Source: Spirochaetota bacterium
GTDB taxonomy: Bacteria; Spirochaetota; Spirochaetia; SPDA01; JAJSAL01
Length of the DNA stretch: 64,000 nucleotides
Direction: 5' to 3'
NCBI GenBank assembly: GCA_024274705.1
Contig: JAJSAL010000041.1
Location: 1,684 to 65,683, forward strand
This document shows positions 1 through 64,000 of this stretch, in pieces. Position numbers and translations under genes: made by a program. Each line of letters opens with the position of its first letter. Within the stretch, counting starts at the first letter, position 1. The notes beneath the pieces were generated by a model that was not told the DNA's origin, made no database searches, and saw only the letters and a program-made list of their open reading frames with translations.

Positions 1-57
1 ACGGATAATGCGGATATTGAAAAGATCGGACTTCTTATGGCAGGGGTTGGAGCATGA
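1..57 (+). CDS. C-terminal end of a sugar/nucleoside (CUT2) ABC ATPase, truncated by the window edge
   Basis: Frame 1 reads TDNADIEKIGLLMAGVGA*, matching the 'EEIGLMMAG' end of the ATPase at 9275; ATGA overlap with the next gene. Confidence 0.8.
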   Translation, partial: TDNADIEKIGLLMAGVGA

Positions 58-1148
58 CTGAGGGACCGCAGCTGAAACGGAAATGGAAATGGAGATTCGA
101 AAAACGGGATCGTACCGGACCTCTGATACAGCTGGCTGCACTGATCGGCGGTTTGACCGGGGCCCTTCTCATCAGTGCCATACTGATCGTCACGGCAAAG
201 GCTGATATATGGCTTGCATTCGGATCACTGTTTCGAGGAGCATTTGGAGGCTGGTATGCTTTTACCCAGACCCTTATCCAGTCTACGCCTCTCATTTTTA
301 CGGGTCTGGCAGTGCTTGTTTCGTTCAAGGCGAAGATATTCAATATCGGAGCTGAAGGACAGTTTTTTGCAGGTGCAATGGCAGCTTTCTGGGTAAGCAT
401 CAGTCTTGCCGGATTCCCCCGTCCTGTTGCCGTTCTTATCATAGTCCTCGCTTCCCTGTTTGGAGGAGCTCTGTACGGAGCAATCCCGGGAATTCTAAAA
501 GCCGTGCTCGGAGTAAACGAAATCATTGTTACGGTTATGATGAATTACATCATCCAATTCATACTTTCCTACATGATCTCAAATCACTGGAGGGATCCAG
601 GCGATTACTACCTGCAGACGGCATTTATCCCTGAGAATGTCAGGTTTCCAATGGTGCTGCCTCACAGCAGGGTCCACCTGGGGTTCCTGTTGGCGGTTAC
701 CGCTGCGGTAGTGATCTTCTGCTTTCTGTGGAAGACACCATCGGGTTTTGAGATACGGGCTCTCGGTGAAAGCCGGTCGGCTTCACGGTATAAAGGTATC
801 GATACAAAAAGGATTATCATCCTCGTGATGGTCATAAGCGGGGCAATTGCCGGTCTTGCCGGAGGGAGTGAGATCGCCGGGGTGCATCACCGGCTCCGGC
901 TCGATATATCAACAGGCTACGGGTATACGGGGATTATCATTGCACTGCTGGGAAAACTGCATCCATTCGGGGTGGTTGCAGCGGCTGTCTTTTTCGGTGC
1001 TTTGGTAAACGGTTCCACCTCGATGCAAGTCAGTGCCGGAGTTCCTGTTGCCCTTGTATATGCCCTGCAGAGCCTGGTACTCATCTGTGTTATGGCAGCA
1101 GAGGTTCTTTCTCAATACAGAATCCGGAGAGTATATGATGTTGAGTGA
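54..1148 (+). CDS. Nucleoside-type ABC transporter permease (BPD_transp_2)
   Basis: Multiple TM segments; FNIGAEGQ and GYGYTGIIIALLG motifs. Confidence 0.9.
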   Translation: MTEGPQLKRKWKWRFEKRDRTGPLIQLAALIGGLTGALLISAILIVTAKADIWLAFGSLFRGAFGGWYAFTQTLIQSTPLIFTGLAVLVSFKAKIFNIGAEGQFFAGAMAAFWVSISLAGFPRPVAVLIIVLASLFGGALYGAIPGILKAVLGVNEIIVTVMMNYIIQFILSYMISNHWRDPGDYYLQTAFIPENVRFPMVLPHSRVHLGFLLAVTAAVVIFCFLWKTPSGFEIRALGESRSASRYKGIDTKRIIILVMVISGAIAGLAGGSEIAGVHHRLRLDISTGYGYTGIIIALLGKLHPFGVVAAAVFFGALVNGSTSMQVSAGVPVALVYALQSLVLICVMAAEVLSQYRIRRVYDVE

Positions 1149-2082
1149 GATTCTTACAAGTGCTTTTTTTACAAGCCTCTTCTCCGGAATGCTCAGGATT
1201 ACGACCCCTATTTTGTTCGGAGCCACCGGGTTGGTTGTTACCAACAGGTCCGGAATTCTCAATCTCGGCGTCGAAGGTGCTATGCTGATGGGCTCTTTTG
1301 TAGGTTTTCTCGTTGCTTATCAGAGCGGCTCTTTATGGCAGGGAGTGTTTATGGCGGCTGTTGGCGGCGGAATTGTGGGCCTGTTGATGGCGTTCATGTC
1401 GGTAACTTTAAGGGTCAACCAGACGGTTGCCGGTCTCGCCATTAACCTGTTATTTACAGGTGTTACCCTTTACCTGTACAGAATTATTTTCGCTGATTTC
1501 TCCGGTTCGATTCTGCCTAATGTTGAAATTTTTCAGGCAGTGCACATACCCGGTCTTTCGGAAATCCCGGTGATCGGAGAGGTGGTTTTCTCTCAACAGA
1601 TCCTCACGTATATCGGATTTCTCTTTGTTCCCCTTGTATTCTACTTTTTATACAGGACGAAATACGGTTTGATACTGCGCTGCATTGGAGAGAACCCCGC
1701 CGCAATTGACATGAAAGGGGTAAATATCAGCGCTTACCGGTATGGAGCAACGATATTCGGCGGTATGATGGCAGGTGTTGGCGGAGTATTCCTTACGGTA
1801 GCTTCCGCGGGCTTGTTCATGCAGGGTATAACCGGCGGCCGGGGCTGGATCGTTATCGCCATCGTCATTTTCGGTGACTGGAAACCGGTACGGATCATGC
1901 TGCTCAGTATGTTTTTCGGTCTGATAGATTCTTTTTCACTTCAGCTGCAGGGTGTGGGCATTAATTTTCCGTACCAGTTTCTCCTGACACTCCCGTATGT
2001 CTTCACCATTTTGGGCATTACCCTGGGAGGCCGCCGGGCTGGAGCGCCCCTCGCATTGGGGGTACATTATTCACGGGAATAG
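1135..2082 (+). CDS. Nucleoside-type ABC transporter permease, second subunit
   Basis: SGILNLGVEG, GENP..A, GRGWIVIA and LPYV motifs; start moved to ATG 1135, overlapping the upstream stop. Confidence 0.88.
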   Translation: MMLSEILTSAFFTSLFSGMLRITTPILFGATGLVVTNRSGILNLGVEGAMLMGSFVGFLVAYQSGSLWQGVFMAAVGGGIVGLLMAFMSVTLRVNQTVAGLAINLLFTGVTLYLYRIIFADFSGSILPNVEIFQAVHIPGLSEIPVIGEVVFSQQILTYIGFLFVPLVFYFLYRTKYGLILRCIGENPAAIDMKGVNISAYRYGATIFGGMMAGVGGVFLTVASAGLFMQGITGGRGWIVIAIVIFGDWKPVRIMLLSMFFGLIDSFSLQLQGVGINFPYQFLLTLPYVFTILGITLGGRRAGAPLALGVHYSRE

Positions 2083-2118
2083 AAAAGGATGGTACTTTGA
2101 GCATCCCTTTGGCTGTTT

Positions 2119-2394
2119 TCAGTTGATGCGCTCGATTTTCACGATAACCCGTCCTTCCGGATCAGGGCAGGTGAGCCGGACGGATCCCCCGGCATCTTCC
2201 CATCCGAAGGCTCCTCCGGCGGCAAAGGTCATGCACGCGGGAAACGCATTGTGTACCAGTTCCGCACACCATCCCTCCGTGTTCTCCAGCACCATAGGTC
2301 CCTTGTCTCTGATAATAAAGGAATCACCGGTTTTCATGCCTGCATGGCATACTCCCTGTATTTTCTCAACCGTGACCCGGACACTCTTTTTCAT
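2119..2394 (-). CDS. TIGR04076-family small Cys-rich protein
   Basis: GxC..G.K.GD.F, G.C, and CPDP...V..KIER pattern; GGGAGG RBS. Confidence 0.75.
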   Translation of the reverse strand: MKKSVRVTVEKIQGVCHAGMKTGDSFIIRDKGPMVLENTEGWCAELVHNAFPACMTFAAGGAFGWEDAGGSVRLTCPDPEGRVIVKIERIN

Positions 2395-2517
2395 CGATTC
2401 CTCCCTGCCGCTGTGTCATGTCTCCCGTAGCATAGTGGAATTCCCGGGTCCGGACAATATCAAAAGGAAGCGGGACCAACTGTTTTATACCATCACTACC
2501 CGGTTGTTTAATAGAGG

Positions 2518-2546
2518 TTGTTTTTCGTACCGTTCCGGCTGATAAT
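2518..2546 (+). promoter_or_regulatory. Putative sigma70 promoter of the mttB-like gene
   Basis: TTGTTT-17bp-GATAAT, overlapped by inverted repeat GTTCCGG/CCGGAAC (2532-2560). Confidence 0.4.
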
Positions 2547-2572
2547 GGAGTATCCGGAACCAGGAGGTATAC

Positions 2573-4063
2573 ATGGCAAAGCCGCTTACTGTACGAATTG
2601 CAAGTGAGAACGAAATCGAGTTGCTGAAGAAACACGTCTCTCACCTCATGGCAAAGCGGGGCATCAAGGTAAGTCACCCCGAACTCTTAGGGTACGTTAA
2701 AAAGGCCGGAGCGGAAGTTGATGAACGGCAGAACGCTTCGTATATCAGGTTTCCGGCGGAAATGCAGAAAGAACTGATCGGTCAAATTCCCGGGGAATTC
2801 CTCCTTGCAGGCCGCGAACAGGAAGGGGATATCGTTCTTCCCCACCGGGAAAACCTTTTCTACACCCGGCCTGTTATGGGGAGTTTGTTCATTACCACGG
2901 AGACCGGAGAAGAGCGCCTGGTCAATATCGGGGATGTGGCGGAGTATGCCCAGCTGGTGGATCAGTTGGATCATATCAACATGTACTGCAGCCTGACCTA
3001 CGCACTGGGAGAATTTCCTCCAACAACTACGGATGTGAATTGTCTCTTTCAGAATTTAAGCAATAACAGAAAAAAACATGGGTATATACAGCCCTACGAG
3101 GCTGGAAACGCACGGTATATCATTGAAATGGCTGTCGCCGTTTCCGGCGGTGTGGAAAACTATACGAAACGTCCGATTATCACCTCTTTTTCCACGATTA
3201 CCGAGCCCTTTATGCTCAAGGACATGGACGCGGAATCCCTGGTGCGGTACTCCGAACTGGGAGTGCCCATATCCTGTGGTTCCCTGTGTACTGCCGGAGC
3301 AAATGTTCCCATCACCCCCGCCGGAACAGCCCTGATGGGCGCTTCTCAGGCACTCTGTATCGCCCTCCTTACCCAGTGCGTTAATCCCGGCACCCCATGC
3401 TATATATCCGTACAGCCTCTTATGCTTGATATGATGAGTACTTATACCCTCCAGTCCAATCCCGGTACCAACCACACCCGGATGCTGATCGCCCAGCTCA
3501 TTCGGGAAGGGTACGGCCTTCACTATAATGTGACCGGAGGAGGAAGCGACTCTTTCAAGCCCGGTATGGAATCGGTGGCAAATATCGTCATGGCTACCAT
3601 GTCCTCCTCCCTTTCGGGTGCTACCTTCCTGGCGAACCACGGTATGGTACAGACGTTCAAGCGTTTCAGCCCCCTCCAGCTTATTATCGACAATGAAATC
3701 ATCGGTATGGTAAAAGAGCTCCGGAAAGGTCTCGAAATCGACGAAGAATCTCTGGACTATGAAGAAATCCTTACCATCGGCGAGGGGGAGAGCTTTATCG
3801 ACAAGGAGCACAATCTCCGCCATTACAGGGAGGTATACCGGCCGCAGCTGTTCAACTCCGTGTCCAGGGAACAGTGGGAAGCTGCGGGAGCTAAAGGGCT
3901 ACCGGAGCGGGCAAGGGATCTCTACTCTGACTTCAAAAAAGGTTTCGAACCCCGTATGCTGCCGGATGACATACGAAAAGAGCTGGAGCGTATTGTCACC
4001 CGGGCGAACAGGGACCTGGCAGGTGAGAGCATCGATTTCAGCCGTTTTTACAGGAGGAGATGA
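2573..4063 (+). CDS. MttB-superfamily (trimethylamine methyltransferase-like) corrinoid methyltransferase, non-pyrrolysine
   Basis: 496 aa; GANVPITPAG, SDS and FSPLQLIIDNEI motifs; C-terminal 'REQWEAAG..L.ERA'; no in-frame TAG; AGGAGG RBS. Confidence 0.8.
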   Translation: MAKPLTVRIASENEIELLKKHVSHLMAKRGIKVSHPELLGYVKKAGAEVDERQNASYIRFPAEMQKELIGQIPGEFLLAGREQEGDIVLPHRENLFYTRPVMGSLFITTETGEERLVNIGDVAEYAQLVDQLDHINMYCSLTYALGEFPPTTTDVNCLFQNLSNNRKKHGYIQPYEAGNARYIIEMAVAVSGGVENYTKRPIITSFSTITEPFMLKDMDAESLVRYSELGVPISCGSLCTAGANVPITPAGTALMGASQALCIALLTQCVNPGTPCYISVQPLMLDMMSTYTLQSNPGTNHTRMLIAQLIREGYGLHYNVTGGGSDSFKPGMESVANIVMATMSSSLSGATFLANHGMVQTFKRFSPLQLIIDNEIIGMVKELRKGLEIDEESLDYEEILTIGEGESFIDKEHNLRHYREVYRPQLFNSVSREQWEAAGAKGLPERARDLYSDFKKGFEPRMLPDDIRKELERIVTRANRDLAGESIDFSRFYRRR

Positions 4064-4680
4064 TCGTGCCGAGAATACTGGGAATTTGCGGAAGCCCCAG
4101 GGGGAAATCAGGAACCGAGTATGCCCTTCGGAAAGCGCTTAAGGAAGTTGAAAAAACCGGGGTGGAAACAGAACTGATTACTTTGAGGGCGAAGGAGATG
4201 GGGTTCTGCATTCACTGTGACAAGTGCATCCGGGAGGAGAGCCGGAAGTGCCTGGTACATGATGACGACATGACGCTTATGTATGATCCGTTTTACTATG
4301 CCGACGGGTATATCATCGCCTGCCCGGTGTACAAGATGTCTGTAACCGGTCAGCTGTCGGTCTTCTTCGACCGTCTCCGTCCCATCTGGAACATGCTGAA
4401 AAAGGACCGGGCATTCTTCTACAATAAAATAGGCGGGGCCATTGCCGTAGGCGGATCAAGAAACGGCGGGCAGGAGACCACGATCGAACGGATACAGAAC
4501 TTCTACAACTCACTGGGAGTAACGATTGTCAACCTGGGAACTCCCGCGTTCGGCGGTGCTTCCCTGTGGAGCCACTCCGGATCATATGAAGGCCTCCTTA
4601 CGGATGAATCCGGCCTGGAAGATGCGAAGAGGGTGGGAGAAAGGGTGGCCCGGATGGTGTTGACCATAGCCCCGGTTTAA
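4060..4680 (+). CDS. Iron-sulfur flavoprotein (Isf / flavodoxin family)
   Basis: GSPR..GT, CIHCDKC..C, PVY and GGSRNGGQE motifs. Confidence 0.88.
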   Translation: MIVPRILGICGSPRGKSGTEYALRKALKEVEKTGVETELITLRAKEMGFCIHCDKCIREESRKCLVHDDDMTLMYDPFYYADGYIIACPVYKMSVTGQLSVFFDRLRPIWNMLKKDRAFFYNKIGGAIAVGGSRNGGQETTIERIQNFYNSLGVTIVNLGTPAFGGASLWSHSGSYEGLLTDESGLEDAKRVGERVARMVLTIAPV

Positions 4681-4811
4681 GACCGTCGGCGCAGAAGCGA
4701 CAGTTTGACATTCACCGGTACTATTCCCCCCGCAGGGTCTTATTGTTTGTCAATCGTGACAAAGTACGTGTCACCGTTTATAGTCAGCGTAATATGCTGG
4801 TCCTGCACGGT

Positions 4812-6065
4812 CTACTTCTTCCCCATAGCGGCGGGGCTAATATACGACGTCAAAGTTAATTCCCGTTGGATCACCACCTTGCCTTTGAGCATGACAACGG
4901 ATTTGAAACCCTGGTCGATGACCGCGCTGTACGGGTCGGGGGTATCTATGATAACCAGATCCGCCGAAGCTCCTTCCCGTAACCCGTAATCGTCTAAACC
5001 CATGGTAAGGGCGGGGTTACCGGTGATCATGGGGAGTGTTTCAAGAAATGCTTCCCTTGTTCCCGCCTGGAAAATCTGGGCTGCCAGCAGCGCTTCTTCA
5101 AGAAGATCGCCGTTGCCGTATGGCCGGAAGGGATCACGGATGTTGTCCGAGGCCAGGGAGATATTCACCCCGGCATCCAGGAACTCCCTGATACGGGTGG
5201 TCCCCCGTCTCCGGTTTACAGTGTCACCCCTTCCCATGAGATAGAGATTGCACGCAGGAAGGGTAACGATATTCAAGCCCGCATCCTTCACTTTCTTTAT
5301 AATCTCCGATGCCTTCTTCGCCGGAACCGCCGACAGGGAAGTACAGTGACCTGCTGTGACCCTCCCCTCCATTCCCTCTTTTATCGTCTTTTCCGCCAGG
5401 TATTCAAGGGCCGATGCGTCGGGATCATCACTCTCATCCACGTGCAGGTCCAGGGGTACAACGTAGTACTTTGCAAGATCGAATAGAGTATCGGTAAATA
5501 CTGCATGGTCCTCGCTCAGCGTCGGGCATCCGCCGAGACCGTCGGCCCCGGTTTTAAGGATTTTTTCGGTCCGTTCATACACATGGTCTCCCTTTTCGAG
5601 TCTTTTCACAGCCCCGGGGAACACGACAAGCTGCAGTGTGATCATCTCCTGAAAGAGCTTTTTCAATTCGAGGGAGGCGTTCCATATCCGCATTCCCGTG
5701 GAAGGCTGAATGGTGATGTGAGTCCGGATACCGGAAACCCCCTGACGGATGGACATCTCCACCATTTCGATACCACGCCGGAGAATATCTTCTTCATCCG
5801 CGGTTTCAAAATAACGGTCCATGTTTTCTATTGCTTCGTGAAGGGTCCCGGAAGTGTTGGGAACATGGCCGCTGGTTAATGATTTGTCCGTATGGGTATG
5901 CACGTCAACAAAGCCGGGAAAAATAGTTTTTCCCGCTGCGTCTATCGTCTTTCCGGCTGTTCCCCTTAAGGAGGGTCCTATCGCCGCTATCTTTCCACCC
6001 TCCACGGCGAGGTCCTGTACTCCTTTTTGAAAAAGGTGGCCGCCTTTTATAATATATTCATACAT
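4812..6065 (-). CDS. Cytosine/creatinine deaminase-like amidohydrolase (CodA family)
   Basis: PGFVDVHTHTDK, IRTH, DLHVDE, GHCTSL and SDNIRDPF motifs. Confidence 0.88.
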   Translation of the reverse strand: MYEYIIKGGHLFQKGVQDLAVEGGKIAAIGPSLRGTAGKTIDAAGKTIFPGFVDVHTHTDKSLTSGHVPNTSGTLHEAIENMDRYFETADEEDILRRGIEMVEMSIRQGVSGIRTHITIQPSTGMRIWNASLELKKLFQEMITLQLVVFPGAVKRLEKGDHVYERTEKILKTGADGLGGCPTLSEDHAVFTDTLFDLAKYYVVPLDLHVDESDDPDASALEYLAEKTIKEGMEGRVTAGHCTSLSAVPAKKASEIIKKVKDAGLNIVTLPACNLYLMGRGDTVNRRRGTTRIREFLDAGVNISLASDNIRDPFRPYGNGDLLEEALLAAQIFQAGTREAFLETLPMITGNPALTMGLDDYGLREGASADLVIIDTPDPYSAVIDQGFKSVVMLKGKVVIQRELTLTSYISPAAMGKK

Positions 6066-6102
6066 ATGAATCAACCTTTTATAATATGAATGTATATTTA
6101 TA

Positions 6103-6131
6103 TTGATTTATACTAAATCGTATGCTACAAT
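6103..6131 (+). promoter_or_regulatory. sigma70 promoter of the BMP operon with an overlapping inverted repeat
   Basis: TTGATT-17bp-TACAAT with TG extension; GATTTA-tac-TAAATC at 6105-6119. Confidence 0.55.
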
Positions 6132-6161
6132 ATTGTTACAAAAAAAACAAGGAGTTAGAGT

Positions 6162-7160
6162 ATGAAAAGGATTCTTGTCGTTCTCACGATTCTCCTGCTG
6201 GTTTCTTTTTCCCTCTTTGCAGGGGGACAGAAAGAGGACGGAAAGGGAGAGGACACCCTGAAAATCGCTGCATTGCTTCCGGGACCTATCAATGACGGCG
6301 GATGGAACACGCTGATGTACGCTTCTCTTAAACATCAGGAAGAGGTATTCGGTGCAGAAATTGCATACACCGAACGAACCCCTGCGTCGGATTATGAAGA
6401 GATATTCCGCGGATATGCCGAGAGCGGGTATGACATCATCTTCGGGCACGGGTTCGAGTTCGGCGATTCCGCCAAAAAGGTAGCTCCCGACTATCCCGAT
6501 GTTGTGTTTATTATCAACAGCACCAACATTGCCCAGGAGCCGAACGTCGGTTCGTTCCTCGTATACGACTTCCAGTGCGGTTTTGCCCAGGGGGCGATTG
6601 CAGCTATTGTTACCAAAAGTAATGTTGTCGGTTACATCGGCGGTATGGAAATTCCCCCTATCGTAAACCAGGGGAAGGGATTTCTCGCAGGAGCAAAGTA
6701 TGTCAATCCCGACATCAAGGCGAAATTTCTCCTCACCGGTGACTTTGCCGATATTGCAAAGGCAAAGGAGATGGCCAAATCACTTATTTCGGAGGGCGCG
6801 GATATTATTGTAGCCGATGCCGATGAAGCAAGCCACGGAGTTATCGAGGCTGTTGAAGAAGACGGCGGATGGGTCATCGGAAGCTCCGGCGATTTGTATG
6901 AAACCGTCCCGGAAGCCCGGCCTGTTGTGCTAACAAGTATTACCGAAGATATGCCTAAGGGTCATGAACTTGTGGTAAGTGATATTGTAAGCGGAACGTT
7001 TTCTCCCGGGAATTACCTGATCGGTTTCGGCGACGGAGCGGTCGATCTGGCTCCCCTGCGCGAAAGCGAAGACCACCTGACAAAGGAACAGGTAAAGAAA
7101 ATTAATGATATAATTGCGGGCCTTAAAGACGGTTCTATCGACGTTTCCAAGTACGAATAA
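6162..7160 (+). CDS. BMP-family (PnrA/TmpC-like) nucleoside-binding protein
   Basis: Signal peptide LFAGGQKE; PGPINDGGWN, GYDIIFGHGFEF and VGYIGG motifs. Confidence 0.88.
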   Translation: MKRILVVLTILLLVSFSLFAGGQKEDGKGEDTLKIAALLPGPINDGGWNTLMYASLKHQEEVFGAEIAYTERTPASDYEEIFRGYAESGYDIIFGHGFEFGDSAKKVAPDYPDVVFIINSTNIAQEPNVGSFLVYDFQCGFAQGAIAAIVTKSNVVGYIGGMEIPPIVNQGKGFLAGAKYVNPDIKAKFLLTGDFADIAKAKEMAKSLISEGADIIVADADEASHGVIEAVEEDGGWVIGSSGDLYETVPEARPVVLTSITEDMPKGHELVVSDIVSGTFSPGNYLIGFGDGAVDLAPLRESEDHLTKEQVKKINDIIAGLKDGSIDVSKYE

Positions 7161-7176
7161 TTTCTAACCTTAAGAC

Positions 7177-7228
7177 GGGAGGCGGGGTGTATCAGTGATA
7201 TCTGATCGCCCTGTCGCCCCTTTTTTTT
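7177..7228 (+). terminator. GC-rich stem-loop with U-tract after the binding-protein gene
   Basis: GGGAGGCGGGGTG..ATCAG/CTGAT..CGCCCTGTCGCCCC followed by T8. Confidence 0.6.
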
Positions 7229-7249
7229 AAGTCAATATCAGGAATATGT

Positions 7250-8326
7250 GTGATTAAGAATAAGCTTTTTTCAGGTGCTCATACACGGTATGAAAGAGTT
7301 GTCATCCAGGTGGCTTCCATCCTCGTCGCCTTTCTGTTAGGCGCCCTTGTAATAAAGATCATTGGTATATCTCCTCTGAAAGCGTACAGCGCACTTTTAA
7401 ACGGCGCTTTCGGCAGCCGGAACGCGATCGGGGAAACCATGGTGAAAATGACCCCGCTGATCCTTACCGGTTTGAGTTACGCCTTTGCCGCCCGGGCGGG
7501 GCTTATCAATATCGGTGCCGAAGGACAACTTTATATCGGTGGTATTATGGCTACGCTCATCGGTACGAATTTTCCGGGACTGCCCATGATCATCCACCTT
7601 CCCTTTGCGATTACGGGAGGGTTTATGGGCGGCGCCGCCTGGGGGATGCTCGTGGGATGGATGAAGGTAAGGTTCGGAGCAAACGAGATCATTACCACGG
7701 TAATGCTGAACTACATTGCCGTATTTCTTGTGAGTTTCCTGGTAACCGGTCCCATGAAATCACCGGTAGCGGATATGCCCGAAAGTCGTGGGATACTCGA
7801 TTCCGCCACGCTGGTACGGATCATTCCCGGGACAAGGCTGCACTTCGGTTTCCTCATCGCCGTGGGCGCGTTGATTTACTACTACTTTTTCATCTGGAAG
7901 ATGCGGCAGGGGTATGAGATCCGGGTGGTAGGACACAACATGGAGGCTGCCCGGGCCGCCGGTATGAAACCGGGGAAAACCATGCTCCTCGCCATGTTCC
8001 TCGCAGGCGGTATGGGAGGACTCGCGGGGGCCGTGGAAATACTTGCAATCCAGGGAAGACTCTTGCAGGCATTTTCTCCGGGATACGGCTTTGACGGAAT
8101 TGCCGTTGCCCTGGTGGGATTGAACAACCCCCTCGGTATCTTCCTCGGGGCAATGCTCTTCGGGTTCCTGAGAGCCGGAGGAAACAGGATGCAGATGCTT
8201 GCGAAAGTTCCCATCTCCGTTATCTATGTTATCCAGGGGCTGGTAATCGTTTTCGTCATTATCGGACAGAATGTTAAAGTGTTCGGGAAGAGGCCATTAC
8301 GTACGGCGGTAAAAGAGGTGACATGA
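7250..8326 (+). CDS. Nucleoside-type ABC permease
   Basis: GLINIGAEGQ and GYGFDGIAVA motifs. Confidence 0.9.
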   Translation: MIKNKLFSGAHTRYERVVIQVASILVAFLLGALVIKIIGISPLKAYSALLNGAFGSRNAIGETMVKMTPLILTGLSYAFAARAGLINIGAEGQLYIGGIMATLIGTNFPGLPMIIHLPFAITGGFMGGAAWGMLVGWMKVRFGANEIITTVMLNYIAVFLVSFLVTGPMKSPVADMPESRGILDSATLVRIIPGTRLHFGFLIAVGALIYYYFFIWKMRQGYEIRVVGHNMEAARAAGMKPGKTMLLAMFLAGGMGGLAGAVEILAIQGRLLQAFSPGYGFDGIAVALVGLNNPLGIFLGAMLFGFLRAGGNRMQMLAKVPISVIYVIQGLVIVFVIIGQNVKVFGKRPLRTAVKEVT

Positions 8327-8327
8327 C

Positions 8328-9263
8328 ATGGAAAAGGCAGTGGATTTTATTACGTATATTCTATCTACCGACTTACGTACAGCGGCTCCGATCCTCATTG
8401 CCGCCCTGGGACTGGTGCTCATGGAGAAAAGCGGAGTGGTCAATATCGGTTGTGAGGGGATGATGCTGATAGGTTCCTTTTCAGGGGTTTTTTTCGCCAG
8501 GCTCTTCGGCAGCCCCTGGATGGGGATGCTGTCTGCAGGAATCGTGGGAATGATCGTGGGTATTCTTTTCGCATATATCGTTGTTACACTTGGAGCGAAC
8601 CAGATCGTTACCGGTATAGCCTTTAATATTATCGCCCTTGGGTTGACTTCCACGTTGAACCGGCTGATCTACGGGGTCACGAGCCAGGCAGCCAGGGCAC
8701 CTGGTTTCGAGTACGTCTCTATTCCGCTTTTTAACAAAATCCCGGTTATCGGTGAAGCATTGTTCAGCCAGATGGTGCCGGTGTATCTCGCTTTGGGGTT
8801 AGTACCAATCATACAATGGTTTTTTATGAAGACCACCGTTGGTTTGAAAGTACGGTCGGTGGGTGAGCATCCCCGTGCGGCGGATACCGCTGGGATCGAT
8901 GTGTCCGCCGTCCGGTATGGGACCATTCTCGCAGGCTCATTCCTGATCGGAGCAGCCGGGTCATTTCTCTCCCTGGGGCTTTTAAGTCTTTTTACGGAAA
9001 ACATGGTAAGCGGCCGGGGATTTATCGCTTTGGCTGTAGTAATTTTCGGTAAATGGACTCCCTGGGGAATTCTCGGGGCCGCCCTGGTTTTCGGCTTAGG
9101 GGACGCGGTTCAAATCAAGATCCAGACAATCGGCAGTGCCGTACCGTATCAGTTTCTCATGATGGTTCCTTATATTCTGACAATTTTTGCGCTTGCGGGA
9201 TTCGTCGGACGCTCCCAGGCTCCTGCCGCATCAGGAAAGCCCTTCAGAAGCGGGAAAACATAG
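8328..9263 (+). CDS. Nucleoside-type ABC permease, second subunit
   Basis: EKSGVVNIGCEG, GEHP.AA, GRGFIALA and PY motifs. Confidence 0.9.
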   Translation: MEKAVDFITYILSTDLRTAAPILIAALGLVLMEKSGVVNIGCEGMMLIGSFSGVFFARLFGSPWMGMLSAGIVGMIVGILFAYIVVTLGANQIVTGIAFNIIALGLTSTLNRLIYGVTSQAARAPGFEYVSIPLFNKIPVIGEALFSQMVPVYLALGLVPIIQWFFMKTTVGLKVRSVGEHPRAADTAGIDVSAVRYGTILAGSFLIGAAGSFLSLGLLSLFTENMVSGRGFIALAVVIFGKWTPWGILGAALVFGLGDAVQIKIQTIGSAVPYQFLMMVPYILTIFALAGFVGRSQAPAASGKPFRSGKT

Positions 9264-9274
9264 GGAGGATAAGC

Positions 9275-10810
9275 ATGGGTGACATCCTTGAGATGAAAGG
9301 GATAACCAAGATCTTTTTCGGCGGTGTAACAGCGAATGAGGGCATCAATTTCACCCTGAGAAAAGGGGAAGTTCACTCCATCCTTGGAGAAAACGGCGCC
9401 GGCAAAAGCACCCTCATGAATATACTCTCCGGGGTCCTCCATCCTACCGCAGGGGAGATTTTTCTGAATAATGAGAAAGTGGTGTTTGAATCCGCTAAAG
9501 ATGCGATTTATAAAGGAATTGGAATGGTATATCAGCATTTTATGCTGGTACCGAGGCTTACCGTCGCGGAAAATATCATACTGGGAATCCGCCGCGATCG
9601 TGAACCCCTCCTTCAGATTAAAAAGGCGGCAGAGGAGATTACCGCTTTTGCCGGGCAGTACGGAATGGAGATAGATCCTTTCGTTCCGGTATGGCAGTTG
9701 AGTGTGGGGCAGGAACAACGGGTTGAAATTATAAAAGTGCTGTTCCGCGGGGCGAAGATTCTCATTCTCGATGAGCCTACCGCGGTGTTAACGCTGAAGG
9801 AGACGGAAGAGCTGTTTAAAATGATCCGGACTTTTATTGAACAGGATTTCTCCGTTGTCTTCATAAGTCATAAAATAGACGAGGTTATCAGGATCAGTGA
9901 CAGGATCTCCATCCTGCGGCGGAGCCGTTTGGTGGAGACCCTGGACAACAGGGAGCTTTCAAAGAAAAAGCTTGCGAGGCTTATGGTCGGTAGGGATGTC
10001 TCCTTCTCCATCGATAAGAAGGCATGCTGCGCCGGTGATGCAGTCCTTACACTCGAACATGTTTACGCGAAAAATAATAAAGGCCTGGAAGCCCTAAAGG
10101 ATGTCAGTATAACAGTCAGGGAAGGGGAGATATTAGGCATTGCGGGTGTGGATGGGAACGGGCAGAGCGAACTCCTGGAAGTGATAACCGGCTTGAGGAG
10201 GGTCGTGGAAGGAAGAATAACTCTCAATCGCGAAGATATTGCGGGAAAGGACCCCCGTTCCATCCTTGAAATGGGACTGGCCCATATCCCTGAAGACAGA
10301 CATGCCAGGGGATTGGTGCTCGATCTTAATATCAAAGAGAATTTCATATCCAACGATTATTATATCCCTCCTCATTCGAAGAGGAACTGGATAAACTGGC
10401 CTTTTATCCGGAAACACACCCGTGAAAATGTGAAGCGCTTTGATGTGAGGACATCATCGATCGATGTGCCCGTATCCGGTCTTTCCGGTGGGAATCAGCA
10501 AAAACTGATTCTTGCCCGGGAACTGCATAGTGAACCGGTTATCATAGCAGCCATGCACGCAGCCAGGGGGTTGGATGTGGGAGCGGTCGAGTATATTCAT
10601 AAACGGATTATAGAAGCGAGAGATAGAGGAACCGCAATTCTCTATATCTCGACGGAACTGGAAGAGCTTATCAATATCTCCGACAGGCTAGCCGTCATGT
10701 GCCGCGGTGAAATAATGGGTGTAGTTGACCCCAGGGTGGCAACCATCGAAGAGATCGGATTGATGATGGCAGGTTATAAACACGAACAAACAGCCGGGCA
10801 ACAGAGATAA
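9275..10810 (+). CDS. Two-domain ABC ATPase (CUT2/nucleoside)
   Basis: GENGAGKST, LDEPT and LSGGNQQK motifs; GGGAGG RBS before ATG 9275. Confidence 0.92.
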   Translation: MGDILEMKGITKIFFGGVTANEGINFTLRKGEVHSILGENGAGKSTLMNILSGVLHPTAGEIFLNNEKVVFESAKDAIYKGIGMVYQHFMLVPRLTVAENIILGIRRDREPLLQIKKAAEEITAFAGQYGMEIDPFVPVWQLSVGQEQRVEIIKVLFRGAKILILDEPTAVLTLKETEELFKMIRTFIEQDFSVVFISHKIDEVIRISDRISILRRSRLVETLDNRELSKKKLARLMVGRDVSFSIDKKACCAGDAVLTLEHVYAKNNKGLEALKDVSITVREGEILGIAGVDGNGQSELLEVITGLRRVVEGRITLNREDIAGKDPRSILEMGLAHIPEDRHARGLVLDLNIKENFISNDYYIPPHSKRNWINWPFIRKHTRENVKRFDVRTSSIDVPVSGLSGGNQQKLILARELHSEPVIIAAMHAARGLDVGAVEYIHKRIIEARDRGTAILYISTELEELINISDRLAVMCRGEIMGVVDPRVATIEEIGLMMAGYKHEQTAGQQR

Positions 10811-10822
10811 TCGCCGCGGGGT

Positions 10823-11560
10823 ATGAAGGAAGTGATGAACCCGAGAAGAAAAAAGATTCATAAATACCAGATCATCAAGAAGCATCTCCAGGATATGATC
10901 GGCCGCATGAGACCAGGACACAACAAGCTGGATACCGAGGAGATCATAGCTGCAAAGATGGGTGCCAGCAAGGCAACGGTCCGGCAGGCGATAACAGAGC
11001 TGATTGCCGGTGATTTAATTACCAGGGTCCAGGGGAAGGGCGTTTTCGGCAGGCCCATGGTAAGCCGGCTGAAGATGCGTATCCACAAAATGACCGATTT
11101 TTTATCACTTCTTGTGGAGCAGGGGTATCGTGTGTCGGTACTGCAGGGAAAAGCAGAGGTTCGTTCCCCCTCGGCCTGCATGATCAAACGGGTACCCGGG
11201 TATGCAGGTGAGGATGTGTATGCGTATGTCAGAACGTATTATGCAGACGAAGCACCGGTCATTCTGTGCAGGGTGGAAGTCCCCATGTCCCGGGTAGCAC
11301 ACTCCTTTGATTCAAATGTTCCGAATCTTAATTTCAACGATGATCTTAAGGAGCTCTGCGGAATTTCATTCACCTATGCGGTTTCATGGATCCGGGCTTC
11401 TCTCGATAAACAGGGAGAAGAGCTGTTTCAGGTAGAAAAAAACACCCCCTTTGTCACCTGGGACGAGGTTTTTCTCGATATTCATGATCAGCAGATATGT
11501 TACAATGAAATTCTGTTCCACCCCCATTTAATCGACATGTCGATAATTTCCTATTTCTAA
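10823..11560 (+). CDS. GntR/HutC-family regulator with UTRA domain
   Basis: L..E..IA.KMGASKATVRQAI..L...LI.R.QGKG.F winged HTH; paralog of 13733. Confidence 0.8.
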   Translation: MKEVMNPRRKKIHKYQIIKKHLQDMIGRMRPGHNKLDTEEIIAAKMGASKATVRQAITELIAGDLITRVQGKGVFGRPMVSRLKMRIHKMTDFLSLLVEQGYRVSVLQGKAEVRSPSACMIKRVPGYAGEDVYAYVRTYYADEAPVILCRVEVPMSRVAHSFDSNVPNLNFNDDLKELCGISFTYAVSWIRASLDKQGEELFQVEKNTPFVTWDEVFLDIHDQQICYNEILFHPHLIDMSIISYF

Positions 11561-11572
11561 GTGGAAGGATAC

Positions 11573-12967
11573 ATGGATGTATTAATAGAAAACGGTCTTC
11601 TCGTTACAGTCAATAAGGAACGGGAAATCCTGGAGCATCATTCCATCGCTGTTCAGGGGAACAGGATTGCGGAGATCGGTCCCGCGGAAATGATTGCATC
11701 GAAATTCAAAGATGTCCGGAAAAAAATCGATGCCGCCGGGAAAATAGTTTTCCCGGGGCTCATCAACACCCACACCCACCTGTTCCAGACCCTGCTTAAA
11801 GGTTTAGGGGACGATATGGCCCTTGCAGACTGGCTTGCCACCATGACGTTTCCCAGCGCCGCGCATCTGACTCCGGAGTATGTGTATGCCGCAGCCATGC
11901 TCGGATGTGTTGAAGGAATACGAAGCGGAACAACAACTGTACTTGATTATATGTATCCCCATTCCATGCAGGGACTTTCCGACGGTGTTATAGAGGCTTT
12001 CCGGACCCTGAAAATCCGGGGAATCCTGGGGCGCGGCATGATGAATACAGGTGAAGAGTTCGGTGTTGATCCACGAATAATGCAGGATAGCCGAACGATT
12101 GAGAAAGATGTACTCCGGTTAGTGCGGAAATACCATGCCACCGAGAACGGAAGGGTTAGTGTCTGGCTCGCCCCGGCTGCTATATGGTCGATCACCGGAG
12201 ACCTGCTGAAACTCACCTGGTCTATCGCCTGTGAATACGGGACCGGGTTTACCGTTCATATTTCCGAAACCCCTTTTGACAGGGCCGCATCTGAAAAACT
12301 CCACGGGTTACCCGATGTGGAAGTACTCGGGAAACTGAACATTCTCGGTCCCGCCGTCCTGATGGTCCACTGTGTTCATCTCACCGGAAAGGACATTGAC
12401 ATGGCCCGGGCGAATGATCTTAAGGTATCCCACAATCCGGTGAGCAACATGTATCTTTCTTCAGGTATCGCACCGGTTACACAGATGCTCGGGAAGGGAA
12501 TTACCGTCGGACTCGGAACCGACGGTGCGGCGAGCAATAATTCTCAGGATATGATAGAGGTCATGAAAACCACCGCCCTCCTTCACAAAGTGGCTACCAT
12601 GAACCCTGTTGCGATTTCCGCCGAAACGGTGCTGGAGATGGCTACAATTGACGGGGCAAAAGCTATCGGCATGGAAGATGAGATCGGTTCCCTTGAAGCC
12701 GGAAAGAAGGCGGATTTTTTTATTTACGATCCTTCACGCTCCGCAAAATCCACCCCTGTTTTCAACCCCGTGTCTGCACTGGTATATACCGGTTCGCAGA
12801 TGAATGTGGAAACGGTTGTAATCGACGGCAATATTGTGATGGAAGACGGCAAGCTCCTTTCCGCAGATGAGGAAATGGTTATTAAAGACGGACAGAAAAC
12901 GGCTGATGATCTGGCACAAAAGTCAGGAAGTATAAAAAATAAATACCGGTCATGGAAATGGCGGTAG
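11573..12967 (+). CDS. MtaD/AtzA/8-oxoguanine deaminase-like amidohydrolase
   Basis: PGLINTHTH, VHISET, VHCVH, HNP.SN and GLGTDGAASNN motifs. Confidence 0.88.
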   Translation: MDVLIENGLLVTVNKEREILEHHSIAVQGNRIAEIGPAEMIASKFKDVRKKIDAAGKIVFPGLINTHTHLFQTLLKGLGDDMALADWLATMTFPSAAHLTPEYVYAAAMLGCVEGIRSGTTTVLDYMYPHSMQGLSDGVIEAFRTLKIRGILGRGMMNTGEEFGVDPRIMQDSRTIEKDVLRLVRKYHATENGRVSVWLAPAAIWSITGDLLKLTWSIACEYGTGFTVHISETPFDRAASEKLHGLPDVEVLGKLNILGPAVLMVHCVHLTGKDIDMARANDLKVSHNPVSNMYLSSGIAPVTQMLGKGITVGLGTDGAASNNSQDMIEVMKTTALLHKVATMNPVAISAETVLEMATIDGAKAIGMEDEIGSLEAGKKADFFIYDPSRSAKSTPVFNPVSALVYTGSQMNVETVVIDGNIVMEDGKLLSADEEMVIKDGQKTADDLAQKSGSIKNKYRSWKWR

Positions 12968-13009
12968 CAAACACGGACCCGGAAGATTCCGGTGTATAAG
13001 AGGTGTGGT

Positions 13010-13621
13010 ATGGCAAGAATTCTGGGCGTGAGCAGCAGCCCGCGAAAAAAATCAGGGACAGAGTACATGGTAAAACTCGCCCTGGAGGAAGCGGAAAAAA
13101 TGGGGATGGATACAGAGCTGGTTTCGCTGAGAAACCGGAAGATCAACCCCTGTATCCACTGCGACAAGTGTATCCGGGAGAATATGGACAGGTGTGCAAT
13201 CTGGGAAGACGGTATGACCCCCCTGTACGATGTGTTCTACCAGGCTGACGGGTACGTGTTCGGTTCGCCTGTGTATGAGATGGGCGTGAACAGCCAGATG
13301 GCTGCATTTTACGACCGTTTCCGAGCGGTGTGGATGGTATTACAGAAAGATTACAAATTTTTCTACAACAAGGTAGGAGGTGCCCTGGCAGTTGGCGGGG
13401 CACGTTCCGGTGGGCAGGAATTTACCATTCTGCGAATTCATAACTTCTATTCCACCATGGGGATCACCATCGCTACCATGGGGGCTCCTCAGTACAACGG
13501 AGCCACCGGGTGGAGCAATGGAGGAACCTTTGAGGCCCTCCTGGAAGACGAAACAGGGTTGAACCAGGCAAGAATGCTGGGGGAGAGGGTAGCCCTGGCT
13601 GTAAAAAAAATGTCGGGCTGA
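13010..13621 (+). CDS. Iron-sulfur flavoprotein (Isf family), paralog of 4060
   Basis: SSPR..SGT, CIHCDKC..C, SPVY and GGARSGGQE motifs. Confidence 0.88.
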   Translation: MARILGVSSSPRKKSGTEYMVKLALEEAEKMGMDTELVSLRNRKINPCIHCDKCIRENMDRCAIWEDGMTPLYDVFYQADGYVFGSPVYEMGVNSQMAAFYDRFRAVWMVLQKDYKFFYNKVGGALAVGGARSGGQEFTILRIHNFYSTMGITIATMGAPQYNGATGWSNGGTFEALLEDETGLNQARMLGERVALAVKKMSG

Positions 13622-13694
13622 TATCCGGCGACAGAATTCCGGTGGTGTACGAAGGCGATGAGCCGGACTTCCCGGTCTTCCCCTCCTGTTTTTC

Positions 13695-13723
13695 TTGACA
13701 GGACCGGCACTATCCAATACCAT
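13695..13723 (+). promoter_or_regulatory. sigma70 promoter giving a near-leaderless gntR mRNA
   Basis: TTGACA-17bp-TACCAT ending 9 nt before ATG 13733. Confidence 0.6.
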
Positions 13724-13732
13724 TTGAGAAGT

Positions 13733-14482
13733 ATGATGAGCAGACCTATAAAATCCCAGACCTCTCCTCTCTATGTCATGGCAAAAGAAGCCATCATGGA
13801 GCTGGTCAATGAAGACTCCTTTCCCGGCGGCAAACTGCCTTCGGAAGCAGTGCTGTCGGAGTCTTTAGGCATCAGCAGGACCACCATACGTGAAGCCCTT
13901 ATTACCCTCCACAGGGAGGGGATTATTACAAAGCAGCACGGTCTGGGAAACCTGATTCACAGAAGTACCCTGGGGACAAAGATGCAGATCGACCGGTTTT
14001 CCGATTTTAAGGCCCTCCTGAAAGATGGGGGATACGAGGCCGATGTTGCCAGGTCCGAACAGGAGTGGGTCAGGAACCTGGAACCTTTCGGTCTGGAAGA
14101 TCCTGAGCAGACTGAAAATGAGCGGTATCTGTACGTAGAAAGCATCTACAGCGCGGATGCAAAGGCTGCGATACTTTCCCAGAACTTCATCAAAGAATCG
14201 GTGCTCCGAAAAGATATCGGGGATAAAAAAAACGTACCGGAAAGCAGTTTTGTGGAACTCCTTAACCTGTTTTCAAAAGAGGAAGTGGCTAATACCATTA
14301 TTGCTTTCAAACCGTCTGTCGTGGATAACGTGGTTTCGGAAAAGCTCTGTCTTGGCAAGGGCCTGCCGGTAATGCAGTGGCAGGAAACCTCCTACAGTGT
14401 GTTTGACCGTGTCATCTGCCTGGGCAAGATCACCTTCCACCCGGAATTGGTCAATCTCACCCTGCTTCGAAAATGGAAATGA
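13733..14482 (+). CDS. GntR/HutC-family regulator with UTRA domain
   Basis: PLY, LPSE..LS..LGISRTTIREAL..L..EG and HG.G motifs. Confidence 0.88.
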   Translation: MMSRPIKSQTSPLYVMAKEAIMELVNEDSFPGGKLPSEAVLSESLGISRTTIREALITLHREGIITKQHGLGNLIHRSTLGTKMQIDRFSDFKALLKDGGYEADVARSEQEWVRNLEPFGLEDPEQTENERYLYVESIYSADAKAAILSQNFIKESVLRKDIGDKKNVPESSFVELLNLFSKEEVANTIIAFKPSVVDNVVSEKLCLGKGLPVMQWQETSYSVFDRVICLGKITFHPELVNLTLLRKWK

Positions 14483-14772
14483 AGCACCGCCAGGTATCGG
14501 TGACAGTAAAGTATTTCAATCTTATCAGGGACCTGACAGGCTGCAGTAACGAAACGGTAACACTTCATGAGGGGTGCACCCTTGGAGATCTTCTCCTCCG
14601 GCTTAAAGAAACCTATGGTGAACAATTCACCCGGTATCTGTATACGGACGAGGGTGAACTCCAATCTTATGTAAGGGTCGTCCGGAGCGGTCGCTTCGGG
14701 CAGGAAGATGCGGATTCTGTTCTGTCCGATGATGATGAGGTGTACCTTTTTGTCGCCACTTCCGGGGGGTGA
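14479..14772 (+). CDS. MoaD/ThiS-family ubiquitin-like sulfur carrier
   Basis: V.VKYF..IRD.TG N-terminus and C-terminal SGG; ATGA overlap with gntR. Confidence 0.85.
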   Translation: MKHRQVSVTVKYFNLIRDLTGCSNETVTLHEGCTLGDLLLRLKETYGEQFTRYLYTDEGELQSYVRVVRSGRFGQEDADSVLSDDDEVYLFVATSGG

Positions 14773-14875
14773 TGCGGGATTTTTCCCTTGACAACGGGCA
14801 GGACGTTCGCCGTTATGTCTGCAAGAAAAACGTATCGGGAACATCATGAAACAATAATCTAAGGGTGGAAAGTTT

Positions 14876-16582
14876 ATGAACATACTACGAATCGACTGCA
14901 ACAACAAAAGTTTTCAGTATGAAGGACTGCCGGAGTATTTTACTGCAGTCGCAGGCAGGGGATTCATCGCCAGGATACTCCGGGACGAGGTTCCTGCAGA
15001 GTGTTATCCCCTGGGGCCGGAGAATAAGCTGATTATCTGTAACGGTCCCCTGGCAGGTGTGGGAATTTCCAGCGCCGGACGGCTTTCTATCGGGGGGAAA
15101 AGTCCCTTAACCGGCGGCGTCAAAGAGAGCAACAGCGGAGGGACGGCGGCGGACGCCCTGGCACAGCTGGGCTTACGGGGGATGATCCTGGAAAATCAGC
15201 TTAACGGGAACAGCTGGTATCTGCTTAAAATAGAAGAGGACCATGTCGAGTTTATCGATGCCTGCGATTACACAGGACTCGGCAACTACGATCTCCGAAA
15301 AAAACTGGTGCAGGATTTCGGTGAAGGGTACAGCACCATCACCATCGGACCATCCGGGGAAAAACAGTATTTGAATTCATCAATCGCAATAAATGACAGG
15401 TTCGGACGTCCCGGAAGGGTCGCTGCCCGGGGCGGCCTGGGCGCCCTCATGGGTTCGAAACGGATCAAGGCGATTCTGATCAGGGAAAAAGGCAGCTATA
15501 AGCCCGCCGGGGCGGAATCAGCGGCCTTCAAAGATGCACGGCGGGAGTTTCACCGGATCGTGAAAGAGAGCGAACGGATCAAGGTACTCCGGGAGTACGG
15601 TACGGCATCAACCGTCATGGATGCCCAGCGGCTGGGTGCCCTTCCTACCTGCAATTTTACCCGGGGCCAGTTCGAGGATGCAGAAAAGATATCAGGGGAA
15701 ACCCTCCATGACCTTATCCTTTCCCGGGGAGGGGATGGGACCAACAGCGAGTCCTGCATGGGCGTGTGCATCATCCAGTGTTCAAACCTTTATGTGGACG
15801 CTGGAGGAAAAGAGGTGGTAGGACCCGTGGAGTACGAGACTATAAGTCTCTTAGGATCTAATCTCGGTATCGGGGACCTGGATGTCATCGCTCATCTTAA
15901 CTATCTCTGCAACGATTACGGCCTGGACACCATCGAAACCGGCGGAGCCCTGGGAGTGATGGCGGAAGCCGGACTCCTCCGGTTCGGTGAAGCCGGGGAT
16001 TTTATCAGAGCAGTACATGAAGTGCCTGAAGGAGGCTGGCTGGGACTCCTTATAGGTATGGGTACCGGTATTACGGCAAAAGTGCTGAATGTCCGCAGGG
16101 CCCCGGTGGTGAAGAACCAGTGCATGTCCGGGTATGATCCCAGGGGGGTAAAGGGGACAGGCGTCACCTATGCCACCTCCCCCATGGGAGCGGACCATAC
16201 CGCAGGCCTTACGGTGTACATGCCGGTGGACCATCACGACAAGAAGGACCAGGTGGAAACGTCCCGGAAGATGCAGGTAAGCCGGGCCTCTTACGATGTG
16301 CTCGGCTTGTGCGCATTCCTCCTGGCCGCTACTGCCATGCATGGCGATAAAGTAATCGCAATGCTGAACGGTCTGTACGGTCTCGACCTCCCGCCGGATT
16401 ATCTCGGGAGGATCGGGAATGAGACCATCCTGCTGGAAAAGAAGTTCAACCTGGCTGCCGGTTTCGATAAAAAGGATGACCGGATACCTGCATTTTTCAA
16501 AGAGGAAAAACTTCCCCCTTTCGATCTTCAATGGGATATCGATGATGCGGAAATGGATGTCATATTCGGAGGATCTGTATGA
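14876..16582 (+). CDS. Tungsten aldehyde:ferredoxin oxidoreductase (AOR family)
   Basis: KSPLTGG.KESNSGG, RGGLGA.MGSK.IKAI, CxxxCxxxC, EYET, DTIETG, GADH and GLC motifs. Confidence 0.92.
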   Translation: MNILRIDCNNKSFQYEGLPEYFTAVAGRGFIARILRDEVPAECYPLGPENKLIICNGPLAGVGISSAGRLSIGGKSPLTGGVKESNSGGTAADALAQLGLRGMILENQLNGNSWYLLKIEEDHVEFIDACDYTGLGNYDLRKKLVQDFGEGYSTITIGPSGEKQYLNSSIAINDRFGRPGRVAARGGLGALMGSKRIKAILIREKGSYKPAGAESAAFKDARREFHRIVKESERIKVLREYGTASTVMDAQRLGALPTCNFTRGQFEDAEKISGETLHDLILSRGGDGTNSESCMGVCIIQCSNLYVDAGGKEVVGPVEYETISLLGSNLGIGDLDVIAHLNYLCNDYGLDTIETGGALGVMAEAGLLRFGEAGDFIRAVHEVPEGGWLGLLIGMGTGITAKVLNVRRAPVVKNQCMSGYDPRGVKGTGVTYATSPMGADHTAGLTVYMPVDHHDKKDQVETSRKMQVSRASYDVLGLCAFLLAATAMHGDKVIAMLNGLYGLDLPPDYLGRIGNETILLEKKFNLAAGFDKKDDRIPAFFKEEKLPPFDLQWDIDDAEMDVIFGGSV

Positions 16583-17922
16583 TACATGATTTGCGCTCAT
16601 TCCTTAAGGTACTTAAAAGTAACGGGGAGCTTCTCGAAATAAAAAAGGAAGTTGACCTGAAACACGAAATAGGGTCAGTCATAGCTTCACTGGAGCGGAA
16701 AGGTGGGGAAGCAGCCTATTTCGCCAACGTAAAAGGACACCGCATTCATGTTACCGGGGGACTCCTTTCGGACCACCGGAAGATTGCGCTGGCACTGGGC
16801 TGTAAGGTGGAAGAGGTGTCGGACCGTGTGGAAGCAGCCCTGGCGTGTAAGGAAACGATAAAACCTGAAGAGGTGGAAAATCCGGCTTTTAAGGAAAATA
16901 TTCTCACCGGCGACCAAGTGGACCTGTCCACAATTCCTATTCCCATCCATGCTCCTGAGGACGGAGGTCCTTTTATCACTGCGGGAGTTACCATCTCCAG
17001 GGCCTTAGGCGGCGGCAGGCAGAACGTCTCCTTTCAGCGGATGCATATAAAAGAGAAAAACCGAACCGGGGTGATGATCAACGAATGGAGGCATCTGAAA
17101 GAATTCCTCGACAGGGCGGAATCGGAGCGGAAAAGCCTACCCATTGCCGTCGCCGTTGGAGTGGACCCGGTTATCATGATGGCTGCGGGTATCCGGACGG
17201 ACCTGGATGAACTTGAACTTGCGTGCCGGCTTCGGGGCAAACCCATAGAGGTATCCAGGTGCCACACCTCTGATCTGCTGGTGCCCGCTTTCGCGGAGTT
17301 CGTCATCGAAGGAGAGATCCTGGCGGGAGTGCGGGACGATGAAGGTCCCCTCGCGGAGTTCACCGGACATTACGGGCTTCTGTGGAAGAGCCCCGTGTTC
17401 CAGGTAAAAGCGGTATGCCACAGGAACAACCCTATCTGGCAGACCCTGAATGGAGCGTCTCACGAACACATCAACTTAGGGAACGTCCTTTCCCGGGAAC
17501 CTGTATTAAAAAAGTACACAACCTACGTGTCGAAAAACGTTAAGAACGTCCATATTCCTCCGTACGGTGCTGGATTCCTTGCCCTTATCTCCATGGACAA
17601 GAAGAACGAAGGGGAACCGAAAAACGCAGCAATGGCCGCCATGGTCTCCCATGTGAATATCAAGACTGTCGTAGTGCTGGATACCGATGTGGATATATAC
17701 AATCCCGCGGATGTGCTCTGGGCCCTGGCGAACAGGATCGATCCCAGGGAAGATGTATTTATCATCCCCAACGCCCAGGGGCACGAACTGGATCCGGCCA
17801 GCGATGAACGGGGAGTGCAGACGAAAATGGGTATCGACGCCACCCTCTGGGAAACGAAGAAGGACCTGAAAAAAGTTGTATATCCCTCGGTGGATTTAAG
17901 TCCCTACCGGGAAGAATCGTAA
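16579..17922 (+). CDS. UbiD-family prFMN-dependent (de)carboxylase
   Basis: DLRSFL, DGGPFIT, EFVIEGEI, EGPLAEFTGHY, D.DVDI, LDP and KMGIDAT motifs. Confidence 0.92.
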   Translation: MIHDLRSFLKVLKSNGELLEIKKEVDLKHEIGSVIASLERKGGEAAYFANVKGHRIHVTGGLLSDHRKIALALGCKVEEVSDRVEAALACKETIKPEEVENPAFKENILTGDQVDLSTIPIPIHAPEDGGPFITAGVTISRALGGGRQNVSFQRMHIKEKNRTGVMINEWRHLKEFLDRAESERKSLPIAVAVGVDPVIMMAAGIRTDLDELELACRLRGKPIEVSRCHTSDLLVPAFAEFVIEGEILAGVRDDEGPLAEFTGHYGLLWKSPVFQVKAVCHRNNPIWQTLNGASHEHINLGNVLSREPVLKKYTTYVSKNVKNVHIPPYGAGFLALISMDKKNEGEPKNAAMAAMVSHVNIKTVVVLDTDVDIYNPADVLWALANRIDPREDVFIIPNAQGHELDPASDERGVQTKMGIDATLWETKKDLKKVVYPSVDLSPYREES

Positions 17923-17932
17923 GGGAGGAACT

Positions 17933-19096
17933 ATGAAAGGATCAATTACAACATTCGGAATGCCTACGGAAATCATTTCAGGACCAGGGGCTCATAACAG
18001 GATTCCGGAATTTTTAGTCCCTGGGAAAAACACTCTCCTGGTAACAGACAAGGGCCTCGCAGATTCGGATATCGTACTAAAAGTAACATCTGTCTTAAAC
18101 GGCGCCGGTTTCCCGGTGAAGGTCGCGAGCGACATCACACCGAACCCGGACGAAGAGACAGTTAACCGGCTCACCGCTTATTTGAAGGAAAACAGTATCT
18201 TCCAGGTTGTTGCCCTGGGAGGAGGGAGTCCCCTTGATGCCGCTAAAGCGGCTTGTGCCATGGTTACCAATGAAGGACCGTTAGAAGACTACCAGTGGAA
18301 TAATAAACCTTTTACCAAGCCTCCGCTTCTTTTGATTGCAGTACCCACAACTGCGGGAACAGGGAGCGAGGTAACGGGAGTTGCGGTTATCACCAGCAGA
18401 AATGCGAAAAAGGGGATCAAAAAGAGAGAGATCTTCCCTGAAATCGCGGTTATCGATCCGGAGCTGATGGTCTCCCTGCCCGGGTTTCTGACAGCCACAA
18501 CCGGTATGGATGCCCTGACCCATGCGGTGGAGGCATATGTCGGGAAAAACACACATCCCATAACTGATAGCCTGGCAGTGTCGGCGATTCGTCTCATAGG
18601 CGGTAATCTCCGTAAGGTGGTAGAAAATGGATCGGATCTACAGGCCAGGGAAAACATGGCTATGGCAAGTACCCTGGCAGGTATTGCCATGGATCAGGCC
18701 GGGCTGGGGATCGTTCATTCTCTCTCCGGGCCGGTATGTTCCTTCATGCATCTTGCCCACGGTTTGGCAAATGCCGTGCTTCTTCCCTTCGGGATGGAGT
18801 ATAACCTTTCGGCCCGGTATAAGAGGTTTGCCGTAATCGCGGAACTCCTGGGTGGTGATACCGGTGGAATGAAGGAAGAAGATGCAGCTAAGCTTTCGCT
18901 AAAGCTGGTTCACCGGCTCCTTGACGACATAGGGCTTTCCGGGGAGCTGGAAAAGGTCCGCCAAGCCTTTAAAGAAAGGAAAGACCTGCATGTGTTCGGT
19001 GAGAGTGCTGCCGATATGTTTCTCATCAGGAACAATCCAAGGCCTGCTTCGGCGGAAGAGTGTACTGAACTATTCAGCATTATTGCCGGAGGATGA
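17933..19096 (+). CDS. Iron-containing alcohol dehydrogenase
   Basis: GGGSPLDAAK, PTTAGTGSE, DALTHAVE and H..HG.ANA motifs. Confidence 0.92.
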   Translation: MKGSITTFGMPTEIISGPGAHNRIPEFLVPGKNTLLVTDKGLADSDIVLKVTSVLNGAGFPVKVASDITPNPDEETVNRLTAYLKENSIFQVVALGGGSPLDAAKAACAMVTNEGPLEDYQWNNKPFTKPPLLLIAVPTTAGTGSEVTGVAVITSRNAKKGIKKREIFPEIAVIDPELMVSLPGFLTATTGMDALTHAVEAYVGKNTHPITDSLAVSAIRLIGGNLRKVVENGSDLQARENMAMASTLAGIAMDQAGLGIVHSLSGPVCSFMHLAHGLANAVLLPFGMEYNLSARYKRFAVIAELLGGDTGGMKEEDAAKLSLKLVHRLLDDIGLSGELEKVRQAFKERKDLHVFGESAADMFLIRNNPRPASAEECTELFSIIAGG

Positions 19097-19102
19097 GCTG
19101 AC

Positions 19103-19681
19103 ATGGGAAGAGTTGTTATCGTCGGCATAACAGGTGCGTCAGGAGCGGTATACGGAATCCGCCTGGCAGAGGTGCTAAAGGATACCCCTGGTATCGAGGT
19201 ACACCTGGTCTTAAGTGAATGGGCTAAGGAGACCATACGGATAGAGACGGACTACGTACCGGAACACATTCTTGCCATGGCCCACGCCTGTTATGACAAC
19301 CAGGACATGGCCGCTGCCATTTCCAGCGGCTCTTTCCCGGCGGAAGGGATGATCATAGTGCCTGCCAGCATGAAAACAGTGGCTGGAATCGCATGCGGAT
19401 TTTCCTCCAACCTCATCATCCGTGCCGCCGATGTTTCAATTAAGGAACAACGGAAGGTTATCATCGTTCCACGGGAAACCCCTTTAAGCGCCATCCACCT
19501 GGAAAACCTCCTCAAGCTCTCCCGTCTGGGGGTGTCGGTGCTTCCGGCGATCCCCGGTTTCTACACCCGTCCGAAGACCATAGAAGACTTGGTGGACCAC
19601 ACAGTCGGCAAAATCCTGGATCAGTTCGGCATCGAACACAACCTTATAAAACGGTGGGGAGATGAAACGAAAGGAACCTGA
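19103..19681 (+). CDS. ubiX: Flavin prenyltransferase
   Basis: VGITGASG, ISSGS, PASMKT, RAADV..KE.R and PRETP motifs. Confidence 0.93.
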   Translation: MGRVVIVGITGASGAVYGIRLAEVLKDTPGIEVHLVLSEWAKETIRIETDYVPEHILAMAHACYDNQDMAAAISSGSFPAEGMIIVPASMKTVAGIACGFSSNLIIRAADVSIKEQRKVIIVPRETPLSAIHLENLLKLSRLGVSVLPAIPGFYTRPKTIEDLVDHTVGKILDQFGIEHNLIKRWGDETKGT

Positions 19682-20066
19682 AAGATGGGACGTACCTGTT
19701 CTAGAGGCCGGAGAGGGACGCTGCCGTATCCAGGCCAGGATCCTCCCCATGGGAGACCACCTGCTGGTGGCTGTAACCGGGGGTGAAGCCCACATAGGTG
19801 CTGCAGCCCTGGCTGAACCCTATACCAGCCGGAAAGGACCGGGTAATACCGGCGTATCACTTTCTGTTCTCACCCGGACCACTCACAAGGAGGACGCAAT
19901 CGCCCGGGAAATGGCTTTCGGCTTGGCTTCCGCCGGGAAGGTCCCGGTCCTGGTGTGCTGCGGTATTCATGTCGATGACATTACACCGGTTGAAGTAGAG
20001 GAAATAAATCGTAATGCGGACACCCTTCTGGAAAAGATTACCGCGGCGTTGAACAGCAGACCGTAA
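19662..20066 (+). CDS. LpdD-like prenylated-flavin chaperone
   Basis: MG..LLV.VTGG..HIGA, HKED and GIHVDDIT motifs; adjacent to ubiX. Confidence 0.72.
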   Translation: MKRKEPERWDVPVLEAGEGRCRIQARILPMGDHLLVAVTGGEAHIGAAALAEPYTSRKGPGNTGVSLSVLTRTTHKEDAIAREMAFGLASAGKVPVLVCCGIHVDDITPVEVEEINRNADTLLEKITAALNSRP

Positions 20067-20331
20067 CTCCGGTTATATACCGATATGCACCAAGATTGCC
20101 CGTTCTCAATCAGCGCTCTGACACCTTCGATCATCTTTCCGACAAACCTATAACAAATAATTCATCCTCTTCAAAATACGCTTTATCTGGTGTTCGAAAG
20201 AGTGATTCTGGATATGAGGAGTTCAGGATCGGTGCCATTTTGCGAGAAGCAAGGTGAAAAACGAATTGACTCAATTAGAATTGATCATATAAATAATACA
20301 TATTATATTTATCCTATAGCAGGAGGCATTC

Positions 20332-20544
20332 ATGGCTACAAAACCTCTCAGTATCACTATTGATGAAGAACTCTCAGACAAGCTCACTAAGATTGCCGCG
20401 GATACGAATCGAAAAAAAAGTTATTTTGTGAACAAAGCTCTAAAAGAGTATTTCGAAGAAATCGAAGACTATGAGCTCGCCTTTGAACGCAGCGGTGGTA
20501 AATCAACACCGATTAGTAAGGCCAAAGAAGCACTTGACCTTTGA
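20332..20544 (+). CDS. Ribbon-helix-helix antitoxin (RelB/DUF6290-like)
   Basis: LSITIDEEL..KL..IA..T.RKKSYFV..AL..Y.EE.EDY; AGGAGG RBS; upstream of relE-like gene. Confidence 0.82.
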   Translation: MATKPLSITIDEELSDKLTKIAADTNRKKSYFVNKALKEYFEEIEDYELAFERSGGKSTPISKAKEALDL

Positions 20545-20548
20545 TCAG

Positions 20549-20809
20549 ATGTATTCAATCGAAATCGAAAATCGTTGTCTTAAGGAATTGAAAAAACTCG
20601 ATCGTTCAGTAGTGATGCAGGCATTCGAGCTTATCGAAGAAGTGATTGCGAAAGATCCCTATTCCGGGAAAAAGTTAAAAGGGAAATACAGTGGCTTATT
20701 CAGATATCGATTTTCTGACTACAGGATTATCTATGAGATAAGATCGCAAAAATTACTCGTAGTTATACTTAGAATCCGGCATAGAAAAAATGTTTATGAT
20801 GGCTTGTAG
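20549..20809 (+). CDS. RelE/ParE-family toxin
   Basis: KELKKLD, GKKLKG..GLFRYRFSDYRIIYEI and HRK.VY motifs. Confidence 0.88.
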   Translation: MYSIEIENRCLKELKKLDRSVVMQAFELIEEVIAKDPYSGKKLKGKYSGLFRYRFSDYRIIYEIRSQKLLVVILRIRHRKNVYDGL

Positions 20810-21055
20810 AGCATTTTTCGCCAACCCTGAGATTTTGGCGGATGAAATAGAGAAAATCATTAAGAATTCGGAAAACCTTCTGGAAAATATCGATGCTGTT
20901 TTCCATAGGTCGCTGATCCTCTTCCCGATCGCGGTCACTGTCTGTCGCAATATTTCCCTACAATCCAGGTGGTCGTGAATAATAGTGCGAACGTGCATGG
21001 ATACTAACTCAAACTACCAGGATATACGGAACCGTATAGTGATGACTATCAGTTC

Positions 21056-22237
21056 TCACTTTTTAAAGACCTCCTGTCCCCATGAAACTACCAGTATAAT
21101 ATCCGCCGGGCCGGCTCGATGAACAATGGCGGAATGTATATTCCTGGTTCCCCGGAGATTGCTGGAGTTTTTATCCAAAGCAATAAAACTGGCGACTTTT
21201 CCTTTTTCCAGTGATCCCAGCTGATTTTCAAGGTGTAACGAGCGTGCTCCGCCGAGGGTTGCGATGGAAAGTACCTCTTGCGGGGCAACAGCATCGGCGC
21301 GGCGGCTTTCTCCTCTGGCAAGACGGGAAAACCAATCCATCTCGCGAAACATATCAGGGCTGGTAAACATCATGTTGTCCGTACCCAGGGCCAGAGGCAC
21401 CTCCAGTTTTATGAGTTTTCCCAGGGGCGGTATTCCGTCGGCGATAATACAGTTGGTTCGGGGGCAGCAAACGATGGGGATCCGGAGATCCTTGACCCTA
21501 TCCAGGTCTCCGGAAACAGGGTTTGTGAAATGGATAAAAAGATCCGGATGTAACTCCAGGGATCTCTCTACTTCGGATTTTTCCCACGTTTTCAGGCATC
21601 TCTTCTGGGCATTATTTGTTTCCCCAACATGAATAGCCAGTCTTTTCCCTTTTTTATCGTGGAGTTCCTTCAAGGTCGATAGCGCGCTTTCGCTGTAGCC
21701 GGCGATATCTCCGATACCCATCCCGTCAGCCAGCTCGAGAAGCGCGGCAGCTTCGGTCAAATACCTGTCGCTGCCAACGGGACAGTCGGGTTCGCCGAAT
21801 ACAACCGCTTCAATGGGTTTGCTTGCTGCTGCCTCTTTCAGCGCAGCAACACCATCACCCCCCCCCTCACGGAAGTCCGCGAAAGCGGTGATACCGTTTA
21901 TCAATAATTCATCGATGGCGGAGGAGAGACTCTCCTTTAATTCCCGGGCAGATAATTCCCGTAAACAGCGATACTTAAGGCCGTCAGGAGGACTTACCGC
22001 CTCTTCAGTTGGAAGCCCGATTCCCCCATCCTTGACAACGGAATCAGCGATGTGGGTGTGAGCGTCAACAAATGACGGAAATACAAGGGCGCCGCCTAAG
22101 TCCTTCCCTTCGTAAGGACAACCGGACCCGATTTCGACAATCAGATTATCCTCGATAACGAGAAAAGCGTTATCCCGGACCTGCAAAGATGTGCCCTCTA
22201 AAACCGTTACATTGTGATATACAGTCAGCCCTTTCAT
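21056..22237 (-). CDS. Amidohydrolase-family protein (deaminase-like)
   Basis: FVDAHTH, DFREGG, IHVGET, IHFT, CPRTN and LGTDN motifs. Confidence 0.85.
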   Translation of the reverse strand: MKGLTVYHNVTVLEGTSLQVRDNAFLVIEDNLIVEIGSGCPYEGKDLGGALVFPSFVDAHTHIADSVVKDGGIGLPTEEAVSPPDGLKYRCLRELSARELKESLSSAIDELLINGITAFADFREGGGDGVAALKEAAASKPIEAVVFGEPDCPVGSDRYLTEAAALLELADGMGIGDIAGYSESALSTLKELHDKKGKRLAIHVGETNNAQKRCLKTWEKSEVERSLELHPDLFIHFTNPVSGDLDRVKDLRIPIVCCPRTNCIIADGIPPLGKLIKLEVPLALGTDNMMFTSPDMFREMDWFSRLARGESRRADAVAPQEVLSIATLGGARSLHLENQLGSLEKGKVASFIALDKNSSNLRGTRNIHSAIVHRAGPADIILVVSWGQEVFKK

Positions 22238-22248
22238 CCGAACTATGA

Positions 22249-22986
22249 TCAGCTCAGCACCGCTGTAAGCAATTCACTAAGTTCCTTCGTCAGGCTTTCA
22301 ATGATGTCCCGGCCAAGGTCTGCACCGGCCCTCCTGGGATCTCCGATGACCCCTGCGGGGGAAAACTCTTCGGCCTTCCAGGGAAGATGGAGGCGCCTGC
22401 GGGCAAGATCCCCTTTCGGATAGTTCCATGAAGCCGGATAAGCCCCTTTTTTCACTTTCTCCGGATACATGTACAACATCATGGAGGTTTCCACCTCCCC
22501 GGCGTGGAAATCAAGCTCGGCTGCGGTTTTCCGGACCGTCTCGCTTCCGTATATTTCAAACACGTACGGTTTAATACCGCTTTTTTCCCATATGTCCATG
22601 AGGCAGCTGCCAATTACCGACGTGTTTCCCCCGTGGGCGTTTACAATGAGGAGCCGTTTTGCCCCATGCCTTGCCAGGGATTCCGAGATGTCCATGAGAA
22701 CGCCTACCATGGTATTTCTGGACAAGGTGACCGTACCGGGAAACCCGCCGTGTTCAGGACTGCGTCCGTACGGCAGGAAGGGGAGAACCGTAAAGGTCAT
22801 TCTACCTTTCAGTTCCTTTACAAGGTGCTCCAACAAACCGGCGGCTATAAGCGTATCGGTGGATAACGGAAGATGATGACCGTGCTGTTCCAGGGAGCCC
22901 AGGGGAAGGATACAAAAGGCTGTTGATTTCAATACCGCCCCCGCTTCAGGCGAAGTGAGTTCGGAAATGGCGATGGGTTTACTCAT
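22249..22986 (-). CDS. Creatininase/ArfB-family amidohydrolase
   Basis: LPLGSLEQHGHHLPLSTD, SPEH..FPGT, NAHGGN, HAGEVETS and GVIGDP motifs; GGAGG RBS. Confidence 0.9.
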   Translation of the reverse strand: MSKPIAISELTSPEAGAVLKSTAFCILPLGSLEQHGHHLPLSTDTLIAAGLLEHLVKELKGRMTFTVLPFLPYGRSPEHGGFPGTVTLSRNTMVGVLMDISESLARHGAKRLLIVNAHGGNTSVIGSCLMDIWEKSGIKPYVFEIYGSETVRKTAAELDFHAGEVETSMMLYMYPEKVKKGAYPASWNYPKGDLARRRLHLPWKAEEFSPAGVIGDPRRAGADLGRDIIESLTKELSELLTAVLS

Positions 22987-23825
22987 TTGATACCTCCAAA
23001 TGTCAATCCGCTGATGTAATGCTTCTGAAGTATAAGGGAGAGGAGTACAACCGGAAAAACAGCGAATACTCCCATTGCCGCCATGTTTGTCCATCCAACA
23101 CTGAGTTGTCCGAATGTACTCAGCATTCCCAGAGGCAGGGTGGCTGTAGGAGGGGAGGTAAGGGTAAGGGCGAAGAGAAAGTCGTTCCAGGAGAATATAA
23201 AGGTGAAAAGGGTACAGGTAACCAGCCCCGGTTTACTTAAGGGGAGGGCGATTCTCCAGAAAGCCTGAATCGGGGTGCATCCGTCGATAATCGCGGCCTC
23301 CTCCAGATCAACGGGAATACTCTCAAAAACACCCGACATGAGCCAGGCCGTAAACGCCGCGTTATACACCGTATCCAGCAGAATGACAGCCGTTCTTGTA
23401 CCGAATATTCCGAGAGAATGCATGAGCACTCTGAAGGGGAGAACAATGATAACAGGAGGCAGTGCCCTGGTTAACAGGATGAACATCAGGAGAAGATGTA
23501 TCCCTTTGAATTTTAGGCGGGAGAAGGCAAAACCTGCAGGTACGCCGAGCAGAAGTGACAGTGCCATTGTACCAAGGGAAATAGAGATGCTGTTTAATGT
23601 CCACCTGGATATGGGCATAGTTGAAAAAATGTATCTGAAATTTTCCAGAGTGGGCTTAAACAGCAGGCGGGGGGGGAGCGTGAACATCTGTATCTTGGTT
23701 TTCAGGGAGGTTAATGCCAGCCAGAGAACAGGGAAAACAAAAAAACAGATGACTGCAGCGATGGCCAGTATCCGAAGGATATCCACTACCGGGATGCTCC
23801 TTTTTTTATATTGAAGACTTTTCAT
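22983..23825 (-). CDS. Carbohydrate ABC permease (MalG type)
   Basis: EEAAIIDG and FIFSWNDF motifs. Confidence 0.9.
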   Translation of the reverse strand: MKSLQYKKRSIPVVDILRILAIAAVICFFVFPVLWLALTSLKTKIQMFTLPPRLLFKPTLENFRYIFSTMPISRWTLNSISISLGTMALSLLLGVPAGFAFSRLKFKGIHLLLMFILLTRALPPVIIVLPFRVLMHSLGIFGTRTAVILLDTVYNAAFTAWLMSGVFESIPVDLEEAAIIDGCTPIQAFWRIALPLSKPGLVTCTLFTFIFSWNDFLFALTLTSPPTATLPLGMLSTFGQLSVGWTNMAAMGVFAVFPVVLLSLILQKHYISGLTFGGIK

Positions 23826-24721
23826 CTTATACCTCCATATTTTTTGGAGTAAAGAATCTTTATGAAAAGGATACCGGTAACTATCCCGATAAGTAAAATA
23901 ACGTTGGAGAGTGCTGATGCATAACCTATCTCCATATTCTGCATCCCAACCTCGTATATGCGCAGATTGGATACGGTAGTCGCGGTTCCCGGTCCTCCCC
24001 GTGTAATGGCGAATATGATATCGAAGACCTTGAGGCCGTCCAGTGTCCGAATCAGTAATGCCACGGTAAAAGTAGGGCGGAGAAGGGGCACCGTTATATA
24101 CCGGAACAGATGCCACTTCGAAGCGCCGTCTATCCTTCCTGCTTCATACGGTTCAACAGGCAAACTTTTTAAACCCGCCAGAAGGATTATTACCATCATA
24201 GGTGTCCATTCCCAGATATCGACGATAATGACGGCAAAAAGGGCCGTGGACCTCTCAACGGTCAGACCCCGTCCGATGTCTATTCCCAGTTGCCGTAAAT
24301 AGTAACTGATTATTCCCAGGTCGGGATGATACAATGCCTTCCAGACCAGTCCTGCAACTAAAGGTGTAAAAACCGTAGGGATGAGTATAACCGTTCTTAT
24401 AAAATCCATTGCCCTGCTCTCTTTGTTTAACAGGATAGCAATACATAATCCCAAAACGAATTCGCAGAGTACGGAAGAAGTTATAAATATAGCTGTTGTT
24501 ACAAGGGATCCGATAAACTGATCATCCTTCCCGATCATCATATAATTCTGCAGGCCGATGAATTCTTTCGGACTTCCCAGATCATAGTCAAAGAAGCTGA
24601 TATAGATTTCATAAGCAATCGGATACAAAAAAAACAGGATCATATAAAGGGTGATGGGAATGAGGAACATTATTAACGAATTTTTACCATCAAATCTCAG
24701 CCGCTTCTGTAATGTCCGCAT
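23822..24721 (-). CDS. Carbohydrate ABC permease (MalF type)
   Basis: FIGLQNY, YEAGRIDGA and TRGGPG motifs; exact start uncertain (24721-24742). Confidence 0.88.
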   Translation of the reverse strand: MRTLQKRLRFDGKNSLIMFLIPITLYMILFFLYPIAYEIYISFFDYDLGSPKEFIGLQNYMMIGKDDQFIGSLVTTAIFITSSVLCEFVLGLCIAILLNKESRAMDFIRTVILIPTVFTPLVAGLVWKALYHPDLGIISYYLRQLGIDIGRGLTVERSTALFAVIIVDIWEWTPMMVIILLAGLKSLPVEPYEAGRIDGASKWHLFRYITVPLLRPTFTVALLIRTLDGLKVFDIIFAITRGGPGTATTVSNLRIYEVGMQNMEIGYASALSNVILLIGIVTGILFIKILYSKKYGGIR

Positions 24722-24748
24722 TGGCATATCCTTTTTGTTCAAACAGAT

Positions 24749-24783
24749 AAGGACCAGCCGGATAAAAAATCCGGCCGACCCTT
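24749..24783 (-). terminator. Intercistronic stem-loop after the binding-protein gene
   Basis: AAGGGTCGGCCGGAT-TTTTT-ATCCGGCTGGTCCTT (15-bp stem with G-U pairs). Confidence 0.55.
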
Positions 24784-24815
24784 ATGTACTGATTTCTTTT
24801 GTGTTTACGTTTTTG

Positions 24816-26174
24816 TTAAAATAATGCACCGATCTCCTCGGCAGCTTTATCCAGAGCTTCTTTTGCCGTTAATTCGTGTGTTATGGCCTGGTTAATCCGA
24901 AGTCCGAGTATATTCTGGATTTCCGATGCCTGTGGATTCCGGGGCCGGTAATCCCCATCCCCGTTCTCATAGGCTTTCAGCATCTCTTTAAGCCACGGCA
25001 TTTTTCCGTTCAACTCCGGGTCTGTCACGGTGGAACGGCGTATAGGCTGCCCGTCGTTGAGCAACCATTCCTTCTGTGCTTCGGGGCTGGTTATCCATTT
25101 GATATATTCCCAGGCGATTTCCTGTTCTTCCGCCGAAGAATCCGCATTGATGCCGATACCCCAGCCTCCTATACCGTAAAGTGCGTTGACCCCGGGAACG
25201 GTGGGTGTTACTGCCAAACCGGTTTTCCCGGCAACTAACGAGATGGAGGGATCGTCATATCCTGCCCGGGCAATACTCCAACTGGACTGCATAACCGACT
25301 GACCTGTCCGGTACGAGGTTTCCCGGTCATCCCACCAGTATCCTATTGCCCCGGGAGGCGCCCACTTATCAAATATATCAACAAAAAACTCGAGGGAGGC
25401 CAGGCACTCCGGGCTGTTTACAGTAACATTGCCCGATTCATCCACGATTTGACCGCCGAAACCTCTCATATACTCCATCCAGTCCTGGGCTACAGCAGGT
25501 CCCCTGGCGCCGTTTGCCACCAGTCCATACAGGTTCTCATCGGGTCTGGTAAAGAACTCCGCGGCATCTGCCAGTTCATCCATGGTTGTAGGCGGTTTCA
25601 GTTCATACCCGTATTCGGCTTTAAACGCTTTTTGCTCTTCCGGGTCCTCGAAATAGGCTTTATTATAAATAAGATTATTGGCGTAGCCGGACATGGGAAA
25701 AGCGATCACTTTATCTTTCCATGTACCCATGGCCCACATGACAGGTAATATATCATCCGTATTTATTTCCGCCTCATCTCTTTTAATAAGCGATGACAGG
25801 TCAACAGTCCATCCTTTCTCTGCGAACTCACCGGTCCATACAATATCAACCGTAGCCAGGACATACTGGTTCGTATCGGTTGCATAATCCTGAGTGATTT
25901 TCTGCATAAGCTCCACGTACCCGAGGATATCTACTTCCACCCTGGCCCCGGTTTTTTCTTCAAACTGCTCACTCAAAACTTTCATGTAGGGGGCGAACTG
26001 GTCTCCCTGGGCAGCAAGACGGATAACTTTCCCTTCATACGGCTTAGCCGCTGGCGCCGGTTCTTCGGCTTGTACTGCGGGTTTCTCCATGGGTTCTTCC
26101 TGTTTCCCCCCTGCGAATAGTGCAAGGGACATGGTCAGAAAAAGAACCAGAAAAATGATACATGTGTTTTTCAT
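24816..26174 (-). CDS. Carbohydrate ABC solute-binding protein (SBP family 1)
   Basis: Signal peptide LFAGGKQE; FEEKTG, YNK.YF, PPTT.DEL and GGWGIGI motifs; AAGGAG RBS. Confidence 0.9.
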   Translation of the reverse strand: MKNTCIIFLVLFLTMSLALFAGGKQEEPMEKPAVQAEEPAPAAKPYEGKVIRLAAQGDQFAPYMKVLSEQFEEKTGARVEVDILGYVELMQKITQDYATDTNQYVLATVDIVWTGEFAEKGWTVDLSSLIKRDEAEINTDDILPVMWAMGTWKDKVIAFPMSGYANNLIYNKAYFEDPEEQKAFKAEYGYELKPPTTMDELADAAEFFTRPDENLYGLVANGARGPAVAQDWMEYMRGFGGQIVDESGNVTVNSPECLASLEFFVDIFDKWAPPGAIGYWWDDRETSYRTGQSVMQSSWSIARAGYDDPSISLVAGKTGLAVTPTVPGVNALYGIGGWGIGINADSSAEEQEIAWEYIKWITSPEAQKEWLLNDGQPIRRSTVTDPELNGKMPWLKEMLKAYENGDGDYRPRNPQASEIQNILGLRINQAITHELTAKEALDKAAEEIGALF

Positions 26175-26250
26175 TTTAATCTCCTTGAATTTATTGTATT
26201 TTGAATTCCATTTTTTTAATGTTCTCATGTTACATGGTTTTACCTCCTTA

Positions 26251-27285
26251 TTATGTATGCAGCTTTACGACAGCCCTGTAGCTGTCCGGTAGAAGGGCCG
26301 CTTTAAAAGCCTCGTCTATTTCTTCCAGGGAAAAGATGTCGTAGATGAAATCTTTTGTCGGTACAATTCCATAAGAGAGCATCCTGGAAGCCTGGAGAAA
26401 ATCAGATGTTGCCGGACCGGATGACCCGGTTATGACAACTTCCGAGTAGTGAACTGAATTGGGGTCCATGGGCAGTTCCCTGTTCGGGTGAAATGAACCG
26501 TACAGTACGATCCGGCCGGTCTTGCGTACAACGGACAGCCCGGTAACGACGAGGTCCGGCATGTTTGTCGTGATAAAAACAACGTCCGCCCCTTCACCCC
26601 GGGTAAGTTCCTTTACGGTTTCAACAACATCTTCCTGAAACGGATCTATACATATATGAGCTCCGAGTTTTCGTGCAAGACTGCGCCGGGCTTCAACAGG
26701 TTCGATGATAACCGTTCTTGCCCCCTGGAGCAGGGCGAGAATCCCATGGATCTGTCCCATGATGCCTGCACCGAAGATGACAACCGTATCACCTAAGTTG
26801 ATGCCGCTCCGTTTAACGCTGTGAATGCAGCAGGACAGGGGCTCCGTAAATGCGGCATCTTTGAGAGAGATGTCGTTGAATATCGAAAACACCCGCTCCA
26901 CCTGGAGGGTAATATATTGAGCGAGTCCACCGCTTCCGGGTATCCCTTTATATAAACGCTTTTTTGCTTTTCCTGTACACTGATTATCGAGTCCCTGGTA
27001 GCAGTATGAACAGTGACCGCAGTGATCAAGGGTTTTGAAGGCTACTTTGTCACCCACCTTGAAACCGGTTACCGTTTCATCCGGTATCCTTTCGATAATG
27101 CCGGAAGCTTCGTGCCCCGGGATAAAGGGCAGGCCGACGCCGGACAGGCCGGAATAAATTCGTTGCTCCCATGTACAGAGAAGACAGTATTCAATACGGA
27201 TAAGAACTTCTCCGGGTGCCGGTTCCGGTTTGTTAACTTCCTTTACGGTAACAGTTTTCACATCTTCGACAACAGCTGCTTTCAT
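26251..27285 (-). CDS. Zn-dependent medium-chain dehydrogenase (polyol/threonine DH-like)
   Basis: LCT, GHE, CGHCSYC..C, EPLSC and GAGIMG motifs. Confidence 0.9.
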   Translation of the reverse strand: MKAAVVEDVKTVTVKEVNKPEPAPGEVLIRIEYCLLCTWEQRIYSGLSGVGLPFIPGHEASGIIERIPDETVTGFKVGDKVAFKTLDHCGHCSYCYQGLDNQCTGKAKKRLYKGIPGSGGLAQYITLQVERVFSIFNDISLKDAAFTEPLSCCIHSVKRSGINLGDTVVIFGAGIMGQIHGILALLQGARTVIIEPVEARRSLARKLGAHICIDPFQEDVVETVKELTRGEGADVVFITTNMPDLVVTGLSVVRKTGRIVLYGSFHPNRELPMDPNSVHYSEVVITGSSGPATSDFLQASRMLSYGIVPTKDFIYDIFSLEEIDEAFKAALLPDSYRAVVKLHT

Positions 27286-27321
27286 ATACGTTCTCCTTTC
27301 AAGACCCGGGTTTTCATCCGG

Positions 27322-28095
27322 CTATCCAATCAGCCGGAGAGCCTCCTGGTATCCCTTACCCTCATGCACGATACTGACCAGGGCTCTGGTCACGGCTCCG
27401 GGCCTTTCATGCTTCCATATGTTGCGTCCTATAGCCACTCCCGCACTGCCGGCATCGATCGAGCCCCGGACGACCTGGAACAACCCTTGTAAATCCGTTG
27501 TATGGTTTCCTCCCAGGATGACTACCGGGACAAAACACCCTTCGACAATTTCCCTGAACTCTTCCGCTGTACCGGAAAAGGTCGTTTTTATTACGGAAGC
27601 CCCTAATTCCGCGCCGATGCGGGCTGCCAGTTTCACGTTCTCCACCGTATTGGCCGGTTCCGGAGCAAAACCGCCGGGAAGCATTTCTGCAATTAACGGC
27701 ACATCCCATTCACGGCATTTAGCCGCCAGGCAGGCAATGTTTCCCAAAGTTTCCTCCTCGTTCGGAGCACCGGGAAATCCCATGACCGCGACTGCATCGG
27801 CACCGATTTTAAGAGCATCTTCCAGTTGATAAAGTAAGACTCCTCCCGGGTTCTCACTCAATACCGAGCTCCCTCCGTCCAGGCGCAGTATTAAGCCGGT
27901 ACTCTTAAGTTCCTCCCGGTAACACAGGGCGGTACCATAGTTGACGATAAACGCATCGGAGCCTCCCTCTGCAATGGCCCTGATTTTTTCTCCTGTTTTT
28001 TTAAGCTCCGGAAGAACCTGTAATGCGGACCCATGATCTATCGCTACAATTACCGTTTTCCCGTCGTTTCGAAAAATCCTGCTCATCCTACGCAT
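27322..28095 (-). CDS. Class I aldolase, DhnA/LsrF family
   Basis: VAIDHG, ARIGAELGA..IKT, VILGG and G.AIGRNIW motifs. Confidence 0.88.
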   Translation of the reverse strand: MRRMSRIFRNDGKTVIVAIDHGSALQVLPELKKTGEKIRAIAEGGSDAFIVNYGTALCYREELKSTGLILRLDGGSSVLSENPGGVLLYQLEDALKIGADAVAVMGFPGAPNEEETLGNIACLAAKCREWDVPLIAEMLPGGFAPEPANTVENVKLAARIGAELGASVIKTTFSGTAEEFREIVEGCFVPVVILGGNHTTDLQGLFQVVRGSIDAGSAGVAIGRNIWKHERPGAVTRALVSIVHEGKGYQEALRLIG

Positions 28096-29573
28096 TGCTT
28101 TTCCTCTCCTCCTTTAAGTAGAGCTTGAGTGTGAAACGTTGTTTTGAGAAGTTCGTACAGTTTTTTGTATTCCCCAAAGAGCCGGGAATACCAGTCATGT
28201 CTGTTCCGGTCCGGATAAAATGTATCCGTCGATTCAACCCAATGATCCACGAGATCTCCCATTGGACATTTTTCCATGCCGTAAGCGGCAAGCAGGGCAG
28301 AACCAAGCGCAGCCGATGATTTGATCTTCATCGTTCTGTATGTTTTTCCGGTTACATCCGCTTTTATTTGAAGCCAAACCCCGCTCCCGGCACCGCCTCC
28401 TGTTGCCCGGACCGATTCGCCCATTATGCTGCCGTTTGCCCCGAGGATTTCCAGGTTCTGGCGCACTCCGAAAGCGACACCCTGAAGCACAGCCTGTACC
28501 AGCGTGGCTGTGCTGTCCTGTTCCGTCAGACCGGCAAAAACGCCCCGGGCTTTTTCATCCCAGACGGGACTTCGTTCTCCCCTTAAGTAAGGGAGAAACA
28601 GGAGAGGTGTCGGCCTGGCAGTGTCTACCTGTTTCAGGAATTGAGGTAGTGTTGCCCTGCTCCTGCCGGCGACTCGAAGTATCCACTCCAAAGCACCGCC
28701 GGTACTGGACATCATCTGGATCATAATCGATCTGCCTGGAATTATATGAAGATCGTTATTCAGGCTTCCCGTGGACAGGGAAGTCTCTCTTAGATTTTCG
28801 ATTTCTCCGCATAATGAAATACAGGTGGATGTGCCGGTCCCGTCCACTATATCACCTGCTTCTATTGCACCTGCTCCTAAGGCTTCACAATAGGCGTCGA
28901 TCCCCCCTGCCAAGACGGATAATCCATCCGGAAGGCCGCAGCCTTTGCTGAAATCGTTCCCCGTTTTACCCACCTCTTCCCACGGATCGATTACACGGGG
29001 AAAAATTTCAACCGGAACCGGTCTTGGAAGATTCTGTATGGGTTCCCGGTACAGGGGATCCATGAAAAAGGTGATTGTCGATGCAGTCGAGCGGTCTATA
29101 ATACTTTCTCCTGTAAGGAGACGGACAAGATAATCTTTGGGATACAATACTGTGACGCCTTCCTGGAGCAGTTCCGGGGTATTACGAAGGAAATGAAGTA
29201 TTTTGGCTTCGTAACTGGTTCCGTCTTTTTGAAACCCTTTCTCCTGAAGCTTAAGTTCATGCGCCTCTTTTTCAGCGCTGCTGTCCTGCCATGTAATAAC
29301 GTCTGATAAAGGTTCCCCCTGCCGATCGAGAAAAACGATACTGGGACCATGGCCGGCGAGGCAGATTCCCCGGAGGTTTTTACCTTTCTCCGGAGCCTCC
29401 TTGACCATTCTTTCTAAAAGGATGAACAACGTTTCGCGCAGTACTGCGGGCCGTTGTATGCCGGGCCCACCGATGGTTTTCGGATAATCCTGGCGGAACT
29501 CTTCAATCCCCTTTTCGTGCAAGAGCACACCCTTTATACTTCCTGTGCCGACATCAATTCCCAGGTAGATGAT
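28083..29573 (-). CDS. FGGY-family carbohydrate kinase; no ATG/GTG/TTG before the conserved N-terminus
   Basis: Extending the ORF upstream gives IIYLGIDVGTGSIKG; also WQD, GTGTS, FLPYLRGERSP and GGGA motifs. Confidence 0.85.
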   Translation of the reverse strand: MIYLGIDVGTGSIKGVLLHEKGIEEFRQDYPKTIGGPGIQRPAVLRETLFILLERMVKEAPEKGKNLRGICLAGHGPSIVFLDRQGEPLSDVITWQDSSAEKEAHELKLQEKGFQKDGTSYEAKILHFLRNTPELLQEGVTVLYPKDYLVRLLTGESIIDRSTASTITFFMDPLYREPIQNLPRPVPVEIFPRVIDPWEEVGKTGNDFSKGCGLPDGLSVLAGGIDAYCEALGAGAIEAGDIVDGTGTSTCISLCGEIENLRETSLSTGSLNNDLHIIPGRSIMIQMMSSTGGALEWILRVAGRSRATLPQFLKQVDTARPTPLLFLPYLRGERSPVWDEKARGVFAGLTEQDSTATLVQAVLQGVAFGVRQNLEILGANGSIMGESVRATGGGAGSGVWLQIKADVTGKTYRTMKIKSSAALGSALLAAYGMEKCPMGDLVDHWVESTDTFYPDRNRHDWYSRLFGEYKKLYELLKTTFHTQALLKGGEEKQCVG

Positions 29574-29591
29574 TCTTCTCCTTGTTGGTTC

Positions 29592-30338
29592 CTACCGTTT
29601 CAGTTTGATCTGGAATTTATACCTGTCACTGCGATAGACACCTTCAGCGTATTCAATAGGAATCCCTTGTGTGTCATAGGTGGTGTTTCTTATCAGGAGC
29701 ACGCACTCTCCCGGTTGAATTCCCAACAGCTCAGCTTCATATTCCATTGCGACCGTTGCTTCAACTTCCTTATCAGCTCCTGCAATCGGCCGGTCGCAGC
29801 GGTTCTCGATCAGCCAATACATGGACACAGAAAAATCGTCATGTTCCTTGAGCCCGAGATCGTAACGAAGATAAGAGGTGAAGAGCGCTATGGGCTCATT
29901 GTTTATATATCGCAGTCTCTGTACATACAGGATTTTCTCTTCCGGTCTGATGTCAAGATGGTTAGCGATTCTCTCGGGCGCCCCGATACACTTGACTTCC
30001 AGAACCCGGGTTTTTACTTTTGCTCCCTGGGCTATCATTTTCTCGGTAAAACTTTTCAGGCTTGTAAATTGTTCAACCATCCTTCTGGGAGCAACCGCCG
30101 TTCCTTTTCCCTGTTTTCTCACCAGAAGATCCTCATAAACCAGTCCTTCCAAGGCGTTCCGAACTGTTATCCGGCTGACGTTATACCGTTTTTGCAATTC
30201 CGCTTCACTGGGAATGAGCCGGCCTTCATGGTAATGCCCCTTGAGGATTTTTTGCCTGATTATTTCCTGCAACTGGAAATAGAGGGGAACCGGACTTCTT
30301 TCATCGAGTTTATCTTTCTCACGATCTTGATTTGTCAT
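29592..30338 (-). CDS. GntR/HutC-family regulator with UTRA domain
   Basis: PLYFQL, IPSE.EL...Y.VSRITVRNAL, QGKGT and YRSDRY motifs. Confidence 0.92.
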   Translation of the reverse strand: MTNQDREKDKLDERSPVPLYFQLQEIIRQKILKGHYHEGRLIPSEAELQKRYNVSRITVRNALEGLVYEDLLVRKQGKGTAVAPRRMVEQFTSLKSFTEKMIAQGAKVKTRVLEVKCIGAPERIANHLDIRPEEKILYVQRLRYINNEPIALFTSYLRYDLGLKEHDDFSVSMYWLIENRCDRPIAGADKEVEATVAMEYEAELLGIQPGECVLLIRNTTYDTQGIPIEYAEGVYRSDRYKFQIKLKR

Positions 30339-30378
30339 AACTTGTTATAACGTTATAATATGATATAATAAATGTCAA
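30332..30378 (-). promoter_or_regulatory. gntR promoter with HutC-type operator repeats
   Basis: TTGACA-17-TAACGT on minus strand; perfect palindrome TTATAACGTTATAA (30345-30358) and tandem TTGT(C/T)ATAAC. Confidence 0.65.
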
Positions 30379-30422
30379 GTCCTTTTTTTCATATAAAGCT
30401 TGACCGTGGATGTGGGATCAGC

Positions 30423-30486
30423 TGTGTTAACAATTATAACACAATGTAAATAAATACTTTACAAGCTTTACAACCCGTTATATACT
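30423..30486 (+). promoter_or_regulatory. Promoter of the XRE/ygeY operon with two N7-spaced inverted repeats
   Basis: TGTGTTA-N7-TAACACA (30423-30443), TGTAAA-N7-TTTACA (30445-30463); TTTACA-17-TATACT. Confidence 0.65.
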
Positions 30487-30531
30487 CAGGTCACGCATAA
30501 TAACCACATCATAAGGATTTAGCACAACCAT

Positions 30532-31071
30532 ATGATCGGGAAACGTATCAATACCAGGCGCCAGGAACTGGGTTTGAGTCTCCGGGAACTGGCACAGCAG
30601 ACCGACCTGACAGCCAGCTACTTAAGCCAGGTAGAGAGGGACCTGACGGATCCTTCCATCAAATCTCTCCGGAAGATTGCGGATGCCCTCAAAGTTCCGA
30701 TCATGTATTTTCTCGAAGAAGAGACAGAGTCTCCGAACCCGGTAATTCGAAAGGGTGAACGAAAAAAACTCAATCTTCCCTCTTCCCGCATCGTATACGA
30801 ACTGCTGACCCCGGACCTGGACAGGAAAATGGAAATGTTCGTGTGCCGGCTTCAACCTGACGAGGAGAACATTGCCGCACCACTTAAGTCACCTACAGAG
30901 GAATGTCTCCTGGTGTTAAGGGGGTGTATCTGTATCGAACTGGAGGGAAACGTGCACGAACTATATGAGGGAGACAGCATCTATTTCGAAGGGCAGAAAC
31001 TGGCAAAAATCTTCGCCAAAGGAAAAGACAAGGCGGTGTTCGTGTCCGCCATTACTCCGGCGGTTTTCTAA
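30532..31071 (+). CDS. XRE-family HTH regulator with cupin sensor domain (PuuR-like)
   Basis: IG.RI..RRQELGLSLRELA, YLSQVER and C-terminal EE.L.VL.G...GDSIYF cupin. Confidence 0.9.
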   Translation: MIGKRINTRRQELGLSLRELAQQTDLTASYLSQVERDLTDPSIKSLRKIADALKVPIMYFLEEETESPNPVIRKGERKKLNLPSSRIVYELLTPDLDRKMEMFVCRLQPDEENIAAPLKSPTEECLLVLRGCICIELEGNVHELYEGDSIYFEGQKLAKIFAKGKDKAVFVSAITPAVF

Positions 31072-31085
31072 AGGAGGGTAATGAA

Positions 31086-32282
31086 ATGAGCGGTATTTTC
31101 AGGCAGGTCAAAGATTACCTGTCGAAGGAGGAGGAGAACCTGGTCGGTTTTCTTTCGGAAATCATCGACATAAAGAGTATTACAGGGAAGGAAGAGGCGG
31201 TTATCAGGCGTGTAAAGGAAGAGATGGAGCGGTCCGGTTTTGATGAAGTGATGGTGGACTCCATCGGCAACGTGGCCGGCAGGATCGGAAGCGGTCCGAA
31301 GACTATCGTGCTCGATGCCCATATCGACACGGTGGATGTGGATATGGACAAGTGGGACTCCGATCCGTTCAAAGCGGTGATAAAGGACGGAAAACTCTAC
31401 GGCCGGGGCGCCTGTGATGATAAAGGGCCATTTGCAGCCCTTCTGTTTGCAGGGAAGGCCATGAAGACCCTGGACCTGGTGCGGGATTTTACCGTGTATA
31501 TTTCAGGGAGCGTTTCCGAAGAAGATTGCGAGGGCCTGGCCCTGGGTTCGTTCTTAAGGGAAAAGAATATTAATCCGGATTTTGTTGTCATCGCCGAGGC
31601 CAGCGATCTGATGATATGCCGGGGACACCGGGGAAGGGCCCTCATCGAGGCGGATTTCCCGGGGAAATCCGTCCATGCCAGCATCCACGAACAGGGTGAA
31701 AATCCCATCGAGAAAGCACTGCCCTTTGCTTCAGCCGTGGCGGAACTGGATAAAAACCTTAGTGAAGATCCGGAGTTGGGCAAGGGGGATATCACGGTAA
31801 CCAGGATGGAGTGTACTTCTGTTTCTGTAAATACAGTCCCTTCGTCCTGCAAAGTGATTATGGACAGGAGGATGACCACCCTTGACAGCAGGGAAAGCAT
31901 CTTGAAAGAGATGAGCTCACTCCCTAATGCAGACATGGCGGTAATCAGGTTTATCGAATACCGGGATAAGAGTTACAACGGGTACGTAAAAGAGGCGGAA
32001 GAATACTTTCCCGCCTGGGTCCTGGATGAAGATCACCCTCTTATTCAGGGAACGGTACAGGCGTATACGAAGATGTTCGGGAAAGACCCCACGGTTACTG
32101 TCTGGGGTTTCAGCACCAACGGTACCTATACCATGGGACAGGCAGGTATTCCAACGGTGGGGTTCGGCCCGGGGAAAGGGGAACTGGCCCACGGAAACAA
32201 CGAGTATATCGATGTCAGCGACTTAAAGGAAGCAGCCATGTTTTACGCTTGTCTTCCCTCAGTACTGAGTGCAAAGGATTGA
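31086..32282 (+). CDS. ygeY: YgeY-like M20 metallo-hydrolase
   Basis: DAHIDTV, GRGACDDKG, SEEDCEG, GHRGR, FSTNG and GFGPG..AH motifs. Confidence 0.75.
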   Translation: MSGIFRQVKDYLSKEEENLVGFLSEIIDIKSITGKEEAVIRRVKEEMERSGFDEVMVDSIGNVAGRIGSGPKTIVLDAHIDTVDVDMDKWDSDPFKAVIKDGKLYGRGACDDKGPFAALLFAGKAMKTLDLVRDFTVYISGSVSEEDCEGLALGSFLREKNINPDFVVIAEASDLMICRGHRGRALIEADFPGKSVHASIHEQGENPIEKALPFASAVAELDKNLSEDPELGKGDITVTRMECTSVSVNTVPSSCKVIMDRRMTTLDSRESILKEMSSLPNADMAVIRFIEYRDKSYNGYVKEAEEYFPAWVLDEDHPLIQGTVQAYTKMFGKDPTVTVWGFSTNGTYTMGQAGIPTVGFGPGKGELAHGNNEYIDVSDLKEAAMFYACLPSVLSAKD

Positions 32283-32284
32283 TT

Positions 32285-33601
32285 ATGGGAACGCTGCTTT
32301 TGGGAAGCTATCTTCTGGGTGAACAGGGACAGGCACGGAAAGGGTGGGGCGTCGCGTTTCATGAGGATACTATAGAGGAAACCGGTCCCAATGGTATGCT
32401 GAAGGAGAAGTATCCTCGTTATGAGGTGCTGGACTGCACGGGTAAGATTATCTCCCCTGGATTTGTAAACGCCCATATGCACTGTTACGGGGTCCTTGCC
32501 CACGGAATTACCGTTCCCGCACGTATCGACAGCTTTGAGAGTTTTCTGGATGATTTCTGGTGGCCCCTGGTGGAGAACCGGATCGATTATAAAATGATCG
32601 AGGTGACAACCCGGAACGCAGTCATGGAGCTCCTTGCAAGCGGCGTTACCTCCTTCTGTGACGTGCTGGAAGCCCCTTATGCCGTTCCCGGTGCTCTTGA
32701 AACCCAGGCGCGTGTTCTCGACGAGACAGGTATGAGGGGGGTGCTCTCCTTTGAGGCCTGCCAGCGCATCAGCGATGAGAACGGTTTGCAGGGTCTTAAT
32801 GAAAACAGGGATTTCTACCTGAACTACCAGCGCCATCCCCGTATTTCCGGTATGATGTGTATTCACACAACCTTTACCTGCGACAAAGATTTTATCCGGA
32901 AAGCGAAAGCTTTGGCCCGGGAGGCCGGCTCGGGTATACAGATGCATCTCTCCGAGAGTAAATATGAACCTGCACAATGTCTCGGGAACCACGGTAATCT
33001 GCCGGTGGAACTCTACGATGAACTCGGGATTTTAGGGAGTGATGTTCTGGCCTCCCAGGGAGTGAAGCTGGAAGAACGGGAAATCGATATCATCGCCCGC
33101 CGGGGGATGAATATAGTGCATGTCCCTTTAAGCAACTGTGAAGTAGGCGGGGGTGTCTCCCCGGTTCCGAAACTCCTGGATAAAAAGATCACTGTAGCCC
33201 TTGGCACGGACGGGTATATCAATAATTTTTTCGAGGTGATGCGGGGTGCCTTCCTCATTCACAAGGCCTTCAGCGAGAACCCGGAGGTCATGCCGGCAGA
33301 AACGGTGTTTACCATGGCAACCGAATTCGGCGGCAGGGCCCTGCGTAAATGGAAGACCGGTGTTCTCAAAGCGGGGTATAAGGCGGACATCATCACCATC
33401 GAACCTGCACTGCCGACCCCGCTGAATGCAGACAATATCTATGATCAGCTTATTCTGTACTGCAACCCGGTAAACGTGAAAGAGGTGTTTGTAAACGGCA
33501 GGCTCCTGAAAAAAGGAGGCCGTCTTCCGGATTTTGATGAGCAGGCCGTCAGGAAAGACGTGCAGGAGCAGGCTCTCCGTCTATGGGAGGACATAAGATG
33601 A
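32285..33601 (+). CDS. SsnA-like amidohydrolase
   Basis: PGFVNAHMHCYG, FWW, HTTFT, HLSES and LGTDG motifs; position in a ygeY/xdh cluster. Confidence 0.78.
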   Translation: MGTLLLGSYLLGEQGQARKGWGVAFHEDTIEETGPNGMLKEKYPRYEVLDCTGKIISPGFVNAHMHCYGVLAHGITVPARIDSFESFLDDFWWPLVENRIDYKMIEVTTRNAVMELLASGVTSFCDVLEAPYAVPGALETQARVLDETGMRGVLSFEACQRISDENGLQGLNENRDFYLNYQRHPRISGMMCIHTTFTCDKDFIRKAKALAREAGSGIQMHLSESKYEPAQCLGNHGNLPVELYDELGILGSDVLASQGVKLEEREIDIIARRGMNIVHVPLSNCEVGGGVSPVPKLLDKKITVALGTDGYINNFFEVMRGAFLIHKAFSENPEVMPAETVFTMATEFGGRALRKWKTGVLKAGYKADIITIEPALPTPLNADNIYDQLILYCNPVNVKEVFVNGRLLKKGGRLPDFDEQAVRKDVQEQALRLWEDIR

Positions 33602-34689
33602 GTATAAATCTTACCACCGAACTTTTCGGTTACACCCTGCAGAGTCCGGTGATCCTTGGCTCGGGACCGATAAGTTACGGCGCTGAAGGTATTATCCGGG
33701 CCCACAAGGCGGGTATCGGTGCTGTAACGACGAAGACTATCCGGGACAAGAAAGCGGATAATCCTTTTCCACACATCGCTTTCAACGGCAGTAACAGCCT
33801 GATCAATGCGGAGAAGTGGACCGATTTTCCGGCTGAGCAGTGGGTGGAAGAGGAGATCCCGAAGGCTAAGGAAGGAGGGGCGGTTGTCATCGGCAGTATC
33901 GGCCATACCCCGGAGGAAGTGGAACACTGGGTGGGTCCCGTGGATCGGGCCGGGGCGGACATGATCGAGCTTGTCTCGTACATGCCGGAAACCATCGCTT
34001 CCATGACGGCGAAGGCGAAAAAATTGACTGGTAAACCTGTTATCGTAAAACTGAGTCCGAACTGGACGGACCCGGTACAGGCGGCGAAAGACGTACTGAA
34101 TGCAGGGGCCGACGGCATTACAGCCATGGACTCCATTGGCCCGGTTTTGAGGATCAATATCCGGACCGCCCGGCCCATGCTTGGAGGAGAACACGGATAC
34201 GGCTGGCTTACAGGTTCCGCCATCAAGCCGGTGATAGTGCGTTACGTTGCGGAGATCGCGGTAATTACGGATAAACCGATTATCGGTATCGGTGGAGTGA
34301 TGAATCCTGAAGACGCGGTTGAGATGCTCATGGCAGGTGCTACCCATGTGGGAGTGTGTACGGCTCCCATTTTAAAAGGGGTGGAATACATCGGCAAGCT
34401 CAATACCGGTATCGCAGGGCTCCTGCAGGATCTGGGCTATGTTTCCCTGGCTGATGTGTCCGGCGCTGCTCTTCAGAATCTTCCGAAAGATGAAATAATG
34501 GAGAAATTTTCATTTCATTTCCACCGGGATACCTGTACGGCCTGTATGCGCTGCGTCCAGGTGTGCCCTTACGACGCCAGGACGTTAAGTGAGAAGAAAG
34601 AGATGGACTTGAATGAAGAGCTTTGCAGGTACTGCGGACTATGCACAACCGTGTGTAATCCCGGAGCTTTAAAAGGAGAGATCCGATGA
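33598..34689 (+). CDS. Dihydroorotate/dihydropyrimidine dehydrogenase-like FMN enzyme with C-terminal 2x[4Fe-4S] (PreA-like)
   Basis: SGP, TTKT, VKLSPN, G.AIKP and GIGGV motifs; CTACMRCVQVCP and CRYCGLCTTVC. Confidence 0.82.
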   Translation: MSINLTTELFGYTLQSPVILGSGPISYGAEGIIRAHKAGIGAVTTKTIRDKKADNPFPHIAFNGSNSLINAEKWTDFPAEQWVEEEIPKAKEGGAVVIGSIGHTPEEVEHWVGPVDRAGADMIELVSYMPETIASMTAKAKKLTGKPVIVKLSPNWTDPVQAAKDVLNAGADGITAMDSIGPVLRINIRTARPMLGGEHGYGWLTGSAIKPVIVRYVAEIAVITDKPIIGIGGVMNPEDAVEMLMAGATHVGVCTAPILKGVEYIGKLNTGIAGLLQDLGYVSLADVSGAALQNLPKDEIMEKFSFHFHRDTCTACMRCVQVCPYDARTLSEKKEMDLNEELCRYCGLCTTVCNPGALKGEIR

Positions 34690-36989
34690 AAACCGATTTC
34701 AGATGTGTGAATAAACGGGAAGCAAGGATAGATGCCGCTGAAAAAGTAACGGGGAAGGTGAAATTCGCGGCGGACCTTAACTTCGGCAGCCAGATGTACG
34801 CACAGACCGTGTATTCCCGGTTTCCCCACGCAAAAATTATGAATATAGATACCGGTGCTGCGGAAGCCATGCAAGGTGTGGTTATGGTTATGACCGCCAA
34901 GGATATCCCCGGTCCGAACCTGTTGTTCGGAAGATTTCCGGTTCTGGCGGAGGAAGAAGTAAAGTATATCGGCGACGGCGTTGCCGTTGTAGCTGCAGAG
35001 TCCATGGATATCGCAAAGGAAGCCGCCGATCTCGTTAAGGTAACCTACAGGGAAATAAAAGAAAGTGTGTTCAGCCTGGAAGATGCACTGAAAGAAGGCG
35101 CCCCCTTAGTCCATGAAGATGAAAAAGGAAACATCATAGAGAATACCCATTACAGAATGCGGGCAGGGGATGTAGAGAAAGGATTTGCCGAGGCAGATGT
35201 GGTTCTGGAACGGAGATACTGGACTCACTTTGTAGACCAGGCGTATATAGAGCCTGAAGCGGTAATAGCACTTCCCGATTCTTACCGGGTGGGCGTGGAA
35301 ATTCATGGTTCCATACAGAATCCATATTCTATCCAGCAGAATGTTGCAGATATCCTGGGGATGAAGATAAACCGGGTGAAAGTGATTCAGAGCACCATAG
35401 GAGGCAGTTTCGGGGGTAAGGACGAATCGGTTATGCTCATGGCTGCCAGGACGGCTGTCATGGCAATGAAGACCGGAAGGCCGGTGAAAATGGTGCTCAC
35501 CCGGGAAGAGTCGTTCCTTGAAAGCTGCAAACGCCATCCCCACCTGATGCATTATAAGATTGGGGCTAAAAAGGACGGTACTATCACCGCTGTGGAGGAC
35601 CGTATCGACGTTCAGGGAGGGGCATACAACAACAAGGCCATGTTCCTTAACTGGCGGGGGTCGGTTCATGCTGCAGGAACCTATTACATCCCCAATGTGA
35701 AAACCGATGTGTACGGCGTATACACCCATACAATCTACGGTGGGGCCTACCGCGGGTTTTCCGCACCGCAGATCGTTTTCGGCAACGAGTCCCTTATCGA
35801 TGAGCTTGCATACGAACTGGGCATAACGCCTAAAGAGATTCGCCTTAAAAACTGTCTGAAACCGGGAGATGAACTGGCCACAGGACAGATCCTGGAACCC
35901 GGGAAGATCCCCGCGCCTCTTACGGAGATGATTGAAGATGTCTGCTTAAGGGTCGATTTTGACGGGAAATGGATACGGTATCAGGAAGAAAACAGATCGG
36001 ATAACCATATCAAGAGGGGAATCGGTCTTTCCTGTACCTTTCGGGGTACCGGCTTGGGCGGTGAAGGGATAGACACCGCGGGAGCTACTGTAACGATTAT
36101 CAAGGACGGTAGTGTGATTATCCAGAGCGGCCTTACCGAAATGGGGCAGGGGATGCGCACGGCACACGCCCAGGTAGTGGCGGAAGTGCTGGGTATCTCC
36201 TTGGGCAGGATCACCTTTCTAAATACCGACACAACTGCTGTGATGGACGGCGGTCCCACCGTGGCCTCAAGGGGACTTCTTGCCGGGGGAAACGCCATGC
36301 TCATCGCGGCGGACAAGCTGAAAAAGCGGATCCACAGCGAAGCTGCACAAGCGCTGGGCTGCAAACCGGAAAACCTGGAAAGCAGGAACGATCTCATCTT
36401 TAAAAAGGATGATGAATCTGTCTCCATCACCTTCGAAGAGATGGTCCGGAAGTGCATTTTTCAACAGGGGCTCTCTTTAAGTGCCCAGGGGTGGCACAAC
36501 CCCGGCCCGGAAAAACTTTCCCACGAGACCGGCAGGGGAAACTGCTACCCGTCATACATCTACGGAGTCTGTGCAGCGGAAGTGACCGTAGATACGGAAA
36601 CAGGAAAGGTGGATGTGGAAAGAATCACCGCCGCCTACGAAGTGGGAAGGGCTATCAATCCCCAGATCGTTGAAAGCCAGATGTACGGAGGCATGCTCCA
36701 GGGTATGGGCTTCTGCATCATGGAAGAACTGAAGGAAGAGGAGGGTTATCTTAAGACTCTCAATTATGATAACTACCTTATCCCCGGTATCGGTGATATG
36801 CCGGAGATCGAAGTCATCCTCTATGAATCGGATGACAATGTGGGACCTTTCGGTGCAAAAGGGGTAGGCGAGATCAGTGTGGAACTGCCTGCCCCGGCAA
36901 TAGCCAATGCGGTTTTCCACGGAACAGGCAGGAGGGTTCGGGACCTTCCTCTCAACTTAGAGAGGGTCCTTCTGGGAAAGGCTCTGTAA
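34686..36989 (+). CDS. Xanthine dehydrogenase-family molybdopterin-binding subunit
   Basis: KVTG, IEPE, GGSFGGK, AYRGF..PQ, EMGQG, GPTVASR and GAKGVGE motifs. Confidence 0.93.
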   Translation: MKTDFRCVNKREARIDAAEKVTGKVKFAADLNFGSQMYAQTVYSRFPHAKIMNIDTGAAEAMQGVVMVMTAKDIPGPNLLFGRFPVLAEEEVKYIGDGVAVVAAESMDIAKEAADLVKVTYREIKESVFSLEDALKEGAPLVHEDEKGNIIENTHYRMRAGDVEKGFAEADVVLERRYWTHFVDQAYIEPEAVIALPDSYRVGVEIHGSIQNPYSIQQNVADILGMKINRVKVIQSTIGGSFGGKDESVMLMAARTAVMAMKTGRPVKMVLTREESFLESCKRHPHLMHYKIGAKKDGTITAVEDRIDVQGGAYNNKAMFLNWRGSVHAAGTYYIPNVKTDVYGVYTHTIYGGAYRGFSAPQIVFGNESLIDELAYELGITPKEIRLKNCLKPGDELATGQILEPGKIPAPLTEMIEDVCLRVDFDGKWIRYQEENRSDNHIKRGIGLSCTFRGTGLGGEGIDTAGATVTIIKDGSVIIQSGLTEMGQGMRTAHAQVVAEVLGISLGRITFLNTDTTAVMDGGPTVASRGLLAGGNAMLIAADKLKKRIHSEAAQALGCKPENLESRNDLIFKKDDESVSITFEEMVRKCIFQQGLSLSAQGWHNPGPEKLSHETGRGNCYPSYIYGVCAAEVTVDTETGKVDVERITAAYEVGRAINPQIVESQMYGGMLQGMGFCIMEELKEEEGYLKTLNYDNYLIPGIGDMPEIEVILYESDDNVGPFGAKGVGEISVELPAPAIANAVFHGTGRRVRDLPLNLERVLLGKAL

Positions 36990-37006
36990 TGGGAGGAGAA
37001 TAGAAC

Positions 37007-37864
37007 ATGACGAAGAGAAGATTTATCAAAGCGGGTTCCCTGGAAGAAGCTGTAACGCTGCTGGGAACACACAAAGATGACTGTGCTCTCGTTGCAGGCG
37101 GTACAGACCTGATGGTGGAAATACATAAAGGATCCGTAACGGCTCGGAATCTGATCGACATAAGCAGGCTGGAAGAACTCATCTTTATCCGGGAGGAGAA
37201 GGAGACCATCAGTATCGGTTCTGCCACGACCCACATGGAGTGTATGGAACACGATATTATCAAACAGTATGCACCTGTCTTATCGGAAGCGTGCTCCAGG
37301 GTGGGATCGCCTCAGATCCGGAATAGGGGAACCCTGGGGGGCAACATTATTTCTGCGGCCGCCTGTGCGGACACCGTTCCTGCCCTTATCGTATTGAATG
37401 CGAAATGTCTCCTTAAGTCAGCGAAGGGTACGAGGGAACTGAAGGTAAGCGAGCTTATAACGGGACCGAACGAGACGGTCCGTAATTCTGACGAAATCTG
37501 TACGGCCATCGTTTTTGAGAAGATACCTGAAGGGGCAGGATACGAGTTTATCAAACTGATCCGGCGTAACAGTGTTGCCAAATCACGGCTCACCGTGGCG
37601 GTTATTGCACAACAGGACAGTGATAAAAGGGTAACAGATATCCGGATTTCCCTGGGTTCCACCACCCCGAGACCTCACAGGTTCACTTCTGCGGAAGAGC
37701 TGTTTCATGGAAACCTGCCTACAGAGGACCTGTTCCGGGAGGCCGGCGAAAAGGTATCCGCCGATATGATCGCCGTTACCGGAAACAGGTGGTCTACAGA
37801 ATATAAAAAACCCGTTGTCGAGGCGTTGACTGCAAGGGCTTTAAGGGCGGTGCTGGAGGTATGA
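37007..37864 (+). CDS. Xanthine dehydrogenase-family FAD-binding subunit
   Basis: AGGTDL and QIRNRGTLGGN motifs. Confidence 0.92.
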   Translation: MTKRRFIKAGSLEEAVTLLGTHKDDCALVAGGTDLMVEIHKGSVTARNLIDISRLEELIFIREEKETISIGSATTHMECMEHDIIKQYAPVLSEACSRVGSPQIRNRGTLGGNIISAAACADTVPALIVLNAKCLLKSAKGTRELKVSELITGPNETVRNSDEICTAIVFEKIPEGAGYEFIKLIRRNSVAKSRLTVAVIAQQDSDKRVTDIRISLGSTTPRPHRFTSAEELFHGNLPTEDLFREAGEKVSADMIAVTGNRWSTEYKKPVVEALTARALRAVLEV

Positions 37865-38340
37865 AAGATATGAACTCATTAGAAATACACCTTACCGTTA
37901 ACGGCAGACAATATTCAGTCGAAGTTGATCCCGCAAAACGTCTCCTGGATCTGCTCCGGGAAGACCTGCATCTTACGGGAGTCAAAGAAGGGTGTGGAAT
38001 CGGTGAATGCGGAGCCTGTACGGTCATCCTGGACGGAAAAACCGTCAACTCCTGTCTCGTCCTGGCAGGACAGGCAGAGGGCTCTGAAATCATCACCATC
38101 GAAGGGGTCCGGGGGAAAGAAGGAACCCTCCACCTTCTACAAGAGGCATTTATCGAAGCAGGGGCTGTTCAGTGCGGGTTCTGCACTCCCGGTATGATAT
38201 TGAGCGCGTATGCCCTCCTGGAATCAAAGTCCAAACCTTCCGTGGAAGAGATAAAGGAGGCGGTTTCCGGGAACTTGTGCAGGTGTACAGGGTATAAACA
38301 GATCATCCAGGCTGTGAACATCGCGGCTGAGAAATGGTAA
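37861..38340 (+). CDS. Xanthine dehydrogenase-family [2Fe-2S] subunit
   Basis: GCGIGECGACT, QCGFCTPG and NLCRCTGY motifs. Confidence 0.94.
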   Translation: MKDMNSLEIHLTVNGRQYSVEVDPAKRLLDLLREDLHLTGVKEGCGIGECGACTVILDGKTVNSCLVLAGQAEGSEIITIEGVRGKEGTLHLLQEAFIEAGAVQCGFCTPGMILSAYALLESKSKPSVEEIKEAVSGNLCRCTGYKQIIQAVNIAAEKW

Positions 38341-38398
38341 ACCTTGAAAAAATCCGGCATGGATTGCCGGTATATATAGTACTTAAGGAGAATCCACA

Positions 38399-39388
38399 AT
38401 GTACAGCAGTTTTAGAAACAAGCATCTTATAACTACTCAGGACTGGTCCGTAGAAGAAATCGACAAATGTATTAATACGGCAGCAAGACTCAAGGAAGAG
38501 CGGCAACTCGGCATATATCACGATCACATCCTACGGGCAAAGACGTTTTTCATGCTCTTTTTCGAAGAATCCACCAGGACCCGGAATGCATTTGAAGCTG
38601 GTGTGCATCAATTGGGAGGTCATGCCCACTTTCTTACACCCAAGGCGACCCAGATCGATCATGGGGAGACCCCGAAGGATACAATCAAGGTGTTAAGCCG
38701 GTACGGTGAAGGTATCGGCGTCAGAAAGACCTATGGTGACGGGACCAGCTATATGCGCGCCCTGGCAGAATACTCGGATATTCCCATCCTGAATATGCAG
38801 TGTGATGTGTATCATCCCACCCAGGCCCTGGCGGACCTGATGACGATACGGGAGAAATTCGGAAACGACTTTCGTGGAAAGAAGTTCGTCATCTCCTGGA
38901 CCTATGGTCCGAATTATATCCGCCCCCTGTCCATGCCCCATTCCCTGGTACTATTGATGACCCGCTTCGGTATGGACGTGACCCTGGCACACCCGAAGGA
39001 GTTCTCTCTGCAGCCGGATATTCTGGACCAAGCCCGGGCTAACGCCAAAGCGGCAGGGGTATCTTTTACAACCGTTCATTCCATGAAAGACGCTGTCGAG
39101 GACGCGCACATCGTGTACGCGAAAAGCTGGGGCCCGATCATGCACACAACCGATGAAAAAGAGGGCCTCGCCATAATAGACAACTATCCGAAGGGTTGGG
39201 TTGTGGACGCCTCCATGATGGCCCGGGCCAGGGAAGATGCGGTCTACATGCACTGTATGCCTGCAGACAGGGATATCGAAGTGACTTCGGAAGTTCTGGA
39301 CAGCCCGCAGTCGGTTATCTATGACGAAGCGGAAAACAGGCTCCATATCAACAAGGCGTTAATGGCTCTTACTATGTCAAACATCTAA
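38399..39388 (+). CDS. Carbamoyltransferase, YgeW-like
   Basis: STRT, HPTQ and HCMP motifs; SWTYGPNY.RPLS.P loop resembles YgeW rather than ArgF. Confidence 0.8.
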   Translation: MYSSFRNKHLITTQDWSVEEIDKCINTAARLKEERQLGIYHDHILRAKTFFMLFFEESTRTRNAFEAGVHQLGGHAHFLTPKATQIDHGETPKDTIKVLSRYGEGIGVRKTYGDGTSYMRALAEYSDIPILNMQCDVYHPTQALADLMTIREKFGNDFRGKKFVISWTYGPNYIRPLSMPHSLVLLMTRFGMDVTLAHPKEFSLQPDILDQARANAKAAGVSFTTVHSMKDAVEDAHIVYAKSWGPIMHTTDEKEGLAIIDNYPKGWVVDASMMARAREDAVYMHCMPADRDIEVTSEVLDSPQSVIYDEAENRLHINKALMALTMSNI

Positions 39389-39409
39389 AGAAAGGATGAC
39401 GGGGAACAT

Positions 39410-39681
39410 ATGAAACATCAGCGGATCCTAGTCGCCCCGGGCGGGAATGCAATTAAACAGGCCCACGAACAGGGAACAGGTGAAGAGCAGATGAAGAATG
39501 TGGATACGGCTTGTGTATATTAATTTCAATAAACCGGAAAAAAATCTCTCCGCACAGTTTCCCTTGAGGAAGTAAGGAAGTATTATGAAGACGGTCAGTT
39601 TCTCAAAGGGTCCATGGGACCGAAAGTTGATGCCTGGATGCAGTGCAGGGCAAGGCAGGAACGCACATTAAGTCTGCATAA
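39410..39681 (+). pseudogene. arcC: Carbamate kinase remnant with two large internal deletions and frameshifts
   Basis: Fragments RILVAPGGNAI..EEQ..NV..AC / VYINFNKPE / YYEDGQF..GSMGPKVDA / DAVQGKAGTHI*; absent from the ORF track. Confidence 0.88.
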
Positions 39682-39702
39682 AGAGAGGTATGAAAAGAGC
39701 GT

Positions 39703-41166
39703 ATGATCAACCTGAAATTAAACAAAGAAGTTCGTGAACACAACATTCAGAGGTGCAGGGAGAAGGGCATTATTCTGCCTACCTTCGAACAGATGAAGAA
39801 CCCCGAAACAATACCTGAAAAGATCAGAAATATACTAAAAAGCACCGGGTTATGGGATGTGAATCCAGCCAACCTGTTCCGCATCGGCTGGCACAATGAG
39901 CCGGTACATTCAGGCGGTATGTTCGGCAGGGTAAACTATCTGGAGTTACCATCTTCCCTGACCGGTGTAAAAGCGAGAATACTGGTTCTGGTGGGTAAAT
40001 GGTTTCCCACCGGGGCGCACAAGGTGGGAGCTACCTACGGCTGCCTGGCGCCCTCCCTGGTGAGCGGCAATTTCGATTCCACGAAACAGAAGGCTGTGTG
40101 GCCTTCCACAGGGAATTACTGCCGAGGCGGCGCCTACAATTCTGTTCTTTTAGGGTGCGAATCTGTTGCCATTCTCCCGGAAGAGATGAGTAAAGAGCGC
40201 TTTGAGTGGCTTGAATCCGTGGCAGGTGAAGTGATTGCTACTCCAGGATGCGAGAGCAATGTAAAAGAAATTTTCGACAAGTGCCACGAACTCACCAGGG
40301 AACGGGGGGACGATATTGTCATCTTCAACCAGTTCGAAGAGTTCGGCAATTATCTATGGCATTACGAAGTAACCGCCGGCGCCATCAAAGAGATGCTGGA
40401 CGCGGAACTTGGAGAAAATGGAGCATTCCGTGGGTTTATCTCTGCAACAGGATCCGGCGGGACTATAGGTGCCGGAGACTACCTCAAGCAGGTGTATCCG
40501 GAAATCAAAATTGCTGCCGCAGAAGCCCTGCAGTGCCCTACACTGCTCCGGAACGGTTTCGGCGGCCACAGGATCGAGGGAATCGGCGACAAGCATGTTC
40601 CCTGGGTTCACAATGTGAAGAACACCGATATGATTATCGGCGTCGATGACAATGACTGTATGGATATTCTGCGCCTGTTCAATGAGGGTGCGGGTCTGGA
40701 ATACTTAAAGTCCACAGGGGTTCCCGCCGCTATTCTGGACAACCTGGATCTGTTGGGAATATCGGGGATCGGTAATGTCCTGGGAGCCGTCAAATTCGCA
40801 AAATACTACGAACTGCAAGAGGACGATGTTGTGGTAACGATCCTCACCGATTCCATGGAACTCTATCAGTCCAGAAAAAAGGAAATGATGGAAGCCCATG
40901 GGGCGTTTTCCCGGGAAGATGCGTCGCGTATCCATTTCAGTTCCCTTAAGAATCAGAAAATAGACAATGCTCTGGAGCTTACCTACTATGAAAAACTCCG
41001 GGTGCATAACCTGAAATACTATACCTGGATCGAACAGCAGGGGAAGGAACTGGAGGAACTCAATGCTCAGTGGTATGACAAAAACTACTGGACAGACATC
41101 CAGAAACTGACTCCTGAAATCGATTCCCTTATCGAATCATTCAACCGGGAAGCAGGCCTTGTGTAG
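39703..41166 (+). CDS. Fold-type II PLP enzyme (cysteine synthase / ammonia-lyase-like, uncharacterised long form)
   Basis: PTGAHK (PLP Lys), STGN, GSGGT and IEGIG motifs. Confidence 0.8.
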   Translation: MINLKLNKEVREHNIQRCREKGIILPTFEQMKNPETIPEKIRNILKSTGLWDVNPANLFRIGWHNEPVHSGGMFGRVNYLELPSSLTGVKARILVLVGKWFPTGAHKVGATYGCLAPSLVSGNFDSTKQKAVWPSTGNYCRGGAYNSVLLGCESVAILPEEMSKERFEWLESVAGEVIATPGCESNVKEIFDKCHELTRERGDDIVIFNQFEEFGNYLWHYEVTAGAIKEMLDAELGENGAFRGFISATGSGGTIGAGDYLKQVYPEIKIAAAEALQCPTLLRNGFGGHRIEGIGDKHVPWVHNVKNTDMIIGVDDNDCMDILRLFNEGAGLEYLKSTGVPAAILDNLDLLGISGIGNVLGAVKFAKYYELQEDDVVVTILTDSMELYQSRKKEMMEAHGAFSREDASRIHFSSLKNQKIDNALELTYYEKLRVHNLKYYTWIEQQGKELEELNAQWYDKNYWTDIQKLTPEIDSLIESFNREAGLV

Positions 41167-41184
41167 ACAGGAACCGGCAGGGTC

Positions 41185-42408
41185 ATGAAATTCACATACC
41201 GGTGTACAGACTGCGGAACGGAATACTCCCCGGTAGAGATCATCTATCTCTGTCCCGGGTGTCAGGAAAAGCAGGAACCCGGAACCTTTCAGAAGGGGGT
41301 TCTCAAGACGATCCTGGACCCGGATTACCTTAAGTCCCTTGCATCCAGGGAGTCTGTATCACCGAAGGATTTTTCACCGTACCCGATACCCTACTTGCAG
41401 TCCTACCCGGTAGGCAATACGCCCCTTATCGCTCCCAGGAAATTGAGGACGAAATCCGGGTGCCCCGGGCTGTTTCTTAAAAATGACGGGTTAAATCCCT
41501 CGGGTTCACTAAAAGACAGGGCGTCCCAGCTGGTAGCAGCCCAGGCGATGCACTTTTCAGAGAATATGGTTGCCCTTGCGTCAACGGGGAACGCCGGGTC
41601 TGCCATGGCCTGCGCAGGTGCTTCTTACGGACTGAATATCGTCCTCTTTGTTCCGGAAACCGCGCCGAAGGCGAAGCTCATGCAGTCCGTCCTTTATGGT
41701 GCCACTGTTGTCCCGATTCAGGGTACCTATGATGAGGCTTTCGCTCTCTCCATCGAGTTTACAAAACGGAAGGGCGGCATCAACAGGAACACCGCGTTCA
41801 ATCCCCTTACTATCGAAGGGAAGAAAACGGTATCCATCGAAATATTCAATCAACTGGGCCGGACGGTCCCGGATGTCGTGTATGTTCCAACCGGCGACGG
41901 GGTTATCCTGGCAGGCGTATATAAAGGCTTTTTCGACTTAAAAGAAGCGGGAATTACGGAGAAACTGCCCAGGATCGTGTGTGTCCAGGCGGAAAAAAGC
42001 AATGCCGTGGCCGATGCGTACCGAACAGGGACGATGAAGGCACTAGAAAAAGCAGAAACAAGGGCAGATTCGATTTCCGTCGCTTCTCCCGCCAACGGAA
42101 GGATGGCCGTGGAGTATATCAAAAGCAGCGGCGGGTGGGTTACGGAAGTGGCGGATCAGGAAATAACCCTGGCCCAGCTTACCTTAAGCCGGGATGCCGG
42201 CGTCCTGGCGGAACCTGCGGCAGCCGCGGCATATGCAGGATTTGTACGGGATTGGGATAAATTCCGGGGTGATGAGATCATCATCGTGCTGTTGACCGGT
42301 ACGGGATTCAAGGATATGGACAGCGTGAAAGACCACGTAGCAATTCCTCCTTCGATTCCGCCTGGGGTCGATGAAATCGGGAACCTTACAGGAACATCTT
42401 TACATTAG
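41185..42408 (+). CDS. Threonine synthase-like PLP enzyme with N-terminal Zn ribbon
   Basis: CTDC..CPGC, GNTPL, NPSGSLKDR, ASTGNAG, EGKKT and LLTGTGFK motifs. Confidence 0.85.
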   Translation: MKFTYRCTDCGTEYSPVEIIYLCPGCQEKQEPGTFQKGVLKTILDPDYLKSLASRESVSPKDFSPYPIPYLQSYPVGNTPLIAPRKLRTKSGCPGLFLKNDGLNPSGSLKDRASQLVAAQAMHFSENMVALASTGNAGSAMACAGASYGLNIVLFVPETAPKAKLMQSVLYGATVVPIQGTYDEAFALSIEFTKRKGGINRNTAFNPLTIEGKKTVSIEIFNQLGRTVPDVVYVPTGDGVILAGVYKGFFDLKEAGITEKLPRIVCVQAEKSNAVADAYRTGTMKALEKAETRADSISVASPANGRMAVEYIKSSGGWVTEVADQEITLAQLTLSRDAGVLAEPAAAAAYAGFVRDWDKFRGDEIIIVLLTGTGFKDMDSVKDHVAIPPSIPPGVDEIGNLTGTSLH

Positions 42409-42418
42409 GAGAACAGCT

Positions 42419-43726
42419 ATGAACCATATAGAGCAGAGATTCGCCTCCTTGGGTATAAAACTCCCTGAACTCCTCCTTCCCGTAGAAGAAATCGATATGG
42501 AAAAATGGGCGGTCATAGCCTGCGACCAGTTTTCATCTGAACAAGGATACTGGGAAAAAGTAAAAGAACTGGTGGGAGAGAGTCCCTCCACGCTCAATCT
42601 CATTCTGCCTGAATGCTATCTTGGTAAGGAGACACCGGAAGACCATGTTGCTTCGATAAACGCTGCCATGAGGGAGTACCTTCAGGCAGGTGTGTTCCGT
42701 ACTTTAAGTCCCGGGTTTGTCCTGGTGGAAAGGAATGTAGCCTCGTTACCTCCACGGTATGGAATCGTACTCGCTGTGGACCTGGAATACTACGATTTCA
42801 ATAAAGGCTCACAAAGTCTCATCCGGCCGACGGAAGGTACTATTCTGGAGCGCCTTCCTCCCAGGATAAAGATACGGGAGGAAGCCGCCCTGGACCTGCC
42901 CCACATCCTTTTTCTCATTGATGATCCGGAAGGTACGGTGATCGAACAGGCGGCTGAACGAAAGGAACAGATGGAACTCCTCTATGATTTCGACCTGATG
43001 CAGGGCGGCGGTCACCTGTCGGGCAGGAAGATGGATGATCCGGACATTCTGATGAGTATGCTTGAAGCCCTTGAGAAACTGGCCGGCGGGAAGGATCTCC
43101 TCTTTGCGGTGGGAGACGGGAATCATTCCCTGGCGACTGCCAAATCCATCTGGGACAACATAAAGGGTATAGGCGGAAACGGTGTAATGAACCATCCTGC
43201 GCGGTGGGCCCTGGTGGAAATAGAAAATATCTACAGCCCGGGTCTTATCTTCGAACCGATTCACCGGGTTCTGTTCAATGCCCGGCCCGAATTCCTCCTG
43301 GCCCGAATAGACCAGGACCCTGCCTGTTCTCTGCGGGATGTCCGGAACCTGGAAGAAATGCACAGGATTATGGAAGGGGGCGGGGAAGGTCACAGGATCG
43401 GATTTGTGACACAGGACCGCACCGGAATTATTTCCATGGATGGGGGAGAGACAACCCTTGCCGCTGAAGCGGTCCAGGATATCCTGGATCGCTATATCGA
43501 GGAGAATAGTGAAGTGGATATCGACTACATTCACGGGGACGATACCGTCACAGATCTTGGGAGGAAACCCGGGAACATCGGCTTTTTTCTGCCTCCCCTG
43601 GACAAGGGCACATTTTTCGACATCATCATCGAAAAAGGAGCGCTCCCGAGGAAAACCTTTTCCCTGGGCGAAGCCAAGGGAAAACGGTATTACCTGGAGG
43701 CCGGGAAGCTCTTAAGGGACTTATGA
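42419..43726 (+). CDS. DUF1015-family protein
   Basis: W.VIACDQF, IR.TEGT..ERLPPR, AVGDGNHSLATAK, IHG and LPRKTFS motifs. Confidence 0.78.
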   Translation: MNHIEQRFASLGIKLPELLLPVEEIDMEKWAVIACDQFSSEQGYWEKVKELVGESPSTLNLILPECYLGKETPEDHVASINAAMREYLQAGVFRTLSPGFVLVERNVASLPPRYGIVLAVDLEYYDFNKGSQSLIRPTEGTILERLPPRIKIREEAALDLPHILFLIDDPEGTVIEQAAERKEQMELLYDFDLMQGGGHLSGRKMDDPDILMSMLEALEKLAGGKDLLFAVGDGNHSLATAKSIWDNIKGIGGNGVMNHPARWALVEIENIYSPGLIFEPIHRVLFNARPEFLLARIDQDPACSLRDVRNLEEMHRIMEGGGEGHRIGFVTQDRTGIISMDGGETTLAAEAVQDILDRYIEENSEVDIDYIHGDDTVTDLGRKPGNIGFFLPPLDKGTFFDIIIEKGALPRKTFSLGEAKGKRYYLEAGKLLRDL

Positions 43727-43986
43727 ATGTACATGTGCGGCTCCTCGGGTTTTACCAGATGATGCTGGGCAGGATGTATGAAGATATACAACTGAGGAAA
43801 GGGGCAAGCCTGGATGAGCTGTGGAATTATTTCCAGAGCAGTTATGTCCAGCTTCAATCGAAGGACATGAAACGGATTGCAGGTATGTCGGTAAACAAGA
43901 CGTATGTACCCCGTAAAAACTGGAGATCTTTCGTGTTGCAGGAAGGAGACGAGGTGGACCTCTTAAGTCAAATGGCAGGAGGCTGA
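43723..43986 (+). CDS. MoaD/ThiS-family ubiquitin-like protein
   Basis: beta-grasp size; L.EGDEV...MAGG C-terminus. Confidence 0.85.
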   Translation: MNVHVRLLGFYQMMLGRMYEDIQLRKGASLDELWNYFQSSYVQLQSKDMKRIAGMSVNKTYVPRKNWRSFVLQEGDEVDLLSQMAGG

Positions 43987-44011
43987 ACATTTCGTAAACA
44001 GGAGAAGAGAA

Positions 44012-45913
44012 ATGGCAAAGACAGCGTGGATCAATTTGACGGAAACCGTAATTCACATAGAGGATACAGACAGGAAATTAATTACCACCTATATCGGAAG
44101 CAGGGGGATAGCGGCGAAAGTTCTCTATGATCTTGCAGGTCCTGCAATCGGACCTCTGGACCCGGAGAACCCCCTTATTTTCTCCACCGGCCCCTTTACA
44201 GGAACACCCTGGCCGTCTGCCGCCAGGTATACCGTTACTGCCAAGTCTCCTGCCACCGGGGCGTACGGATACGCAAACAGTTCCGGTTTTTTCGGCCCCC
44301 AGATGAGGAAGGCGGGATATGATATGTTCGTCATCCGGGGAAAAGCGGAAAAACCGGTATACCTTTTGGTGGAAGGTGAAAACATCACCATCCATTCCGC
44401 CGAACACCTGTGGGGAAAGGAGACGGGAGAAGTAGAGAGCCGCTTAAGGAAGCAGTACGAAGGAGCGAGGGTCGCCGGTATCGGACCGGCCGGTGAGAAC
44501 CTTGTACAGCTCGCATCGGTGATCAACGACTATGGCAGGGCTGCCGCCCGGACCGGCATGGGTGCCGTTATGGGATCGAAAAATGTAAAAGCCATTGTGG
44601 TGATGGGGTCGGTAAAGCAGTCCCTTCCGGATGAGTTCAGGAACGTGATCAGGCGGGTAAGTCCTCTGGTGCGGAACCATCCCGGAGCCCGGGATTATAA
44701 TAAGTGGGGGACCGTCATACTGTTGAACTACAAGAACAGAAGCGGGGACAACCCGACAAAAAACCACCGGTATGGTCAGTTCCCCATGGGAGACCGTATC
44801 AATGCCCAGTCAATAGCCGGGTATACTGTCCGCAACCAGGGATGTTATGCCTGCTCCATAAAATGTGCGCGGTTCACCAAGGTCCCGGACGGGCCCTATA
44901 AAACTCCGGAACAGGAAGGTCCGGAGTATGAAACATCCAATGCCCTTGGTCCCAACGTATGGAATGATGATGTGGAGCTTCTCATCTACTGCAACAAGCT
45001 GTGCAACGAGCTGGGTATCGATACTATTTCTGTGGGTGTTCTTATTGCTTTTGCCATGGAAGCCCACGAAAATGGTCTTCTCCATGACCCGCAGTACAGT
45101 CTCGGGTGGGGTGATCCCGACACGATCATAGGGCTTATCCGGGACATTTCCCTTCGCCGGGGGAAAGCCGGAACCCTCCTTGCCGGCGGCGTACGCGATG
45201 CCGCAGGAAAGCTGGGTTGCGGAAGCGAATCCTATGCCATGCAGGTGAAGAATGTGGAACTTCCCCGGCAGGACGGCAGAGTTCTCAAGGGGATGGCCTT
45301 GGGGCATGCTACGAGCAACCGCGGGGCTGATCACCTGTACGCCCTGCCCACCCTCGATCTCACCGGGAACACCGAAGTGGTTTCACAGGTGGAAGAACTG
45401 GCACGGTGCGGACCCGAGCTGATGAGTACGGTATCCGAAAAATACAAGGCGGACATGATACGATTTACCGAAACATGTAATGCCCTTGCGGATGCATTGG
45501 GCATCTGTAAATTCGCCTTCACCGAAACGTACGCAATCATGCCTTCCGACCTGGCCGAAGGGTTACGTGCCCTGGGCTGGGAAATAAGTGAGGAAGAACT
45601 CTTTACCGCGGGCCAGAGAATCGTCAACCTGGAAAGGATCTACAATGTACGCCATGGTTACAGCAGGAAAGACGACACTCTTCCGGAACGGCACCTGAAA
45701 GAACCTTTGGATGTATACGTACATCCTGAGGATATCGGGAAGGTTTCCCCGGATGAAGCGGAGATGGTACACACCGGTCTCCTCGTTGATCTTGATCCGA
45801 TGCTGGATGATTACTACCGCCTGGGAGGGTGGGACAGAAACGGGATCCCTTCAGCGGAGCGGCTTAAGGAACTGGGATTGGACTTCTGTATCGGGGATAT
45901 ACCCGCATCATGA
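44012..45913 (+). CDS. Tungsten aldehyde:ferredoxin oxidoreductase-family enzyme (second, divergent copy)
   Basis: KSPATG, RTGMGAVMGSKNVKAI, CYACSIKC, GPEYET, RGADH and LGICKF motifs. Confidence 0.92.
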   Translation: MAKTAWINLTETVIHIEDTDRKLITTYIGSRGIAAKVLYDLAGPAIGPLDPENPLIFSTGPFTGTPWPSAARYTVTAKSPATGAYGYANSSGFFGPQMRKAGYDMFVIRGKAEKPVYLLVEGENITIHSAEHLWGKETGEVESRLRKQYEGARVAGIGPAGENLVQLASVINDYGRAAARTGMGAVMGSKNVKAIVVMGSVKQSLPDEFRNVIRRVSPLVRNHPGARDYNKWGTVILLNYKNRSGDNPTKNHRYGQFPMGDRINAQSIAGYTVRNQGCYACSIKCARFTKVPDGPYKTPEQEGPEYETSNALGPNVWNDDVELLIYCNKLCNELGIDTISVGVLIAFAMEAHENGLLHDPQYSLGWGDPDTIIGLIRDISLRRGKAGTLLAGGVRDAAGKLGCGSESYAMQVKNVELPRQDGRVLKGMALGHATSNRGADHLYALPTLDLTGNTEVVSQVEELARCGPELMSTVSEKYKADMIRFTETCNALADALGICKFAFTETYAIMPSDLAEGLRALGWEISEEELFTAGQRIVNLERIYNVRHGYSRKDDTLPERHLKEPLDVYVHPEDIGKVSPDEAEMVHTGLLVDLDPMLDDYYRLGGWDRNGIPSAERLKELGLDFCIGDIPAS

Positions 45914-46107
45914 TAACGGTAAAAGGGAGGTCCCTGGAGTGGCGCCCCGGTCTTACCGTTGAAACGCTCCTCAAGGAAACAGGGTACTACTTTCCCAACA
46001 TGCAGGTAGTGGTAGACAAAAAAATAATAAAACAGCAAAATTGGGGTTCTTTTATCGTTCCCGACGGCGCCAGGATCGATATTTTTCACATTATCTACGG
46101 CGGCTGA
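45910..46107 (+). CDS. ThiS-like sulfur carrier
   Basis: 65 aa, MITV.G...W..G.TV..LL and C-terminal YGG. Confidence 0.82.
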   Translation: MITVKGRSLEWRPGLTVETLLKETGYYFPNMQVVVDKKIIKQQNWGSFIVPDGARIDIFHIIYGG

Positions 46108-46124
46108 AAACAGGAGGAATATCC

Positions 46125-46493
46125 GTGGAGCTGAAATACAGGAACATCATTTCCTTTGTCTGGTCAAAAGATATCGGCAGGTCCCTTACCTTTTATACTG
46201 TTATTCTGGGTTGCAGAGTGGTGTTCCAGTCTCAGAACTGGGTCGAATTAGCCGTTCCGGGCTTAAGTACCGGTTATCTGGCTATCAATCTCGATTCGTC
46301 GGACCAGCCGATCAGGAAAAACGAATTCATCACCTTAGGCGTGGATAACCTGGACCTTTTTACGGCTCATCTGGCTGCCAGCAAGGTAAAGCTGAAAGGC
46401 GAAGTCATGGAATTCTACGAGGAAGGTATCCGCATGCTCAAGTTCTACGATCCTGACGATAATATCATAACTGCAGCGGAAGTGGAAAGGTGA
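46125..46493 (+). CDS. VOC/glyoxalase-family protein
   Basis: D..RS..FY..ILG and F.DPD.N motifs; AGGAGG RBS before GTG. Confidence 0.82.
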   Translation: MELKYRNIISFVWSKDIGRSLTFYTVILGCRVVFQSQNWVELAVPGLSTGYLAINLDSSDQPIRKNEFITLGVDNLDLFTAHLAASKVKLKGEVMEFYEEGIRMLKFYDPDDNIITAAEVER

Positions 46494-47757
46494 TCACCAT
46501 GGAAAATCCACCGGTTCTTTGAATTTCCAGGGTACCCTCGATCTGCTCCACGAATGTCTTTACCAGGGTAAGACCCAGTGTCGGACTTTGCCCGGTTATC
46601 TCCGGGTCATATCCCGGCCCGCTGTCCCCGTATGTGAGAACACCTTGGTTTTCGTCGTTTACAGAAAAGGCTATTTCGATTTTATTTTCCAATCCCCTGT
46701 TAAAAGCATATTTCACACTGTTGGTGATCAGTTCGTTGATGATCAGTCCGCAGGGAATAGCCGTATCTACAGGAAGAATTAGTTTCTCGATCCGGATAAC
46801 CAGCCTGACTTGCCCGGGTTGCACGGTCAATGTCGAAAGGATATCTCTGGACAAATTTTCAACGTATGTTGCGAAGGGGATCTTTGAGATAGAATCTATG
46901 CGGTACAGCTGGTCATGGATGAGGGCCATATTCTTAATTCTACCCCTTGCTCCTTCGAGCATATCCCTTTTGGATGCTCTCGACCGGGAAGTGAGAGAAA
47001 GCATACTGCTGACAATCTGAAGGTTGTTTTTTACCCGGTGATGCAATTCTTTAAGGAGTACTTCTTGCTCTTTAAGGGCTTTTTCGGTGGCGGTGAATGC
47101 CTGTTCCCTGCTCCTTTCCGCTCTCCGGAAGGAACCGTACAGCAGAAGAAGCGAGGACGGCAGGAGGACCACCGATATTGCAAGAAGGGCAAAGAGGATC
47201 GGGTTGTAGGCGGTGCGGACTTCCCTGACTACTTCCCTGTAAGAGCGATGGACGCCGATACCCCAGTTTCGTTCCGGTAGTTTTGTAAAAGCGGCGATCT
47301 GTTTTTCCCTTGAACTGGATATGTACTCACCCACGTACTCGGTACCCTGTTCGGCCAATTCCGACAGGGTACACGACAGAGCCGCATCGCTGCCGAGGAC
47401 AATGTTGTCACCGATATAGTTCCCGATGGTTTCAGGGGAAGCTGTGTGCTCGATTAACTTGAAGGAAGCATCATAGACGCACAGGTATTCATCCTCCGGA
47501 ACAGGGGATATTGAACGCCATATCCGTTTCAGTTCCGCCAGTAGCCTCTGGTCATCCCAGGTGCTGAACTCCGAAGCGTGAAGGGCCATCATGCGTGCTT
47601 TCTGCAGATACTGAGTACGATAATACCGTTCAGTCTGTCTGAATGAGCGGTTGTAGGAAATAATGGTGATTCCCAGGGAGAGGACGATCGCGACAAAGCC
47701 TGTTAATACGGCGATTGCCGCTGTTCTATTCCATCTCCCAGGATGCCATGAACACAA
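46465..47757 (-). CDS. Membrane sensor histidine kinase (HisKA_2 type, Cache-like periplasmic domain)
   Basis: Two TM segments, ELHHRVKNNLQ, NELITNS.KYAF, D.G.G and LGL.LV motifs. Confidence 0.88.
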   Translation of the reverse strand: MCSWHPGRWNRTAAIAVLTGFVAIVLSLGITIISYNRSFRQTERYYRTQYLQKARMMALHASEFSTWDDQRLLAELKRIWRSISPVPEDEYLCVYDASFKLIEHTASPETIGNYIGDNIVLGSDAALSCTLSELAEQGTEYVGEYISSSREKQIAAFTKLPERNWGIGVHRSYREVVREVRTAYNPILFALLAISVVLLPSSLLLLYGSFRRAERSREQAFTATEKALKEQEVLLKELHHRVKNNLQIVSSMLSLTSRSRASKRDMLEGARGRIKNMALIHDQLYRIDSISKIPFATYVENLSRDILSTLTVQPGQVRLVIRIEKLILPVDTAIPCGLIINELITNSVKYAFNRGLENKIEIAFSVNDENQGVLTYGDSGPGYDPEITGQSPTLGLTLVKTFVEQIEGTLEIQRTGGFSMVITFPLPLQL

Positions 47758-47847
47758 TTAATCCTCCTGATACTTTCTACTATAATGAGTAAAGTATGGT
47801 GATTATTATTATTTTATCAAGATATCAGTGCACTTTGTTACATTATG

Positions 47848-48900
47848 TTAAATACTGAACCGGACGTTGATGATGTCCCCATCCCGAAGGGTGTAATTCT
47901 TTCCTTCCAGGCGGAAATGTACATTGTCCTTTACACCTTTTTCGCTGCCTGCCTCGATGAGATCGTCGTAAGAGAAGCATTCCGCCCTGATGAATCCCCG
48001 GGCAAGATCACTGTGAATCGTTCCTGCCGCATCAACCGCGGTTTCCCCTTTGTGCAGGGTCCAGGCACGCACCTCGTCTTCTCCCACGGTAAAGAAACTG
48101 ATGTATCCCAGCATGTCATAGGCAAACCTGGTAAGCCGTTCTTTGGCCGATGTTTCGATCCCCATGTCCTGCATAAAAAATTCTGCTTCTTCCGGTTCGA
48201 GCCTGCTCAATTCCATCTCGAAACCGCCTGCGAACTCGATCAGGTCATACTCCCCTGAAAGCTCATCCAGTAAGCCCTGATTGTTCCCGTAACAGGTTTC
48301 GTCTGAGTTCAAAATGACAAGGAGCGGTTTAAGAGAGAGGAACTGGAATCCGGAAATTGTCTTCAATTCATCGTCGGTGAGATCGAGCTCACGCAAAAGC
48401 TTATCTTCGTTCAGCTTATTCGCGGCCTTTCTCAGCACTTTTTCTTCTTTCTGGAGTTCCGGAGTTTTCTTTCCCCGCTTACAATCCGCCTCTATTCTTT
48501 CCAGCCTGTTTTCAGTAATGATCAGGTCGGAGAGGATGAGTTCGCTTCTCACATTGTCGAGATCCGCCCGGGGATCAGGTTTTCCCAGGGTTTCATCCAG
48601 GATATCATTCGAGAAGTTTCTGATTACCAGAGCCAACGCATCGGAGGTCTTTACGAGACCCATGGAAGAACCGGATGTGAGACCGGCGAAATCGAAAAAC
48701 TCGATAGTGGCATAGATGGTTTTTTTCGGTTTGTACATCTCCTTAAGCCTGGTTACACGAGGATCCATTACTTCCACAACCGCCAGGTGAGGTTCAACTT
48801 TCTGACTGGTATAAGTATTTACTGCCTCTTCCGACCCGGTAAGAGCGTTGAAAATCGTCGTCTTACCTGATTTTTCGAGTCCTATCAGCCCTATCTTCAT
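47848..48900 (-). CDS. ychF: YchF/DUF933 redox-regulated ATPase
   Basis: G...SGKTT.FNALT, DFAG, FFTVG.DEVRAW, AAG.IHSD..RGFIRAE and DGDII motifs. Confidence 0.88.
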   Translation of the reverse strand: MKIGLIGLEKSGKTTIFNALTGSEEAVNTYTSQKVEPHLAVVEVMDPRVTRLKEMYKPKKTIYATIEFFDFAGLTSGSSMGLVKTSDALALVIRNFSNDILDETLGKPDPRADLDNVRSELILSDLIITENRLERIEADCKRGKKTPELQKEEKVLRKAANKLNEDKLLRELDLTDDELKTISGFQFLSLKPLLVILNSDETCYGNNQGLLDELSGEYDLIEFAGGFEMELSRLEPEEAEFFMQDMGIETSAKERLTRFAYDMLGYISFFTVGEDEVRAWTLHKGETAVDAAGTIHSDLARGFIRAECFSYDDLIEAGSEKGVKDNVHFRLEGKNYTLRDGDIINVRFSI

Positions 48901-48910
48901 AAGTGGGTCA

Positions 48911-48939
48911 ATCCTATATGTTCCTCCCTGATGAGTCAA
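48911..48939 (-). promoter_or_regulatory. Near-leaderless ychF promoter
   Basis: TTGACT-17-TAGGAT ending 10 nt before ATG. Confidence 0.55.
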
Positions 48940-48956
48940 GGAACGAAAAAAAAGAA

Positions 48957-49137
48957 GGAGCACAGCGGAAAAATAATCAGGGGATTAAGATTATTTAATC
49001 AGGACATTCCTGTTTAGGGGCAGGATTGCTGTGCTCCCTTAACGAGTTGGTCTTAAGTAAAGTAAAGACAATTTCCGGCGGACGTAACACGGTGTCGGAA
49101 GGGCTAATGAAGGGCCCTGTTCATTCCGAAAAATGAA
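48957..49137. other. Highly structured intergenic region (candidate ncRNA or cis-regulatory leader)
   Basis: 10-bp stem 48957-48966/49028-49037 enclosing two hairpins, then mutually exclusive hairpins up to the RBS. Confidence 0.4.
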
Positions 49138-49148
49138 ATGGAGGCACT

Positions 49149-49367
49149 ATGATACAGTATAAAGTAAAAGGCAGCAAAGGCATAGATACTTTTGTGGAAA
49201 TCACGGCGGAACACGAACAGGGATTCGACGTACTCATTACCAGTGTATGTGACGGCTATAAAAAAGAAATGCAAGAGTATATAACCAGAGATCTTTTTGA
49301 AACGTGCTTAAGAACGGGATATCTGACAAAAATTGGAAATATGGAAGGCACACTGATAAGCGCCTGA
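49149..49367 (+). CDS. Small hypothetical protein (72 aa)
   Basis: GGAGG RBS; globular-looking sequence ending LFETCLRTGYL. Confidence 0.7.
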   Translation: MIQYKVKGSKGIDTFVEITAEHEQGFDVLITSVCDGYKKEMQEYITRDLFETCLRTGYLTKIGNMEGTLISA

Positions 49368-49456
49368 CCCGCTGCATGTAAAAAAGTCCGGTAATTCCCC
49401 TGAATCCATGGATGTGATAATGTAGAGTATCTCCCGGCTGGTGAGTAGTTGTTATC

Positions 49457-50772
49457 ATGTCGAATAAATTGAGACTGTACAAACGATTCCGCAGGTTTTT
49501 TCAGAAGAACTATAGCGATGCTTCATTTGAAGTCCGGAAAAAAATGGAGTATCTGGCAGGATGATCCAGCTCCTGACGAACCTTGTTTCCAATGCAGTTA
49601 AATATACCGAAGATGGGGAAATAATCGTTTCAGTAACCTGTGAGTCAAAGACTGAAGATACTGCAGATCTGGAGTTTTCCGTTTCGGATACGGGAATCGG
49701 AATCGATGAAGAAATTCTGCCTCACCTGTTTGACGCTTTTACACAGGCGGACGGGTCGACAACCAGAAAATTCGGCGGTACCGGGCTGGGGCTGGCGATC
49801 TGTAAAAGTCTTGTTGAGCTCATGGGCGGAACGATCCGGGCGGAATCAGAAAAGGGGACCGGTTCACGCTTCGCTTTTTCTCTTACCCTGAAAAGACAGC
49901 TGAAGGAGAAGGAAGTACAGAGGGTAGTTCCCGGCAAGCTGAGCGGTATGAAGGCCCTGGTAATCGATGATAACCTGGCTGCCAGGACTGTGCTCAAAGA
50001 CATCCTCGAATCATTTTCCTTTTCCACGGACACTGCGGATTCCGGTGAATCCGGTATCGAATTATTGCATTCGGAACGGTCAGGCGGGGAAGGATACGGA
50101 CTCATCCTGCTGGATTGGAAGATGCCCGGGCTGAACGGACTGGAAACCGCGGAGCTGATCAAGAAAGACCCGGAACTGCAGTCGATTCCTATCATCCTTA
50201 TGACGGCCTACAACGTGGACCGCAGCCTTCAGGATGAACACCGGGATATTATCGATGCCATGCTGATAAAACCAATTAAACCATCTTCCCTGTTCGATAC
50301 TATTGTACGCCTCTCTTCCGGGGAGGAAGAGGGGATTATTACAAAGCAGTCCCTTGCCATGGATGCGGTAGAAGGAAGGGTGGTTCTTCTTGCAGAGGAT
50401 AATGTCATCAACCAGAAGGTAGTCACAGCGATTATGAAGGAAGCCGGTGTAAAGGTGGAAATCGCAGAGAACGGCAGAGAGGCTGTTGAAGCTGTGAAAA
50501 GAAAGGTGTACGATGCTGTGCTTATGGATGTTCAGATGCCGGAAATGGACGGCTACGAGGCTTCCCGGCAAATCCGGAATACCGAGGGATTAGAATATCT
50601 TCCTATCATTGCCATGACCGCCAATGCGATGAAAGGGGATAAAGAGAAGTGCCTCGCTGCGGGGATGAATGATTACATTGCTAAACCCATTGAAATCGAC
50701 CAGTTGTTTACCACTCTCAAGCGGTGGATTCGACCCAATCAGGGAAATAAGACGGCAGGAGATCATGAATGA
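49457..50772 (+). pseudogene. Hybrid histidine kinase with sensor and HisKA/H-box deleted; retains HATPase_c and two receiver domains
   Basis: 35-aa ORF 49457-49564 joined to an ORF starting mid-domain at MIQLLTNLVSNAVKYT; DTGIG, GGTGLGL, LDWKMP and MDVQMP motifs; no SHE(I)RTP. Confidence 0.7.
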
Positions 50773-51572
50773 AAAAGGCGGGTGAAAGTGTTGTCTGGAT
50801 TACCGGGGCTTCCTCCGGAATCGGCAGCGCCCTGGCACGGGAATACAGCAGGCTCGGGGCCCGGTGCATCCTCACTGCCCGGAACAGGGAAAAGCTCGAA
50901 GAGGTCCGGAAGCAGTGTCCCCGGGGAGAATCCGGTGTAGCTGTTCTGCCGGGAGACCTGGGCCGGATCGAGACGATCCCGGAACTGGCAAAGAAGGCAG
51001 TGGTAATCTATGGACGAATAGACATCCTGATCAATAACGCAGGTGTGTCTCAGCGCTCCCTGGTCCATGAAACCTCAATTGATGTGTATAAGGATCTCTT
51101 TAACGTCAATGTCCTGGGAACGATCGCATTAACCAGGGAAATACTGCCTGAGATGATCCGTAACCGGTCCGGACAGATTGTTGCCGTGTCCAGTATAGCC
51201 GGTAAATTCGGAACCCCCCTCCGTTCCGGTTACTGTGCTACAAAGCATGCTCTTCATGGGTTTTTTGATTCTCTCCGGGCGGAAGTGTGGCAGTATGGGA
51301 TCTCTGTTTCCCTGGTTGTCCCCGGGTTTGTACAGACCGATATCAGCCGGCATGCTTTTACTGGGAGCGGCGGTTTCTATGGTAAAATGGACGAGAATCA
51401 GGCGGGGGCGGTCTCTCCCGAGGATGCGGCCAGGGCCATCGTCAGGAATGTTGCTGCATATAAACGGGAGTTTCGTGTGGGCATGAACGGTAAATCCCGG
51501 TTAGCCCTCTTTTTAGCTGCATTTTTTCCCGGTTTGCTTGCCCGTATCCTGAGAACTGCAAGGATCACCTGA
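50769..51572 (+). CDS. Short-chain dehydrogenase/reductase (DHRS7-like)
   Basis: TGASSGIG, NNAG and YCATK motifs. Confidence 0.92.
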   Translation: MKKAGESVVWITGASSGIGSALAREYSRLGARCILTARNREKLEEVRKQCPRGESGVAVLPGDLGRIETIPELAKKAVVIYGRIDILINNAGVSQRSLVHETSIDVYKDLFNVNVLGTIALTREILPEMIRNRSGQIVAVSSIAGKFGTPLRSGYCATKHALHGFFDSLRAEVWQYGISVSLVVPGFVQTDISRHAFTGSGGFYGKMDENQAGAVSPEDAARAIVRNVAAYKREFRVGMNGKSRLALFLAAFFPGLLARILRTARIT

Positions 51573-51643
51573 AAAAAATACTTTCATTCCCGGTCCTCTT
51601 TTATTAGACTTGGATACAGGGAGAATGAAAAAGGAAACAAGAC

Positions 51644-53086
51644 ATGAGAAAAAGGACAAAAATCATCTGTACTATTGGCCCCGCCAGCAGGTCGCCGAGG
51701 ATTCTCGAAGGACTTGTCCGGAACGGTATGAATATTGCAAGGTTCAACTTCTCCCATCAGACTTACGAAGAAGCCCTGGAAAATCTAAAGAATATCCGTT
51801 CCCTCCGGGAAAAGCTGGATATTCCCCTCCCGGTGATGCTGGACACGAAAGGACCCGAGGTGCGGCTGTACGGCTATGCAGAAGAAATAGCACTGAGCGC
51901 CGGTGATTCCATTCTAATCGAGAGTTATTCAGGGGATGATATCCGTACAGCCCGGCCAAAGGACAAGAATCATTTCTTTACGAACCTTCCGGATGTCACG
52001 GAGCTCGGCAAGGCAGGTGCCCGGGTGCTCCTGATGGACGGGTTTATCGAAGGGGAAATTACCGATAAAACGGAAGAGTCTCTCGTTGTGAAGCTGAGAA
52101 ACGGGGGCGTGCTCAGACCCAGAGCTCATTTTGCCATGCCGAAAGTTGATTATCATCTTGAGTTTCTCTCGGATAAAGACAGGGAAGACATCGAGTTTGC
52201 AATTGGGAATGAATTCGAGTATATCGCCCTTTCCTTCGTGGGTTCTGCGGATGATGTGCTATCGGTCCGGGAACTGATTAGGAAAAAACGGCCTCGCAGC
52301 AGGACCCTTCTCATATCAAAAATCGAAAACCGGACGGCCCTGGGGAACCTGAAGGCAATTATTGAAGCTTCAGACGGCATAATGGTTGCCCGGGGGGACC
52401 TTGGAGTGGAACTGGATATGGCTGAAGTACCGATTGCCCAGAAAAAGATTATCCGGATGTGTTACCGCATGGGAAAGCCGGTGATCACTGCTACACAGAT
52501 GCTGGAGTCCATGGTGGAGAAGCCTATTCCCACCCGGGCTGAAGCATCGGATGTGGCAAATGCCTGTTTCGACCTTACCTCTGCGGTTATGCTCTCCGGG
52601 GAAACAGCTGTCGGGAACTACCCGGAAGAAGTGGTCAGGACAATGTCCTCTATCATCGGGAAGGTGGAAGAAGAACTGAAAAAAGAACAGGCGGAAGTGT
52701 TCCCCAGTATTGACAGTTCCGGGGGCGATCAGACCGCCGTGATAAACTCCAGTGCAGTATCCATAGCGAGGGTAAGCGGCGCAAAGGCAATCATCGTGGT
52801 TACAAAAAGCGGGTATTCTGCCCGGATGCTTTCAAAAATACGGCCCATGATCCCTATCTGGGCATTTACCTACGATGAGGTCACCTATCATCAGCTGGAA
52901 CTGAACTGGGGAATTATACCTTTTATAATAGCGGAAGAGACTTCCTTTGAAACCATGGTGGACCATATTAAAAAACACTGTTTAACGGAAAAGATTGCCC
53001 GGCAGGGGGACCGTATTGTAATTGTTGGCGGGCTTCCTTTAGGGAAGACCGGTACAACCAATATGGTAAGGGTCGAGATGCTGTAA
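51644..53086 (+). CDS. pyk: Pyruvate kinase
   Basis: TKIICTIGP, RFNFSH, KIE, MVARGDLGVE, TATQMLESM and MLSGETA motifs. Confidence 0.96.
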   Translation: MRKRTKIICTIGPASRSPRILEGLVRNGMNIARFNFSHQTYEEALENLKNIRSLREKLDIPLPVMLDTKGPEVRLYGYAEEIALSAGDSILIESYSGDDIRTARPKDKNHFFTNLPDVTELGKAGARVLLMDGFIEGEITDKTEESLVVKLRNGGVLRPRAHFAMPKVDYHLEFLSDKDREDIEFAIGNEFEYIALSFVGSADDVLSVRELIRKKRPRSRTLLISKIENRTALGNLKAIIEASDGIMVARGDLGVELDMAEVPIAQKKIIRMCYRMGKPVITATQMLESMVEKPIPTRAEASDVANACFDLTSAVMLSGETAVGNYPEEVVRTMSSIIGKVEEELKKEQAEVFPSIDSSGGDQTAVINSSAVSIARVSGAKAIIVVTKSGYSARMLSKIRPMIPIWAFTYDEVTYHQLELNWGIIPFIIAEETSFETMVDHIKKHCLTEKIARQGDRIVIVGGLPLGKTGTTNMVRVEML

Positions 53087-53116
53087 TGATGTCAGAGATA
53101 TATCAGAAGCTGTCGA

Positions 53117-53145
53117 TTGCACCGCAGTCGGCATTCGTTTAAAAT
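53117..53145 (+). promoter_or_regulatory. Putative gdhA promoter
   Basis: TTGCAC-17-TAAAAT. Confidence 0.5.
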
Positions 53146-53165
53146 GGCTTAACCAAACACGGTAA

Positions 53166-54515
<1,350 letters not shown>

Positions 54516-54516
54516 T

Positions 54517-57105
54517 CTACTCCAGGTAGAGGGCCGCGATCTGGTCCACAGAATTGGCATTCAGGTAGAGTGTTCTCCGGTCCTTACCCTTCGTTCCGTC
54601 AATAACAGTAATGATGTCTGACCACTCTGAAGCATCCGGGAGCAGGGTGGTCAGCTCATTTTTCGTAGTCCGGAAAAACTCTGCATTCAAGACATTTTCA
54701 TTCTGTTCCACAAAGTAGGCAATGTAGAGCATGTTCATCTCTACCATCTCGTTGAAGAAATGGGTGCCCAGGGAAAGGTCAGGTATCAGTCCTTCGTGCA
54801 TGGCATCGATTTCGCAGAGGACGGACACATTGTTGATCTCTGAAAATGAAACGGGTATTCCAAGGGAAGGGGTGCTCGTTCCCCACCGCCCGGGGCCGAT
54901 GATCATTATATTTTTGTTTGAAGCTTCTTCCCTGTTTGTGATCCGGCCGATAAGCCGGGCCAGGGCGTACCGCCTTTCCTCCGGGAGAACCCCGTAGGCT
55001 GAGGGTTTTACGAAGATAAGCTGATCAATCCTGATAAGCCTGCTGTGACCGATGACAGCACCGTTAGCCTTGATAATACAGTGCTCTTCTGATATTTCCG
55101 GAATCGGAACCACCCGCATACCCGTAACCTGTACCTGAAGAGGTCTGCACTGTACCAGGTTTATCCTGTATTCACCGGAACGCATAAAGTTTGTGGTGAA
55201 CTCGATATCGATATGGGACCGGTACACTTCCCGTATGGTTTGGAACATCTCCCGCATGTCCTCCACAAAGCGGGTGTGACGAAAGAGCCGTTCAAAGGTG
55301 AGGATCCAGGCACTCCGTTCGTCCATGCCCTGTTCACGGCACATGCGTTCCAGATCCCTGTCTTTTGTTGCCAGCAGATTGAGGGGGATATCCATGGTCT
55401 GCTTGAGCAGGTCTGAAAAGTGGATGTTCACGAATCGATTCGAGTTCAGGTCCAGCACATCCGCCCTGCGCTGGGCATACCGTTTCACCTCGTCGAAATT
55501 GGATTCCGGCCGTTTTTCCGGGGCATTCAGTGCTACAACCCGGGTGTAATCATCATCAGAGCGGTCTACAGCCCGGGTACCCAGGCCGAACACCAGGCGG
55601 ATCATGCCCGCCTCGGGGTCGATTTCCCGGTTCCATGCATAGGGGTTGAAGGAGAATCCCACCCCTGCGAGTTGAGGGAAATAAAAATTATCGTAACAGT
55701 TCCCGGAAACCCGCTGGACCAGGAGGGCCATCTGCTCATCCTTATCCAGCACCCCCCGGGCCTTGCGGTAGGTAAGGGCGGCCTCGCTTACGGTGCTGGC
55801 GTAGATGCGGCGTACCGCATCCAGGAAGTGTTCCAGCCGTTCGGAAAACGGGCCCTGGTTTGCACAAAAGATGCTTTCGTATTTCCCGGCAAAGGCGTTC
55901 CCGAAGTTATCTTCAAGGATGGAACTGGACCGGACAATAATCGGTGACTGGCCGTAATAATCGAGAAGATCGGAAAACCGTTTTACCAGGTATTCCGGAA
56001 ACTCTCCTTTCAGCATTTTCTCCCGGAGCTCTTTGTTCCCCTCGAGAAATGATTCCGGCTTTCTCTGTTTCTGCGTCGACCACCAACAGTCGTTTTCCAC
56101 CAGGTAGGTGTAGAACACGTCGGAACCGATAAAGAACGAATCGTGCTCTTCCAGCAGTCCGATCCATTTGGGACTCTTTGCCTTCAATATGGCCCGGGCA
56201 AGAAGCATACCGAAAGCTTTGCCCCCTATCATGCCGGTGCCGATCATCCTTCTCCATATCCGGAGTACGTCTGTGATGGTGAAGTACTGGGCAGCAAGGT
56301 CGAACATACGCTCTTCCCTGGAGACGATAAGCCAGATGATACGGTGGAGAACGGTCCTGATTTCTTCATTGGAACTCTGCTTCTTTTCCGAGGCTTCCAG
56401 GACCTCTTCTGCGTTCATGAACATTTTGTCCCATACACCTATCATGCGGTAACTCGCAGATGGGAGACCCGGAAGGGGGGTCGCGAGAATTACTTCTGCA
56501 ATGAGGGCACTCTCCTGAACCGGTTTAAAGGCATGGCCGGTCCATTCATGAAGCCTGAACATGGTGCTGGAAAACCGGCCCTCGACTTTAAAAGGCTTGA
56601 TGTACATCCTGTCCCGGTACCCATAAGTATCGATCAGGATCTGTGTTGCCGAAATGATATTGTCCATCGCGTGGTACGAATGAACATACCTGCTCAGGGC
56701 GTAATAAGCTTTGCATCCTTTTTTTGTGATAAGGGGAGCGGTTAGTTTGAAAAAATTACCTATCATCCTGTCGCTGTAACACGCATCGGAGAGGGAAGAG
56801 AGTAAATCAAATACGAATACCACGTTTTCGCCGGCGTCGAGGATAACCTGATGGATCCTGTTGGCAAAACCTTCGAACCCGTCTTCCACACTCATTCTGT
56901 GAACCGTGACATGATGCTCTTTACGTATGACTTCCCTGTGATTTCCGAAACGGAAGTACACTGTTTTTTTTCCTTCCGTTAGTGCCCTGTCTGCAAATGC
57001 CTGGGCAAAGGGAATATAATCATCGATCCTGTCTGTTCGCCACACGATGTTGTCGCCGTCTTTGAGGCCGTGGAGTACTTCATCTAGTTCAGGTAACCCG
57101 GACAT
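54517..57105 (-). CDS. PEP/pyruvate-binding (PPDK_N ATP-grasp) domain protein with KaiC/RecA-like N-terminus
   Basis: SGLPELD.VL.GL..GD start; IGGKA.G, VRSSS.LED..FAGKY.S, GLGTRAV, DIEF and LVQCRP motifs; no phospho-His or PEP-binding barrel recognised. Confidence 0.8.
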   Translation of the reverse strand: MSGLPELDEVLHGLKDGDNIVWRTDRIDDYIPFAQAFADRALTEGKKTVYFRFGNHREVIRKEHHVTVHRMSVEDGFEGFANRIHQVILDAGENVVFVFDLLSSLSDACYSDRMIGNFFKLTAPLITKKGCKAYYALSRYVHSYHAMDNIISATQILIDTYGYRDRMYIKPFKVEGRFSSTMFRLHEWTGHAFKPVQESALIAEVILATPLPGLPSASYRMIGVWDKMFMNAEEVLEASEKKQSSNEEIRTVLHRIIWLIVSREERMFDLAAQYFTITDVLRIWRRMIGTGMIGGKAFGMLLARAILKAKSPKWIGLLEEHDSFFIGSDVFYTYLVENDCWWSTQKQRKPESFLEGNKELREKMLKGEFPEYLVKRFSDLLDYYGQSPIIVRSSSILEDNFGNAFAGKYESIFCANQGPFSERLEHFLDAVRRIYASTVSEAALTYRKARGVLDKDEQMALLVQRVSGNCYDNFYFPQLAGVGFSFNPYAWNREIDPEAGMIRLVFGLGTRAVDRSDDDYTRVVALNAPEKRPESNFDEVKRYAQRRADVLDLNSNRFVNIHFSDLLKQTMDIPLNLLATKDRDLERMCREQGMDERSAWILTFERLFRHTRFVEDMREMFQTIREVYRSHIDIEFTTNFMRSGEYRINLVQCRPLQVQVTGMRVVPIPEISEEHCIIKANGAVIGHSRLIRIDQLIFVKPSAYGVLPEERRYALARLIGRITNREEASNKNIMIIGPGRWGTSTPSLGIPVSFSEINNVSVLCEIDAMHEGLIPDLSLGTHFFNEMVEMNMLYIAYFVEQNENVLNAEFFRTTKNELTTLLPDASEWSDIITVIDGTKGKDRRTLYLNANSVDQIAALYLE

Positions 57106-57199
57106 TCATCTCTCCCGGGAAAATTTTACTACAGACACTCCAAAAGGTACAGGGAGTATCGTTGATGGAAGGGGGGAAAAATGGTAATAGTCATAATAT

Positions 57200-57406
57200 A
57201 TGGACATAAAAGAAGGCAGGACAGAACGGATCGGTGAGTTCCTTCTACGGATCGAGGCTTTAACGGAACCACAACAGGATGAAATCCTGGAAAGGCAGCA
57301 GACGAATCCGGATAAGAAGTTCGGGGAAATAGCCATCGAGCTGGGATACATCAATGATGACGCCATCGACCGGTATTTAGAATCACGGGGCAGGAGCAGT
57401 ACCTGA
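57200..57406 (+). CDS. Stand-alone MshEN-like (putative c-di-GMP-binding) protein
   Basis: RIGEFLL...LT..Q..EILERQ followed by KFGEIAIELGYI. Confidence 0.65.
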   Translation: MDIKEGRTERIGEFLLRIEALTEPQQDEILERQQTNPDKKFGEIAIELGYINDDAIDRYLESRGRSST

Positions 57407-58153
57407 TCACCGGGACAGACCATCCAGTATAAAACCTGCAGTGACGGTTAAAGCACAGGATGCAGCGTATACCCAGGTGACCTTGTCCGGCTTCGGCAGG
57501 TTACACGGCCGTTTCTCCGAAAGAGATCGGGACTCAAGGGCGCAGCTGATATCTTCACTCTTCCCTGCGGTATCGATAATCAGGGCTGCAGCAAAAACCA
57601 TTATCTTTCGAATCGGCTTTCCCGAACTTTCGATGCATCGTGCAAGTTGGGCCTCCCTGGTGTCCCGGGCCTGCTGAAACAGGAGGGGCACAAAGGCAAG
57701 TGTCGTGCTCAGCATCAGAGCAAGAGAAAAGCGGATCCTTCCCGGAAGGAAGAACAGGAGCCAAACGAAAGCGTCCCTGATCTTTCCACATGTCGTTGTC
57801 GAGATGATGATATGACCGAGAAGAACTGCGAACATGATCCGGAGGATCAACAGTCCCGGTGCAGTCAGCCCGGTTCCCGTGAAACCGGATACGAATCCTT
57901 TGAACAGGTAAATGAAGCCTATGAACAAAAACAGTCCGTAAAACATCTTCAGCTGAACCAGGAACCGGACCAGGGGGATCCGTGCCATTCCCAAAGACAC
58001 GATGATGAATGCCCCGGAAATCAAAATGCCTGTTAACCCTGTTTTAAAGAGAAAACTTCCCACCACCGGGAGAAGGAGGACCTTTACCCGGGGATCCACC
58101 CTGTGGACCGGAGATGTACCCGGGATGTAAGAAAAAAGAATCAACTCCTCCAT
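57407..58153 (-). CDS. ECF transporter T component (BioN-like)
   Basis: SPVHRVDPRVK, AQLAR and ALESR motifs. Confidence 0.85.
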   Translation of the reverse strand: MEELILFSYIPGTSPVHRVDPRVKVLLLPVVGSFLFKTGLTGILISGAFIIVSLGMARIPLVRFLVQLKMFYGLFLFIGFIYLFKGFVSGFTGTGLTAPGLLILRIMFAVLLGHIIISTTTCGKIRDAFVWLLFFLPGRIRFSLALMLSTTLAFVPLLFQQARDTREAQLARCIESSGKPIRKIMVFAAALIIDTAGKSEDISCALESRSLSEKRPCNLPKPDKVTWVYAASCALTVTAGFILDGLSR

Positions 58154-58884
58154 ACTCTCGCTTCCATTTCATAGTCGGTATATTCCCGAATTCCATACCT
58201 GCCGAAACAGGTTCGTGCGTGTTCCGGAGCTCCCTGGTATACTACTTTTCCCCGGTCCATAATCACGGTTTTTGTAGTGTAGGGAAAAATCTTTCCGATG
58301 TCGTGAGTGATCACCGCAATAGTATGTCCCGAATTGTGGAGAGAGAGGATGCTTTCCAGTACATGCTTAACGCCTGGATAGTCAAGGCTGATGAAGGGTT
58401 CATCCAGGATAAGAATCTCAGGTTGCATGGCAAGTACTCCGGCTATGGTGAGTCTTTTTTTTTCTCCCCCCGAAAGGATGTGGGTCCTGTGAGACCCGAA
58501 TTCCTCCATTCCCACGAAACGCAGTGCCTTGGCAACCCGTTCATCTATGTCCCGGGCAGACAGCCCAAGGTTTTCCGGACCGAAAGCGACATCTTCCTCG
58601 ACAGTCTGGCCTACAATCTGGGTATCCGGATTCTGGAATACAAGTCCCACATTTCTCCTGGTCCCTGCAAGATCATCGAAAATGTCGTTTCCCTTAAGCA
58701 ATACGCAGCCTGAACTGGGTTTGAGCAGGCCGTTCAGATGTTTCATGAGTACTGTTTTTCCGGAACCGTTTTTTCCGGCTATAAGGAGAAACTCCCGGTG
58801 TTCAATAGAGAGAGATATATCCTTAAGGCCCCAGGTCCCATCGGAAAACCGGTGAGAGAGACTCCTGGTTTCCAGAACAGTCAT
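58141..58884 (-). CDS. ECF transporter ATPase (BioM-like)
   Basis: GKNGSGKT, FQNPD.Q, LSGGEK and LDEP motifs. Confidence 0.9.
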   Translation of the reverse strand: MTVLETRSLSHRFSDGTWGLKDISLSIEHREFLLIAGKNGSGKTVLMKHLNGLLKPSSGCVLLKGNDIFDDLAGTRRNVGLVFQNPDTQIVGQTVEEDVAFGPENLGLSARDIDERVAKALRFVGMEEFGSHRTHILSGGEKKRLTIAGVLAMQPEILILDEPFISLDYPGVKHVLESILSLHNSGHTIAVITHDIGKIFPYTTKTVIMDRGKVVYQGAPEHARTCFGRYGIREYTDYEMEARVWRS

Positions 58885-59441
58885 GGGTTTTTTCCGGTTG
58901 AATGTAAGATCAGTTCCGGTCTGGAGGAGCGGAGCATCATGAACACCCCATATGCCCCGGCGATCTTAAGGCCGTCTCCGGGGAGGAACGGGAATACCCC
59001 GACTGCAAGTGTTCCCGGCCAGGACAGGTGTAAAATGTGTTTCAACCAGAACACTCCGGGAACATAGATCACGATTGCACCGGTGATGAGCGCCACCAGG
59101 GAGAACAGGGCGGGTTTACCTGTTCTCTCGATAATAGAACCTGTAACCCATGCCGCCAGGGCGTATCCTGCAAGGTAGCCCCCGGTGGGCCCGGCAAACA
59201 GGGCGATACCCCCTCCCGCAGAGAACACCGGCATTCCAAGGGCCCCCAGGAGAAGGTAGACCGCGGTACTCGCAAGACCCCATCGGGACCCCAGGACGAG
59301 ACCGGAGAGGAGAACAAACATATTGGTAAGGACGATAGGAACCGGGCCGACAGGAATCTTTATATAGGCCCCAATGATCATGAGGGCGGAAAAAAAGGAA
59401 GCGAAGACCATGGTGTGCATCTGTATCGGCCTGCTATGCAT
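58881..59441 (-). CDS. bioY: Biotin transporter S component
   Basis: PVP..L, G.PVFS, GPTGGYL and PFLPGD.LK motifs. Confidence 0.92.
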   Translation of the reverse strand: MHSRPIQMHTMVFASFFSALMIIGAYIKIPVGPVPIVLTNMFVLLSGLVLGSRWGLASTAVYLLLGALGMPVFSAGGGIALFAGPTGGYLAGYALAAWVTGSIIERTGKPALFSLVALITGAIVIYVPGVFWLKHILHLSWPGTLAVGVFPFLPGDGLKIAGAYGVFMMLRSSRPELILHSTGKNP

Positions 59442-60357
59442 AGCGAACGTCCCCTGCGGTAATACGGTGAACCCGGTTTCCATCTGCAACGAGGAGGGAG
59501 CCGTCTCTCTCTACATCCACGGCAGTACCTGATACCGTTCCGAAAGGCTGGCTGATTCTGACTGTTTTACCCAGCATGGAAGTGTGCCGTTTCCAGAAGG
59601 CCAGGACAGTGTCAGGCTCCCAGGATTGAGCTTTTTGGTAGTCCTTCAGAAAACGGGTGAGAATGTCTTTCCTGGTTACAGATGGGGATACCAGGTTTTT
59701 GATAGAACAAGCCTGTACCTCCCCAGGAACGGTATTGGCAACATTAATTCCGATACCTACGTGCATGAAGCTGAGCCGGTCCACCTCTCCCCCGATCTCG
59801 ATGAGGACTCCGCAGATCTTTTCTCCATCTACCAGTACATCGTTGGGCCACTTCACCTGGGCAGGGATAGAGTACGTTTTTCTCAATAACGACGCTAAGA
59901 GTGCCCCGGTTTTAAGGCTTTCCAGGGGTGCGAATGAAGGGGGAAGGGAGGATGATGTCATGAGTGTAAAATAGAGCCCTCCTTCACGGGAGATCCATTT
60001 CCTTCCAAGCCTTCCCCTGCCGCCGGACTGTTTGCCTGCGACAATGATCTTCATCTCTCTATCCGGGGGCTGTCCTTCTTTCATTTCCCGGGCTAAGATC
60101 ATTGTGGATTCCGTGTTTTCGACATAGGTGATGTCACGGCCGGGGAACTCCCAGGGATAGAGAAAATCTTTTTCGCTTTTCAGCATATACCCGGCACCGG
60201 AAGAACAGATATCGTAGCCCTTCTCTTTCAGGGATGAGATATGTTTCCACACGGCAACCCGGGAGATTCCCAAATTTCCGCTTAACGTCTCCCCGGATAC
60301 CGGTGCGGTGGTGTTTCGGATTGATGAGAGGATGTGCTGTTTAAAATCGTTAACCAT
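59434..60357 (-). CDS. birA: Bifunctional biotin ligase/repressor
   Basis: N-terminal HTH SGE.L...LGISR.AVWK; Q.GGRGRLGR.W, KWPND and KICGVL motifs. Confidence 0.93.
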   Translation of the reverse strand: MVNDFKQHILSSIRNTTAPVSGETLSGNLGISRVAVWKHISSLKEKGYDICSSGAGYMLKSEKDFLYPWEFPGRDITYVENTESTMILAREMKEGQPPDREMKIIVAGKQSGGRGRLGRKWISREGGLYFTLMTSSSLPPSFAPLESLKTGALLASLLRKTYSIPAQVKWPNDVLVDGEKICGVLIEIGGEVDRLSFMHVGIGINVANTVPGEVQACSIKNLVSPSVTRKDILTRFLKDYQKAQSWEPDTVLAFWKRHTSMLGKTVRISQPFGTVSGTAVDVERDGSLLVADGNRVHRITAGDVRYA

Positions 60358-60397
60358 ATTAGGAATGAAGGTTAACGGATGAAGCGGATCCGGTCAA
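60348..60397 (-). promoter_or_regulatory. BirA operator overlapping the birA -10 and start codon
   Basis: CGTTAACC-N14-GGTTAACG (60348-60377); TTGACC-17-TAACCT promoter. Confidence 0.75.
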
Positions 60398-60412
60398 TAG
60401 GCCGGCGGTATT

Positions 60413-61136
60413 TCATACAGCCACGGGAAACGAGATGGCAGGATGAGGATTATAGCCCTTGAGTCGAATGTCTTCAAAGGTAAGGCGGTCCAGGGGTTTA
60501 TCCGCAATGATTACTTCCGGGAGCGGCGGGGGATCTCTCTTCAGCTGCCTGGTAAGACCTTCAATATGATTTTCATAAATATGGGCATCCAACCAGTGTA
60601 TGGGCAAATTCTCCCGGGACAAACCCGGTTTCCCTGGCGATCAGCATGGTCAGCAGGGAATAGCAGGCAATGACTATAAGCCGCCTGAGTCCGGATCCTT
60701 CCGGATTCCGACGAATTTCCTTGAGTGAATCGATGATGTACCGGATCTGGTCGAAAACGAAGGTGCCTGTTTCCTCATCCTTTCGTACCCACCGGGTCGC
60801 CCATCGCTCCCCGTCGAGTCCGGCCTCCGGGACAGGATACCGGCGCCAGAACCGTCCGTAAGCTGTTTCCAGGTTTCCCTTTTCATCAGCCCATGCGTCC
60901 CAGATACGGGTATGAGCTTTCAGTTTCCGGATATGATGTTCACCCGAGAGGTACCAGAAGAGTTCGTGGAGCATGGAATCGAAGTGCATTTTTTTTGTCG
61001 TAATCAGGGGGTAGCACCGGGAAATGTCTATCCTGTAAAAATAGGCGAAACAACTCAAGGTCGCTACGCCTGTCCTGTTCTCTTTACGGCAGCCGTTATC
61101 GAGTACATACCTTACAAGATCCCGATATTCCTTCAT
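60413..61136 (-). pseudogene. thyA: Thymidylate synthase with catalytic core deleted and a +1 frameshift
   Basis: RTG, P..TTKK, ELFW, IWD.WAD, YG..WR and DQI motifs; RRLIV joined to IACYSLLT (PCH, QRS.D and PFN missing); DAHIY.NH in a different frame. Confidence 0.88.
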
Positions 61137-61249
61137 CACTCCCCTCCCGGAGAATATAATTGTTTTAATAATAAACAGGTATGTCACACGTACCAATAGA
61201 GGTAGGCGAAAAACCCATTATCGTCTTTTTTTTTGAATCCTCAACAGCA

Positions 61250-61366
61250 ATGACCGATGCCTGGTTTGCCGCACCGGCAATCGAGCACGGATGCACCTGG
61301 GTAACCAGAGACAGGGACTACACCAGGGTTGCCGGGCTGAAGGTGGAATTCCCGCTGATACCTTGA
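61250..61366 (+). pseudogene. C-terminal remnant of a VapC/PIN toxin
   Basis: DAWFAA.AIEHGCTWVTRDRDY.R..GLK; no N-terminal half. Confidence 0.65.
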
Positions 61367-61861
61367 TCAGGACTGATTGTTCGTTTTGCTGGGAATAGCA
61401 TAATTACCCACCTCTATCCATTTATTTTTAGCATCCAGGAAAATAAAGGAGTGGGTGTTTTTAATACCCGGTACCTTGGGCAGTTCTTCGAAGAGGAACC
61501 GGTTCAGTTCGCTTCGGGACTGGTGGAATACCTCTACAAACAGATCAAATTCACCCGCCGTGTTGCACACAGAGACCACGCCCTCCATTTTCGCAATCCT
61601 GTTCATGGTTTCCCTCTGAGTCCTGCTTTCCAGCTGCATACCGATAAGTGACAGCAGGCTGTTGTCGAAGTAAAACGGGTTTATAAGGGGCGATACCCGG
61701 AGAATCTCGTTTTCGATCAAACGGGTAACCCGGAACCTCACCGTCTGGTCGGACACATTCAGTTCATCCGCAATGGTTCTGAAGGAGACCCTGCCGTCGT
61801 GTTTAAGCGCTGAAATAATCTTCAAATCAAGATCATCAGGTGTATATTTCTTATTTCCCAT
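61367..61861 (-). CDS. Lrp/AsnC-family regulator
   Basis: DDLD.KII..L..DGR.SF..IA..L.VS..TV..RV.RL and GEFDL motifs. Confidence 0.92.
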   Translation of the reverse strand: MGNKKYTPDDLDLKIISALKHDGRVSFRTIADELNVSDQTVRFRVTRLIENEILRVSPLINPFYFDNSLLSLIGMQLESRTQRETMNRIAKMEGVVSVCNTAGEFDLFVEVFHQSRSELNRFLFEELPKVPGIKNTHSFIFLDAKNKWIEVGNYAIPSKTNNQS

Positions 61862-61989
61862 GAAGGTGTTGTCTCCTTGCAGTGCACTCAGGGCATTGTA
61901 CGGCGTATGCAGTGAACATGCAATATCTTATAATAACATAACAATGCGAATAATATAATAAAATAAATATATAAATACGAATAAATAAA

Positions 61990-62018
61990 TTGACAAACCA
62001 CGCAAAAAGATATAAAAT
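61990..62018 (+). promoter_or_regulatory. sigma70 promoter of serA-serC with AT-rich upstream region
   Basis: TTGACA-17-TAAAAT. Confidence 0.7.
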
Positions 62019-62048
62019 GGACAGTATAGTTCAGATATGGAGGTCTCC

Positions 62049-63263
62049 ATGGCGTTGAAGGTGTTAATTGCGGATAAGTTCCCTGAACAATCTTTGAACA
62101 TGATGAAAGAGCGGGGTTATACCATTATCTACGAGCAGGGACTCAAGGACGCGGATCTGGCTGAGATAATCGGGAAAGAGAAACCGGAAGTGCTGGTGGT
62201 ACGTTCTACGAAAGTGACAGGGGAGATGATCCGGTCCGAACCCAACTTAAGCCTCGTCATCCGCGCCGGAGCGGGATACAACACTATCGATGTGGATACT
62301 GCATCTGAGCTGAGCGTGTATGTTGCCAACTGCCCCGGAAAGAACGCGGTTGCTGTGGCGGAACTTACCATGGGTCTGCTCTTAAGTCTGGACCGCAGGA
62401 TCCCGGACAATGTAATGGATCTCAGGCAGGGAAAGTGGAACAAGCAGGAATACTCGAAAGCCGAAGGACTTTTTGGTAAGACCCTGGGAATTATCGGTAC
62501 CGGAACGATCGGAAAAGAGGTAATCACCAGGGCTAAAGTATTCGGGCTTAAAGTAATTGCCTGGAGCCGCTCTCTTACAGAAGAAAAAGCGGCGGCCCTG
62601 GGAGTAGTGTGCTGTAAAAGCCTGAATGATGTGGCCGCAGGTGCCGATATTGTGAGTGTTCATCTGGCCTTGACCGATGAAACGAGAAAGCTGATCGATG
62701 GAGATTTTTTCCGGCGCATGAAGGAGAGGGCTTTTTTCATCAATACCTCCCGGGCGGAAGTTGTGGATGAAGAAGCCCTCCTGGAAGCCGTGAAAGGAAG
62801 GCATATCCGGGCAGGCCTGGATGTTGTATGTGATGAACCTTCCGGAAAATCAGGTGATTTCACAGGGGACATAAAAGAATACAGGGATGTTTACTGTACC
62901 CATCACATAGGCGCATCGACGAACCAGGCACAGCAGGCGGTAGCAGATGAAGTATTAGAGATCCTGGATGTGTATGTTTCAACGGGAAAAGTGAAGAATT
63001 GTGTCAATCTTCTGAGCAAGACGCCTGCAAAATACGTTCTCTCCGTCCGGCACAGGAACCGTGTGGGTGTTCTCTCAGAGGTGCTTCGGATAGTACGGGA
63101 AGCAAATATCAACGTAGAGAGTATGGAAAACATCATCTTCAGCGGGGTACAAGGCGCTTGTGCCAATATCCAGGTAGATGATTCCCCGGGGGAAGAAGCA
63201 CTGAAGCGCATACAAAATGGGAATGAGGATATTCATTCTGTAAGCATCACCCCCATCGCGTAA
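62049..63263 (+). CDS. serA: D-3-phosphoglycerate dehydrogenase with ACT domain
   Basis: VRSTKV, RAGAG..TID, GIIGTGTIG, NTSR and HIGAST motifs; C-terminal H.N..GVL ACT; precedes serC. Confidence 0.85.
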   Translation: MALKVLIADKFPEQSLNMMKERGYTIIYEQGLKDADLAEIIGKEKPEVLVVRSTKVTGEMIRSEPNLSLVIRAGAGYNTIDVDTASELSVYVANCPGKNAVAVAELTMGLLLSLDRRIPDNVMDLRQGKWNKQEYSKAEGLFGKTLGIIGTGTIGKEVITRAKVFGLKVIAWSRSLTEEKAAALGVVCCKSLNDVAAGADIVSVHLALTDETRKLIDGDFFRRMKERAFFINTSRAEVVDEEALLEAVKGRHIRAGLDVVCDEPSGKSGDFTGDIKEYRDVYCTHHIGASTNQAQQAVADEVLEILDVYVSTGKVKNCVNLLSKTPAKYVLSVRHRNRVGVLSEVLRIVREANINVESMENIIFSGVQGACANIQVDDSPGEEALKRIQNGNEDIHSVSITPIA

Positions 63264-63273
63264 GGAGAACATC

Positions 63274-64000
63274 GTGAAAAGAAAATATAATTTTTATGCC
63301 GGGCCTTCAACACTGCCCCTCCCTGTGCTGGAGCAGCTGCAGGAAGAAATCGTGGATTATCATGGAGAAGGTCTCTCCATGATAGAAACATCTCACCGTA
63401 GTTCCATATACGATACGATACATAATGAAACAGAGGAAATGATGCGGGAACTGTTGGGTATCCCCGGGGATTTCCATGTTCTGTTTTTAGGCGGCGGTGC
63501 TACTCTTCAGTTTGCCATGGTCCCCATGAACCTGCTGGGTGGAGATACACCATGTGATTTCGTAGTAAGCGGGGCCTGGGCAAAAAAAGCATTGGACGAT
63601 GCTGAAAAAGTGGGCAAGGTCAATGTTATATTCGACGGGAAAGATTCATCCTACACAACGCTGCCGCAGGTAAGGGATGTCGAACCCGGTTCCGCATCTT
63701 CCTACGTGCACATCACCTCGAACGAGACCATCGGCGGAGTACAGTGGAAGGAGTTTCCGAAAACCGGCCGGGTTCCCCTGGTAGCTGACATGTCCAGTGA
63801 TATCCTGAGCAGACCGCTGCCTGTATCCGATTTCGGTATTATCTACGCAGGAGCCCAGAAGAACATGGGACCGGCAGGTGTTACCGTGGTCATTATCCGG
63901 AAAGATGTGGCGGATGCTTCTTCTGACGGTCTTCCCGCTTACTTAAGTTATAAGACCCACGCGGCGAAAAAATCACTCTACAATACGCCGCCGGTATTTT
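63274..64000 (+). CDS. serC: Phosphoserine aminotransferase, truncated by the window edge
   Basis: GTG start after AAGGAG; NFYAGPSTLP, SHRS, GGGATLQF, NETIGG, DMSSD and YAGAQKN motifs. Confidence 0.92.
   Translation, partial: MKRKYNFYAGPSTLPLPVLEQLQEEIVDYHGEGLSMIETSHRSSIYDTIHNETEEMMRELLGIPGDFHVLFLGGGATLQFAMVPMNLLGGDTPCDFVVSGAWAKKALDDAEKVGKVNVIFDGKDSSYTTLPQVRDVEPGSASSYVHITSNETIGGVQWKEFPKTGRVPLVADMSSDILSRPLPVSDFGIIYAGAQKNMGPAGVTVVIIRKDVADASSDGLPAYLSYKTHAAKKSLYNTPPVF

Follow-up and report, generated by a model that had tools for sequence, protein, structure and literature searches.

A candidate catabolic island for an imported N-heterocyclic base in a spirochaete-like bacterium

The regions at 4.8-20.1 kb and 30.5-42.4 kb of the window, i.e., of the whole 64,000-nucleotide stretch of DNA that was analyzed, may together form one island for the catabolism of an imported N-heterocyclic base that is amino-substituted and bears a one-carbon side chain, a reading to which we give even chances. 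That a single pathway acts on an N-heterocycle, with conversion of alcohol to aldehyde and then to acid followed by decarboxylation, appears rather probable, since side-chain oxidation and decarboxylation of such a ring is supported by the clade placement of the UbiD decarboxylase, by the N-heterocycle-related genes in its neighborhoods, by the pairing of Fe-ADH with an aldehyde oxidizer and by the ring module in the window. The host is a spirochaete-like bacterium of marine sediment.

Organization of the array

Positions 6162-20066 form a single-strand array (+) in which the gaps do not exceed 103 nt in ORF coordinates, the widest lying between MoaD and AOR. The order is BMP ABC importer, GntR, TRZ/ATZ-type amidohydrolase, FMN reductase, second GntR, MoaD, AOR, UbiD, Fe-ADH, UbiX and LpdD. 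In the same coordinates the second GntR and MoaD overlap by 10 nt, AOR and UbiD by 4 nt, and UbiX and LpdD by 20 nt, while 10 nt separate UbiD from Fe-ADH and 6 nt Fe-ADH from UbiX. An earlier note on this DNA had described a same-direction array with tight or overlapping junctions from AOR to LpdD, and ORFs, Pfam and NCBIfam recovered both this arrangement and every gene that it named, in place; its interpretation as a whole is partly supported. Both GntR genes and the FMN_red gene were absent from that note.

The importer comprises a BMP-family substrate-binding lipoprotein (6162-7160; PF02608, 179 bits), two BPD_transp_2 permeases (7250-8326 and 8328-9263; Pfam) and an ATPase with two ABC_tran Pfam domains (about 9275-10810; ORF listed from 9053, likely start Met at 9275), all on the + strand. 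The top solved relatives of the BMP protein are AtzT (6pi5, 115 bits), 7x0r and 3s99, against just 57 bits for TmpC/PnrA (2fqw), so that its nearest relatives of solved structure appear to be base-binding BMPs and not the nucleoside receptor.

A GntR/HutC-type regulator with a UTRA domain (10823-11560, +; Pfam) is followed by AH1, a TRZ/ATZ/MtaD-type amidohydrolase (11561-12967, +; Amidohydro_1, 237 bits) and presumed deaminase, which is assigned at superfamily level only because its best NCBIfam score (376 bits) lies under the cut-off of 609, and no other NCBIfam cut-off was reached. The next gene encodes an FMN_red flavoprotein of the iron-sulfur flavoprotein type (12992-13621, likely start 13010, +; PF03358, 88 bits) bearing the Cys4 motif C-x2-C-x2-C-x7-C (CIHCDKCIRENMDRC). 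The second GntR regulator (13658-14482, likely start 13733, +; Pfam) has a promoter-like site upstream (TTGACA-17-TACCAT, 13695-13723), and further promoter-like sites precede the BMP gene (6027-6131), in a scan that was overall no better than chance (15 sites vs. 16.6 expected). Because of this site and the second GntR at 13.7 kb, the array may consist of two transcription units split at that point, and the importer/deaminase genes may thus be under separate regulation from the AOR-UbiD genes. A GntR gene also lies within the AOR/Fe-ADH/UbiX/UbiD arrays of five related loci (L005, L006, L007, L009, L012).

The remaining genes, all on the + strand, encode a MoaD/ThiS-like small protein upstream of AOR (14473-14772; TIGR01687, 52.9 vs. 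cut-off 49.5), with homologues in L002, L005, L006, L020, L031, L039, L081 and L083; an aldehyde:ferredoxin oxidoreductase of the tungsten/molybdenum pterin AOR family (14876-16582; AFOR_N 183 bits, AFOR_C 227 bits; best solved-structure match 9mqx, 215 bits), whose orthologues (62-69%) adjoin UbiD in L002, L005-L007, L009 and L012; a UbiD-family prFMN decarboxylase (16579-17922; three UbiD domains, TIGR00148, 357 vs. cut-off 244.85); an iron-containing alcohol dehydrogenase (17933-19096; Pfam Fe-ADH, ADH_Fe_C), which reached no NCBIfam cut-off (best, lactaldehyde reductase, 287 bits vs. 523); a UbiX flavin prenyltransferase (19103-19681; TIGR00421, 259 vs. cut-off 108.9); and a small protein of the LpdD type (19662-20066; PF21758, 111 bits). 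PF21758 is the LpdD fold family, to which the accessible part of PMC10865409 ascribes a prFMNH2 chaperone role. The LpdD-type protein had no match among solved-structure sequences at E ≤ 0.01, and none of the 83 loci L001-L083 had a homologue of it among their six-frame ORFs.

Placement and neighborhoods of the UbiD clade

The window UbiD falls in an uncharacterized 78-row clade (SH-aLRT 100), separate from the HmfF clade (4 rows, 100) and the XCDC clade (3 rows, 96). It does not group with phenolic-acid decarboxylases, and its neighbors are the heteroaromatic lineages of HmfF and XCDC, as the heterocycle reading of the earlier note would have it. The clade has motifs of its own (NEWRH, EFTGHY, PPYgsGF) where the HmfF clade has LLP-RH, EFPKYY and GGxCRYH.

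Partner genes were counted within 6 kb of UbiD in 81 UbiD rows, and comprised amidohydrolase (40), UbiX (36), FMN_red (35), Fe-ADH (25), AOR (19), BMP (18), YgeY-type M20 (18), XDH large subunit (16), ALDH (11), RibD_C-like (11), CodA-like (7), OTCase (7), NMT1 (6) and FolB (5). At least one N-heterocycle marker (partner amidohydrolase, BMP, XDH, YgeY, FolB and others) occurred at this distance in 64 of the 78 clade rows, with the qualification that some of these markers, M20 and OTCase among them, are broad, generic families. An aldehyde oxidizer accompanied UbiD in 20/25 clade rows with Fe-ADH (AOR in 12, NAD-ALDH in 11, both in 3) and in 6/53 without it, although the rows are related genomes and these counts and the Fisher test thus overstate independence. 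One slot is filled by two unrelated aldehyde oxidizers, AOR or NAD-ALDH. In the family tree of AH1, its 11-row clade (support 99) is nested in a 28-row clade (99), 17 rows of which lie at most 1 kb from a UbiD of the window's clade; AH1 is a specific, conserved partner of this UbiD clade. These data fit the sequence R-CH2OH to R-CHO to R-COOH to R-H on an N-heterocycle that the earlier note had put forward.

The linkage of the transporter to the AOR-UbiD block, also part of that proposal, held in part. In L007 and L012 (65-67%) BMP lies in the same array, together with the amidohydrolase in L007, and BMP recurs in the rows counted above; nonetheless the nearest relatives, L005 (78%) and L006 (71%), carry the AOR-UbiD-Fe-ADH block with no BMP importer in the flanking DNA examined, from which the partner amidohydrolase is also missing in L005. 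Their arrangement, like the second regulator and promoter-like site at 13.7 kb, would suit two unrelated neighbors, namely an importer of purine bases together with a salvage deaminase (6162-13621) and a GntR-controlled module for a non-nitrogen aromatic alcohol or aldehyde (13733-20066), for example an anaerobic counterpart of the hmf pathway from 5-hydroxymethylfurfural through 2,5-furandicarboxylate to furoate. Among solved and characterized proteins, HmfF (6h6v) is closest to the window UbiD (45% identity region-wide, 296 bits), and JGI labels the UbiD orthologues "2,5-furandicarboxylate decarboxylase 1." Four Oscillospiraceae loci (L022, L025, L027, L038) have UbiD-UbiX-Fe-ADH, joined by ALDH in the first three, and zero N-heterocycle genes within 6 kb of UbiD, and a Geobacillus plasmid region combines ALDH and Fe-ADH with a UbiD scoring 560 bits to 6h6v; because of these loci the UbiD-UbiX-Fe-ADH sub-module appears equally at home on furans. 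We nevertheless consider two separate units unlikely. The window UbiD lies outside the HmfF clade and is missing GGxCRYH, which is common to the four HmfF-clade rows and 6h6v and whose Arg presumably binds the second carboxylate of FDCA; the array is devoid of the furoyl-CoA genes (AMP-ligase, Mo-dehydrogenase, hydratase) found in L084-L086 and L092; AH1 is tied to this very clade; and the window's own 16-row UbiD subclade shows recurrent BMP, amidohydrolase, FolB, XDH, DHO-dehydrogenase-like or hydantoinase genes.

Nature of the ring

A pteridine is the best-fitting substrate class, tentatively and with somewhat less than even probability, on account of FolB, an MCH homologue and DHFR-like reductases, and because the CodA-like protein resembles the deaminase of a pterin cluster more closely than it does E. 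coli CodA. FolB adjoins UbiD in L018, L039, L057, L062, L064 and L065 (L065 copy: TIGR00525, 77 vs. cut-off 72.15). In Marasmitruncus (L064) an MCH homologue (methenyl-H4MPT cyclohydrolase family, 269 bits) lies between a CodA-like gene and FMN_red/FolB/UbiD, and its clustering family is found in L011 too; RibD_C/"pyrimidine reductase"-like genes occur in 11 rows. Together with XDH, these neighbors seem to point to pteridines or purine-like rings. Against a pteridine, FolB and MCH are present in a minority of loci only, FolB had 0 matches in the window genome (96.6% complete), and the window island has no RibD_C-like gene.

The closest described system is the aerobic Cupriavidus pterin/lumazine cluster, published in 2025 with a deaminase, XOR and UbiD/UbiX (accessible part of PMC12391406), whose XCDC is a xanthine-8-carboxylate decarboxylase. 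Together with the Geobacillus plasmid region, this related aerobic logic qualifies the earlier note's view that the gene set was undescribed. The window pathway is proposed to be O2-free. Against the pteridine reading, the window UbiD, which lies outside the XCDC clade, is just 29.6% identical to the XCDC orthologue, and the isomerase of the pterin pathway, DHLI, had no homologue in any locus. In its favor, a CDA-like amidohydrolase and a BMP ABC importer come after the S. meliloti pSymB counterpart of the cluster, and the BMP protein there is 36% identical to that of the window.

The CodA-like (cytosine/pterin-deaminase-like) amidohydrolase of the window (4812-6074, -; Pfam Amidohydro_3/1), divergent from the BMP operon, is 39% identical to the S. 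meliloti CDA-like protein (236 bits) vs. 30% to E. coli CodA (186 bits). The window and S. meliloti proteins share an altered "SDNIxDPFxPxG" stretch, and both have lost the Gln of the E. coli "FPQEG." The earlier note had favored 5-hydroxymethyl-cytosine or -uracil, converted through the 5-formyl and 5-carboxy forms to uracil; such a 5-substituted pyrimidine, or the thiamine pyrimidine HMP, with uracil then degraded reductively, would agree with the presence of the CodA-like gene, whose best NCBIfam is "cytosine deaminase" (271 bits, below the cut-off of 438) and whose best solved-structure match is the "cytosine deaminase" 4r7w (194 bits), which we take to be a 5-methylcytosine deaminase. Many UbiDs have PreA/DHO-dehydrogenase-like, dihydropyrimidinase-type and carbamoyl-cleaving enzymes in their vicinity, as would suit reductive pyrimidine breakdown, and in 6 rows UbiD has NMT1/THI5-like binding proteins on its flanks. 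However, the affinity of the CodA-like protein to the pterin cluster gives no specific support to this substrate, CodA-like genes stand beside just 7/81 UbiD rows, and FolB, the MCH homologue, the XDH trios and the SsnA-like enzymes would be left unexplained. We regard the pyrimidine as a weaker rival to the pteridine, and as the least probable of the alternatives weighed here.

Further downstream, a ring-degradation module (30532-42408, +; NCBIfam, Pfam) begins with an HTH-cupin regulator (Pfam) and continues on the same strand with a YgeY-family hydrolase (31086-32282; NCBIfam YgeY, 437 vs. cut-off 321) and, from NCBIfam matches below cut-off, an SsnA-like amidohydrolase (32249-33601), a PreA/DHO-dehydrogenase-like protein with Fer4 (33583-34689), an XDH large subunit (34686-36989), a carbamoyltransferase (38399-39388) and two PLP fold-type II enzymes (39703-42408). 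Two ORFs, 285 and 159 aa long (37007-37864 and 37861-38340, +) may, judging from size and position only, be the XDH FAD and 2Fe-2S subunits. The enzyme families are those of the 2,8-dioxopurine/reductive uric acid pathway (bioRxiv 2025.04.24.650524, 2025.05.19.654654, as far as accessible), and they also flank UbiD in L030, L056, L058, L064 and others.

A purine-derived carboxylate could likewise be the substrate, be it xanthine-8-carboxylate, the 4-amino- or 4-ureido-5-imidazolecarboxylate of classical clostridial purine fermentation, or 7-carboxy-7-deazaguanine, with Fe-ADH and AOR serving other ends, e.g., side-chain aldehydes or redox balance. XDH, SsnA-like, YgeY, carbamoyltransferase and DPD-like genes flank many clade UbiDs, and among solved structures the BMP protein is nearest to those of the base-binding type. 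The SsnA-like gene directly adjoins UbiD in L019, L020, L045 and L056, with XDH subunits directly after the pair in L019 and L020, farther downstream in L056, and the large subunit upstream of UbiD in L045, an order recalling the LuDH-DHLI-XCDC arrangement in the accessible text of PMC12391406; moreover, for the steps leading from xanthine to formiminoglycine no genes could be identified in the C. acidurici genome published in 2012 (accessible part of PMC3519856). Yet such a substrate would not account for the close association of Fe-ADH and AOR or ALDH next to UbiD, nor for FolB and MCH, the XCDC orthologue is just 29.6-36% identical and sits in a separate clade, and UbiD has 0 mentions in the accessible text of the two 2025 preprints on anaerobic uric acid degradation cited above. 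A purine carboxylate appears to us less likely still than two separate units.

Proposed pathway

For the preferred N-heterocycle, the base would be imported by the BMP ABC system and its ring-CH2OH group oxidized to the aldehyde by Fe-ADH. AOR with its MoaD-like partner would then convert the aldehyde to the ring carboxylate, with ferredoxin as electron acceptor, and UbiD would release the carboxyl as CO2 with a cofactor made by UbiX and handed over by LpdD. Loss of the exocyclic amino group, through the action of AH1 and the CodA-like enzyme, is inferred to follow decarboxylation. The iron-sulfur FMN reductase could carry electrons, for instance from ferredoxin to flavin so as to supply UbiX with FMNH2, or could act in O2-free prFMN maturation. 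The bare oxo-heterocycle would finally be hydroxylated, reduced and opened by the XDH/PreA-like/SsnA-like/YgeY/carbamoyltransferase module, in a modified form of the reductive 2,8-dioxopurine pathway that yields carbamoyl phosphate. The likeliest route would run from 6-hydroxymethylpterin through 6-formylpterin and pterin-6-carboxylate to pterin and lumazine. Such pterins arise when folate, neopterin and related cofactors are broken down. If this scheme is true, an imported N-ring, in the likeliest case a pterin derived from cofactors of the folate type, would be degraded without oxygen by means of an unstudied branch of the UbiD family.

The UbiD Gene Array

ORF listing together with Pfam and NCBIfam scans confirmed the genes that the earlier note had listed between 4.8 and 20 kb of the window, and the array was found to contain also two GntR regulators and an FMN_red flavoprotein that had been overlooked. 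It occupies 6162-20066 of the plus strand, the widest gap between ORF coordinates being 103 nt, and encodes, in this order, a BMP binding protein, two permeases, an ABC ATPase (likely 9275-10810), a GntR/UTRA regulator, the TRZ/ATZ-type amidohydrolase AH1 (11561-12967), the FMN_red flavoprotein, the second GntR, MoaD, AOR, UbiD (16579-17922), Fe-ADH, UbiX (19103-19681) and a PF21758 protein of LpdD type; a CodA-like amidohydrolase (4812-6074, minus strand) is divergent from it. Junctions overlap between AOR and UbiD (4 nt) and between UbiX and LpdD (20 nt). The array may comprise two units, because a TTGACA-17-TACCAT site lies immediately 5' of where the second GntR probably starts, although site totals of the promoter and terminator scan were not above those of shuffles. 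It terminates at a ParE-type toxin gene (20471-20809, plus strand), directly after LpdD and likely part of a toxin-antitoxin pair at the array edge, and at a G+C drop (0.40 at 20-21 kb). One DNA run labeled marine sediment metagenome contained a 0.23 share of the words, which is no evidence of habitat, and no RNA run containing window sequence was found among the sequencing runs listed.

The AOR is assignable by its domains (AFOR_N 183 bits, AFOR_C 227 bits) and solved relatives (9mqx, 215 bits; 1aor, 179 bits) to the aldehyde:ferredoxin oxidoreductase family. The binding protein is of the BMP fold family (PF02608, 179 bits), has AtzT (115 bits) and 3s99 (107 bits) as its best solved relatives, TmpC/PnrA scoring 57 bits, and with 123 bits did not reach the cut-off of 400 of the NCBIfam 'B6 ABC' model. 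AH1, earlier proposed as an MtaD-like deaminase, does fall in that superfamily, but it reached no NCBIfam equivalog (376 < 609, 366 < 522, 319 < 532, 173 < 375). UbiX passes TIGR00421 (259 > 108.9), and the small protein encoded with UbiD and UbiX passes PF21758 (111 > 27), its sequence placing it in the PAC_bac/LpdD fold family, with no sequence match among solved chains; according to the available text of PMC10865409, LpdD, a chaperone of prFMNH2, is a member of PF21758. The flavoprotein belongs to PF03358, and a PhdC-type maturase was rejected as its identity, PhdC being HpaC-like as far as the available text of PMC13040415 describes it. Its sole match among solved structures was 7d38 ('Cd1', 40 bits). 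It carries a C-x2-C-x2-C-x7-C motif, which we take to be of the iron-sulfur flavoprotein type.

Classification of the UbiD Protein

The window UbiD scored above the cut-offs of PF20695, PF01977, PF20696 and TIGR00148 (357 > 244.85) and is accordingly assignable to the UbiD family of prFMN-dependent decarboxylases. Residues R154, E255, E260, N149, H172 and E213 are invariant across 15 clade sequences, with R154, E255 and E260 aligning with HmfF, and by Fdc1 numbering, read on the sequence, they are presumably the catalytic and metal residues. A conserved E(D)-R-E ionic network of UbiD enzymes is named in PMC8988006, which also identifies as HmfF the nearest solved relative of the window protein, 6h6v (296 bits over the full length, about 45% identity, equal length). 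A phenolic-acid decarboxylase identity, with which the earlier proposal of a heterocyclic acid substrate was incompatible, could be rejected at 154 bits to 7ae4 (VdcC) and 311 bits against a cut-off of 650 for the NCBIfam VdcC model.

In a large protein collection 866 proteins matched the window UbiD at E <= 1e-60, with identities of 87% to 58% among the best 120 of the 866, and the JGI label '2,5-furandicarboxylate decarboxylase 1' was frequent among its relatives. When one genome of each species was scanned by pattern, a relative was encoded in 285 genomic stretches, and 79 loci were fetched with flanks of up to 10 kb, from Spirochaetota, Halanaerobiales, Oscillospiraceae, Negativicutes, Fusobacteriota, Moorella, Desulfitobacteriia and others, the gut carriers including Pseudoflavonifractor, Marasmitruncus and Lachnoclostridium. 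A close orthologue (71%) occurred in one of 40 relatives of the window genome, and the distribution of the gene is therefore patchy.

Reference UbiDs were taken from annotated plasmids. Three proteobacterial loci with UbiX, a Mo-enzyme trio, an AMP-ligase and an enoyl-CoA hydratase, two of which have a GMC oxidase as well, served as hmf-like references, their gene content presumably equaling the published hmf cluster; a further reference was the UbiD of a Geobacillus kaustophilus plasmid; the UbiD encoded in the pSymB cluster of S. meliloti, assigned by cluster context, was the XCDC reference and stand-in for LA1_0150; H32 (dihydroorotase-linked), H76 (HutC-linked) and H80 (U32-linked ubiquinone type) are other types, used as outgroups only. 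In a quick maximum-likelihood tree with SH-aLRT support (89 rows, each a UbiD copy; UbiD matches below 1150 nt left out) the window protein falls in a 78-row clade (SH-aLRT 100), separate from an HmfF clade of four rows (100) and from the group of the XCDC orthologue and two other rows (96), the branching order of the three groups being left open by the tree. The new clade (window and consensus) carries the motifs NEWRH, EFTGHY and PPYgsGF where HmfF-clade rows have LLP-RH, EFPKYY and GGxCRYH, and the XCDC orthologue differs again. The Arg of the CRYH motif presumably binds the distal carboxylate of FDCA, and its position is Gly in the window protein.

Both the separate clade and the replaced motifs place the window UbiD outside the HmfF type. 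A place for PtHmfF inside the new clade was rejected, the G. kaustophilus plasmid UbiD scoring 560 bits to 6h6v against 296 bits for the window UbiD. Furoyl-CoA pathway genes, present in loci L084-L086 and L092, were not found between 4.8 and 20 kb of the window. Orthology with XCDC was rejected because the window UbiD shares 29.6% identity with the orthologue in the S. meliloti cluster and belongs to a different clade, and because no locus has a homologue of DHLI or the associated GTPase.

In several genomes (those behind L017, L018/L065, L028/L082, L040/L047, L042/L060, L044/L068, L052/L063 and L073) the scan picked up at least two UbiDs in differing contexts, one L068 copy grouping with XCDC outside the new clade. 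Such carriers may thus perform several decarboxylation steps or use several substrates. A long-branch UbiD/UbiX pair on an Ensifer canadensis plasmid (L087, 6322-10966), preceded by genes for a dihydroorotase-family protein and a Zn-dependent hydrolase and accompanied by an MFS transporter, looks like another uncharacterized N-heterocycle decarboxylation cluster.

Neighborhoods of the UbiD Clade

The ORFs of all loci were clustered, and recurrent families were named by Pfam and NCBIfam and then re-mapped with tblastn, several sequences representing each family. Of 81 UbiD rows, the window locus excluded, 40 have a partner-type amidohydrolase within a distance of 6 kb, 36 have UbiX, 35 FMN_red and 25 Fe-ADH, followed by AOR, ABC ATPase and GntR (19 each), BMP and YgeY-family M20 (18 each), the XDH large subunit (16), NAD-ALDH and a RibD_C-like 'pyrimidine reductase' (11 each), LacI (10), CodA-like, carbamoyltransferase and MoaD (7 each), an NMT1/THI5-like binding protein (6), FolB and DHO-dehydrogenase+Fer4 (5 each) and a fused DPD-like reductase (4). 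Counts on 78 rows exclude L003_1, L004_1 and L068_1, which lie outside the clade. At least one N-heterocycle marker accompanies 64 of these 78 rows, the other 14 including several short loci, and the typical order in gut Oscillospiraceae is BMP-ATPase-permease-permease-RibD_C-like-FMN_red-amidohydrolase-UbiD-UbiX (L023, L032, L041, L078, L080).

In the amidohydrolase tree AH1 belongs to an 11-row clade (support 99) nested in a 28-row clade (99), 17 members of which lie within 1 kb of a UbiD; an SsnA-like clade of 14 rows (100) includes the window gene at 32249-33601. The importer/deaminase half of the window array is therefore tied to the UbiD clade beyond mere adjacency. The linkage of the transporter to the AOR-UbiD block, which the earlier note had taken as a point on which its proposal depended, held in part: L007 and L012 (65-67%) have BMP in the same array, L007 with AH1 as well, whereas the nearest relatives weaken it, L005 (78%) showing GntR-MoaD-AOR-UbiD-UbiX-Fe-ADH with FMN_red nearby, lacking BMP and amidohydrolase in the flanks covered, and L006 (71%) having an amidohydrolase adjoining AOR and no BMP in these flanks. 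LpdD was found beside no other member of the UbiD clade. In L033, L034, L040, L048 and L049 a trio of radical SAM, LigB/Memo-like and AMMECR1 genes lies directly 3' of UbiD-UbiX, joined in four of the five loci by UPF0047.

Proposed Side-Chain Oxidation and Ring Degradation

The earlier note had proposed that an alcohol is oxidized through the aldehyde to an acid which is then decarboxylated. As predicted, an aldehyde oxidizer lies within 6 kb in 20 of the 25 clade rows with Fe-ADH (AOR 12, NAD-dependent ALDH 11, both 3), against 6 of the 53 rows devoid of Fe-ADH (Fisher p = 4e-9, a value inflated by row relatedness). Two unrelated aldehyde-oxidizing families occupy one slot beside Fe-ADH and UbiD. 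The trio fits furans equally, however, and a furan-type substrate is a live alternative: ALDH and Fe-ADH lie upstream of an HmfF-like UbiD in the Geobacillus plasmid region, and L022, L025 and L027 consist of UbiD-UbiX-Fe-ADH-ALDH and nothing else. Yet in the 16-row subclade of the window UbiD the genes that recur are of N-heterocycle type, namely BMP, AH1-type amidohydrolase, FolB, XDH, and DHO-dehydrogenase-like or hydantoinase genes.

A second plus-strand group at 30.5-42.4 kb encodes an HTH-cupin regulator (Pfam), a YgeY-family hydrolase (437 > 321), the SsnA-like amidohydrolase (265 < 444), a PreA/DHO-dehydrogenase-like protein with Fer4 (a flavin/Fe-S reductase type), an XDH large subunit (484 < 994, 464 < 780) with two ORFs 3' of it (285 and 159 aa) that are read as FAD and 2Fe-2S subunits by size and position alone, a carbamoyltransferase (YgeW 215 < 453) and two PLP fold-type II enzymes. 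These families are those of the 2,8-dioxopurine or reductive uric acid pathway, YgeY alone passing among the scored equivalogs, and the same set flanks UbiD in L030, L053, L056, L058, L064 and L067. Lying in the same window, the module thus offers a plausible onward route for the decarboxylated, deaminated ring.

Upstream of the array, the last part of another BMP-type ABC system, comprising two BPD_transp_2 permeases, lies at 54-2082 (plus strand) and is followed by a 181-aa ORF lacking a Pfam match, a non-pyrrolysine MttB-family methyltransferase (2573-4063, 204 bits) and the second FMN_red gene of the window (4060-4680, plus strand); MttB-family genes also lie directly upstream of UbiD in the Acididesulfobacillus locus L056. 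The region 54-4680 may supply the same island by demethylating a quaternary amine or a methylated base. A minus-strand operon at 21056-29528 encodes an amidohydrolase, a creatininase-family hydrolase, an SBP_bac_1 ABC importer, a Zn-ADH, a DhnA-type class I aldolase and an FGGY kinase; the families of its kinase, aldolase and ADH are found again in the vicinity of UbiD in L008, L015, L016, L050, L052 and L057 and may act on a side chain of polyol or sugar type.

Candidate Substrates

Pteridines, as candidate substrates, would explain most parts of the island. FolB adjoins UbiD in L018, L039, L057, L062, L064 and L065, L057 and L065 having two to four matches in tandem, and the L065 copy that was scanned passes the folB equivalog cut-off. 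In L064, from a gut Firmicute, an MCH-family homologue (7204-8256, 269 bits) lies between CodA-like and FMN_red-FolB-UbiD, and the clustering family of this gene (f77) is found also beside the BMP importer of a Sediminispirochaeta MAG (L011, not scanned); both genes sit in UbiD/BMP clusters, far from a C1-methanopterin pathway context. DHFR-like RibD_C genes and XDH trios around UbiDs are further leads, and the combination of deaminase, XOR and UbiD has a precedent in pterin/lumazine breakdown, as reported in the available text of PMC12391406. In S. meliloti, genes for a CDA-like amidohydrolase and a BMP ABC importer follow the pterin/lumazine cluster: the window CodA-like protein is closer to this CDA-like protein (39%, 236 bits) than to E. 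coli CodA (30%, 186 bits), sharing changes with it where E. coli CodA differs, and the two BMP proteins are 36% identical.

Against pteridines count the lack of a FolB match in the window genome (assembly 96.6% complete, 7.7% contamination), whose organism may make no folate itself, the lack of a DHLI homologue in any locus, the minority status of FolB and MCH among the loci, and the S. meliloti deaminase being assigned, in the available text of PMC12391406, solely by analogy to Arad_3529. Rivals to a pteridine are, besides furans, a 5-substituted pyrimidine, favored in the earlier note, and a purine, imidazole or deazapurine carboxylate.

Discussion

By analogy, the system would work like known UbiD-containing heteroaromatic pathways. 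Cluster I for pterin/lumazine of Cupriavidus sp. LA-1 (Doi, Maeda, Takaya 2025; PMC12391406, available text) has its gene content reproduced on S. meliloti pSymB, with two amidohydrolases, UbiD, UbiX, a nucleobase symporter, a GTPase, an XDH trio and GntR. In common with our reading of the window, these clusters combine N-heterocycle catabolism by an amidohydrolase-type deaminase (PDA or CDA-like) and an XOR-family hydroxylase with decarboxylation of a heteroaromatic carboxylate by UbiD/UbiX; they are under GntR-type regulation and have importers of nucleobase type, the S. meliloti importer being a BMP ABC system as in the window, and in LA-1 too the product enters purine-type ring breakdown. 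Unlike the window, the LA-1 system is aerobic and belongs to Proteobacteria and Actinomycetota, the carboxylate in it is formed when the amidohydrolase_2 isomerase DHLI, together with a GTPase, contracts the ring, its UbiD (XCDC) is of another clade, and it lacks Fe-ADH, AOR, LpdD and iron-sulfur FMN reductase, all four of which the window has.

HmfF/HmfG is the closest characterized UbiD with its UbiX partner, and hmf likewise couples alcohol/aldehyde oxidation to a heteroaromatic acid with decarboxylation; its loci, however, carry furoyl-CoA ligase, Mo-dehydrogenase, hydratase and GMC oxidase and have no BMP importer or deaminases, while the ferredoxin-linked AOR is a window feature. LpdBCD/VdcBCD share with the window the joint encoding of UbiD, UbiX and an LpdD-family small protein (PMC10865409, available text), VdcC itself being distant. 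The dioxopurine pathway (XdhD, YgfK, SsnA, HyuA, YgeY, YgeW, YgeX; bioRxiv 2025.04.24.650524, 2025.05.19.654654) resembles the window module in YgeY, above cut-off, an SsnA-like protein, the XDH large subunit with two subunit-size ORFs, a DHO-dehydrogenase-type flavin/Fe-S reductase, a carbamoyltransferase and PLP fold-type II enzymes; in the window, however, the SsnA-like, XDH and carbamoyltransferase proteins stay below equivalog cut-offs and the reductase is PreA-like, not YgfK, and the pathway as described lacks UbiD, Fe-ADH and AOR, UbiD being mentioned nowhere in the available text of its preprints.

The claim that the gene set had not been described stands insofar as no paper joining UbiD to anaerobic pterin, purine (including aminoimidazole/purine fermentation) or pyrimidine catabolism was found in the literature searched, which covered the main text of PMC12391406, but it must be qualified by the similar hmf and pterin/lumazine pathways. 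With respect to these, new features are the distinct UbiD clade, with no characterized member to date, the ferredoxin-linked AOR, LpdD, the iron-sulfur FMN reductase partner and the reductive ring-degradation back end. The genetic basis of pterin breakdown dates from 2025 and, in the available text of PMC12391406, concerns aerobic soil bacteria only; no anaerobic route was found in the literature searched.

We advance, tentatively and as a doubtful but possible joint reading, that this is the first gene set for O2-free pteridine catabolism, with the FMN reductase as prFMN maturase or electron partner. The pterins would derive from folate, neopterin and possibly methanopterin, and the carriers would be several hundred anaerobic species, human-gut Oscillospiraceae among them. 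The BMP importer would take up 6-hydroxymethyl-, 6-formyl- or 6-carboxypterin, Fe-ADH and the tungsten AOR (or NAD-ALDH) would make the 6-carboxylate, the new-clade UbiD would strip it, the two amidohydrolases would produce lumazine and the dioxopurine-like reductive module would yield ATP via carbamoyl phosphate, while the iron-sulfur FMN reductase would act on prFMN independently of oxygen.

UbiD enzymes are wanted as reversible (de)carboxylation catalysts. A ferredoxin-linked AOR coupled with UbiD would amount to O2-free removal of a hydroxymethyl group from a heteroaromatic ring, which to our knowledge is otherwise known from oxygenase-dependent routes. The FMN_red partner, of iron-sulfur type in the window copy, is a candidate for anaerobic prFMN handling, a role that, if true, would explain UbiD activation in strict anaerobes. 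If the substrate is 6-formylpterin or 6-carboxypterin, the gut members Pseudoflavonifractor, Marasmitruncus and Lachnoclostridium would consume folate breakdown products.
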